Origin: Eledone cirrhosa
Taxonomy: Eukaryota
Assembly (NCBI GenBank): GCA_964016885.1
Contig: OZ024741.1
Span: 258,106,001-258,170,000, forward strand
Reading direction: 5' to 3'
DNA: 64,000 bases
A program made the position numbers and the translations under genes. The notes beneath the pieces are model-generated. The model was not told where the DNA came from and ran no database searches. It saw only the letters and a program-made list of their open reading frames with translations. Position 1 is the stretch's first letter, and each line of letters opens with the position of its first letter. Shown here piece after piece: positions 1-64,000 of this stretch.

Positions 1-2910
1 GTTCCGACTTACGACTGTTTCGACTTACGAGTGTTTTGACTTAAGAGTATTCCGACTTACGAGTGTTTCGGCTTACGGGTGTTTCGACGTACGAGTATTT
101 TTGGCTTACGAGTGTTTCGACTTACTAATGTTTTTACTTACGAGTGTTTCGGCTTACGAGTGTTTCGACTTACGAGTATTTCGACTTACGAGTGTTTTGA
201 CTTATGGGTGTTTTGACATACGAGTGTTTCGATACGAATGCTCTGACTTACGAGTGTTCTGACTTACGAGTGTTCTGACTTACGAGTGTTCTGACTTACG
301 GGTGTTCTGACTTACGTGTGTTCCGACTTACGAGTGTTTCGGCTATGGGTGTTTCGACTTACGAGTGTTTCGACTTACGAGTGTTTTGACTTACGGTGTT
401 TCGGCTTACGAGTGTTTCGACTTACGAATGTTTTGGCTTACGAGTGTTTCGGCTTACGGGTGTTTCGACTTACGAGTGTTTCGACTTACGAGTGTTTTGA
501 CTTACGGTGTTTCGGCTTACGAGTTATTCGACATACGAGTGTTTCGACTTACGGGTGTTTCGACTTACGGGTGTTTCGACTTACGAGTGTTTCGATTTAT
601 GAGTGTTTCGACTTACGAGTGTTCTGACTTACGAGTGTTCTGACTTACGAGTGTTCCGACTTACGAGTGTTTCGGTTTACGAGTGTTTCGACACACGAGT
701 GTTTTGACTTACGGGGGTTTCGACTTACGGGTGTTTCGACTTACCAGTGTTTCGGTTTACGAGTGTTTCGACTTACTAATGTTTTTACTTACGAGTGTTT
801 CGGTGTACGAGTGTTTCGACTTAAGGATGTTTCGACTTACGAGTGTTTCGACTTACGAGTGTTTCGGCTTACGTGAGTTTCGACTTAAGAGTGTTTTGAC
901 TTACGGGTGTTGTGAATTACGAGTGTTCCGATTTACGAGTGTTTTGACTTACGGTGTTTCGGCTTACGAGTTATTCGACTTACGAATGTTTTGACTTACG
1001 GGTGTTTTGGCTTGCGAGTGTTTCGACTTACGAGTGTTTCGGCTTATGAGTGTTTCGACTTAAGGGTGTTTCGACTTACGAGTGTTTCGACTTACGAGTG
1101 TTTCGACTTACGAGTGCTTCGACTTACGAGTGTTTCGGCTTACGGGTGTTTCGACTTACGAATGTTTTTGCTTACGAGTGTTTCGGCTTACGAGTGTTTC
1201 GGCTTATCAGTGTTTCGAATTACGAGTGTTTTGACTTACGGGTGTTTTGACATACGAGTGTTTCGATACGAGTGTTCTGACTTACGAGTGTTTCCGCTTA
1301 CGAGTGTTTCGACTTACTAATGTTTTTACTTACGAGTGTTTCGACTTAAGGATGTTTCGACTTACGAGTGTTTCGACTTACGAGTGTTTCGACTTACGAG
1401 TGTTTCGACTTACGAGTGTTTTGGCTTACAAATGTTTTGACTTACGGGTGTTTCGACTTACGGGTGTTTCGGCTTACGAGTGTTTCGACTTACGAGTGTT
1501 TTGACTTACGAGTGTTCTGACTTACGAGTGTTCTGACTTATGAGTGTTCTGACTTACGAGTGTTCCGACTTACGAGTGTTTCGGCTTACGAGTGTTTCGG
1601 CTTACGAGTGTTTCGGCTTACGAGTGTTTTGACTTACGAGTGTTCTGACTACGAGTGTTCTGACTTACGGGTGTTCTGACTTACGAGTGTTCCGACTTAC
1701 GAGTGTTTCGGCTTATGAGTGTTTCGACTTACGGGCGTTTCGACTTACGGGTGTTTCGACTTACGAGTGTTTTGACTTACGAGTGTTCTGACTTACGAGT
1801 GTTCTGACTTACGAGTGTTCCGACTCACGACTGTTTCGACTTACGAGTGTTTTGACTTACGAGTATTCCGACTTACGAGTGTTTCGGCTTACGGGTGTTT
1901 CGACGTACGAGTATTTTTGGCTTACGAGTGTTTCGACTTACGAGTGTTTTGAATTACGATTGTTTCGGCTTACGAGTGTTTCGACTTACGAGTATTTCGA
2001 CTTACGAGTGTTTTGACTGATGGGTGTTTTGACATACGAGTGTTTCGATACGAATGCTCTGACTTACGAGTGTTCTGACTTACGAGTGTTCTGACTTACG
2101 AGTGTTCTGACTTACGGGTGTTCTGACTTACGTGTGTTCCGACTTACGAGTGTTTCGGCTATGGGTGTTTCGACTTACGAGTGTTTCGACGTACGAATGT
2201 TTTGGCTTACGAGTGTTTCGGCTTACGAGTGTTTCGACTTACGAATGTTTTGGCTTACGAGTGTTTCGGCTTACGGGTGTTTCGACTTACGAGTGTTTCG
2301 ACTTACGAGTGTTTTGACTTACGGTGTTTCGGCTTACGAGTTATTCGACATACGAGTGTTTCGACTTACGGGTGTTTCGACTTACGGGTGTTTCGACTTA
2401 CGAGTGTTTCGATTTATGAGTGTTTCGACTTACGAGTGTTCTGACTTACGAGTGTTCTGACTTACGAGTGTTCCGACTTACGAGTGTTTCGGTTTACGAG
2501 TGTTTCGACACACGAGTGTTTTGACTTACGGGGGTTTCGACTTACGGGTGTTTCGACTTACCAGTGTTTCGGCTTACGAGTGTTTCGACTTACTAATGTT
2601 TTTACTTACGAGTGTTTCGGTGTACGAGTGTTTCGACTTAAGGATGTTTCGACTTACGAGTGTTTCGACTTACGAGTGTTTCGGCTTACGTGAGTTTCGA
2701 CTTAAGGGTGTTTTGACTTACGGGTGTTGTGAATTACGAGTGTTCCGATTTAAGAGTGTTTTGACTTACGGTGTTTCGGCTTACGAGTTATTCGACTTAC
2801 GAATGTTTTGACTTACGGGTGTTTTGGCTTGCGAGTGTTTCGACTTACGAGTGTTTCGGCTTATGAGTGTTTCGACTTAAGGGTGTTTCGACTTACGAGT
2901 GTTTCGACTT
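1..2910 (+). repeat. About 1.82-kb higher-order duplication (about 1-1100 repeated at about 1817-2910)
   Basis: ORF-track pairs 667/2484 and 683/2500 (offset 1817); shared rare variants GAATGCTCTGAC, GGGGGTTTC, TACCAG. Confidence 0.85.
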
Positions 2911-4840
2911 ACGATTGTTTCGACTTACGAGTGTTTCGGCTTACGAGTGTTTTGACTTACGAATGTTCCGACTTACGAGTGTCTCGGCTTACGAGTGTTT
3001 CAGCTTACGAGTGTTTCGACTTACGAATGTTTTGACTTACGATTGTTTCGGCTTACGAGTGTTTCGACTTACGAGTGTTCTGACTACGAGTGTTCTGACT
3101 TACGGGTGTTCTGACTTACGAGTGTTCCGACTTACGAGTGTTTCGGCTTATGGGTGTTTCGACTTACGAGTGCTTCGACTTACGAGTGTTTCGGCTTACG
3201 GGTGTTTCGACTTACGAATGTTTTTGCTTACGAGTGTTTCGGCTTACGAGTGTTTCGGCTTATGCGTGTTTCGAATTACGAGTGTTTTGACTTACGGGTG
3301 TTTTGACATACGAGTGTTTCGATACGAGTGTTCTGACTTACGAGTGTTTCCGCTTACGAGTGTTTCGGCTTACGAGTGTTTCGACTTACTAATGTTTTTA
3401 CTTACGAGTGTTTCGGTGTACGAGTGTTTCGACTGAAGGATGTTTAGACTTACGAGTGTTTCGACTTACGATTGTTTCGGCTTACGTGTGTTTCGACTTA
3501 CGAGTGTTCTGACTTACAAGTGTTCTTACTTACGAGTGTTCCGACTTACGAGTGTTCCGACTTACGAGTGTTTCGGCTTACGAGTGTTGCGGCTTACGAG
3601 TGTTTCGACTTACGAGTGTTCCGACTTACGGGTGTTTCGACTTACGAGTATTTTGGCTTACGGTGTTTCGGCTTACGAGTGTTTCGAGTTACGAGAGTTT
3701 TGACTTACGCGTGTTTTGACATACGAGTGTTTCGATACGAGTGTTCTGACTTACGAGTGTTCTGACTTACGAGTGTTCTGAGTTACGAGTGTTCTGACTT
3801 ACGAGTGTTCCGACTTTACGAGTGTTTCGGCTCACGAGTGTTTCGACTTACGAGTGTTTCGACATACGAGTGTTTCGGCTTACGAGTGTTTTTATTTACG
3901 AGTGTTTTGACTTACGGGTGCTTCGACTTACGCGTGTTTCGACTTACGAGTGTTTCGACTTACGAGTGTTTCGACTTACGAGTGTTTCTGCTTACGAGTG
4001 TTTTGACTTACGAGTGTTTCGGCTGGCGAGTGTTTCGACTTACGAGTGTTTTGACTTAAGGGTGTTTCGACTTACGAGTGTTTTGACTTACGAGTGTTTC
4101 GACTTACGAGTGTTTCGGCTTACGAGTGTTTTGACTTACGAGTGTCTCGGCTTACGAGTGTTTCGGCTTACGAGTGTTTCGACTTACGAGTGTTTCGACT
4201 TACGAGTGTTCCGACTTACGTGTGTTTCGACTTACGAGTGTTTTGGCTTACGGTGTTTCGACTTACGAGTGTTTCGGCTTACGAGTGTTTTGACTTAAGG
4301 GTGTTTCGACTTACGAGTGTTTCGATACGAGTGTTTCGACTTACGAGTGTTTCGGCTTACGAGTGTTTCGACTTACGAGTGTTTCGACTTACGAGTGTTC
4401 TGATTTACGGATGTTTCGACATACGAGTGTTTCGACTTACGAGTGTTTCGACTTACGAGTGTTTTGACTTACGTGTGTTTTGACATACGAGTGTTTGGAT
4501 ACGAGTGTTCTGACTTACGATTGTTCTGACTTACGAGCGTTCTGACTTACGAGTGTTTTGGCTTACGAGTGTTTCGGCTTACGAGTGTTTCGACTTACGA
4601 GTGTTTCGACTTACGAGTGTTCCGACTTACGGGTGTTTCGACTTACGAGTGTTTTGGCTTACGGTGTTTCGACTTACGAGTGTTTCGAGTTAAGAGTGTT
4701 TTGACTTACGCGTGTTTTGACATACGAGTCTTCTGACTTACGAGTGTTCTGACTTACGAGTGTTCTGACTTACGAGTCTTCCGACTTTACGAGTGTTTCG
4801 GCTCACGAGTGTTTCGGCTTACGAGTGTTTCGACTTACGA

Positions 4841-4909
4841 AAATAACAAATAGACGCGGTTTCAAATCTCTATGCTTTTCAAATTCATTACATTAATCTT
4901 TATTTATAC
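4841..4909 (+). repeat. 69-bp AT-rich spacer, copy 1 (reference form AAATAACAAATAGACGCGGTTTCAAATCTCTATGCTTTTCAAATTCATTACATTAATCTTTATTTATAC)
   Basis: Read directly; 17/69 G+C; lies between GACTTACGA and GTTTCGCTTTACGAG. Confidence 0.97.
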
Positions 4910-6118
4910 GTTTCGCTTTACGAGTGTTTCGACTTACGAGTGTTTCGACATACGAGTGTTTCGACTTACGAATGTTTTTGCTTACGGGTGTTTCGACTTA
5001 CGAATGTTTTTGCTTACGAGTGTTTCGGTTTACGAGTGTTCCGACTTACGAGTGTTCCGACTTACGAGTGTTTCGGCTTACGAGTGTTTCCGGCTTACGA
5101 GTGTTTCGACTTACGAGTGTTTCGACTTACGAGTGTTTTGACTTACGGTGTTTCGGCTTACGAGTGATTAGACTTACGAGTGTTTTGACTTACGGGTGTT
5201 TTGACTTACGGGTGTTGTGAATTACGAGTGTTCTGATTTACGAGTGTTTTGACTTACGGTGTTTCGGCTTACAAGTGATTCGACTTACGAATGTTTTGAC
5301 TTACGGGTGTTTCGGCTTGCGTGTGTTTCGACTTACGAGTGTTTCGGCTTATGAGTGTTTCGACTTACTAATGTTTTTACTTACGAGTGTTTCGGCGTAC
5401 GAGTGTTTTGACTTACGAGTGATTCGACTTACGAGTGTTTTGACGTACGAATATTTTGACTTACGGGTGTTTCGGCTTACGAGTGTTTCGACTTACGAGT
5501 GTTTCGGCTTTCGAGTGTTTCGACTTACTAATGTTTTTACTTACGAGTGTTTCGGCGTACGAGTGTTTCGACTTACGAGTGTTTCGACTTACGGGTGTTT
5601 TGACTTACGGGTGTTTCGGCTTACGAGTGTTTCGACTTACAAGTGTTTTGACTTAAGGGTGTTTCGACTTACGAGTGTTTCGACTTACGAGTGTTTCGAC
5701 TTACGGGTGTTTCGACTTACGAGTGTTTTGGCTTACGGTGTTTCGACTTACGAGTGTTTCGGCTTACGAGTGTTTTGACTTAAAGGTGTTTCGACTTACG
5801 AGTGTTTCGATACGAGTGTTTCGACTTACGAGTGTTTCGGCTTACGAGTGTTTCGACTTACGACTGTTTCGACTTACGAGTGTTCTGTTTTACGGATGTT
5901 TCGAAATACGAGTGTTTCGACTTACGAGTGTTTCGACTTACGAGTGTTTTGACTTACGGGTGTTTTGACATACGAGTGTTTCGATACGAGTGTTTCGACT
6001 TACGAGTGTTCTGACTTACGATTGTTCTGACTTACGAGAGTTCTGACTTACGAGTGTTCCGACTTTACGAGTGTTTCGGCTCACGAGTGTTTCGGCTTAC
6101 GAGTGTTTCGACTCACGA

Positions 6119-6187
6119 AAATAACAAATAGACGCGGTTTCAAATCTCTATGCTTTTCAAATTCATTACATTAATCTTTATTTATAC
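6119..6187 (+). repeat. 69-bp spacer, copy 2
   Basis: Reference form, preceded by variant GACTCACGA. Confidence 0.95.
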
Positions 6188-8062
6188 GTTTCGCTTTACG
6201 AGTGTTTCGACTTACGAGTGTTTCGGCTTACGAGTGTTTTGACTTACGAGTGTTTTGACTTACATGTGTTTCGACTTACGCGTGTTTCGACTTACGAGTG
6301 TTTTGACTTGCGAGTGTTTCGACTACGGGTGTTTCGACTTACGAATGTTTTGACTTACGGATGTTTTGACTTACGGGTGTTTCGGCTTACGAGTGTTTCG
6401 ACTTACGAGTGTTTCGACTTACGAGTGTTTTGACTTACGAGTGTTTTGACTTACGGTGTTTCGGCTTACGAGTGTTTCGACTTACGAGTGTTTTGACTTA
6501 CGGGTGTTTTGACATACGAGTGTTTCGATACGAGTGTTCTGACTTACGAGTGTTCTGACTTACGAGTGTTTCCGCTTACGAGTGTTTCGGCTTACGAGTG
6601 TTTCGACTTACTAATGTTTTTACTTACGAGTGTTTCGGTGTACGAGTGTTTCGACTGAAGGATGTTTAGACTTACGAGTGTTTCGACTTACGATTGTTTC
6701 GGCTTACGTGTGTTTCGACTTACGAGTGTTCTGACTTACAAGTGTTCTTACTTACGAGTGTTCCGACTTACGAGTGTTCCGACTTACGAGTGTTTCGGCT
6801 TACGAGTGTTGCGGCTTACGAGTGTTTCGACTTACGAGTGTTCCGACTTACGGGTGTTTCGACTTACGAGTATTTTGGCTTACGGTGTTTCGGCTTACGA
6901 GTGTTTCGAGTTACGAGAGTTTTGACTTACGCGTGTTTTGACATACGAGTGTTTCGATACGAGTGTTCTGACTTACGAGTGTTCTGACTTACGAGTGTTC
7001 TGAGTTACGAGTGTTCTGACTTACGAGTGTTCCGACTTTACGAGTGTTTCGGCTCACGAGTGTTTCGACTTACGAGTGTTTCGACATACGAGTGTTTCGG
7101 CTTACGAGTGTTTTTATTTACGAGTGTTTTGACTTACGGGTGCTTCGACTTACGCGTGTTTCGACTTACGAGTGTTTCGACTTACGAGTGTTTCGACTTA
7201 CGAGTGTTTCTGCTTACGAGTGTTTTGACTTACGAGTGTTTCGGCTGGCGAGTGTTTCGACTTACGAGTGTTTTGACTTAAGGGTGTTTCGACTTACGAG
7301 TGTTTTGACTTACGAGTGTTTCGACTTACGAGTGTTTCGGCTTACGAGTGTTTTGACTTACGAGTGTCTCGGCTTACGAGTGTTTCGGCTTACGAGTGTT
7401 TCGACTTACGAGTGTTTCGACTTACGAGTGTTCCGACTTACGTGTGTTTCGACTTACGAGTGTTTTGGCTTACGGTGTTTCGACTTACGAGTGTTTCGGC
7501 TTACGAGTGTTTTGACTTAAGGGTGTTTCGACTTACGAGTGTTTCGATACGAGTGTTTCGACTTACGAGTGTTTCGGCTTACGAGTGTTTCGACTTACGA
7601 GTGTTTCGACTTACGAGTGTTCTGATTTACGGATGTTTCGACATACGAGTGTTTCGACTTACGAGTGTTTCGACTTACGAGTGTTTTGACTTACGTGTGT
7701 TTTGACATACGAGTGTTTGGATACGAGTGTTCTGACTTACGATTGTTCTGACTTACGAGCGTTCTGACTTACGAGTGTTTTGGCTTACGAGTGTTTCGGC
7801 TTACGAGTGTTTCGACTTACGAGTGTTTCGACTTACGAGTGTTCCGACTTACGGGTGTTTCGACTTACGAGTGTTTTGGCTTACGGTGTTTCGACTTACG
7901 AGTGTTTCGAGTTAAGAGTGTTTTGACTTACGCGTGTTTTGACATACGAGTCTTCTGACTTACGAGTGTTCTGACTTACGAGTGTTCTGACTTACGAGTC
8001 TTCCGACTTTACGAGTGTTTCGGCTCACGAGTGTTTCGGCTTACGAGTGTTTCGACTTACGA

Positions 8063-8131
8063 AAATAACAAATAGACGCGGTTTCAAATCTCTATGCTTT
8101 TCAAATTCATTACATTAATCTTTATTTATAC
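8063..8131 (+). repeat. 69-bp spacer, copy 3
   Basis: Reference form; copy 1 + 3222. Confidence 0.95.
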
Positions 8132-9339
8132 GTTTCGCTTTACGAGTGTTTCGACTTACGAGTGTTTCGACATACGAGTGTTTCGACTTACGAATGTTTT
8201 TGCTTACGGGTGTTTCGACTTACGAATGTTTTTGCTTACGAGTGTTTCGGTTTACGAGTGTTCCGACTTACGAGTGTTCCGACTTACGAGTGTTTCGGCT
8301 TACGAGTGTTTCCGGCTTACGAGTGTTTCGACTTACGAGTGTTTCGACTTACGAGTGTTTTGACTTACGGTGTTTCGGCTTACGAGTGATTAGACTTACG
8401 AGTGTTTTGACTTACGGGTGTTTTGACTTACGGGTGTTGTGAATTACGAGTGTTCTGATTTACGAGTGTTTTGACTTACGGTGTTTCGGCTTACAAGTGA
8501 TTCGACTTACGAATGTTTTGACTTACGGGTGTTTCGGCTTGCGTGTGTTTCGACTTACGAGTGTTTCGGCTTATGAGTGTTTCGACTTACTAATGTTTTT
8601 ACTTACGAGTGTTTCGGCGTACGAGTGTTTTGACTTACGAGTGATTCGACTTACGAGTGTTTTGACGTACGAATATTTTGACTTACGGGTGTTTCGGCTT
8701 ACGAGTGTTTCGACTTACGAGTGTTTCGGCTTTCGAGTGTTTCGACTTACTAATGTTTTTACTTACGAGTGTTTCGGCGTACGAGTGTTTCGACTTACGA
8801 GTGTTTCGACTTACGGGTGTTTTGACTTACGGGTGTTTCGGCTTACGAGTGTTTCGACTTACAAGTGTTTTGACTTAAGGGTGTTTCGACTTACGAGTGT
8901 TTCGACTTACGAGTGTTTCGACTTACGGGTGTTTCGACTTACGAGTGTTTTGGCTTACGGTGTTTCGACTTCGAGTGTTTCGGCTTACGAGTGTTTTGAC
9001 TTAAAGGTGTTTCGACTTACGAGTGTTTCGATACGAGTGTTTCGACTTACGAGTGTTTCGGCTTACGAGTGTTTCGACTTACGACTGTTTCGACTTACGA
9101 GTGTTCTGTTTTACGGATGTTTCGAAATACGAGTGTTTCGACTTACGAGTGTTTCGACTTACGAGTGTTTTGACTTACGGGTGTTTTGACATACGAGTGT
9201 TTCGATACGAGTGTTTCGACTTACGAGTGTTCTGACTTACGATTGTTCTGACTTACGAGAGTTCTGACTTACGAGTGTTCCGACTTTACGAGTGTTTCGG
9301 CTCACGAGTGTTTCGGCTTACGAGTGTTTCGACTCACGA

Positions 9340-9408
9340 AAATAACAAATAGACGCGGTTTCAAATCTCTATGCTTTTCAAATTCATTACATTAATCTTT
9401 ATTTATAC
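9340..9408 (+). repeat. 69-bp spacer, copy 4
   Basis: Reference form, preceded by GACTCACGA; copy 2 + 3221. Confidence 0.95.
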
Positions 9409-9962
9409 GTTTCGCTTTACGAGTGTTTCGACTTACGAGTGTTTCGGCTTACGAGTGTTTTGACTTACGAGTGTTTTGACTTACATGTGTTTCGACTTAC
9501 GCGTGTTTCGACTTACGAGTGTTTTGACTTGCGAGTGTTTCGACTACGGGTGTTTCGACTTACGAATGTTTTGACTTACGGATGTTTTGACTTACGGGTG
9601 TTTCGGCTTACGAGTGTTTCGACTTACGAGTGTTTCGACTTACGAGTGTTTTGACTTACGAGTGTTTTGACTTACGGTGTTTCGGCTTACGAGTGTTTCG
9701 ACTTACGAGTGTTTTGACTTACGGGTGTTTTGACATACGAGTGTTTCGATACGAGTGTTCTGACTTACGAGTGTTCTGACTTACGAGTGTTCTGCCTTAC
9801 GAGTGTTCTGACATACGTGTGTTCTGACTTACGAGTGTTCCGATTTACGAGTGTTTCGGCATATGAGTGTTTCGACTTACGGATGTTTTTGCTTACGGGT
9901 GTTTCGACTTACGAATGTTTTTGCTTACGAGTGTTTCGGCTTACGAGTGTTTCGACTTACGA

Positions 9963-10031
9963 AAATAACAAATAGACGCGGTTTCAAATCTCTATGCTTT
10001 TCAAATTCATTACATTAATCTTTATTTACAC
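9963..10031 (+). repeat. 69-bp spacer, copy 5
   Basis: TTTACAC end variant. Confidence 0.95.
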
Positions 10032-10745
10032 GTTTCGCTTTACGAGTGTTTCGACTTACGAGTGTTTCGACTTACGAGTGTTTCGACTTACGAGTGTTTC
10101 GACTTACGAGTGTTTCGACTTACGAGTGTTTCGACTTACGAGTGTTTTGACTTACGAGTGTTCTGACTTACGAGTGTTCTGACTTACGAGTGTTTCGACT
10201 TACGAGTGTTCTGACTTACGAGTGTTCTGACTTACGAATGTTCCGACTTACGAGTGTTTCGACTTACGAGTGTTTCGACTTACGAGTGTTTCCACTTACG
10301 AGTGTTTCGGCTTACGAGTGTTTTGACTTACGAGTGTTCTGACTACGAGTGTTCTGACTTACGAGTGTTTCGGCTTATGAGTGTTTCGACATACGAGTGT
10401 TTCGGCTTATGAGTGTTTCGACTTACGAGTGTTTCGGCTTACGAGTGTTTCGACTTACGAGTGTTTAGACTTACAAGTGTTTCGACTTACGGGTGTTTCG
10501 ACTTACGAGTGTTTCGACTACGAGTGTTTCGACTTACGAGTGTTTCGGCTTACGAGTGTTTCGACATACGGGTGTTTCGACTTACGGTGTTTCGGCTTAC
10601 GAGTGTTTCGATACGAGTGTTCTGACTTACGAGTGTTCTGACTTACGAGTGTTCTGACTTACGAGTGTTCTGACTTACGAGTGTTCCGACTTTACGAGTG
10701 TTTCGGCTCACGAGTGTTTCGGCTTACGAGTGTTTCCACTTACGA

Positions 10746-10814
10746 AAATAACAAATAGACGCGGTTTCAAATCTCTATGCTTTTCAAATTCGTTACATTA
10801 TTCTTTATTTATAC
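10746..10814 (+). repeat. 69-bp spacer, copy 6
   Basis: CGTTACATTATTC variant, preceded by TTCCACTTACGA. Confidence 0.95.
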
Positions 10815-13068
10815 GTTTCGCTTTACGAGTGTTTCGACTTACGAGTGTTTCGACATACGAGTGTTTCGGCTTACGAGTGTTTTAATTTACGAGTGTTTTG
10901 AATTACGGGTGCTTCGACTTACGCGTGTTTCGACTTACGAGTGTTTCGACTTACGAGTGTTTCGACTTACGAGTGATTCGACTTACGAATGTTTTGACTT
11001 ACGGGTGTTTCGGCTTGCGAGTGTTTCGACTTACGAGTGTTTCGGCTTATGAGTGTTTCGACTTACTAATGTTTTTACTTACGAGTGTTTCGGCGTACGA
11101 GTCTTTTGACTTACGAGTGTTTCGACTTACGAGTGTTTTGACTTACGAGTGTTTCGACTTACGCGTGTTTCGGCTTACGAGTGTTTCGACTTACGAGTGT
11201 TTCGGCTGGCGAGTGTTTCGACTTACGAGTGTTTTGACTTAAGGGTGTTTCGACTTACGAGTGTTTCGACTTACGAGTGTTTCGACTTACGAGTGTTTCG
11301 GCTTACGAGTGTTTTGACTTAAGGGTGTTTCGACTTACGAGTGTTTCGATACGAGTGTTTCGACTTACGAGTGTTCTGACTTACGATTGTTCTGACTTAC
11401 GAGCGTTCTGACTTACGAGTGTTCTGACTTACGAGTGTTTCGGCTTACGAGTGTTTCGGCTTACGAGTGTTTCGACTTACGAGTGTTTCGACTTACGAGT
11501 GTTCCGACTTACGGGTGTTTCGACTTACGAGTGTTTCCGCTTACGAGTGTTTCGACTTACGAGTGTTTTGACTTAAGGGTGTTTCGACTTACGTGTGTTT
11601 TGACTTACGAGTGTTTCGACTTACGAGTGTTTCGGAATACGAGTGTTTTGACTTGAGGGTTTTCGACTTACGAGCGTTTCGATACGAGTGTTTCGACTTA
11701 CGAGTGTTCTGACTTACGAATGTTCTGATTTACGGATGTTTCGACACACGAGTGTTTCGAATTACGAGTGTTTCGACTTAAGAGTGTTTTGACTTACGGG
11801 TGTTTTGACATACGAGTGTTCTGACTTACGAGTGTTCTGACTTACGAGTGTTCTGACTTACGAGTGTTCTGACTTACGAGTGTTCCGACTTTACGAGTGT
11901 TTCGGCTCACGAGTGTTTCGACTTACGAGTGTTTCGACTTACGAGTGTTTCGACTTACGGGTGTTTTGACTTACGGGTGTTTCCGCTTACGAGTGTTTCG
12001 ACTTACGAGTGTTTTGACTTAAGGGTGTTTCGACTTACGTGTGTTTTGACTTACGAGTGTTTCGACTTACGAGTGTTTCGGAATACGAGTGTTTTGACTT
12101 GAGGGTTTTCGACTTACGAGTGTTTCGATACGAGTGTTTCGACTTACGAGTGTTCTGACTTACGAGTGTTCTGATTTACGGATGTTTCGACACACGAGTG
12201 TTTCGAATTACGAGTGTTTCGACTTAAGAGTGTTTTGACTTACGGGTGTTTTGACATACGAGTGTTTCGATACGAGTGTTTCGACTTACGAGTGTTCTGA
12301 CTTACGAGTGTTCTGACTTACGAGTGTTCTGAATTACGAGTGTTCTTACTTACGAGTGTTCCGACTTACGAGTGTTTCGGCTTACGAGTGTTTCGACTTA
12401 CGAGTGTTCCGACTTACGGGTGTTTCGACTTACGAGTGTTTTGGCTTACGAGTGTTTCGAGTTACGAGTGTTTTGACTTACGCGTGTTTTGACATACGAG
12501 TGTTTCGATACGAGTGTTCTGACTTACGAGTGTTCTGACTTACGAGTGTTCTGACTTACGAGTGTTTCGACTTACGAGTGTTCTGACTTACGAGTGTTCT
12601 GACTTACGAATGTTCCGACTTACGAGTGTTTCGACTTACGAGTGTTTCGACTTACGAGTGTTTCGACTTACGAGTGTTTCGGCTTACGAGTGTTTTGACT
12701 TACGAGTGTTCTGACTACGAGTGTTCTTACTTACGAGTGTTTCGGCTTATGAGTGTTTCGACTTACGAGTGTTTCGGCTTATGAGTGTTTCGACTTACGA
12801 GTGTTTCGACTTACGGGTGTTTCGACTTACGATTGTTTCGACTACGAGTGTTTCGACTTACGAGTGTTTCGGCTTACGAGTGTTTCGACATACGGGTGTT
12901 TCGACTTACGGTGTTTCGGCTTACGAGTGTTTCGATGCGAGTGTTCTGACTTACGAGTGTTCTGACTTACGAGTGTTCTGACTTACGAGTGTTCTGAATT
13001 ACGAGTGTTCCGACTTTACGAGTGTTTCGGCTCACGAGTGTTTCGGTTACGAGTGTTTCGACTTACGA

Positions 13069-13137
13069 AAATAACAAATAGACGCGGTTTCAAATCTCTA
13101 TGCTTTTCAAATTCATTACATTAATCTTTATTTATAC
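13069..13137 (+). repeat. 69-bp spacer, copy 7
   Basis: Reference form, upstream GGTTACG 15-mer. Confidence 0.95.
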
Positions 13138-14849
13138 GTTTCGCTTTACGAGTGTTTCGACTTACGAGTGTTTCGACATACGAGTGTTTCGGCTTACGAG
13201 TGTTTTGATTTACGAGTGTTTTGACTTACGGGTGCTTCGACTTACGCGTGTTTCGACTTACGAGTGATTCGACTTACGAATGTTTTGACTTACGGGTGTT
13301 TCGGCTTGCGAGTGTTTCGACTTACGAGTGTTTCGGCTTATGAGTGTTTCGACTTACTAATGTTTTTACTTATGAGTGTTTCGGCGTACGAGTGTTTTGA
13401 CTTACGAGTGTTTCGACTTACGAGTGTTTTGACTTACGAATGTTTTGACTTACGGGTGTTTCGGCTTACGAGTGTTTCGACTTACGAGTGTTTCGGCTGG
13501 CGAGTGTTTCGGCTTACGAGTGTTTTGACTTAAGGGTCTTTCGACTTACGAGTGTTTCGACTTACGAGTGTTTCGACTTACGAGTGTTTCGGCTTACGAG
13601 TGTTTTGACTTAAGGGTGTTTCGACTTACGAGTGTTTCGATACGAGTGTTTCGACTTACGAGTGTTCTGACTTACGAGTGTTCCGACTTACGAGTGTCTC
13701 GGCTTACGAGTGTTTCCGCTTACGAGTGTTTCGACTTACGAGTGTTTCGACTTACGAGTGTTCCGACTTACGGGTGTTTCGACTTACGAGTGTTTTGGCT
13801 TACGGTGTTTCGACTTACGAGTGTTTCGGCTTACGAGTGTTTTGACTTAAGGGTGTTTAGACTTACGAGTGTTTCGATACGAGTGTTTCGACTTACGAGT
13901 GTTCTGACTTACGATTGTTCTGACTTACGCGCGTTCTGACTTACGAGTGTTCTGACTTACGAGTGTTCTGACTTACGAGTGTTCCTACTTTACGAGTGTT
14001 TCGGCTCACGAGTGTTTCGACTTACGAGTGTTTCGACATACGAGTGTTTCGACTTACGAATGTTTTTGCTTACGGGTGTTTCGACTTACGAATGTTTTTG
14101 CTTACGAGTGTTTCGGTTTACGAGTGTTCCGACTTACGAGTGTTTCGGCTTACGAGTGTTTCGACTTACGAGTGTTTCGACTTACGAGTGTTTTGACTTA
14201 CGGTGTTTCGGCTTACGAGTGATTAGACTTACGAGTGTTTTGACTTACGGGTGTTTTGACTTACAGGTGTTGTGAATTACGAGTGTTCCGATTTACGAGT
14301 GTTTTGACTTACGGTGTTTCGGCTTACACGTGATTCGACTTACGAATGTTTTGACTTACGGGTGTTTCGGCTTGCGAGTGTTTCGACTTACGAGTGTTTC
14401 GAATTACGAGTGTTTTGACTTACGAATGTTTTGACTTACGGGTGTTTCGGCTTACGAGTGTTTCGACTTACGAGTGTTTCGGCTTGCGAGTGTTTCGACT
14501 TACTAATGTTTTTACTTACGAGTGTTTCGGCGTACGAGTGTTTCGACTTACGAGTCTTTCGACTTACGGGTGTTTTGAATTATGGGTGTTTCGGCTTACG
14601 AGTGTTTCGACTTACGAGTGTTTTGACTTAAGGGTGTTTCGACTTACGAGTGTTTCGACTTACGAGTGTTTCGACTTACGAGTGTTTCAGATTACGAGTG
14701 TTTTGACTTGAGGGTTTCCGACTTACGAGTGTTTCGATACGAGTGTTTCGACTTACGAGTGTTCTGATTTACGGATGTTTCGACACACGAGTGTTTCGAA
14801 TTACGAGTGTTTCGACTTACGAGTGTTTTGACTTAAGGGTGTTTTGACA

Positions 14850-15990
14850 TACGAGTGTTTCGATACGAGTGTTTCGACTTACGAGTGTTCTGACTTACGA
14901 TTGTTCTGACTTACGAGTGTTCTTACTTACGAGTGTTCGGACTTACGAGTGTTTCGGCTTACGAGTGTTTCGACTTACGAGTGTTCCGACTTACGGGTGT
15001 TTCGACTTACGAGTGATTCGACTTACGAATGTTTTGACTTACGGGTGTTTCGGCTTGCGAGTGTTTCCTCTTACGAGTGTTTCGACTTACGAGTGTTTTG
15101 ACTTACGAATGTTTTGACTTACGGGTGTTTCGGCTTACGAATGTTTCGACTTACGAGTGTTTCGGCTTGCGAGTGTTTCGACTTACTAATGTTTTTACTT
15201 ACGAGTGTTTCGGCGTACGAGTGTTTCGACTTACGAGTGTTTCGACTTACGGGTGTTTTGACTTACGGGTGTTTCGGCTTACGAGTGTTTCGACTTACGA
15301 GTGTTTTGACTTAAGGGTGTTTCGACTTATGAGTGTTTCGACTTACGAGTGTTTCGACTTACGAGTGTTTCGGATTACGAGTGTTTCGACTTACGGGTGT
15401 TTTGACTTACGGGTGTTTCGGCTTACGAGTGTTTCGACTTACGAGTGTTTTGACTTAAGGGTGTTTCGACTTACGAGTGTTTCGACTTACGAGTGTTTCG
15501 ACTTACGAGTGTTTCGACTTACGAGTGTTTCGGATTACGAGTGTTTTGACTTGAGGGTTTTCGACTTACGAGTGTTTCGATACGAGTGTTTCGACTTACG
15601 AGTGTTCTGACTTACGATTGTTCTGACTTACGAGTGTTCTTACTTACGAGTGTTCCGACTTACGAGTGTTTCGGCTTACGAGTGTTTCGACTTACGAGTG
15701 TTCCGACTTACGGGTGTTTCGACTTACGAGTGATTCGACTTACGAATGTTTTGACTTACGGGTGTTTCGGCTTGCGAGTGTTTCGACTTACGAGTGTTTC
15801 GACTTACGAGTGTTTTGACTTACGAATGTTTTGACTTACGGGTGTTTCGGCTTACGAGTGTTTCGACTTACGAGTGTTTCGGCTTGCGAGTGTTTCGACT
15901 TACTAATGTTTTTACTTCCGAGTGTTTCGGCGTACGAGTGTTTCGACTTACGAGTGTTTCGACTTACGGGTGTTTTGACTTACGGGTGTT
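14850..15990 (+). repeat. 717-bp period internal duplication, also at about 30230-31370 and about 35820-36960
   Basis: 14869/15586, 15077/15794; 30247/30964; 35838/36555. Confidence 0.85.
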
Positions 15991-16318
15991 TCGACACACG
16001 AGTGTTTCGAATTACGAGTGTTTCGACTTACGAGTGTTTAGACTTACAAGTGTTTCGACTTACGGGTGTTTCGACTTACGAGTGTTTCGACTACGAGTGT
16101 TTCGACTTACGAGTGTTTCGGCTTACGAGTGTTTCGACATACGGGTGTTTCGACTTACGGTGTTTCGGCTTACGAGTGTTTCGATACGAGTGTTCTGACT
16201 TACGAGTGTTCTGACTTACGAGTGTTCTGACTTACGAGTGTTCTGACTTACGAGTGTTCCGACTTTACGAGTGTTTCGGCTCACGAGTGTTTCGGCTTAC
16301 GAGTGTTTCCACTTACGA

Positions 16319-16387
16319 AAATAACAAATAGACGCGGTTTCAAATCTCTATGCTTTTCAAATTCGTTACATTATTCTTTATTTATAC
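16319..16387 (+). repeat. 69-bp spacer, copy 8
   Basis: CGTTACATTATTC variant. Confidence 0.95.
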
Positions 16388-16682
16388 GTTTCGCTTTACG
16401 AGTGTTTCGACTTACGAGTGTTTCGACATACGAGTGTTTCGGCTTACGAGTGTTTTAATTTACGAGTGTTTTGAATTACGGGTGCTTCGACTTACGCGTG
16501 TTTCGACTTACGAGTGTTTCGACTTACGAGTGTTTCGACTTACGAGTGATTCGACTTACGAATGTTTTGACTTACGGGTGTTTCGGCTTGCGAGTGTTTC
16601 GACTTACGAGTGCTTCGACTTACGAGTGTTTCGGCTTACGGGTGTTTCGACTTACGAATGTTTTTGCTTACGAGTGTTTCGG

Positions 16683-19600
16683 CTTACGAGTGTTTTGACT
16701 TACGGGTGTTTTGACATACGAGTGTTTCGATACGAGTGTTCTGACTTACGAGTGTTTCCGCTTACGAGTGTTTCGACTTACTAATGTTTTTACTTACGAG
16801 TGTTTCGACTTAAGGATGTTTCGACTTACGAGTGTTTCGACTTACGAGTGTTTCGACTTACGAGTGTTTCGACTTACGAGTGTTTTGGCTTACAAATGTT
16901 TTGACTTACGGGTGTTTCGACTTACGGGTGTTTCGGCTTACGAGTGTTTCGACTTACGAGTGTTTTGACTTACGAGTGTTCTGACTTACGAGTGTTCTGA
17001 CTTATGAGTGTTCTGACTTACGAGTGTTCCGACTTACGAGTGTTTCGGCTTACGAGTGTTTCGGCTTACGAGTGTTTCGGCTTACGAGTGTTTTGACTTA
17101 CGAGTGTTCTGACTACGAGTGTTCTGACTTACGGGTGTTCTGACTTACGAGTGTTCCGACTTACGAGTGTTTCGGCTTATGAGTGTTTCGACTTACGGGC
17201 GTTTCGACTTACGGGTGTTTCGACTTACGAGTGTTTTGACTTACGAGTGTTCTGACTTACGAGTGTTCTGACTTACGAGTGTTCCGACTCACGACTGTTT
17301 CGACTTACGAGTGTTTTGACTTACGAGTATTCCGACTTACGAGTGTTTCGGCTTACGGGTGTTTCGACGTACGAGTATTTTTGGCTTACGAGTGTTTCGA
17401 CTTACGAGTGTTTTGAATTACGATTGTTTCGGCTTACGAGTGTTTCGACTTACGAGTATTTCGACTTACGAGTGTTTTGACTTATGGGTGTTTTGACATA
17501 CGAGTGTTTCGATACGAATGCTCTGACTTACGAGTGTTCTGACTTACGAGTGTTCTGACTTACGAGTGTTCTGACTTACGGGTGTTCTGACTTACGTGTG
17601 TTCCGACTTACGAGTGTTTCGGCTATGGGTGTTTCGACTTACGAGTGTTTCGACGTACGAATGTTTTGGCTTACGAGTGTTTCGGCTTACGAGTGTTTCG
17701 ACTTACGAATGTTTTGGCTTACGAGTGTTTCGGCTTACGGGTGTTTCGACTTACGAGTGTTTCGACTTACGAGTGTTTTGACTTACGGTGTTTCGGCTTA
17801 CGAGTTATTCGACATACGAGTGTTTCGACTTACGGGTGTTTCGACTTACGGGTGTTTCGACTTACGAGTGTTTCGATTTATGAGTGTTTCGACTTACGAG
17901 TGTTCTGACTTACGAGTGTTCTGACTTACGAGTGTTCCGACTTACGAGTGTTTCGGTTTACGAGTGTTTCGACACACGAGTGTTTTGACTTACGGGGGTT
18001 TCGACTTACGGGTGTTTCGACTTACCAGTGTTTCGGCTTACGAGTGTTTCGACTTACTAATGTTTTTACTTACGAGTGTTTCGGTGTACGAGTGTTTCGA
18101 CTTAAGGATGTTTCGACTTACGAGTGTTTCGACTTACGAGTGTTTCGGCTTACGTGAGTTTCGACTTAAGGGTGTTTTGACTTACGGGTGTTGTGAATTA
18201 CGAGTGTTCCGATTTAAGAGTGTTTTGACTTACGGTGTTTCGGCTTACGAGTTATTCGACTTACGAATGTTTTGACTTACGGGTGTTTTGGCTTGCGAGT
18301 GTTTCGACTTACGAGTGTTTCGGCTTATGAGTGTTTCGACTTAAGGGTGTTTCGACTTACGAGTGTTTCGACTTACGAGTGTTTCGACTTACGAGTGTTT
18401 CGGCTTACGAGTGTTTTGACTTAAGGGTGTTTCGACTTACGAGTGTTTCGATACGAGTGTTTCGACTTACGAGTGTTCTGACTTACGAATGTTCCGACTT
18501 ACGAGTGTCTCGGCTTACGAGTGTTTCAGCTTACGAGTGTTTCGACTTACGAATGTTTTGACTTACGATTGTTTCGGCTTACGAGTGTTTCGACTTACGA
18601 GTGTTCTGACTACGAGTGTTCTGACTTACGGGTGTTCTGACTTACGAGTGTTCCGACTTACGAGTGTTTCGGCTTATGAGTGTTTCGACTTACGAGTGCT
18701 TCGACTTACGAGTGTTTCGGCTTACGGGTGTTTCGACTTACGAATGTTTTTGCTTACGAGTGTTTCGGCTTACGAGTGTTTCGGCTTATGCGTGTTTCGA
18801 ATTACGAGTGTTTTGACTTACGGGTGTTTTGACATACGAGTGTTTCGATACGAGTGTTCTGACTTACGAGTGTTTCCGCTTACGAGTGTTTCGGCTTACG
18901 AGTGTTTCGACTTACTAATGTTTTTACTTACGAGTGTTTCGGTGTACGAGTGTTTCGACTGAAGGATGTTTAGACTTACGAGTGTTTCGACTTACGATTG
19001 TTTCGGCTTACGTGTGTTTCGACTTACGAGTGTTCTGACTTACAAGTGTTCTTACTTACGAGTGTTCCGACTTACGAGTGTTCCGACTTACGAGTGTTTC
19101 GGCTTACGAGTGTTGCGGCTTACGAGTGTTTCGACTTACGAGTGTTCCGACTTACGGGTGTTTCGACTTACGAGTATTTTGGCTTACGGTGTTTCGGCTT
19201 ACGAGTGTTTCGAGTTACGAGAGTTTTGACTTACGCGTGTTTTGACATACGAGTGTTTCGATACGAGTGTTCTGACTTACGAGTGTTCTGACTTACGAGT
19301 GTTCTGAGTTACGAGTGTTCTGACTTACGAGTGTTCCGACTTTACGAGTGTTTCGGCTCACGAGTGTTTCGACTTACGAGTGTTTCGACATACGAGTGTT
19401 TCGGCTTACGAGTGTTTTTATTTACGAGTGTTTTGACTTACGGGTGCTTCGACTTACGCGTGTTTCGACTTACGAGTGTTTCGACTTACGAGTGTTTCGA
19501 CTTACGAGTGTTTCGGCTTACGAGTGTTTTGACTTACGAGTGTTTCGGCTGGCGAGTGTTTCGACTTACGAGTGTTTTGACTTACGGGTGTTTTGACATA

Positions 19601-22466
19601 CGAGTGTTTCGATACGAGTGTTCTGACTTACGAGTGTTTCCGCTTACGAGTGTTTCGACTTACTAATGTTTTTACTTACGAGTGTTTCGACTTAAGGATG
19701 TTTCGACTTACGAGTGTTTCGACTTACGAGTGTTTCGACTTACGAGTGTTTCGACTTACGAGTGTTTTGGCTTACAAATGTTTTGACTTACGGGTGTTTC
19801 GACTTACGGGTGTTTCGGCTTACGAGTGTTTCGACTTACGAGTGTTTTGACTTACGAGTGTTCTGACTTACGAGTGTTCTGACTTATGAGTGTTCTGACT
19901 TACGAGTGTTCCGACTTACGAGTGTTTCGGCTTACGAGTGTTTCGGCTTACGAGTGTTTCGGCTTACGAGTGTTTTGACTTACGAGTGTTCTGACTACGA
20001 GTGTTCTGACTTACGGGTGTTCTGACTTACGAGTGTTCCGACTTACGAGTGTTTCGGCTTATGAGTGTTTCGACTTACGGGCGTTTCGACTTACGGGTGT
20101 TTCGACTTACGAGTGTTTTGACTTACGAGTGTTCTGACTTACGAGTGTTCTGACTTACGAGTGTTCCGACTCACGACTGTTTCGACTTACGAGTGTTTTG
20201 ACTTACGAGTATTCCGACTTACGAGTGTTTCGGCTTACGGGTGTTTCGACGTACGAGTATTTTTGGCTTACGAGTGTTTCGACTTACGAGTGTTTTGAAT
20301 TACGATTGTTTCGGCTTACGAGTGTTTCGACTTACGAGTATTTCGACTTACGAGTGTTTTGACTTATGGGTGTTTTGACATACGAGTGTTTCGATACGAA
20401 TGCTCTGACTTACGAGTGTTCTGACTTACGAGTGTTCTGACTTACGAGTGTTCTGACTTACGGGTGTTCTGACTTACGTGTGTTCCGACTTACGAGTGTT
20501 TCGGCTATGGGTGTTTCGACTTACGAGTGTTTCGACGTACGAATGTTTTGGCTTACGAGTGTTTCGGCTTACGAGTGTTTCGACTTACGAATGTTTTGGC
20601 TTACGAGTGTTTCGGCTTACGGGTGTTTCGACTTACGAGTGTTTCGACTTACGAGTGTTTTGACTTACGGTGTTTCGGCTTACGAGTTATTCGACATACG
20701 AGTGTTTCGACTTACGGGTGTTTCGACTTACGGGTGTTTCGACTTACGAGTGTTTCGATTTATGAGTGTTTCGACTTACGAGTGTTCTGACTTACGAGTG
20801 TTCTGACTTACGAGTGTTCCGACTTACGAGTGTTTCGGTTTACGAGTGTTTCGACACACGAGTGTTTTGACTTACGGGGGTTTCGACTTACGGGTGTTTC
20901 GACTTACCAGTGTTTCGGCTTACGAGTGTTTCGACTTACTAATGTTTTTACTTACGAGTGTTTCGGTGTACGAGTGTTTCGACTTAAGGATGTTTCGACT
21001 TACGAGTGTTTCGACTTACGAGTGTTTCGGCTTACGTGAGTTTCGACTTAAGGGTGTTTTGACTTACGGGTGTTGTGAATTACGAGTGTTCCGATTTAAG
21101 AGTGTTTTGACTTACGGTGTTTCGGCTTACGAGTTATTCGACTTACGAATGTTTTGACTTACGGGTGTTTTGGCTTGCGAGTGTTTCGACTTACGAGTGT
21201 TTCGGCTTATGAGTGTTTCGACTTAAGGGTGTTTCGACTTACGAGTGTTTCGACTTACGAGTGTTTCGACTTACGAGTGTTTCGGCTTACGAGTGTTTTG
21301 ACTTAAGGGTGTTTCGACTTACGAGTGTTTCGATACGAGTGTTTCGACTTACGAGTGTTCTGACTTACGAATGTTCCGACTTACGAGTGTCTCGGCTTAC
21401 GAGTGTTTCAGCTTACGAGTGTTTCGACTTACGAATGTTTTGACTTACGATTGTTTCGGCTTACGAGTGTTTCGACTTACGAGTGTTCTGACTACGAGTG
21501 TTCTGACTTACGGGTGTTCTGACTTACGAGTGTTCCGACTTACGAGTGTTTCGGCTTATGAGTGTTTCGACTTACGAGTGCTTCGACTTACGAGTGTTTC
21601 GGCTTACGGGTGTTTCGACTTACGAATGTTTTTGCTTACGAGTGTTTCGGCTTACGAGTGTTTCGGCTTATGCGTGTTTCGAATTACGAGTGTTTTGACT
21701 TACGGGTGTTTTGACATACGAGTGTTTCGATACGAGTGTTCTGACTTACGAGTGTTTCCGCTTACGAGTGTTTCGGCTTACGAGTGTTTCGACTTACTAA
21801 TGTTTTTACTTACGAGTGTTTCGGTGTACGAGTGTTTCGACTGAAGGATGTTTAGACTTACGAGTGTTTCGACTTACGATTGTTTCGGCTTACGTGTGTT
21901 TCGACTTACGAGTGTTCTGACTTACAAGTGTTCTTACTTACGAGTGTTCCGACTTACGAGTGTTCCGACTTACGAGTGTTTCGGCTTACGAGTGTTGCGG
22001 CTTACGAGTGTTTCGACTTACGAGTGTTCCGACTTACGGGTGTTTCGACTTACGAGTATTTTGGCTTACGGTGTTTCGGCTTACGAGTGTTTCGAGTTAC
22101 GAGAGTTTTGACTTACGCGTGTTTTGACATACGAGTGTTTCGATACGAGTGTTCTGACTTACGAGTGTTCTGACTTACGAGTGTTCTGAGTTACGAGTGT
22201 TCTGACTTACGAGTGTTCCGACTTTACGAGTGTTTCGGCTCACGAGTGTTTCGACTTACGAGTGTTTCGACATACGAGTGTTTCGGCTTACGAGTGTTTT
22301 TATTTACGAGTGTTTTGACTTACGGGTGCTTCGACTTACGCGTGTTTCGACTTACGAGTGTTTCGACTTACGAGTGTTTCGACTTACGAGTGTTTCGGCT
22401 TACGAGTGTTTTGACTTACGAGTGTTTCGGCTGGCGAGTGTTTCGACTTACGAGTGTTTTGACTTA
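16683..22466 (+). repeat. Near-identical 2882-bp tandem duplication with no spacer
   Basis: 16711/19593, 17596/20478, 18966/21848, 19331/22213. Confidence 0.93.
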
Positions 22467-23248
22467 AGGGTGTTTCGACTTACGAGTGTTTTGACTTACG
22501 AGTGTTTCGACTTACGAGTGTTTCGGCTTACGAGTGTTTTGACTTACGAGTGTCTCGGCTTACGAGTGTTTCGGCTTACGAGTGTTTCGACTTACGAGTG
22601 TTTCGACTTACGAGTGTTCCGACTTACGTGTGTTTCGACTTACGAGTGTTTTGGCTTACGGTGTTTCGACTTACGAGTGTTTCGGCTTACGAGTGTTTTG
22701 ACTTAAGGGTGTTTCGACTTACGAGTGTTTCGATACGAGTGTTTCGACTTACGAGTGTTTCGGCTTACGAGTGTTTCGACTTACGAGTGTTTCGACTTAC
22801 GAGTGTTCTGATTTACGGATGTTTCGACATACGAGTGTTTCGACTTACGAGTGTTTCGACTTACGAGTGTTTTGACTTACGTGTGTTTTGACATACGAGT
22901 GTTTGGATACGAGTGTTCTGACTTACGATTGTTCTGACTTACGAGCGTTCTGACTTACGAGTGTTTTGGCTTACGAGTGTTTCGGCTTACGAGTGTTTCG
23001 ACTTACGAGTGTTTCGACTTACGAGTGTTCCGACTTACGGGTGTTTCGACTTACGAGTGTTTTGGCTTACGGTGTTTCGACTTACGAGTGTTTCGAGTTA
23101 AGAGTGTTTTGACTTACGCGTGTTTTGACATACGAGTCTTCTGACTTACGAGTGTTCTGACTTACGAGTGTTCTGACTTACGAGTCTTCCGACTTTACGA
23201 GTGTTTCGGCTCACGAGTGTTTCGGCTTACGAGTGTTTCGACTTACGA

Positions 23249-23317
23249 AAATAACAAATAGACGCGGTTTCAAATCTCTATGCTTTTCAAATTCATTACA
23301 TTAATCTTTATTTATAC
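23249..23317 (+). repeat. 69-bp spacer, copy 9
   Basis: Reference form; copy 3 + 15186. Confidence 0.95.
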
Positions 23318-24526
23318 GTTTCGCTTTACGAGTGTTTCGATATACGAGTGTTTCGACATACGAGTGTTTCGACTTACGAATGTTTTTGCTTACGGGTGTT
23401 TCGACTTACGAATGTTTTTGCTTACGAGTGTTTCGGTTTACGAGTGTTCCGACTTACGAGTGTTCCGACTTACGAGTGTTTCGGCTTACGAGTGTTTCCG
23501 GCTTACGAGTGTTTCGACTTACGAGTGTTTCGACTTACGAGTGTTTTGACTTACGGTGTTTCGGCTTACGAGTGATTAGACTTACGAGTGTTTTGACTTA
23601 CGGGTGTTTTGACTTACGGGTGTTGTGAATTACGAGTGTTCTGATTTACGAGTGTTTTGACTTACGGTGTTTCGGCTTACAAGTGATTCGACTTACGAAT
23701 GTTTTGACTTACGGGTGTTTCGGCTTGCGTGTGTTTCGACTTACGAGTGTTTCGGCTTATGAGTGTTTCGACTTACTAATGTTTTTACTTACGAGTGTTT
23801 CGGCGTACGAGTGTTTTGACTTACGAGTGATTCGACTTACGAGTGTTTTGACGTACGAATATTTTGACTTACGGGTGTTTCGGCTTACGAGTGTTTCGAC
23901 TTACGAGTGTTTCGGCTTTCGAGTGTTTCGACTTACTAATGTTTTTACTTACGAGTGTTTCGGCGTACGAGTGTTTCGACTTACGAGTGTTTCGACTTAC
24001 GGGTGTTTTGACTTACGGGTGTTTCGGCTTACGAGTGTTTCGACTTACAAGTGTTTTGACTTAAGGGTGTTTCGACTTACGAGTGTTTCGACTTACGAGT
24101 GTTTCGACTTACGGGTGTTTCGACTTACGAGTGTTTTGGCTTACGGTGTTTCGACTTACGAGTGTTTCGGCTTACGAGTGTTTTGACTTAAAGGTGTTTC
24201 GACTTACGAGTGTTTCGATACGAGTGTTTCGACTTACGAGTGTTTCGGCTTACGAGTGTTTCGACTTACGACTGTTTCGACTTACGAGTGTTCTGTTTTA
24301 CGGATGTTTCGAAATACGAGTGTTTCGACTTACGAGTGTTTCGACTTACGAGTGTTTTGACTTACGGGTGTTTTGACATACGAGTGTTTCGATACGAGTG
24401 TTTCGACTTACGAGTGTTCTGACTTACGATTGTTCTGACTTACGAGAGTTCTGACTTACGAGTGTTCCGACTTTACGAGTGTTTCGGCTCACGAGTGTTT
24501 CGGCTTACGAGTGTTTCGACTCACGA

Positions 24527-24595
24527 AAATAACAAATAGACGCGGTTTCAAATCTCTATGCTTTTCAAATTCATTACATTAATCTTTATTTATAC
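24527..24595 (+). repeat. 69-bp spacer, copy 10
   Basis: Reference form, preceded by GACTCACGA. Confidence 0.95.
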
Positions 24596-25149
24596 GTTTC
24601 GCTTTACGAGTGTTTCGACTTACGAGTGTTTCGGCTTACGAGTGTTTTGACTTACGAGTGTTTTGACTTACATGTGTTTCGACTTACGCGTGTTTCGACT
24701 TACGAGTGTTTTGACTTGCGAGTGTTTCGACTACGGGTGTTTCGACTTACGAATGTTTTGACTTACGGATGTTTTGACTTACGGGTGTTTCGGCTTACGA
24801 GTGTTTCGACTTACGAGTGTTTCGACTTACGAGTGTTTTGACTTACGAGTGTTTTGACTTACGGTGTTTCGGCTTACGAGTGTTTCGACTTACGAGTGTT
24901 TTGACTTACGGGTGTTTTGACATACGAGTGTTTCGATACGAGTGTTCTGACTTACGAGTGTTCTGACTTACGAGTGTTCTGCCTTACGAGTGTTCTGACA
25001 TACGTGTGTTCTGACTTACGAGTGTTCCGATTTACGAGTGTTTCGGCATATGAGTGTTTCGACTTACGGATGTTTTTGCTTACGGGTGTTTCGACTTACG
25101 AATGTTTTTGCTTACGAGTGTTTCGGCTTACGAGTGTTTCGACTTACGA

Positions 25150-25218
25150 AAATAACAAATAGACGCGGTTTCAAATCTCTATGCTTTTCAAATTCATTAC
25201 ATTAATCTTTATTTACAC
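25150..25218 (+). repeat. 69-bp spacer, copy 11
   Basis: TTTACAC end variant. Confidence 0.95.
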
Positions 25219-25932
25219 GTTTCGCTTTACGAGTGTTTCGACTTACGAGTGTTTCGACTTACGAGTGTTTCGACTTACGAGTGTTTCGACTTACGAGTGT
25301 TTCGACTTACGAGTGTTTCGACTTACGAGTGTTTTGACTTACGAGTGTTCTGACTTACGAGTGTTCTGACTTACGAGTGTTTCGACTTACGAGTGTTCTG
25401 ACTTACGAGTGTTCTGACTTACGAATGTTCCGACTTACGAGTGTTTCGACTTACGAGTGTTTCGACTTACGAGTGTTTCCACTTACGAGTGTTTCGGCTT
25501 ACGAGTGTTTTGACTTACGAGTGTTCTGACTACGAGTGTTCTGACTTACGAGTGTTTCGGCTTATGAGTGTTTCGACATACGAGTGTTTCGGCTTATGAG
25601 TGTTTCGACTTACGAGTGTTTCGGCTTACGAGTGTTTCGACTTACGAGTGTTTAGACTTACAAGTGTTTCGACTTACGGGTGTTTCGACTTACGAGTGTT
25701 TCGACTACGAGTGTTTCGACTTACGAGTGTTTCGGCTTACGAGTGTTTCGACATACGGGTGTTTCGACTTACGGTGTTTCGGCTTACGAGTGTTTCGATA
25801 CGAGTGTTCTGACTTACGAGTGTTCTGACTTACGAGTGTTCTGACTTACGAGTGTTCTGACTTACGAGTGTTCCGACTTTACGAGTGTTTCGGCTCACGA
25901 GTGTTTCGGCTTACGAGTGTTTCCACTTACGA

Positions 25933-26001
25933 AAATAACAAATAGACGCGGTTTCAAATCTCTATGCTTTTCAAATTCGTTACATTATTCTTTATTTATA
26001 C
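25933..26001 (+). repeat. 69-bp spacer, copy 12
   Basis: CGTTACATTATTC variant. Confidence 0.95.
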
Positions 26002-28239
26002 GTTTCGCTTTACGAGTGTTTCGACTTACGAGTGTTTCGACATACGAGTGTTTCGGCTTACGAGTGTTTTAATTTACGAGTGTTTTGAATTACGGGTGCT
26101 TCGACTTACGCGTGTTTCGACTTACGAGTGTTTCGACTTACGAGTGTTTCGACTTACGAGTGATTCGACTTACGAATGTTTTGACTTACGGGTGTTTCGG
26201 CTTGCGAGTGTTTCGACTTACGAGTGTTTCGGCTTATGAGTGTTTCGACTTACTAATGTTTTTACTTACGAGTGTTTCGGCGTACGAGTCTTTTGACTTA
26301 CGAGTGTTTCGACTTACGAGTGTTTTGACTTACGAGTGTTTCGACTTACGCGTGTTTCGGCTTACGAGTGTTTCGACTTACGAGTGTTTCGGCTGGCGAG
26401 TGTTTCGACTTACGAGTGTTTTGACTTAAGGGTGTTTCGACTTACGAGTGTTTCGACTTACGAGTGTTTCGACTTACGAGTGTTTCGGCTTACGAGTGTT
26501 TTGACTTAAGGGTGTTTCGACTTACGAGTGTTTCAATACGAGTGTTTCGACTTACGAGTGTTCTGACTTACGATTGTCCTGACTTACGAGCGTTCTGACT
26601 TACGAGTGTTCTGACTTACGAGTGTTTCGGCTTACGAGTGTTTCGGCTTACGAGTGTTTCGACTTACGAGTGTTTCGACTTACGAGTGTTCCGACTTACG
26701 GGTGTTTCGACTTACGAGTGTTTCCGCTTACGAGTGTTTCGACTTATGAGTGTTTTGACTTAAGGGTGTTTCGACTTACGTGTGTTTTGACTTACGAGTG
26801 TTTCGACTTACGAGTGTTTCGGAATACGAGTGTTTTGACTTGAGGGTTTTCGACTTACGAGTGTTTCGATACGAGTGTTTCGACTTACGAGTGTTCTGAC
26901 TTACGAATGTTCTGATTTACGGATGTTTCGACACACGAGTGTTTCGAATTACGAGTGTTTCGACTTAAGAGTGTTTTGACTTACGGGTGTTTTGACATAC
27001 GAGTGTTCTGACTTACGAGTGTTCTGACTTACGAGTGTTCTGACTTACGAGTGTTCTGACTTACGAGTGTTCCGACTTTACGAGTGTTTCGGCTCACGAG
27101 TGTTTCGACTTACGAGTGTTTCGACTTACGAGTGTTTCGACTTACGGGTGTTTTGACTTACGGGTGTTTCCGCTTACGAGTGTTTCGACTTACGAGTGTT
27201 TTGACTTAAGGGTGTTTCGACTTACGTGTGTTTTGACTTACGAGTGTTTCGACTTACGAGTGTTTCGGAATACGAGTGTTTTGACTTGAGGGTTTTCGAC
27301 TTACGAGTGTTTCGATACGAGTGTTTCGACTTACGAGTGTTCTGACTTACGAGTGTTCTGATTTACGGATGTTTCGACACACGAGTGTTTCGAATTACGA
27401 GTGTTTCGACTTAAGAGTGTTTTGACTTACGGGTGTTTTGACATACGAGTGTTTCGATACGAGTGTTTCGACTTACGAGTGTTCTGACTTACGAGTGTTC
27501 TGACTTACGAGTGTTCTGACTTACGAGTGTTCTTACTTACGAGTGTTCCGACTTACGAGTGTTTCGGCTTACGAGTGTTTCGACTTACGAGTGTTCCGAC
27601 TTACGGGTGTTTCGACTTACGAGTGTTTTGGCTTACGAGTGTTTCGAGTTACGAGTGTTTTGACTTACGCGTGTTTTGACATACGAGTGTTTCGATACGA
27701 GTGTTCTGACTTACGAGTGTTCTGACTTACGAGTGTTTCGACTTACGAGTGTTCTGACTTACGAGTGTTCTGACTTACGAATGTTCCGACTTACGAGTGT
27801 TTCGACTTACGAGTGTTTCGACTTACGAGTGTTTCGACTTACGAGTGTTTCGGCTTACGAGTGTTTTGACTTACGAGTGTTCTGACTACGAGTGTTCTTA
27901 CTTACGAGTGTTTCGGCTTATGAGTGTTTCGACTTACGAGTGTTTCGGCTTATGAGTGTTTCGACTTACGAGTGTTTCGACTTACGGGTGTTTCGACTTA
28001 CGATTGTTTCGACTACGAGTGTTTCGACTTACGAGTGTTTCGGCTTACGAGTGTTTCGACATACGGGTGTTTCGACTTACGGTGTTTCGGCTTACGAGTG
28101 TTTCGATGCGAGTGTTCTGACTTACGAGTGTTCTGACTTACGAGTGTTCTGACTTACGAGTGTTCTGAATTACGAGTGTTCCGACTTTACGAGTGTTTCG
28201 GCTCACGAGTGTTTCGGTTACGAGTGTTTCGACTTACGA

Positions 28240-28308
28240 AAATAACAAATAGACGCGGTTTCAAATCTCTATGCTTTTCAAATTCATTACATTAATCTTT
28301 ATTTATAC
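28240..28308 (+). repeat. 69-bp spacer, copy 13
   Basis: Reference form, upstream GGTTACG 15-mer. Confidence 0.95.
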
Positions 28309-31300
28309 GTTTCGCTTTACGAGTGTTTCGACTTACGAGTGTTTCGACATACGAGTGTTTCGGCTTACGAGTGTTTTGATTTACGAGTGTTTTGACTTAC
28401 GGGTGCTTCGACTTACGCGTGTTTCGACTTACGAGTGATTCGACTTACGAATGTTTTGACTTACGGGTGTTTCGGCTTGCGAGTGTTTCGACTTACGAGT
28501 GTTTCGGCTTATGAGTGTTTCGACTTACTAATGTTTTTACTTATGAGTGTTTCGGCGTACGAGTGTTTTGACTTACGAGTGTTTCGACTTACGAGTGTTT
28601 TGACTTACGAATGTTTTGACTTACGGGTGTTTCGGCTTACGAGTGTTTCGACTTACGAGTGTTTCGGCTGGCGAGTGTTTCGGCTTACGAGTGTTTTGAC
28701 TTAAGGGTCTTTCGACTTACGAGTGTTTCGACTTACGAGTGTTTCGACTTACGAGTGTTTCGGCTTACGAGTGTTTTGACTTAAGGGTGTTTCGACTTAC
28801 GAGTGTTTCGATACGAGTGTTTCGACTTACGAGTGTTCTGACTTACGAGTGTTCCGACTTACGAGTGTCTCGGCTTACGAGTGTTTCCGCTTACGAGTGT
28901 TTCGACTTACGAGTGTTTCGACTTACGAGTGTTCCGACTTACGGGTGTTTCGACTTACGAGTGTTTTGGCTTACGGTGTTTCGACTTACGAGTGTTTCGG
29001 CTTACGAGTGTTTTGACTTAAGGGTGTTTAGACTTACGAGTGTTTCGATACGAGTGTTTCGACTTACGAGTGTTCTGACTTACGATTGTTCTGACTTACG
29101 CGCGTTCTGACTTACGAGTGTTCTGACTTACGAGTGTTTCGGCTTACGAGTGTTTCGGCTTACGAGTGTTTCGACTTACGAGTGTTTCGACTTACGAGTG
29201 TTCCGACTTACGGGTGTTTCGACTTACGAGTGTTTTGGCTTACGGTGTTTCGGCTTACGAGTGTTTCGAGTTAAGAGTGTTTTGACTTACGCGTGTTTTG
29301 ACATACGAGTGTTCTGACTTACGAGTGTTCTGACTTACGAGTGTTCTGACTTACGAGTGTTCCTACTTTACGAGTGTTTCGGCTCACGAGTGTTTCGACT
29401 TACGAGTGTTTCGACATACGAGTGTTTCGACTTACGAATGTTTTTGCTTACGGGTGTTTCGACTTACGAATGTTTTTGCTTACGAGTGTTTCGGTTTACG
29501 AGTGTTCCGACTTACGAGGGTTTCGGCTTACGAGTGTTTCGACTTACGAGTGTTTCGACTTACGAGTGTTTTGACTTACGGTGTTTCGGCTTACGAGTGA
29601 TTAGACTTACGAGTGTTTTGACTTACGGGTGTTTTGACTTACAGGTGTTGTGAATTACGAGTGTTCCGATTTACGAGTGTTTTGACTTACGGTGTTTCGG
29701 CTTACACGTGATTCGACTTACGAATGTTTTGACTTACGGGTGTTTCGGCTTGCGAGTGTTTCGACTTACGAGTGTTTCGAATTACGAGTGTTTTGACTTA
29801 CGAATGTTTTGACTTACGGGTGTTTCGGCTTACGAGTGTTTCGACTTACGAGTGTTTCGGCTTGCGAGTGTTTCGACTTACTAATGTTTTTACTTACGAG
29901 TGTTTCGGCGTACGAGTGTTTCGACTTACGAGTCTTTCGACTTACGGGTGTTTTGAATTATGGGTGTTTCGGCTTACGAGTGTTTCGACTTACGAGTGTT
30001 TTGACTTAAGGGTGTTTCGACTTACGAGTGTTTCGACTTACGAGTGTTTCGACTTACGAGTGTTTCAGATTACGAGTGTTTTGACTTGAGGGTTTCCGAC
30101 TTACGAGTGTTTCGATACGAGTGTTTCGACTTACGAGTGTTCTGATTTACGGATGTTTCGACACACGAGTGTTTCGAATTACGAGTGTTTCGACTTACGA
30201 GTGTTTTGACTTAAGGGTGTTTTGACATACGAGTGTTTCGATACGAGTGTTTCGACTTACGAGTGTTCTGACTTACGATTGTTCTGACTTACGAGTGTTC
30301 TTACTTACGAGTGTTCGGACTTACGAGTGTTTCGGCTTACGAGTGTTTCGACTTACGAGTGTTCCGACTTACGGGTGTTTCGACTTACGAGTGATTCGAC
30401 TTACGAATGTTTTGACTTACGGGTGTTTCGGCTTGCGAGTGTTTCCTCTTACGAGTGTTTCGACTTACGAGTGTTTTGACTTACGAATGTTTTGACTTAC
30501 GGGTGTTTCGGCTTACGAATGTTTCGACTTACGAGTGTTTCGGCTTGCGAGTGTTTCGACTTACTAATGTTTTTACTTACGAGTGTTTCGGCGTACGAGT
30601 GTTTCGACTTACGAGTGTTTCGACTTACGGGTGTTTTGACTTACGGGTGTTTCGGCTTACGAGTGTTTCGACTTACGAGTGTTTTGACTTAAGGGTGTTT
30701 CGACTTATGAGTGTTTCGACTTACGAGTGTTTCGACTTACGAGTGTTTCGGATTACGAGTGTTTCGACTTACGGGTGTTTTGACTTACGGGTGTTTCGGC
30801 TTACGAGTGTTTCGACTTACGAGTGTTTTGACTTAAGGGTGTTTCGACTTACGAGTGTTTCGACTTACGAGTGTTTCGACTTACGAGTGTTTCGACTTAC
30901 GAGTGTTTCGGATTACGAGTGTTTTGACTTGAGGGTTTTCGACTTACGAGTGTTTCGATACGAGTGTTTCGACTTACGAGTGTTCTGACTTACGATTGTT
31001 CTGACTTACGAGTGTTCTTACTTACGAGTGTTCCGACTTACGAGTGTTTCGGCTTACGAGTGTTTCGACTTACGAGTGTTCCGACTTACGGGTGTTTCGA
31101 CTTACGAGTGATTCGACTTACGAATGTTTTGACTTACGGGTGTTTCGGCTTGCGAGTGTTTCGACTTACGAGTGTTTCGACTTACGAGTGTTTTGACTTA
31201 CGAATGTTTTGACTTACGGGTGTTTCGGCTTACGAGTGTTTCGACTTACGAGTGTTTCGGCTTGCGAGTGTTTCGACTTACTAATGTTTTTACTTCCGAG

Positions 31301-31696
31301 TGTTTCGGCGTACGAGTGTTTCGACTTACGAGTGTTTCGACTTACGGGTGTTTTGACTTACGGGTGTTTCGACACACGAGTGTTTCGAATTACGAGTGTT
31401 TCGACTTACGAGTGTTTAGACTTACAAGTGTTTCGACTTACGGGTGTTTCGACTTACGAGTGTTTCGACTACGAGTGTTTCGACTTACGAGTGTTTCGGC
31501 TTACGAGTGTTTCGACATACGGGTGTTTCGACTTACGGTGTTTCGGCTTACGAGTGTTTCGATACGAGTGTTCTGACTTACGAGTGTTCTGACTTACGAG
31601 TGTTCTGACTTACGAGTGTTCTGACTTACGAGTGTTCCGACTTTACGAGTGTTTCGGCTCACGAGTGTTTCGGCTTACGAGTGTTTCCACTTACGA

Positions 31697-31765
31697 AAAT
31701 AACAAATAGACGCGGTTTCAAATCTCTATGCTTTTCAAATTCGTTACATTATTCTTTATTTATAC
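31697..31765 (+). repeat. 69-bp spacer, copy 14
   Basis: CGTTACATTATTC variant. Confidence 0.95.
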
Positions 31766-33813
31766 GTTTCGCTTTACGAGTGTTTCGACTTACGAGTGTT
31801 TCGACATACGAGTGTTTCGGCTTACGAGTGTTTTAATTTACGAGTGTTTTGAATTACGGGTGCTTCGACTTACGCGTGTTTCGACTTACGAGTGTTTCGA
31901 CTTACGAGTGTTTCGACTTACGAGTGATTCGACTTACGAATGTTTTGACTTACGGGTGTTTCGGCTTGCGAGTGTTTCGACTTACGAGTGTTTCGGCTTA
32001 TGAGTGTTTCGACTTACTAATGTTTTTACTTACGAGTGTTTCGGCGTACGAGTCTTTTGACTTACGAGTGTTTCGACTTACGAGTGTTTTGACTTACGAG
32101 TGTTTCGACTTACGCGTGTTTCGGCTTACGAGTGTTTCGACTTACGAGTGTTTCGGCTGGCGAGTGTTTCGACTTACGAGTGTTTTGACTTAAGGGTGTT
32201 TCGACTTACGAGTGTTTCGACTTACGAGTGTTTCGACTTACGAGTGTTTCGGCTTACGAGTGTTTTGACTTAAGGGTGTTTCGACTTACGAGTGTTTCGA
32301 TACGAGTGTTTCGACTTACGAGTGTTCTGACTTACGATTGTTCTGACTTACGAGCGTTCTGACTTACGAGTGTTCTGACTTACGAGTGTTTCGGCTTACG
32401 AGTGTTTCGGCTTACGAGTGTTTCGACTTACGAGTGTTTCGACTTACGAGTGTTCCGACTTACGGGTGTTTCGACTTACGAGTGTTTTGGCTTATAGTGT
32501 TTCGGCTTACGAGTGTTTCGAGTTAAGAGTGTTTTGACTTACGCGTGTTTTGACATACGAGTGTTCTGACTTACGAGTGTTCTGACTTACGAGTGTTCTG
32601 ACTTACGAGTGTTCTGACTTACGAGTGTTCCGACTTTACGAGTGTTTCGGCTCACGAGTGTTTCGACTTACGAGTGTTTCGACTTACGAGTGTTTCGACT
32701 TACGGGTGTTTTGACTTACGGGTGTTTCCGCTTACGAGTGTTTCGACTTACGAGTGTTTTGACTTAAGGGTGTTTCGACTTACGTGTGTTTTGACTTACG
32801 AGTGTTTCGACTTACGAGTGTTTCGGAATACGAGTGTTTTGACTTGAGGGTTTTCGACTTACGAGTGTTTCGATACGAGTGTTTCGACTTACGAGTGTTC
32901 TGACTTACGAGTGTTCTGATTTACGGATGTTTCGACACACGAGTGTTTCGAATTACGAGTGTTTCGACTTAAGAGTGTTTTGACTTACGGGTGTTTTGAC
33001 ATACGAGTGTTTCGATACGAGTGTTTCGACTTACGAGTGTTCTGACTTACGAGTGTTCTGACTTACGAGTGTTCTGACTTACGAGTGTTCTTACTTACGA
33101 GTGTTCCGACTTACGAGTGTTTCGGCTTACGAGTGTTTCGACTTACGAGTGTTCCGACTTACGGGTGTTTCGACTTACGAGTGTTTTGGCTTACGAGTGT
33201 TTCGAGTTACGAGTGTTTTGACCTACGCGTGTTTTGACATACGAGTGTTTCGATACGAGTGTTCTGACTTACGAGTGTTCTGACTTACGAGTGTTCTGAC
33301 TTACGAGTGTTTCGACTTACGAGTGTTCTGACTTACGAGTGTTCTGACTTACGAATGTTCCGACTTACGAGTGTTTCGACTTACGAGTGTTTCGACTTAC
33401 GAGTGTTTCGACTTACGAGTGTTTCGGCTTACGAGTGTTTTGACTTACGAGTGTTCTGACTACGAGTGTTCTTACTTACGAGTGTTTCGGCTTATGAGTG
33501 TTTCGACTTACGAGTGTTTCGGCTTATGAGTGTTTCGACTTACGAGTGTTTCGACTTACGGGTGTTTCGACTTACGATTGTTTCGACTACGAGTGTTTCG
33601 ACTTACGAGTGTTTCGGCTTACGAGTGTTTCGACATACGGGTGTTTCGACTTACGGTGTTTCGGCTTACGAGTGTTTCGATGCGAGTGTTCTGACTTACG
33701 AGTGTTCTGACTTACGAGTGTTCTGACTTACGAGTGTTCTGAATTACGAGTGTTCCGACTTTACGAGTGTTTCGGCTCACGAGTGTTTCGGTTACGAGTG
33801 TTTCGACTTACGA

Positions 33814-33882
33814 AAATAACAAATAGACGCGGTTTCAAATCTCTATGCTTTTCAAATTCATTACATTAATCTTTATTTATAC
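33814..33882 (+). repeat. 69-bp spacer, copy 15
   Basis: Reference form, upstream GGTTACG 15-mer. Confidence 0.95.
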
Positions 33883-36800
33883 GTTTCGCTTTACGAGTGT
33901 TTCGACTTACGAGTGTTTCGACATACGAGTGTTTCGGCTTACGAGTGTTTTGATTTACGAGTGTTTTGACTTACGGGTGCTTCGACTTACGCGTGTTTCG
34001 ACTTACGAGTGATTCGACTTACGAATGTTTTGACTTACGGGTGTTTCGGCTTGCGAGTGTTTCGACTTACGAGTGTTTCGGCTTATGAGTGTTTCGACTT
34101 ACTAATGTTTTTACTTATGAGTGTTTCGGCGTACGAGTGTTTTGACTTACGAGTGTTTCGACTTACGAGTGTTTTGACTTACGAATGTTTTGACTTACGG
34201 GTGTTTCGGCTTACGAGTGTTTCGACTTACGAGTGTTTCGGCTGGCGAGTGTTTCGGCTTACGAGTGTTTTGACTTAAGGGTCTTTCGACTTACGAGTGT
34301 TTCGACTTACGAGTGTTTCGACTTACGAGTGTTTCGGCTTACGAGTGTTTTGACTTAAGGGTGTTTCGACTTACGAGTGTTTCGATACGAGTGTTTCGAC
34401 TTACGAGTGTTCTGACTTACGAGTGTTCCGACTTACGAGTGTCTCGGCTTACGAGTGTTTCCGCTTACGAGTGTTTCGACTTACGAGTGTTTCGACTTAC
34501 GAGTGTTCCGACTTACGGGTGTTTCGACTTACGAGTGTTTTGGCTTACGGTGTTTCGACTTACGAGTGTTTCGGCTTACGAGTGTTTTGACTTAAGGGTG
34601 TTTAGACTTACGAGTGTTTCGATACGAGTGTTTCGACTTACGAGTGTTCTGACTTACGATTGTTCTGACTTACGCGCGTTCTGACTTACGAGTGTTCTGA
34701 CTTACGAGTGTTTCGGCTTACGAGTGTTTCGGCTTACGAGTGTTTCGACTTACGAGTGTTTCGACTTACGAGTGTTCCGACTTACGGGTGTTTCGACTTA
34801 CGAGTGTTTTGGCTTACGGTGTTTCGGCTTACGAGTGTTTCGAGTTAAGAGTGTTTTGACTTACGCGTGTTTTGACATACGAGTGTTCTGACTTACGAGT
34901 GTTCTGACTTACGAGTGTTCTGACTTACGAGTGTTCCGACTTTACGAGTGTTTCGGCTCACGAGTGTTTCGACTTACGAGTGTTTCGACATACGAGTGTT
35001 TCGACTTACGAATGTTTTTGCTTACGGGTGTTTCGACTTACGAATGTTTTTGCTTACGAGTGTTTCGGTTTACGAGTGTTCCGACTTACGAGTGTTTCGG
35101 CTTACGAGTGTTTCCGGCTTACGAGTGTTTCGACTTACGAGTGTTTCGACTTACGAGTGTTTTGACTTACGGTGTTTCGGCTTACGAGTGAATAGACTTA
35201 CGAGTGTTTTGACTTACGGGTGTTTTGACATACAGGTGTTGTGAATTACGAGTGTTCCGATTTACGAGTGTTTTGACTTACGGTGTTTCGGCTTACACGT
35301 GATTCGACTTACGAATGTTTTGACTTACGGGTGTTTCGGCTTGCGAGTGTTTCGACTTACGAGTGTTTCGAATTACGAGTGTTTTGACTTACGAATGTTT
35401 TGACTTACGGGTGTTTCGGCTTACGAGTGTTTCGACTTACGAGTGTTTCGGCTTGCGAGTGTTTCGACTTACTAATGTTTTTACTTACGAGTGTTTCGGC
35501 GTACGAGTGTTTCGACTTACGAGTCTTTCGACTTATGGGTGTTTTGAATTACGGGTGTTTCGGCTTACGAGTGTTTCGACTTACGAGTGTTTTGACTTAA
35601 GGGTGTTTCGACTTACGAGTGTTTCGACTTACGAGTGTTTCGACTTACGAGTGTTTCAGATTACGAGTGTTTTGACTTGAGGGTTTCCGACTTACGAGTG
35701 TTTCGATACGAGTGTTTCGACTTACGAGTGTTCTGATTTACGGATGTTTCGACACACGAGTGTTTCGAATTACGAGTGTTTCGACTTACAAGTGTTTTGA
35801 CTTAAGGGTGTTTTGACATACGAGTGTTTCGATACGAGTGTTTCGACTTACGAGTGTTCTGACTTACGATTGTTCTGACTTACGAGTGTTCTTACTTACG
35901 AGTGTTCCGACTTACGAGTGTTTCGGCTTACGAGTGTTTCGACTTACGAGTGTTCCGACTTACGGGTGTTTCGACTTACGAGTGATTCGACTTACGAATG
36001 TTTTGACTTACGGGTGTTTCGGCTTGCGAGTGTTTCGACTTACGAGTGTTTCGACTTACGAGTGTTTTGACTTACGAATGTTTTGACTTACGGGTGTTTC
36101 GGCTTACGAATGTTTCGACTTACGAGTGTTTCGGCTTGCGTGTGTTTCGACTTACTAATGTTTTTACTTACGAGTGTTTCGGCGTACGAGTGTTTCGACT
36201 TACGAGTGTTTCGACTTACGGGTGTTTTGACTTACGGGTGTTTCGGCTTACGAGTGTTTCGACTTACGAGTGTTTTGACTTAAGGGTGTTTCGACTTACG
36301 AATGTTTCGACTTACGAGTGTTTCGACTTACGAGTGTTTCGGATTACGAGTGTTTCGACTTACGGGTGTTTTGACTTACGGGTGTTTCGGCTTACGAGTG
36401 TTTCGACTTACGAGTGTTTTGACTTAAGGGTGTTTCGACTTACGAGTGTTTCGACTTACGAGTGTTTCGACTTACGAGTGTTTCGACTTACGAGTGTTTC
36501 GGATTACGAGTGTTTTGACTTGAGGGTTTTCGACTTACGAGTGTTTCGATACGAGTGTTTCGACTTACGAGTGTTCTGACTTACGATTGTTCTGACTTAC
36601 GAGTGTTCTTACTTACGAGTGTTCCGACTTACGAGTGTTTCGGCTTACGAGTGTTTCGACTTACGAGTGTTCCGACTTACGGGTGTTTCGACTTACGAGT
36701 GATTCGACTTACGAATGTTTTGACTTACGGGTGTTTCGGCTTGCGAGTGTTTCGACTTACGAGTGTTTCGACTTACGAGTGTTTTGACTTACGAATGTTT

Positions 36801-37729
36801 TGACTTACGGGTGTTTCGGCTTACGAGTGTTTCGACTTACGAGTGTTTCGGCTTGCGAGTGTTTCGACTTACTAATGTTTTTACTTCCGAGTGTTTCGGC
36901 GTACGAGTGTTTCGACTTACGAGTGTTTCGACTTACGGGTGTTTTGACTTACGGGTGTTTCGACACACGAGTGTTTCGAATTACGAGTGTTTCGACTTAC
37001 GAGTGTTTTGACTTACGGGTGTTTTGACATACGAGTGTTTCGATACGAGTGTTTCGACTTACGAGTGTTCTGACTTACGAGTGTTCTGACTTACGAGTGT
37101 TCTGACTTACGAGTGTTCTTACTTACGAGTGTTCCGACTTACGAGTGTTTCGGCTTACGAGTGTTTCGACATACGAGTGTTCCGACTTACGGGTGTTTCG
37201 ACTTACGAGTGTTTTGGCTTACGGTGTTTCGGCTTACGAGTGTTTCGAGTTACGAGTGTTTTGACTTACGCGTGTTTTGACATACGAGTGTTTCGATACG
37301 AGTGTTCTGACTACGAGTGTTCTGACTTACGAGTGTTTCGGCTTATGAGTGTTTCGACTTACGAGTGTTTCGGCTTATGAGTGTTTCGACTTACGAGTGT
37401 TTCGGCTTACGAGTGTTTCGACTTACGAGTGTTTCGACTTACAAGTGTTTCGACTTACGGGTGTTTCGACTTACGAGTGTTTCGACTACGAGTGTTTCGA
37501 CTTACGAGTGTTTCGGCTTACGAGTGTTTCGACATACGGGTGTTTCGACTTACGGTGTTTCGGCTTACGAGTGTTTCGATACGAGTGTTCTGACTTACGA
37601 GTGTTCTGACTTACGAGTGTTCTGACTTACGAGTGTTCTGACTTACGAGTGTTCTGACTTACGAGTGTTCCGACTTTACGAGTGTTTCGGCTCACGAGTG
37701 TTTCGGCTTACGAGTCTTTCCACTTACGA

Positions 37730-37798
37730 AAATAACAAATAGACGCGGTTTCAAATCTCTATGCTTTTCAAATTCGTTACATTAATCTTTATTTATAC
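37730..37798 (+). repeat. 69-bp spacer, copy 16
   Basis: CGTTACATTAATC variant. Confidence 0.95.
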
Positions 37799-40682
37799 GT
37801 TTCGCTTTACGAGTGTTTCGACTTACGAGTGTTTTGACATACGAGTGTTTCGGCTTACGAGTGTTTTAATTTACGAGTGTTTTGAATTACGGGTGCTTCG
37901 ACTTACGCGTGTTTCGACTTACGAGTGTTTCGACTTACGAGTGTTTCGACTTACGAGTGATTCGACTTACGAATGTTTTGACTTACGGGTGTTTCGGCTT
38001 GCGAGTGTTTCGACTTACGAGTGTTTCGGCTTATGAGTGTTTCGACTTACTAATGTTTTTACTTACGAGTGTTTCGGCGTACGAGTCTTTTGACTTACGA
38101 GTGTTTCGACTTACGAGTGTTTTGACTTACGAATGTTCTGACTTACGGGTGTTTCGGCTTACGAGTGTTTCGACTTACGAGTGTTTCGGCTGGCGAGTGT
38201 TTCGACTTACGAGTGTTTTGACTTAAGGGTGTTTCGACTTACGAGTGTTTCGATACGAGTGTTTCGACTTACGAGTGTTCTGACTTACGATTGTTCTGAC
38301 TTACGAGCGTTCTGACTTACGAGTGTTCTGACTTACGAGTGTTTCGGCTTATGAGTGTTTCGGCTTACGAGTGTTTCGACTTACGAGTGTTTCGACTTAC
38401 GAGTGTTCCGACTTACGGGTGTTTCGACTTACGAGTGTTTTGGCTTATAGTGTTTCGGCTTACGAGTGTTTCGAGTTAAGTGTTTTGACTTACGCGTGTT
38501 TTGACATACGAGTGTTCTGACTTACGAGTGTTCTGACTTACGAGTGTTCTGACTTACGAGTGTTCTGACTTACGAGTGTTCCAACTTTACGAGTGATTCG
38601 ACTTACGAATGTTTTGACTTACGGGTGTTTCGGCTTGCGAGTGTTTCGACTTACGAGTGTTTCGACTTACGAGTGTTTTGACTTACGAATGTTTTGACTT
38701 ACGGGTGTTTCGGCTTACGAGTGTTTCGACTTACGAGTGTTTCGGCTTGCGAGTGTTTCGACTTACTAATGTTTTTACTTCCGAGTGTTTCGGCGTACGA
38801 GTGTTTCGACTTACGAGTGTTTCGACTTACGGGTGTTTTGACTTACGGGTGTTTCGGCTTACGAGTGTTTCGACTTACGAGTGTTTTGACTTAAGGGTGT
38901 TTCGACTTACGAGTGTTTCGACTTACGAGTGTTTCGACTTACGAGTGTTTCGGATTACGAGTGTTTTGACTTGAGGGTTTTCGACTTACGAGTGTTTCGA
39001 CACGAGTGTTTCGACTTACGAGTTTTCTGACTTACGAGTGTTCTGATTTATGGATGTTTCGACACACGAGTCTTTCGAATTACGAGTGTTTCGACTTACG
39101 AGTGTTTTGACTTACGGGTGTTTTGACATACGAGTGTTTCGATACGAGTGTTTCGACTTACGAGTGTTCTGACTACGAGTGTTCTGACTTACGGGTGTTT
39201 CGACTTACGAGTGTTTCGACTTACGAGTGTTTCGACTTACGAGTGTTTCGACTTACGAGTGTTTCGGATTACGAGTGTTTTGACTTGAGGGTTTTCGACT
39301 TACGAGTGTTTCGATACGAGTGTTTCGACTTACAAGTGTTCTGACTTACGATTGTTCTGACTTACGAGTGTTCTTACTTACGAGTGTTCCGACTTACGAG
39401 TGATTCGGCTTACGAGTGTTTCGACTTACGAGTGTTCCGACTTACGGGTGTTTCGACTTACGAGTGATTCGACTTACGAATGTTTTGACTTACGGGTGTT
39501 TCGGCTTGCGAGTGTTTCGACTTACGAGTGTTTCGACTTACGAGTGTTTTGACTTACGAATGTTTTGACTTACGGGTGTTTCGGCTTACGAGTGTTTCGA
39601 CTTACGAGTGTTTCGGCTTGCGAGTGTTTCGACTTACTAATGTTTTTACTTCCGAGTGTTTCGGCGTACGAGTGTTTCGACTTACGAGTGTTTCGACTTA
39701 CGGGTGTTTTGACTTACGGGTGTTTCGGCTTACGAGTGTTTCGACTTACGAGTGTTTTGACTTAAGGGTGTTTCGACTTACGAGTGTTTCGACTTACGAG
39801 TGTTTCGACTTACGAGTGTTTCGGATTACGAGTGTTTTGACTTGAGGGTTTTCGACTTACGAGTGTTTCGACAGGAGTGTTTCGACTTAGGAGTTTTCTG
39901 ACTTACGAGTGTTCTGATTTATGGATGTTTCGACACACGAGTGTTTCGAATTACGAGTGTTTCGACTTACGAGTGTTTTGACTTACGGGTGTTTTGACAT
40001 ACGAGTGTTTCGATACGAGTGTTTCGACTTACGAGTGTTCTGACTACGAGTGTTCTGACTTACGAGTGTTCTGACTTACGAGTGTTCTTACTTACGAGTG
40101 TTCCGACTTACGAGTGTTTCGGCTTACGAGTGTTTCGACATACGAGTGTTCCGACTTACGGGTGTTTCGACTTACGAGTGTTTTGGCTTACGGTGTTTCG
40201 GCTTACGAGTGTTTCGAGTTACGAGTGTTTTGACTTACGCGTGTTTTGACATACGAGTGTTTCGATACGAGTGTTCTGACTACGAGTGTTCTGACTTACG
40301 AGTGTTTCGGCTTATGAGTGTTTCGACTTACGAGTGTTTCGGCTTATGAGTGTTTCGACTTACGAGTGTTTCGGCTTACGAGTGTTTCGACTTACGAGTG
40401 TTTCGACTTACAAGTGTTTCGACTTACGGGTGTTTCGACTTACGAGTGTTTCGACTACGAGTGTTTCGACTTACGAGTGTTTCGGCTTACGAGTGTTTCG
40501 ACATACGGGTGTTTCGACTTACGGTGTTTCGGCTTACGAGTGTTTCGATACGAGTGTTCTGACTTACGAGTGTTCTGACTTACGAGTGTTCTGACTTACG
40601 AGTGTTCTGACTTACGAGTGTTCCGACTTTACGAGTGTTTCGGCTCACGAGTGTTTCGGCTTACGAGTGTTTCCACTTACGA

Positions 40683-40751
40683 AAATAACAAATAGACGCG
40701 GTTTCAAATCTCTATGCTTTTCAAATTCGTTACATTAATCTTTATTTATAC
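40683..40751 (+). repeat. 69-bp spacer, copy 17
   Basis: CGTTACATTAATC variant. Confidence 0.95.
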
Positions 40752-41908
40752 GTTTCGCTTTACGAGTGTTTCGACTTACGAGTGTTTCGACATACGAGTG
40801 TTTCGGCTTACGAGTGTTTCGACTTACGAGTGTTCCGACTTACGGGTGTTTCGACTTACGAGTGATTCGACTTACGAATGTTTTGACTTACGGGTGTTTC
40901 GGCTTGCGAGTGTTTCGACTTACGAGTGTTTCGACTTACGAGTGTTTTGAATTACGAATGTTTTGACTTACGGGTGTTTCGGCTTACGAGTGTTTCGACT
41001 TACGAGTGTTTCGGCTTGCGAGTGTTTCGACTTACTAATGTTTTTACTTCCGAGTTTTTCGGCATACGAGTGTTTCGACTTACGAGTGTTTCGACTTACG
41101 GGTGTTTTGACTTACGGGTGTTTCGGCTTACGAGTGTTTCGACTTACGAGTGTTTTGACTTAAGGGTGTTTCGACTTACGAGTGTTTCGACTTACGAGTG
41201 TTTCGACTTACGAGTGTTTCGGATTACGAGTGTTTTGACTTGAGGGTTTTCGACTTACGAGTGTTTCGACACGAGTGTTTCGATTTACGAGTTTTCTGAC
41301 TTACGAGTGTTCTGATTTATGGATGTTTCGACACACGAGTGTTTCGAATTACGAGTGTTTCGACTTACGAGTGTTTTGACTTACGGGTGTTTTGACATAC
41401 GAGTGTTTCGATACGAGTGTTTCGACTTACGTGTGTTCTGACTTACGAGTGTTCTGACTTACGAGTGTTCTGACTTACGAGTGTTCTTACTTACGAGTGT
41501 TCCGACTTACGAGTGTTTCGGCTTACGAGTGTTTCGACATACGAGTGTTCCGACTTACGGGTGTTTCGACTTACGAGTGTTTTGGCTTACGGTGTTTCGG
41601 CTTACGAGTGTTTCGAGTTACGAGTGTTTTGACTTACGCGTGTTTTGACATACGAGTGTTTCGATACGAGTGTTCCGACTTACGGGTGTTTCGACTTACG
41701 AGTGTTTTGGCTTACGGTGTTTCGACTTACGAGTGTTTCGAGTTAAGAGTGTTTTGAGTTACGCGTGTTTTGACATACGAGTGTTCTGACTTACGAGTGT
41801 TCTGACTTACGAGTGTTCTGACTTACGAGTGTTCTGACTTACGAGTGTTCCGACTTTACAGTGTTTCGGCTCACGAGTGTTTCGGCTTACGAGTGTTTCG
41901 ACTTACAA

Positions 41909-41977
41909 AAATAACAAATAGACGCGGTTTCAAATCTCTATGCTTTTCAAATTCATTACATTAATCTTTATTTATAC
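41909..41977 (+). repeat. 69-bp spacer, copy 18
   Basis: Preceded by GACTTACAA, followed by GTTTCGCTTTATGATAG. Confidence 0.95.
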
Positions 41978-43621
41978 GTTTCGCTTTATGATAGTTTCGA
42001 CTTACGAGTGTTTCGACATACGAGTGTTTCAGCTTACGAGTGTTTTGATTTACGAGTGTTTTGACTTACGGGTGCTTCGACTTACGCGTGTTTCGACTTA
42101 CGAGTGTTTCGACTTACGAGTGTTTTGACTTACGAATGTTTTGACTTACGATTGTTTCGGCTTACGAATGTTTCGACTTACGAGTGTTCTGACTACGAGT
42201 GTTCTGACTTACGGGTGTTCTGACTTACGAGTGCTTCGACTTACGAGTTTTTCGGCATACGAGTGTTTCGACTTACGAGTGTTTCGACTTACGGGTGTTT
42301 TGACTTACGGGTGTTTCGGCTTACGAGTGTTTCGACTTACGAGTGTTTTGACTTAAGGGTGTTTCGACTTACGAGTGTTTCGACTTACGAGTGTTTCGAC
42401 TTACGAGTGTTTCGGATTACGAGTGTTTTGACTTGAGGGTTTTCGACTTACGAGTGTTTCGACACGAGTGTTTCGACTTACGAGTTTTCTGACTTACGAG
42501 TGTTCTGATTTATGGATGTTTCGACACACGAGTGTTTCGAATTACGAGTGTTTCGACTTACGAGTGTTTTGACTTACGGGTGTTTTGACATACGAGTGTT
42601 TCGATACGAGTGTTTCGACTTACGTGTGTTCTGACTTACGAGTGTTCTGACTTACGAGTGTTCTGACTTACGAGTGTTCTTACTTACGAGTGTTCCGACT
42701 TACGAGTGTTTCGGCTTACGAGTGTTTCGACTTACGAGTGTTTCGACTTACGAGTGTTTCGGATTACGAGTGTTTTGACTTGAGGGTTTTCGACTTACGA
42801 GTGTTTCGACACGAGTGTTTCGACTTACGAGTTTTCTGACTTACGAGTGTTCTGATTTATGGATGTTTCGACACACGAGTGTTTCGAATTACGAGTGTTT
42901 CGACTTACGAGTGTTTTGACTTACGGGTGTTTTGACATACGAGTGTTTCGATACGAGTGTTTCGACTTACGAGTGTTCTGACTTACGAGTGTTCTGACTT
43001 ACGAGTGTTCTGACTTACGAGTGTTCTTACTTACGAGTGTTCCGACTTACGAGTGTTTCGGCTTACGAGTGTTTCGACATACGAGTGTTCCGACTTACGG
43101 GTGTTTCGACTTACGAGTGTTTTGGCTTACGGTGTTTCGGCTTACGAGTGTTTCGAGTTACGAGTGTTTTGACTTACGCGTGTTTTGACATACGAGTGTT
43201 TCGATACGAGTGTTCTGACTACGAGTGTTCTGACTTACGAGTGTTTCGGCTTATGAGTGTTTCGACTTACGAGTGTTTCGGCTTATGAGTGTTTCGACTT
43301 ACGAGTGTTTCGGCTTACGAGTGTTTCGACTTACGAGTGTTTCGACTTACAAGTGTTTCGACTTACGGGTGTTTCGACTTACGAGTGTTTCGACTACGAG
43401 TGTTTCGACTTACGAGTGTTTCGGCTTACGAGTGTTTCGACATACGGGTGTTTCGACTTACGGTGTTTCGGCTTACGAGTGTTTCGATACGAGTGTTCTG
43501 ACTTACGAGTGTTCTGACTTACGAGTGTTCTGACTTACGAGTGTTCTGACTTACGAGTGTTCCGACTTTACGAGTGTTTCGGCTCACGAGTGTTTCGGCT
43601 TACGAGTGTTTCCACTTACGA

Positions 43622-43690
43622 AAATAACAAATAGACGCGGTTTCAAATCTCTATGCTTTTCAAATTCGTTACATTAATCTTTATTTAAAC
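43622..43690 (+). repeat. 69-bp spacer, copy 19
   Basis: CGTTACATTAATC variant with TTTAAAC end. Confidence 0.95.
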
Positions 43691-44404
43691 GTTTCGCTTT
43701 ACGAGTGTTTCGACTTACGAGTGTTTCGACATACGAGTGTTTCGGCTTACGAGTGTTTTAATTTACGAGTGTTTTGAATTACGGGTGCTTCGACTTACGA
43801 GTGTTTCGGCTTACGAGTGTTTCGACTTACGAGTGTTCCGACTTACGGGTGTTTCGACTTACGAGTGATTCGACTTACGAATGTTTTGACTTACGGGTGT
43901 TTCGGCTTGCGAGTGTTTCGACTTACGAGTGTTTCGACTTACGAGTGTTTTGACTTACGAGTGTTCTGACTTACGAGTGTTCTTACTTACGAGTGTTCCG
44001 ACTTACGAGTGTTTCGGCTTACGAGTGTTTCGACATACGAGTGTTCCGACTTACGGGTGTTTCGACTTACGAGTGTTTTGGCTTACGGTGTTTCGGCTTA
44101 CGAGTGTTTCGAGTTACGAGTGTTTTGACTTACGCGTGTTTTGACATACGAGTGTTTCGATACGAGTGTTCCGACTTACGGGTGTTTCGACTTACGAGTG
44201 TTTTGGCTTACGGTGTTTCGACTTACGAGTGTTTCGAGTTAAGAGTGTTTTGAGTTACGCGTGTTTTCACATACGAGTGTTCTGACTTACGAGTGTTCTG
44301 ACTTACGAGTGTTCTGACTTACGAGTGTTCTGACTTACGAGTGTTCCGACTTTACAGTGTTTCGGCTCACGAGTGTTTCGGCTTACGAGTGTTTCGACTT
44401 ACAA

Positions 44405-44473
44405 AAATAACAAATAGACGCGGTTTCAAATCTCTATGCTTTTCAAATTCATTACATTAATCTTTATTTATAC
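44405..44473 (+). repeat. 69-bp spacer, copy 20
   Basis: Same flanks as copy 18 (+2496). Confidence 0.95.
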
Positions 44474-47085
44474 GTTTCGCTTTATGATAGTTTCGACTTA
44501 CGAGTGTTTCGACATACGAGTGTTTCAGCTTACGAGTGTTTTGATTTACGAGTGTTTTGACTTACGGGTGCTTCGACTTACGCGTGTTTCGACTTACGAG
44601 TGTTTCGACTTACGAGTGTTTTGACTTACGAATGTTTTGACTTACGATTGTTTCGGCTTACGAATGTTTCGACTTACGAGTGTTCTGACTACGAGTGTTC
44701 TGACTTACGGGTGTTCTGACTTACGAGTGCTTCGACTTACGAGTGTTTCGGCTTACGGGTGTTTCGACTTACGAATGTTTTTGCTTACGAGTGTTTCGGC
44801 TTACGAGTGTTTCGGCTTATGAGTGTTTCGACTTACGAGTGTTTTGACTTACGGGTGTTTTGACATACGAGTGTTTCGATACGAGTGTTCTGACTTACGA
44901 GTGTTTCCGCTTACGAGTGTTTCGGCTTACGAGTGTTTCGACTTACTAATGTTTTTACTTACGAGTGTTTCGGTGTACGAGTGTTTCGACATAAGGATGT
45001 TTCGACTTACGAGTGTTTCGACTTACGAGTGTTTCGACTTACGAGTGTTTCGACTTACGAGTGTTTTGGCTTACGAATGTTTTGAATTACGGGTGTTTCG
45101 ACTTACGGGTGTTTCGGCTTACGAGTGTTTCGACTTACGAGTGTTTTGACTTACGAGTGTTCTGACTTACGAGTGTTCTGACTTATGAGTGTTCCGACTT
45201 ACGAGTGTTCCGACTTACGAGTGTTTCGGCTTACGAGTGTTTCGACTTACGGGCGTTTCGACTTACGGGTGTTTCGACTTACGAGTGTTTTAACTTACGA
45301 GTGTTCTGACTTACGAGTGTTCTGACTTACGAGTGTTCCGACTTACGACTGTTTCGACTTACGAGTGTTTTGACTTACGAGTGTTCCGACTTACGAGTGT
45401 TTCGGCTTACGGGTGTTTCGACGTACGAGTATTTTTGGCTTACGAGTGTTTCGACTTACGAGTGTTTTGAATTACGATTGTTTCGGCTTACGAGTGTTTC
45501 GACTTACGAGTATTTCGACTTACGAGTGTTTTGACTTATGGGTGTTTTGACATACGAGTGTTTTGATACGAATGCTCTGACTTACGAGTGTTCCGACTTA
45601 CGAGTGTTCTGACTTACGAGTGTTCTGACTTACGGGTGTTCTGACTTACGTGTGTTCCGACTTACGAGTGTTTCGGCTATGGGTGTTTCGACTTACGAGT
45701 GTTTCGACTTACGAATGTTTTGGCTTACGAGTGTTTCGGCTTACGAGTGTTTCGACTTACGAATGTTTTGGCTTACGAGTGTTTCGGCTTACGGGTGTTT
45801 CGACTTACGAGTTATTCGACATACGAGTGTTTCGACTTACGGGTGTTTCGACTTACGGGTGTTTCGACTTACGAGTGTTTCGATTAATGAGTGTTTCGAC
45901 TTACGAGTGTTCTGACTTACGAGTGTTCTGACTTACGAGTGTTCCGACTTACGAGTGTTTCGGTTTACGAGTGTTTCGACACACGAGTGTTTTGACTTAC
46001 GGGGGTTTCGACTTACGGATGTTTCGACTTACGAGTGTTTCGGCTTACGAGTGTTTCGACTTACTAATGTTTTTACTTACGAGTGTTTCGGTGTTCGAGT
46101 GTTTCGACTTAAGGATGTTTCGACTTACGAGAGTTTCGACTTACGAGTGTTTCGGCTTACGTGAGTTTCGACTTAAGGGTGTTTTGACTTACGGGTGTTG
46201 TGAATTACGAGTGTTCCGATTTACGAGTGTTTTGACTTACGGTGTTTCGGCTTACGAGTTATTCGACTTACGAATGTTTTGACTTACGGGTGTTTCGGCT
46301 TGCGAGTGTTTCGACTTACGAGTGTTTCGGCTTATGAGTGTTTCGGCTTACGAGTGTTCCGACTTACGAGTGTTCCGACTTACGAGTGTTTCGGCTTACG
46401 AGTGTTTCCGGCTTACGAGTGTTTCGACTTACGAGTGTTTCGACTTACGAGTGTTTTGACTTACGGTGTTTCGGCTTACGAGTGATTAGACTTACGAGTG
46501 TTTTGACTTACGGGTGTTTCGACTTACGAGTGTTTCGATACGAGTGTTTCGACTTACGAGTGTTTCGGCTTACGAGCGTTTCGACTTACGAGTGTTTCGA
46601 CTTACGTGTGTTCTGATTTACGGATGTTTCGACATACGGGTGTTTCGACTTACGAGTGTTTCGACTTACGAGTGTTTTGACTTACGGGTGTTTTGAGATA
46701 CGAGTGTTTCGATACGAGTGTTTCGACTTACGAGTGTTCTGACTTCCGATTGTTCTGACTTACGAGCGTTCTGACTTACGAGTGTTTCGGCTTACGAGTG
46801 TTTCGGCTTACGAGTGTTTCGACTTACGAGTGTTTCGACTTACGAGTGTTCCGACTTACGGGTGTTTCGACTTACGAGTGTTTTGGCTCACGATGTTTCG
46901 ACTTACGAGTGTTTCGAGTTAAGAGTGTTTTGAATTACGCGTGTTTTGACATACGAGTGTTCTGACTTACGAGTGTTCTGACTTACGAGTGTTCTGACTT
47001 ACGAGTGTTCTGACTTACGAGTGTTCCGACTTTACGAGTGTTTCGGCTCACGAGTGTTTCGGCTTACGAGTGTTTTGACTTACGA

Positions 47086-47154
47086 AAATAACATATAGAC
47101 GCGGTTTCAAATCTCTATGCTTTTCAAATTCATTACATTAATCTTTATTTATAC
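47086..47154 (+). repeat. 69-bp spacer, copy 21
   Basis: Private AACATATAGAC variant. Confidence 0.95.
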
Positions 47155-49413
47155 GTTTCGCTTTACGAGTGTTTCGACTTACGAGTGTTTCGACATACGA
47201 GTGTTTCGACTTACGAATGTTTTTGCTTACGGGTGTTTCGACTTACGAATGTTTTTGCTTACGAGTGTTTCGGTTTACGAGTGTTCCGACTTACGAGTGT
47301 TCCGACTTACGAGTGTTTCGGCTTACGAGTGTTTCCGGCTTACGAGTGTTTCGACTTACGAGTGTTTCGACTTACGAGTGTTTTGACTTACGGGGTTTCG
47401 GCTTACGAGTGATTAGACTTACGAGTGTTTTGACTTACGGGTGTTTTGACTTACGGGTGTTGTGAATTACGAGTGTTCCGATTTACGAGTGTTTTGACTT
47501 ACGGTGTTTCGGCTTACAAGTGATTCGACTTACGAATGTTTTGACTTACGGGTGTTTCGGCTTGCGAGTGTTTCGACTTACGAGTGTTTCGGCTTATGAG
47601 TGTTTCGACTTACTAATGTTTTTACTTACGAGTGTTTCGGCGTACGAGTGTTTTGACTTACGAGTGTTTCGACTTACGAGTGTTTTGACTTACGAATGTT
47701 TTGACTTACGGGTGTTTCGGCTTACGAGTGTTTCGACTTACGAGTGTTTCGGCTTGCGAGTGTTTCGACTTACTAATGTTTTTACTTACGAGTGTTTCGG
47801 CGTACGAGTGTTTCGATTTACGAGTGTTTCGAGTTACGGGTGTTTTAACTTACGGGTGTTTCGGCTTACGAGTGTTTCGACTTACGAGTGTTTTGACTTA
47901 AGGGTGTTTCGACTTACGAGTGTTTCGACTTACGAGTGTTTCGACTTACGGGTGTTTCGACTTACGAGTGTTTTGACTTAAGGGTGTTTCGACTTACGAG
48001 TGTTTCGATACGAGTGTTTCGACTTACGAGTGTTTCGGCTTACGAGTGTTTCGACTTACGAGTGTTTCGACTTACGAGTGTTATGATTTACGGATGTTTC
48101 GACATACGAGTGTTTCGACTTACGAGTGTTTCGACTTACGAGTGTTTTGACTTACGGGTGTTTTGACATACGAGTGTTTCGATACGAGTGTTTCGACTTA
48201 CGAGTGATCTGACTTACGATTGTTCTGACTCACGAGCGTTCTGACTTACGAGTGTTTCGGTTTACGAGTGTTTCGGCTTACGAGTGTTTCGAGTTACGAG
48301 TGTTTCGACTTACGAGTGTTCCGACTTACGGGTGTTTCGACTTACGAGTGTTTTGGCTTACGGTGTTTCGACTTACGAGTGTTTCGAGTTAAGAGTGTTT
48401 TGACTTACGCATGTTTTGACATACGAGTGTTCTGACTTACGAGTGTTCTGACTTACGAGTGTTCTGACTTACGAGTGTTCTGACTTACGAGTGTTCTGAC
48501 TTACGAGTGATTAGACTTACGAGTGTTTTGACTTACGGGTGTTTTGACTTACGGGTGTTGTGAATTACGAGTGTTCCGATTTACGAGTGTTTTGACTTAC
48601 GGTGTTTCGGCTTACAAGTGATTCGACTTACGAATGTTTTGACTTACGGGTATTTCGGCTTGCGAGTGTTTCGACTTACGAGTGTTTCGGCTTATGAGTG
48701 TTTCGACTTACTAATGTTTTTACTTACGAGTGTTTCGGCGTACGAGTGTTTTGACTTACGAGTGTTTTGACTTACGGGTGTTTCGGCTTACGAGTGTTTC
48801 GACTTACGAGTGTTTCGGCTTGCGAGTGTTTCGACTTACTAATGTTTTTACTTACGAGTGTTTCGGCGTACGAGTGTTTCGACTTACGAGTGTTTCGACT
48901 TACGGGTGTTTTGACTTACGGGTGTTTCGGCTTACGAGTGTTTCGACTTACGAGTGTTTTGACTTAAGGGTGTTTCGACTTACGAGTGTTTCGACTTACG
49001 AGTGTTTCGACTTACGAGTGTTTCGGATTACGAGTGTTTTGACTTGAGGGTTTTCGACTTACGAGTGTTTCGATACGAGTGTTTCGACTTACGAGTGTAT
49101 CTGACTTACGAGTGTTCTGATTTACGGATGTTTTGACACACGAGTGTTTCGAATTACGATTGTTTCGACTTACGAGTGTTTTGACTTACGGGTGTTTTTA
49201 CATACGAGTGTTTCGATACGAGTGTTTCGACTTACGAGTGTTCTGACTTACGAGTGTTCTGACTTACGAGTGTTCTGACTTACAAGTGTTCTTACTTACG
49301 AGTGTTCCGACTTACGAGTGTTCCGACTTACGAGTGTTTCGGCTTACGAATGTTTCGACTTACGAGTGTTTCGACTTACGAGTGTTCCGACTTACGGGTG
49401 TTTCGACTTACGA

Positions 49414-49482
49414 AAATAACAAATAGACGCGGTTTCAAATCTCTATGCTTTTCAAATTCATTACATTAATCTTTATTTATAC
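49414..49482 (+). repeat. 69-bp spacer, copy 22
   Basis: Reference form followed by GCTTCGCTTT; atypical upstream flank. Confidence 0.95.
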
Positions 49483-51438
49483 GCTTCGCTTTACGAGTGT
49501 TTCGACTTACGAGTGTTTCGACATGCGAGTGTTTCGACTTACGAGTGTTTCGATTACGAGTGTTTCGGCTTACGAGTGTTTTGACTTACGAATGTTTTGA
49601 CTTACGATTGTTTCGGCTTACGAGTGTTTCGACTTACGAGTGTTCTGACTACGAGTGTTCTGACTTACGGGTGTTCTGACTTACGAGTGTTCCGACTTAC
49701 CAGTGTTTCGGCTTATGAGTGTTTCGACTTACGAGTGTTCTGACTACGAGTGTTTCGACTTACGAGTGTTCTGACTACGAGTGTTCTGACTTACGGGTGT
49801 TCTGACTTACGAGTGTTCCGACTTACGAGTGCTTCGACTTACGAGTGTTTCGGCTTACGGGTGTTTCGACTTACGAATGTTTTTGCTTACGAGTGTTTCG
49901 GCTTACGAGTGTTTCGGCTTATGAGTGTTTCGACTTACGAGTGTTTTGACTTACGGGTGTTTTGACATACGAGTGTTTCGATACGAGTGTTCTGACTTAC
50001 GAGTGTTTCCGCTTACGAGTGTTTCGGCTTACGAGTGTTTCGACTTACTAATGTTTTTACTTACAAGTGTTTCGGTGTACGAGTGTTTCGACTTAAGGAT
50101 GTTTCGACTTACGAGTGTTTCGACTTACGAGTGTTCTGACTACGAATGTTTTGACTTACGGGTGTTTCGACTTACGGGTGTTTCGGCTTACGAGTGTTTC
50201 GACTTACGAGTGTTTTGACTTACGAGTGTTCTGACTTACGAGTGTTCTGACTTATGAGTGTTCCGACTTACGAGTGTTCCGACTTACGAGTGTTTCGGCT
50301 TACGAGTGTTTCGGCTTACGAGTGTTTCGGCTTACGAGTGTTTTGACTTACGAGTGTTCTGACTACGAGTGTCTGACTTACGGGTGTTCTGACTTTCGAG
50401 TGTTCCGACTTACGAGTGTTTCGGCTTATGAGTGTTTCGACTTACGGGCGTTTCGACTTACGGGTGTTTCGACTTACGAGTGTTTTGACTTACGAGTGTT
50501 CTGACTTACGAGTGTTCTGACTTACGAGTGTTCCGACTTACGACTGTTTCGACTTACGAGTGTTTTGACTTACGAGTGTTCCGACTTACGAGTGTTTCGG
50601 CTTACGGGTGTTTCGACGTACGAGTATTTTTGGCTTACGAGTGTTCCGACTTACGAGTGTCTCGGCTTACGAGTGTTTCGGCTTACGAGTGTTTCGACTT
50701 ACGAGTGTTTCGACTTACGAGTGTTCCGACTTACGGGTGTTTCGACTTACGAGTGTTTTGGCTTACGGTGTTTCGACTTACGAGTGTTTCGGCTTACGAG
50801 TGTTTTGACTTAAGGGTGTTTCGACTTACGAGTGTTCTGATTTACGGATGTTTCGACATACGAGTGTTTCGACTTATGAGGGTTTCGACTTACGAGTGTT
50901 TCGGCTTACGAGTGTTTCGACTTACGAGTGTTTCGACTTACGAGTGTTCTGATTTACGGATGTTTCGACATACGAGTGTTTCGACTTACGAGTGTTTCGA
51001 CTTACGAGTGTTTTGACTTACGTGTGTTTTGACATACGAGTGTTTCGATACGAGTGTTTCGACTTACGAGTGTTCTGACTTACGATTGTTCTGACTTGCG
51101 AGCGTTCTGGCTTACGAGTGTTTCGGCTTACGAGTGTTTCGGCTTACGAGTGTTTCGACTTACGAGTGTTTCGACTTACGAGTGTTCCGACTTATGGGTG
51201 TTTTGACTTACGAGTGTTTTGGCTTACGGTGTTTCGACTTACGAGTGTTTCGAGTTAAGAGTGTTTTGACTTACGCGTGTTTTGACATACGAGTGTTCTG
51301 ACTTACGAGTGTTTCTGACTTACGAGTGTTCTGACTTACGAGTGTTCTGACTTACGCGTGTTCTGACTTACGAGTGTTCCGACTTCACGAGTGTTTCGGC
51401 TCACGACTGTTTCGGCTTACGAGTGTTTCGACTTACGA

Positions 51439-51507
51439 AAATAACAAATAGACGCGGTTTCAAATCTCTATGCTTTTCAAATTCATTACATTAATCTTTA
51501 TTTATAC
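51439..51507 (+). repeat. 69-bp spacer, copy 23
   Basis: Reference form. Confidence 0.95.
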
Positions 51508-53394
51508 GTTTCGCTTTACGAGTGTTTCGACTTACGAGTGTTTCGACTTACGAGTGTTTCGGCTTACGAGTGTTTTGACTTACGAGTGTTTCGGCTGGCG
51601 AGTGTTTCGACTTACGAGTGTTTTGACTTAATGGTGTTTCGACTTACGAGTGTTTCGACTTACGAGTGTTTCGACTTACGAGTGTTTCGGCTTACGAGTG
51701 ATTTGACTTAAGGGTGTTTCGACTTACGAGTGTTTCGATACGAGTGTTTCAAATTACGAGTGTTCTGACTTACGAGTGTTCCGACTTACGAGTGTCTCGG
51801 CTTACGAGTGTTTCGATACGAGTGTTTCGACTTACGAGTGTTCGGCTTACGAGTGTTTCGACTTACGAGTGTTTCGACTTACGAGTGTTCTGATTTACGG
51901 TTGTTTCGACATACGAGTGTTTCGACTTACGAGTGTTTCGACTTACGAGTGTTTTGACTTACGTGTGTTTTGACATACGAGTGTTTCGATACGAGTGTTT
52001 CGACTTACGAGTGTTCTGACTTACGATTGTTCTGACTTACGAGCGTTGTGACTTACGAGTGTTTCGGCTTACGAGTGTCTCGGCTTACGAGTGTTTCGAC
52101 TTACGAGTGTTTCGACTTACGAGTGTTCCGACTTACGGGTGTTTCGACTTACGAGTGTTTTGGCTTACGGTGTTTCGACTTACGAGTGTTTCGAGTTAAG
52201 AGTGTTTTGACTTAAGCGTGTTTTGACATACGAGTGTTCTGACTTACGAGTGTTCTGACTTACGAGTGTTCTGACTTACGAGTGTTCTGACTTACGAGTG
52301 TTCTGACTTACGAGTGTTCCGACTTTAGCGTGTTTCGGCTCACGAGTGTTTCGGCTTACGAGTGTTTCCGGCTTACGAGTGTTTCGACTTACGAGTGTTT
52401 CGACTTACGAGTGTTTTGACTTACGGTGTTTCGGCTTACGAGTGATTAGACTTACGAGTGTTTTGACTTACGGGTGTTTTGACTTACGGGTGTTGTGAAT
52501 TACGAGTGTTCCGATTTACGAGTGTTTTGACTTACAGTGTTTCGGCTTACAAGTGATTCGACTTACGAATGTTTTGACGTACGGGTGTTTCGGCTTGCGA
52601 GTGTTTCGACTTACGAGTGTTTCAACTTACGAGTGTTTCGGCTTATGAGTGTTTCGACTTACTAATGTTTTTACTTACGAGTGTTTCGGCGTACGAGTGT
52701 TTTGACATACGAGTGTTTCGACTTACGAGTGTTTTGACTTACGAATGTTTTGACTTACGGGTGTTTCGGCTTACGAGTGTTTCGACTTACGAGTGTTTCG
52801 GCGTGCGAGTGTTTCGACTCACTAATGTTTTTACTTACGAGTGTTTCGGCGTACGAGTGTTTCGACTTACGAGTGTTTCGACTTACGGGTGTTTCGGCTT
52901 ACGAGTGTTTCGACTTACTAGTGTTTTGACTTAAGGGTGTTTCGACTTACGAGTGTTCCGACTTACGAGTGTTTCGACTTACGAGTGTTTCGGATTACGA
53001 GTGTTTTGACTTGAGGGTTTTCGACTTACGAGTGTTTCGATACGAGTGTTTCGACTTACGAGTGTTCTGACTTACGAGTGTTCTGATTTACGGATGTTTC
53101 GACACACGAGTGTTTCGAATTACGAGTGTTTCGACTTACGAGTGTTTTGACTTGCGGGTGTTTTGACATACGAGTGTTTCGATACGAGTGTTTTGACTTA
53201 CGAGTGTTCTGACTTACGAGTGTTCTGACTTACGAGTGTTCTGACTTACGAGTGTTCTTACTTACGAGTGTTCCGACTTACGAGTGTTTCGGCTTACGAG
53301 TGTTTCGACTTACGAGTGTTCCGACTTACGGATGTTTCGACTTACGAGTGTTTTGGCTTACGGTGTTTCGGCTTACGAGTGTTTCGACTTACAA

Positions 53395-53463
53395 AAATAA
53401 CAAATAGACGCGGTTTCAAATCTCTATGCTTTTCAAATTCATTACATTAATCTTTATTTATAC
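53395..53463 (+). repeat. 69-bp spacer, copy 24
   Basis: Preceded by GACTTACAA. Confidence 0.95.
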
Positions 53464-55421
53464 GTTTCGCTTTACGAGTGTTTCGACTTACGAGTGTTTC
53501 AAAATACGAGTGTTTCGGCTTACGAGTGTTTTGATTTACGAGTGTTTTGACTTACGGGTGCTTCGACTTACGCGTGTTTCGACTTACGAGTGTTTCGACT
53601 TACGAGTGTTTCGACTTACGAGTGTTTCGGCTTACGAGTGTTTTGACTTACGAATGTTTTGACATACGATTGTTTCGGCTTACGAGTGTTTCGACTTACG
53701 AGTGTTCTGACTACGAGTGTTCTGACTTACGGGTGTTCTGACTTACGAGTGTTCCGACTTACGAGTGTTTCGGCTTATGAGTGTTCCGACTTACGAGTGT
53801 TTCGGCTTACGGGTGTTTCGACGTACGAGTATTTTTGGCTTACGAGTGTTTCGACTTACGAGTGTTTTGAATTACGATTGTTTCGGCTTACGAGTGTTTC
53901 GACTTACGAGTATTTCGACTTACGAGTGTTTTGACTTATGGGGGTTTTGACATACGAGTGTTTCGATACGAATGCTCTGACTTACGAGTGTTCTGACTTA
54001 CGAGTGTTCTGACTTACGAGTGTTCTGACTTACGGGTGTTCTGACTTACGTGTGTTCCGACTTACGAGTGTTTCGGCTATGGGTGTTTCGACTTACGAGT
54101 GTTTCGACTTACGAATCTTTTGGCTTACGAGCTTTTCGGCTTACGAGTGTTTCGACTTACGAATGTTTTGGCTTACGAGTGTTTCGGCTTACGGGTGTTT
54201 CGACTTACGAGTGTTTCGACTTACGAGTGTTTTGACTTACGGTGTTTCGGCTTACGAGTTATTCGACATACGAGTGTTTCGATTTACGGGTGTTTCGACT
54301 TACGGGTGTTTCGACTTACGAGTGTTTCGACTTATGAGTGTTTCGACTTACGAGTGTTCTGACTTACGAGTGTTCTGACTTACGAGTGTTCCGACTTACG
54401 AGTGTTTAGGTTTACGAGTGTTTCGACACACGAATGTTTTGACTTACGGGTGTTTCGACTTACGGGTGTTTCGACTTACGAGTGTTTCGGCTTACGAGTG
54501 TTTCGACTTACTAATGTTTTTACTTACGAGTCTTTCGGTGTACGAGTGTTTCGACAGAAGGATGTTTCGATTTACGAGTGTTTCGACTTACGAGTGTTTC
54601 GGCTTACGTGAGTTTCGACTTAAGAGTGTTCTGATTTACGAGTGTTCTGACTTGCGGGTGTTCTGATTTACGAGTGTTCCGACTTACGAGTGTTTCGGCT
54701 TACGAGTGTTTCGCCTTGTGGGTGTTTCGACTTACGAGTGTTTTTACTTACGGTGTTTCGGCTACGAGTGTTTCGACATACGAGTGTTTTGACTTACGGG
54801 TGTTTCGACTTACGAGTGTTTTGACTTACGAATGTTTTGACTTACGGGTGTTTCGGCTTACGAGTGTTTCGACTTACGAGTGTTTCGGCTTACGAGTGTT
54901 TCGACTTAATAATGTTTTTACTTACGAGTGTTTCGGCGTACGAGTGTTTCGACTTACGAGTGTATCGACTTACGGGTGTTTTGACTTACGGGTGTTTCGG
55001 CTTACGAGTGTTTTGACTTAAGGGTGTTTCGACTTACGAGTATTTTTGGCTTACGAGTGTTTCGACTTACGAGTGTTTTGACTTACGAGTGTTCTGATTT
55101 ACGGATGTTTCGACATACGAGTGTTCAGATTTACGAGTGGTCCGACTTACGAGTGTTTCGACTTACGAGTGTTTCGACTTACGAGTGTTTTGACTTACGG
55201 TGTTTCGGCTTACGAGTGTTTCGACTTACGAGTGTTTTGACTTACTGGTGTTTTGACATACGAGTGTTTCGATACGAGAGTTTCGACTTACGAGTGTTCT
55301 GACTTACGAGTGTTCTAACTTACGAGTGTTCTGACTTACGAGTGTTCTGACTTACGAGTGTTCCGACTTACGAGTGTTTCGGCTCACGAGTGTTTCGGCT
55401 TACGAGTGTTTCGACTTACGA

Positions 55422-55490
55422 AAATAACAAATAGACGCGGTTTCAAATCTCTATGCTTTTCAAATTCATTACATTAATCTTTATTCATAT
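55422..55490 (+). repeat. 69-bp spacer, copy 25
   Basis: TTCATAT end variant. Confidence 0.95.
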
Positions 55491-56045
55491 GTTTCGCTTT
55501 ACGAGTGTTTCGACTTACGAGTGTTTCGACTTACGAGTGTTTCGGCTTACGAGTGTTTTGACTTACGAGTGTTTTGACTTACATGTGTTTCGACTTACGC
55601 ATTTTTCGACTTACGAGTGTTTCGACTTACGAGTGTTTTGACTTACGGATGTTTTGACTTACGGGTGTTTCGGCTTACGAGTGTTTCGACTTACGAGTGT
55701 TTCGACTTACGAGTGTTTTGACTTACGAGTGTTTTGACTTACGGTGTTTCGGCTTACGAGTGTTTCGACTTACGAGTGTTTTGACTTACGGGTGTTTTGA
55801 CATACGAGTGTTTCGATACGAGTGTTCTGACTTACGAGTGTTCTGACTTACGAGTGTTCTGACTTACGAGTGTTCTGACTTACGAGTGTTCTGACATACG
55901 TGTGTTCTGACTTACGAGTGTTCCGATTTACGAGTGTTTCGCCATATGAGTGTTTCGACTTACGAATGTTTTTGCTTACGGGTGTTTCGACTTACGAATG
56001 TTTTTGCTTACGAGTGTTTCGGCTTACGAGTGTTTCGACTTACGA

Positions 56046-56112
56046 AAATAACAAATAGACGCGGTTTCAAATCTCTGCTTTTCAAATTCATTACATTAAT
56101 CTTTATTTACAC
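56046..56112 (+). repeat. Spacer, copy 26 (67 bp)
   Basis: 2-bp deletion (ATCTCTGC) plus TTTACAC end. Confidence 0.95.
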
Positions 56113-57002
56113 GTTTCGCTTTACGAGTGTTTCGACTTACGAGTGTTTCGACTTACGAGTGTTTCGACTTACGAGTGTTTCGACTTACGAGTGTTCTGAA
56201 TAACGAGTGTTCTGACTTACGAGTGTTTCGACTTACGAGTGTTCTGACTTAGGAGTGTTCTGACTTACGAGTGTTCCGACTTACGAGTGTTTCGACTTAC
56301 GAGTGTTTCGACTTACGAGTGTTTCGACTTACGAGTGTTTCGGCTTACGAGTGTTTTGACTTACGAGTGTTCTGACTACGAGTGTTCTGACTTACGAGTG
56401 TTTCGGCTTATGAGTGTTTCGACTTACGATTGTTTCGGCTTATGAGTGTTTCGACTTACGAGTGTTTCGGCTTACGAGTGTTTCGACTTACGAGTGTTTC
56501 GACTTACGAGTGTTTCGGCTTACGAGTGTTTCGACATACGGGTGTTTCGACTTACGGTGTTTAGGCTTACGAGTGTTTCGACTTACGAGTGTTCTGACTT
56601 ACGAGTGTTCTGACTTATGAGTGTTCTGACTTACGAGTGTTCTGACTTACGAGTGTTCCGACTTACGAGTGTTTCGGCTTACGAGTGTTTCGGCTTACGA
56701 GTGTTTCGACTTACGAGTGTTCTGACTTACGAGTGTTCTGACTTATGAGTGTTCTGACTTACGAGTGTTCTGACTTACGAGTGTTTCGACTTACGAGTGT
56801 TTCGACTTACGAGTGTTTTGACTTACTGGTGTTTTGACATACGAGTGTTTCGATACGAGTGTTTCGACTTACGAGTGTTCTGACTTACGAGTGTTCTAAC
56901 TTACGAGTGTTCTGACTTACGAGTGTTCTGACTTACGAGTGTTCCGACTTACGAGTGTTTCGACTCACGAGTGTTTCGGCTTACGAGTGTTTCGACTTAC
57001 GA

Positions 57003-57071
57003 AAATAACAAATAGACGCGGTTTCAAATCTCTATGCTTTTCAAATTCATTACATTAATCTTTATTTATAC
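57003..57071 (+). repeat. 69-bp spacer, copy 27
   Basis: Reference form followed by GTTTTGCTTT. Confidence 0.95.
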
Positions 57072-58941
57072 GTTTTGCTTTACGAGTGTTTCGACTTACG
57101 AGTGTTTCGACTTACGAGTGTTTCGGCTTACGAGTGTTTCGACTTACGAGTGTTTCGACTTACGAGTGTTTTGACTTACTGGTGTTTTGACATACGAGTG
57201 TTTCGATACGAGTGTTTCGACTTACGAGTGTTCTGACTTACGAGTGTTCTGACTTACGAGTGTTTCGACTTACGAGTGTTCTGACTTACGAGTGTTCTGA
57301 CTTACGAATGTTCCGACTTACGAGTGTTTCGACTTACGAGTGTTTTGACTTACGAGTGTTTCGACTTACGAGTGTTTCGGCTTACGAGTGTTTTGACTTA
57401 CGAGTGTTCTGACTACGAGTGTTCTGACTTACGAGTGTTTCGGCTTATGAGTGTTTCGACTTACGAGTGTTTCGGCTTATGAGTGTTTCGACTTACGAGT
57501 GTTTCGGCTTACGAGTGTTTCGACTTACGAGTGTTTCGACTTACGAGTGTTTCGACTTACGGGTGTTTCGACTTACGAGTGTTTCGACTACGAGTGTTTC
57601 GACTTACGAGTGTTTCGACTTACGAGTGTTTCGACATACGGGTGTTTCGACTTACGGTGTTTCGGCTTACGAGTGTTTCGATACGAGTGTTCTGACTTAC
57701 GAGTGTTCTGACTTACTAGTGTTCTGACTTACGAGTGTTCTGACTTACGAGTGTTTCGGTGTACGAGTGTTTCGACTTAAGGATGTTTCGACTTACGAGT
57801 GTTTTGACTTACGAGTGTTTCGGCTGGCGAGTGTTTCGACTTACGAGTGTTTTGACTTAATGGTGTTTCGACTTACGAGTGTTTCGACTTACGAGTGTTT
57901 CGACTTACGAGTGTTTCGGCTTACGAGTGATTTGACTTAAGGGTGTTTCGACTTACGAGTGTTTCGATACGAGTGTTTCAAATTACGAGTGTTCTGACTT
58001 ACGAGTGTTCCGACTTACGAGTGTCTCGGCTTACGAGTGTTTCGATACGAGTGTTTCGACTTACGAGTGTTCGGCTTACGAGTGTTTCGACTTACGAGTG
58101 TTTCGACTTACGAGTGTTCTGATTTACGGTTGTTTCGACATACGAGTGTTTCGACTTACGAGTGTTTCGACTTACGAGTGTTTTGACTTACGTGTGTTTT
58201 GACATACGAGTGTTTCGATACGAGTGTTTCGACTTACGAGTGTTCTGACTTACGATTGTTCTGACTTACGAGCGTTGTGACTTACGAGTGTTTCGGCTTA
58301 CGAGTGTCTCGGCTTACGAGTGTTTCGACTTACGAGTGTTTTGACTTACGAATGTTTTGACTTACGGGTGTTTCGGCTTACGAGTGTTTCGACTTACGAG
58401 TGTTTCGGCTTACGAGTGTTTCGACTTAATAATGTTTTTACTTACGAGTGTTTCGGCGTACGAGTGTTTCGACTTACGAGTGTATCGACTTACGGGTGTT
58501 TTGACTTACGGGTGTTTCGGCTTACGAGTGTTTTGACTTAAGGGTGTTTCGACTTACGAGTATTTTTGGCTTACGAGTGTTTCGACTTACGAGTGTTTTG
58601 ACTTACGAGTGTTCTGATTTACGGATGTTTCGACATACGAGTGTTCAGATTTACGAGTGGTCCGACTTACGAGTGTTTCGACTTACGAGTGTTTCGACTT
58701 ACGAGTGTTTTGACTTACGGTGTTTCGGCTTACGAGTGTTTCGACTTACGAGTGTTTTGACTTACTGGTGTTTTGACATACGAGTGTTTCGATACGAGAG
58801 TTTCGACTTACGAGTGTTCTGACTTACGAGTGTTCTAACTTACGAGTGTTCTGACTTACGAGTGTTCTGACTTACGAGTGTTCCGACTTACGAGTGTTTC
58901 GGCTCACGAGTGTTTCGGCTTACGAGTGTTTCGACTTACGA

Positions 58942-59010
58942 AAATAACAAATAGACGCGGTTTCAAATCTCTATGCTTTTCAAATTCATTACATTAATCT
59001 TTATTCATAT
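58942..59010 (+). repeat. 69-bp spacer, copy 28
   Basis: Copy 25 + 3520. Confidence 0.95.
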
Positions 59011-59565
59011 GTTTCGCTTTACGAGTGTTTCGACTTACGAGTGTTTCGACTTACGAGTGTTTCGGCTTACGAGTGTTTTGACTTACGAGTGTTTTGACTT
59101 ACATGTGTTTCGACTTACGCATTTTTCGACTTACGAGTGTTTCGACTTACGAGTGTTTTGACTTACGGATGTTTTGACTTACGGGTGTTTCGGCTTACGA
59201 GTGTTTCGACTTACGAGTGTTTCGACTTACGAGTGTTTTGACTTACGAGTGTTTTGACTTACGGTGTTTCGGCTTACGAGTGTTTCGACTTACGAGTGTT
59301 TTGACTTACGGGTGTTTTGACATACGAGTGTTTCGATACGAGTGTTCTGACTTACGAGTGTTCTGACTTACGAGTGTTCTGACTTACGAGTGTTCTGACT
59401 TACGAGTGTTCTGACATACGTGTGTTCTGACTTACGAGTGTTCCGATTTACGAGTGTTTCGCCATATGAGTGTTTCGACTTACGAATGTTTTTGCTTACG
59501 GGTGTTTCGACTTACGAATGTTTTTGCTTACGAGTGTTTCGGCTTACGAGTGTTTCGACTTACGA

Positions 59566-59632
59566 AAATAACAAATAGACGCGGTTTCAAATCTCTGCTT
59601 TTCAAATTCATTACATTAATCTTTATTTACAC
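59566..59632 (+). repeat. Spacer, copy 29 (67 bp)
   Basis: Copy 26 + 3520. Confidence 0.95.
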
Positions 59633-60522
59633 GTTTCGCTTTACGAGTGTTTCGACTTACGAGTGTTTCGACTTACGAGTGTTTCGACTTACGAGTGTTT
59701 CGACTTACGAGTGTTCTGAATAACGAGTGTTCTGACTTACGAGTGTTTCGACTTACGAGTGTTCTGACTTAGGAGTGTTCTGACTTACGAGTGTTCCGAC
59801 TTACGAGTGTTTCGACTTACGAGTGTTTCGACTTACGAGTGTTTCGACTTACGAGTGTTTCGGCTTACGAGTGTTTTGACTTACGAGTGTTCTGACTACG
59901 AGTGTTCTGACTTACGAGTGTTTCGGCTTATGAGTGTTTCGACTTACGAGTGTTTCGGCTTATGAGTGTTTCGACTTACGAGTGTTTCGGCTTACGAGTG
60001 TTTCGACTTACGAGTGTTTCGACTTACGAGTGTTTCGGCTTACGAGTGTTTCGACATACGGGTGTTTCGACTTACGGTGTTTAGGCTTACGAGTGTTTCG
60101 ACTTACGAGTGTTCTGACTTACGAGTGTTCTGACTTATGAGTGTTCTGACTTACGAGTGTTCTGACTTACGAGTGTTCCGACTTACGAGTGTTTCGGCTT
60201 ACGAGTGTTTCGGCTTACGAGTGTTTCGACTTACGAGTGTTCTGACTTACGAGTGTTCTGACTTATGAGTGTTCTGACTTACGAGTGTTCTGACTTACGA
60301 GTGTTTCGACTTACGAGTGTTTCGACTTACGAGTGTTTTGACTTACTGGTGTTTTGACATACGAGTGTTTCGATACGAGTGTTTCGACTTACGAGTGTTC
60401 TGACTTACGAGTGTTCTAACTTACGAGTGTTCTGACTTACGAGTGTTCTGACTTACGAGTGTTCCGACTTACGAGTGTTTCGACTCACGAGTGTTTCGGC
60501 TTACGAGTGTTTCGACTTACGA

Positions 60523-60591
60523 AAATAACAAATAGACGCGGTTTCAAATCTCTATGCTTTTCAAATTCATTACATTAATCTTTATTTATAC
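60523..60591 (+). repeat. 69-bp spacer, copy 30
   Basis: Copy 27 + 3520. Confidence 0.95.
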
Positions 60592-63142
60592 GTTTTGCTT
60601 TACGAGTGTTTCGACTTACGAGTGTTTCGACTTACGAGTGTTTCGGCTTACGAGTGTTTCGACTTACGAGTGTTTCGACTTACGAGTGTTTTGACTTACT
60701 GGTGTTTTGACATACGAGTGTTTCGATACGAGTGTTTCGACTTACGAGTGTTCTGACTTACGAGTGTTCTGACTTACGAGTGTTTCGACTTACGAGTGTT
60801 CTGACTTACGAGTGTTCTGACTTACGAATGTTCCGACTTACGAGTGTTTCGACTTACGAGTGTTTTGACTTACGAGTATTTCGACTTACGAGTGTTTCGG
60901 CTTACGAGTGTTTTGACTTACGAGTGTTCTGACTACGAGTGTTCTGACTTACGAGTGTTTCGGCTTATGAGTGTTTCGACTTACGAGTGTTTCGGCTTAT
61001 GAGTGTTTCGACTTACGAGTGTTTCGGCTTACGAGTGTTTCGACTTACGAGTGTTTCGACTTACGAGTGTTTCGACTTACGGGTGTTTCGACTTACGAGT
61101 GTTTCGACTACGAGTGTTTCGACTTACGAGTGTTTCGACTTACGAGTGTTTCGACATACGGGTGTTTCGACTTACGGTGTTTCGGCTTACGAGTGTTTCG
61201 ATACGAGTGTTCTGACTTACGAGTGTTCTGACTTACTAGTGTTCTGACTTACGAGTGTTCTGACTTACGAGTGTTTCGGTGTACGAGTGTTTCGACTTAA
61301 GGATGTTTCGACTTACGAGTGTTTTGACTTACGAGTGTTTCGGCTGGCGAGTGTTTCGACTTACGAGTGTTTTGACTTAATGGTGTTTCGACTTACGAGT
61401 GTTTCGACTTACGAGTGTTTCGACTTACGAGTGTTTCGGCTTACGAGTGATTTGACTTAAGGGTGTTTCGACTTACGAGTGTTTCGATACGAGTGTTTCA
61501 AATTACGAGTGTTCTGACTTACGAGTGTTCCGACTTACGAGTGTCTCGGCTTACGAGTGTTTCGATACGAGTGTTTCGACTTACGAGTGTTCGGCTTACG
61601 AGTGTTTCGACTTACGAGTGTTTCGACTTACGAGTGTTCTGATTTACGGTTGTTTCGACATACGAGTGTTTCGACTTACGAGTGTTTCGACTTACGAGTG
61701 TTTTGACTTACGTGTGTTTTGACATACGAGTGTTTCGATACGAGTGTTTCGACTTACGAGTGTTCTGACTTACGATTGTTCTGACTTACGAGCGTTGTGA
61801 CTTACGAGTGTTTCGGCTTACGAGTGTCTCGGCTTACGAGTGTTTCGACTTACGAGTGTTTCGACTTACGAGTGTTCCGACTTACGGGTGTTTCGACTTA
61901 CGAGTGTTTTGGCTTACGGTGTTTCGACTTACGAGTGTTTCGAGTTAAGAGTGTTTTGACTTAAGCGTGTTTTGACATACGAGTGTTCTGACTTACGAGT
62001 GTTCTGACTTACGAGTGTTCTGACTTACGAGTGTTCTGACTTACGAGTGTTCTGACTTACGAGTGTTCCGACTTTAGCGTGTTTCGGCTCACGAGTGTTT
62101 CGGCTTACGAGTGTTTCCGGCTTACGAGTGTTTCGACTTACGAGTGTTTCGACTTACGAGTGTTTTGACTTACGGTGTTTCGGCTTACGAGTGATTAGAC
62201 TTACGAGTGTTTTGACTTACGGGTGTTTTGACTTACGGGTGTTGTGAATTACGAGTGTTCCGATTTACGAGTGTTTTGACTTACAGTGTTTCGGCTTACA
62301 AGTGATTCGACTTACGAATGTTTTGACGTACGGGTGTTTCGGCTTGCGAGTGTTTCGACTTACGAGTGTTTCAACTTACGAGTGTTTCGGCTTATGAGTG
62401 TTTCGACTTACTAATGTTTTTACTTACGAGTGTTTCGGCGTACGAGTGTTTTGACATACGAGTGTTTCGACTTACGAGTGTTTTGACTTACGAATGTTTT
62501 GACTTACGGGTGTTTCGGCTTACGAGTGTTTCGACTTACGAGTGTTTCGGCGTGCGAGTGTTTCGACTCACTAATGTTTTTACTTACGAGTGTTTCGGCG
62601 TACGAGTGTTTCGACTTACGAGTGTTTCGACTTACGGGTGTTTCGGCTTACGAGTGTTTCGACTTACTAGTGTTTTGACTTAAGGGTGTTTCGACTTACG
62701 AGTGTTCCGACTTACGAGTGTTTCGACTTACGAGTGTTTCGGATTACGAGTGTTTTGACTTGAGGGTTTTCGACTTACGAGTGTTTCGATACGAGTGTTT
62801 CGACTTACGAGTGTTCTGACTTACGAGTGTTCTGATTTACGGATGTTTCGACACACGAGTGTTTCGAATTACGAGTGTTTCGACTTACGAGTGTTTTGAC
62901 TTGCGGGTGTTTTGACATACGAGTGTTTCGATACGAGTGTTTTGACTTACGAGTGTTCTGACTTACGAGTGTTCTGACTTACGAGTGTTCTGACTTACGA
63001 GTGTTCTTACTTACGAGTGTTCCGACTTACGAGTGTTTCGGCTTACGAGTGTTTCGATTACGAGTGTTCCGACTTACGGATGTTTCGACTTACGAGTGTT
63101 TTGGCTTACGGTGTTTCGGCTTACGAGTGTTTCGACTTACAA

Positions 63143-63211
63143 AAATAACAAATAGACGCGGTTTCAAATCTCTATGCTTTTCAAATTCATTACATTAATC
63201 TTTATTTATAC
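63143..63211 (+). repeat. 69-bp spacer, copy 31
   Basis: Copy 24 + 9748. Confidence 0.95.
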
Positions 63212-64000
63212 GTTTCGCTTTACGAGTGTTTCGACTTACGAGTGTTTCAAAATACGAGTGTTTCGGCTTACGAGTGTTTTGATTTACGAGTGTTTTGACT
63301 TACGGGTGCTTCGACTTACGCGTGTTTCGACTTACGAGTGTTTCGACTTACGAGTGTTTCGACTTACGAGTGTTTCGGCTTACGAGTGTTTTGACTTACG
63401 AATGTTTTGACATACGATTGTTTCGGCTTACGAGTGTTTCGACTTACGAGTGTTCTGACTACGAGTGTTCTGACTTACGGGTGTTCTGACTTACGAGTGT
63501 TCCGACTTACGAGTGTTTCGGCTTATGAGTGTTCCGACTTACGAGTGTTTCGGCTTACGGGTGTTTCGACGTACGAGTATTTTTGGCTTACGAGTGTTTC
63601 GACTTACGAGTGTTTTGAATTACGATTGTTTCGGCTTACGAGTGTTTCGACTTACGAGTATTTCGACTTACGAGTGTTTTGACTTATGGGGGTTTTGACA
63701 TACGAGTGTTTCGATACGAATGCTCTGACTTACGAGTGTTCTGACTTACGAGTGTTCTGACTTACGAGTGTTCTGACTTACGGGTGTTCTGACTTACGTG
63801 TGTTCCGACTTACGAGTGTTTCGGCTATGGGTGTTTCGACTTACGAGTGTTTCGACTTACGAATCTTTTGGCTTACGAGCTTTTCGGCTTACGAGTGTTT
63901 CGACTTACGAATGTTTTGGCTTACGAGTGTTTCGGCTTACGGGTGTTTCGACTTACGAGTGTTTCGACTTACGAGTGTTTTGACTTACGGTGTTTCGGCT

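What the first reader, a model, noticed from the sequence alone, without database searches (positions are those of the whole stretch)
4841..63211. Composite satellite: a 16-bp monomer array punctuated by 31 near-identical 69-bp AT-rich spacers at one fixed register
Seen: every spacer sits at GACTTAC(G/A)A|spacer|GTTTC, taking the place of the monomer's GT. It is always followed by the diagnostic monomer GCTTTA(C/T)GA and always has the same orientation. Copies differ from the reference by about 0-3 nt. Gaps run from 623 to 6930 bp, about one per 2 kb. Inference: all copies descend from one ancestral junction and spread by array recombination, so the real repeat unit is 'spacer + variable-length monomer tract'. 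No truncated copy was seen, which is compatible with a function such as a protein loading site, nucleosome-free gap or promoter, but also with recent amplification. I do not recognise this satellite family.
Basis: partly seen in the sequence, partly recalled or inferred. Interest (0 to 1): 0.75.

Follow-up and report, generated by a model that had tools for sequence, protein, structure and literature searches.

The report
Transposon fragment punctuating its own satellite
The 69-base spacer and the 16-base repeat are neighbouring inner parts of a small jumping gene (a Helitron) scattered through this genome, and the roughly five-megabase satellite likely grew out of one such element, carrying the spacer along as a likely functionless passenger.

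Summary
Observation confirmed: 31 spacers (29 of 69 bp, 2 of 67 bp), one register, one strand, gaps 623-6930 bp. The spacer is not array-specific. Outside arrays, spacer plus 2-4 monomers form the inside of a dispersed ~500-bp Helitron-type element (TC start, hairpin-CTAG end; 147 exact hits). The chromosome-2 array begins with that element's 5' end, carrying an 8-bp deletion that every array spacer shares, and tracts run out into its 3' body. Intermediates survive: an element with 14 monomers, and on contig C4 an element holding three spacers in 2.3 kb that shares the array's derived changes. One duplication junction was likely multiplied about 2,000-fold by kilobase-scale recombination. Spacers vary less than flanks raw (P=0.012), but not after removing variants importable from other monomers (P=0.2-0.5). 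Genome counts fit one ~5-Mb block plus small satellites, not one array per chromosome. Residual: short gaps are rare. Helitron-born satellites are known, and this scan has already noted the Helitron origin of this same array in other windows. New member of a known kind, with an unusually complete trail.

The parts
1..63997 (+). 16-bp satellite array (consensus GTTTCGACTTACGAGT), part of a ~5-Mb domain on G000 C2; equals the inner repeat of a dispersed Helitron-type element
   Evidence: (3862 parsed monomers, 270 distinct types)
4841..4909 (+). spacer 1 (reference): 5'-proximal inner segment of the Helitron, founder form with 8-bp deletion
4910..4925 (+). the 'diagnostic' monomer = first monomer of the dispersed element, follows all 31 spacers
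6119..6187 (+). spacer 2
8063..8131 (+). spacer 3
9340..9408 (+). spacer 4
9963..10031 (+). spacer 5
10746..10814 (+). spacer 6
13069..13137 (+). spacer 7
16319..16387 (+). spacer 8
23249..23317 (+). spacer 9 (in a 5980-bp block duplicated at offset ~15,187 from spacer 3)
24527..24595 (+). spacer 10
25150..25218 (+). spacer 11
25933..26001 (+). spacer 12
28240..28308 (+). spacer 13
31697..31765 (+). spacer 14
33814..33882 (+). spacer 15
37730..37798 (+). spacer 16
40683..40751 (+). spacer 17
41909..41977 (+). spacer 18
43622..43690 (+). spacer 19
44405..44473 (+). spacer 20
47086..47154 (+). spacer 21
49414..49482 (+). spacer 22
51439..51507 (+). spacer 23
53395..53463 (+). spacer 24
55422..55490 (+). 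spacer 25 (spacers 25-27 recur as 28-30 at offset 3520)
56046..56112 (+). spacer 26 (67 bp, 2-bp deletion)
57003..57071 (+). spacer 27
58942..59010 (+). spacer 28
59566..59632 (+). spacer 29 (67 bp, 2-bp deletion)
60523..60591 (+). spacer 30
63143..63211 (+). spacer 31

Best explanation
The spacer is the stretch of a small dispersed Helitron-type transposon that lies directly upstream of its 2-4 inner 16-bp repeats, and the array likely grew from one copy of that element, multiplying the spacer as a likely neutral passenger. Shown: the dispersed element; an array start that is the element's 5' end with an 8-bp deletion shared by all array spacers; array tracts that run into the element's 3' body; intermediates with 14 monomers and with 3 spacers in 2.3 kb. 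Inferred order: (1) a copy lost 8 bp and its monomers expanded and diversified; (2) one tandem duplication (or circle formation) joined a monomer back to the A-run before the spacer, with one base of overlap, giving a unit of about 0.7-0.8 kb; (3) this composite element landed at more than one site; (4) the C2 copy grew to about 5 Mb by kilobase-scale unequal exchange or break-induced copying, which keeps register and strand and cannot cut inside a spacer except against another spacer; (5) pieces moved to C1.
For: 19 of 20 fetched dispersed C1 hits (20 of 28 listed) are the same element with spacer then monomers; element-type 32-mer has 147 exact hits, 70 +/77 -; 27 of 27 elements end palindrome-CTAG (hairpin z -6.7). 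Founder junction (5' end + 8-bp deletion + spacer) occurs 4 times in the genome: three C2 array starts whose ~7-kb upstream flanks are 96.6-99.6% identical, and one C4 element. The C4 copy holds 3 spacers 723 and 691 bp apart and ends in the full compound 3' end. 8 of 8 array-linked 3' bodies examined share a G>A change absent from 27 of 27 dispersed bodies. An ordinary element on C2 has 14 monomers. Upstream monomer order is shared by 24 of 31 window junctions; blocks of 2.1-6.0 kb are duplicated. Spacer alleles 38 of 207 possible versus 38.4-41.4 expected from flanks after removing importable variants, P=0.51 and 0.20. Two independent counts imply 5.2-5.4 Mb of array in the whole genome, which the C2 block accounts for (21 of 29 position-picked samples across 8.35 Mb).
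Against: Uncorrected, spacers carry fewer alleles than flanks (38 seen, 47.3 expected, P=0.012; 1.3% vs 2.2% per site). Gaps are more even than random placement (minimum 623, P=5e-5; CV 0.68, P=0.02); only 4 of 139 sampled gaps are under 500 bp, which my toy neutral model reaches only with ~3-kb duplication-only events (median 8.5%, 10-90% range 1.7-31%) and not with short events. Monomers are further from consensus (4.2% at quiet sites, 9.2% overall) than spacers (1.3%). A precedes the TC start in only 6 of 26 copies. No autonomous partner with matching ends in 8 RepHel loci tested. The right end of the block abuts another satellite and an assembly gap.
Confidence: 0.78

Rival explanations
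1. The 16-bp satellite is older; the Helitron captured three monomers from it, and a Helitron copy later recombined into the array and donated the spacer and 3' body.
For: Monomers are 3-7 times further from consensus than spacers. Capture of pre-existing tandem repeats by Helitrons and MITEs is described (PMC12628747 section 4).
Against: All 3 array starts found are Helitron 5' ends in the right order and strand, and 5' end, spacers, diversified monomers and 3' end sit inside one element on C4. An ordinary element expanded its monomers on its own. Every array examined (C2 main, C2 240.96 Mb, C1, C4) carries spacers. Zero differences in 69 bp between founder and array spacers allows up to about 4% elapsed divergence, so the monomer excess is no contradiction (arithmetic, 3/69).
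Confidence: 0.08
2. The spacer is kept by selection as a centromere-protein loading site, nucleosome-poor gap or promoter, spaced about every 1-2 kb.
For: 75% AT; 0 truncated copies among 197 detected; short gaps are rare; raw conservation excess P=0.012; the block is a multi-satellite, strand-flipping domain of more than 8 Mb.
Against: Corrected conservation test is null even though 10 loci had been picked for a perfect spacer; changes are spread along the spacer with no invariant core longer than 8 bp. Spacer density runs from 0 to 9 per 10 kb. Counts leave no room for such arrays on the other chromosomes. No fold (z +1.5) and no Rfam match near threshold.
Confidence: 0.07
3. The Helitron's own RepHel made the array as a rolling-circle concatemer of truncated elements and inserted it in one step.
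For: A circle of spacer plus tract would give exactly this junction (inference); first units are of similar size, 675-787 bp, at four founder-like loci; RepHel genes with open frames over 1000 aa exist in the genome; the mechanism is described for plants (Xiong 2016 as summarised in PMC12628747).
Against: Units lack the 5' terminus where rolling-circle copying starts (founder junction only 4 times against about 1,700 exact spacer hits); tract lengths run from 554 to 6861 bp with nested duplicated blocks; 3' bodies occur many times inside the block. It may explain the first few units but not the megabases.
Confidence: 0.07

Closest known systems
Satellites from central tandem repeats of non-autonomous Helitron-superfamily elements: oyster Cg_HINE/Cg170 (PMC7492417, passages) and Drosophila DINE-TR1 (only as cited in PMC12628747 and the table of PMC9659126)
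   Same: Dispersed element with a GTCY-type microsatellite near the 5' end, short inner tandem repeats and a 3' palindrome; the same repeat also forms long arrays; one-sided intermediates exist.
   Different: Ends are TC and CTAG (HLE1 type), not subterminal inverted repeats; the monomer is 16 bp against 140-180 bp; a piece of the element's unique sequence is kept about every 2 kb inside the array.
Tandem arrays of truncated Helitrons in plant centromeric regions (Xiong, Dooner and Du 2016; paper not held, seen only as summarised in PMC12628747)
   Same: 5'-proximal Helitron sequence amplified far more than 3' sequence; inner repeats implicated.
   Different: Units here lack the 5' terminus, are over 96% minisatellite, vary more than tenfold in length, number about 2,000, and 3' bodies also recur.
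Canonical non-autonomous Helitron (HLE1/Helitron1; definition in PMC11417382, passages)
   Same: TC start with TA-rich run, hairpin and CTAG end, stacked compound elements with alternative ends.
   Different: No autonomous partner identified; A|T target only partly seen because most copies are fused to other Helitron modules.
miDNA4 MITE satellite model in Xenopus (Scalvenzi and Pollet, as summarised in PMC12628747)
   Same: Inner repeat present as one, several or many copies, leading to free arrays.
   Different: Tc1/mariner MITE with inverted ends; no retained periodic spacer described in the passage read.

Membership tests
Non-autonomous HLE1 Helitron (source element) | 5' TC terminus | tested here: met
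   26 of 27 elements start TC at a boundary where upstream contexts differ; the C4 copy has lost it. The search used the terminus motif, so the boundary rests.
Non-autonomous HLE1 Helitron (source element) | 3' hairpin followed by CTRR | tested here: met
   27 of 27 end in CTAG after a palindrome; fold z -6.7 for the module end, z +0.6 for the short hairpin of the compound end.
Non-autonomous HLE1 Helitron (source element) | Insertion between A and T | tested here: inconclusive
   T follows CTAG in 27 of 27, but as the start of the next Helitron head; A precedes TC in 6 of 26, G in 19 (one fixed join to an upstream module), T in 1. For 5 of the 6 the unbroken A-T site is visible in homologous sequence.
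Non-autonomous HLE1 Helitron (source element) | Ends shared with an autonomous RepHel element | tested here: inconclusive
   PF14214 over cut-off at 150 of 150 scored places; 0 of 8 long-frame loci tested have matching ends around their gene. 8 of 3704 candidates only.
Non-autonomous HLE1 Helitron (source element) | No target-site duplication | not tested
   True outer 5' ends of the compound elements were not mapped.
HINE/DINE-1 (HLE2, Helentron-associated) | T|T insertion and inverted-repeat ends instead of TC...CTRR | tested here: not met
   Ends are TC and CTAG; definitions from PMC11417382 and PMC7492417. Subterminal inverted repeats were not searched for separately.
HINE/DINE-1 (HLE2, Helentron-associated) | 5' GTCY-type microsatellite and central tandem repeats | tested here: met
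   Seen directly.
Rolling-circle arrays of truncated Helitrons (Xiong type) | Many 5' ends, one 3' end | tested here: not met
   Founder 5' junction 4 times genome-wide; 3' bodies repeated inside the block.
Pan-centromeric satellite | A large array on every chromosome | tested here: not met
   Indirect: genome totals imply 5.2-5.4 Mb, matched by the C2 block; C1 holds about 90 kb. Hits beyond the first 100 are not listed by place.
Pan-centromeric satellite | CENP-A occupancy | not testable with these tools
   No chromatin data.

The most novel reading that the evidence does not exclude
A spacer-punctuated unit was built inside a still-mobile Helitron, seeded several sites, stayed 2.3 kb on C4 but grew 2,000-fold on C2 into that chromosome's working centromere, where the evenly spaced AT-rich transposon fragments are now kept as loading sites: a centromere traceable to one transposon copy.
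Probability: 0.06. Interest if true: 0.78.

Novelty: new member of a known kind. Interest (0 to 1): 0.36.

Why it matters
Satellite birth from Helitron inner repeats is established, but the founder is usually lost. Here each stage survives in one assembly: 2-4 monomers, 14 monomers, a 2.3-kb three-spacer element, a 4-kb piece, a 90-kb array and a ~5-Mb domain, tied together by an 8-bp deletion and a point change. The ~2,000 spacers are unique-sequence markers inside a minisatellite and can be used to measure recombination tract length and mutation rate in the array, and the C4 and C2 sisters give a natural test of whether chromosomal context decides which seed grows.

Tried and rejected
Rfam on the spacer: 2 chance-level matches far below gathering scores. 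Spacer folding: none. CpG decay as the main source of monomer variety: rejected, C>T at position 5 is 35% but G>A at position 6 under 1%. Sequencing runs: no RNA holder listed, which says nothing on expression. Runs labelled as other organisms hold monomer contigs; X5 has the array joint and X7 a spacer piece with 0 differences at depth 5-10, which could be trace carry-over or shared sequence; X4, X6 and X8 show monomers without cover of most of the spacer, but a hole proves nothing with this tool, so none of it was used as evidence. An exact pattern for array 3' ends found only the locus it came from. Megablast self-comparison of the window printed nothing; replaced by a monomer-token comparison. 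Autonomous partner: none among 8 loci. Literature: no paper holds the monomer or spacer strings; searches for cephalopod or octopus Helitron satellites gave nothing relevant by title; a search to confirm the host group from a SINE string gave 0; one search found no matching architecture by title or abstract. Xiong 2016 is not held. Dfam, Repbase and nt are not available.
Full report
1. Observation. The window is one 16-bp array. The only non-monomer stretches of 8 bp or more are 31 copies of the spacer, all on the + strand: 29 of 69 bp and 2 of 67 bp, 8 haplotypes, 17 identical to the first, 623-6930 bp apart. They fill 3.3% of the window. Raw reads of another sample with the same species label show the monomer-to-spacer joint (14 reads, about 8 starts) and the longer, undeleted form (9 reads) (X21).

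2. The spacer outside arrays. The window lies at G000 C2 258.106-258.170 Mb of a 3.0-Gb genome. An exact 21-mer of the spacer occurs 1896 times, control 0, including 28 lone hits along C1 in both orientations. I fetched 20 of those 28; 19 are one element and 1 is another family that shares only the spacer's first part. The element runs: TC start with a TA-rich run, GTCT-type microsatellite, spacer, the GCTTT monomer, 1-3 further monomers, about 300 bp of body, a long palindrome and CTAG. Of 28 loci surveyed, 26 gave 27 elements; 27 of 27 end in CTAG, 26 start with TC, 24 have 2-4 monomers. The element-type 32-mer has 147 exact hits, 70 + and 77 -, the first 100 listed on C1-C4. These are HLE1 Helitron ends as defined in PMC11417382 (passages). 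Elements are stacked head to tail with other Helitron modules, so the A|T target rule could be seen only in part (6 of 26 at the 5' side). The genome holds RepHel genes, but none of 8 tested has matching ends.

3. The array's ends. The C2 block starts at 254.735 Mb with the element's 5' end, minus its first few bases, followed by an 8-bp deletion, the spacer and monomers. That deletion gives the exact start of every array spacer. The founder junction occurs 4 times in the genome: three times in the C2 block behind the same ~7-kb flank (96.6-99.6% identical), so one insertion copied by segmental duplication, and once on C4. Tracts run into the element's 3' body at C2 240.96, 257.40, 258.91-258.94 and 260.50 Mb. 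The array junction joins a monomer after ...TTACG to the A-run before the spacer with one base of overlap. The block ends at 263.085 Mb against a 39-bp satellite and a gap. The ~90-kb C1 array has no Helitron ends but shares spacer variants with C2 257-261 Mb, so it is likely a moved piece.

4. Intermediates. An ordinary element at C2 80.56 Mb has 14 monomers. The C4 copy at 114.05 Mb has the 8-bp deletion, about 140 diversified monomers, 3 spacers 723 and 691 bp apart, the body and the compound CTAG end. All 8 array-linked bodies compared carry a G>A change found in 0 of 27 dispersed bodies; the C4 and 240.96-Mb bodies have only that change, while the 6 main-block bodies have 4-5 more. The C4 copy also keeps 5' bases that the C2 starts have lost. 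It therefore cannot come from today's C2 ends; both likely descend from a composite element that already held the junction. That it moved by Helitron transposition is inferred; no empty site was seen.

5. Growth. The same monomer order precedes 24 of 31 junctions, and blocks of 2.1-6.0 kb are duplicated with few mismatched monomers. This fits one junction formed after the tract had diversified, then copied in kilobase blocks. In-register exchange keeps strand and register, and a spacer can pair only with another spacer, which accounts for 0 truncated copies among 197 detected (detection needed an 11-bp seed). Two counts, scaled by twenty 10-kb samples, give 5.2 and 5.4 Mb of array genome-wide; 21 of 29 position-picked samples across the 8.35-Mb C2 block are this satellite, so the block accounts for the total. 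64 of 81 sampled spacers match the 21-mer exactly, which puts the total near 2,000.

6. Selection test. I pooled 197 spacers, dropped 4 founder-type copies and 7 rows with shifted flanks, leaving 186 (84 haplotypes); 10 source loci had been picked for a perfect spacer, which favours finding conservation. Stratified by base class, spacers show 38 alleles against 47.3 expected (P=0.012). Setting aside flank alleles common among monomers (2% or 1%), which exchange can import, gives 41.4 (P=0.20) and 38.4 (P=0.51). Smaller earlier sets gave the raw excess too. Array spacers are 1.3% from consensus, dispersed bodies 1.3%. Against my reading: gaps are more even than random, 4 of 139 are under 500 bp, and a toy neutral model gives this only with duplications of about 3 kb; the window's 30 gaps fall into about 19 size classes, so they are not independent. 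Monomers are further from consensus (4.2-9.2%) than spacers.

7. Comparison. Growth of Helitron inner repeats into satellites, one-sided intermediates and rolling-circle arrays are reviewed in PMC12628747 (passages and the first part of section 4); oyster Cg_HINE in PMC7492417 (passages); Xenopus Helitron arrays in PMC12001565 (passages); DINE in the table of PMC9659126 (passages). The element works like these but has HLE1 ends, and the array is not the many-5'-ends type. No held paper contains the monomer or spacer strings; repeat databases could not be searched. Five earlier notes of this scan on other windows of the same block reach the same Helitron origin; I had reached it before the look-up, and they are not independent support.

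8. Verdict. Real, explained, most likely neutral. New member of a known kind; interest 0.36 for the completeness of the trail.

Noticed in passing
L015 640-1380; L067; L098; L158-L161 (C2 257.40, 260.50, 258.91-258.94 Mb): A second amplified junction: ~740-bp islands of the element's 3' body plus the head of another Helitron module, leading back into monomers; the counterpart of the spacer.
   Followed up: partly
L059, L062, L021, L022, L066, L133, L154 (C2 254.70-263.09 Mb): A 36-39-bp satellite alternates with the 16-mer, joined without linker; 45-, 37-, 57- and 97-bp satellites lie in or beside the block, and the 16-mer flips strand at 258.9-260.0 Mb.
   Followed up: no
L055, L056, L058 (C1 279.30-279.41 Mb): The C1 array sits between a ~10-bp and a ~25-bp satellite near an assembly gap, a second satellite-rich site.
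   Followed up: no
one search hits on C16, C19, C20, C27: Near-identical RepHel segments recur about every 100-150 kb along C20 and C27, suggesting very long tandem units.
   Followed up: no
L140-L142 (C2 86.72-86.79 Mb): A small subfamily with a different segment before the spacer and the same monomers and body; other copies have the main element inserted at an A-T site inside that subfamily's spacer.
   Followed up: partly
L158, + strand about 3900-5540: The Helitron body ending the minus-strand array is cut off by an open frame that by recall resembles a Penelope-type retroelement; not tested.
   Followed up: no
L117 6157-10000: An unbroken 1718-codon frame with Helitron_like_N and STPR repeats, behind a TC start: a candidate intact autonomous Helitron.
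   Followed up: partly
L011 (C2 240.96 Mb): The 4-kb mini-array begins directly at a long (TA)n run with no Helitron 5' end.
   Followed up: partly
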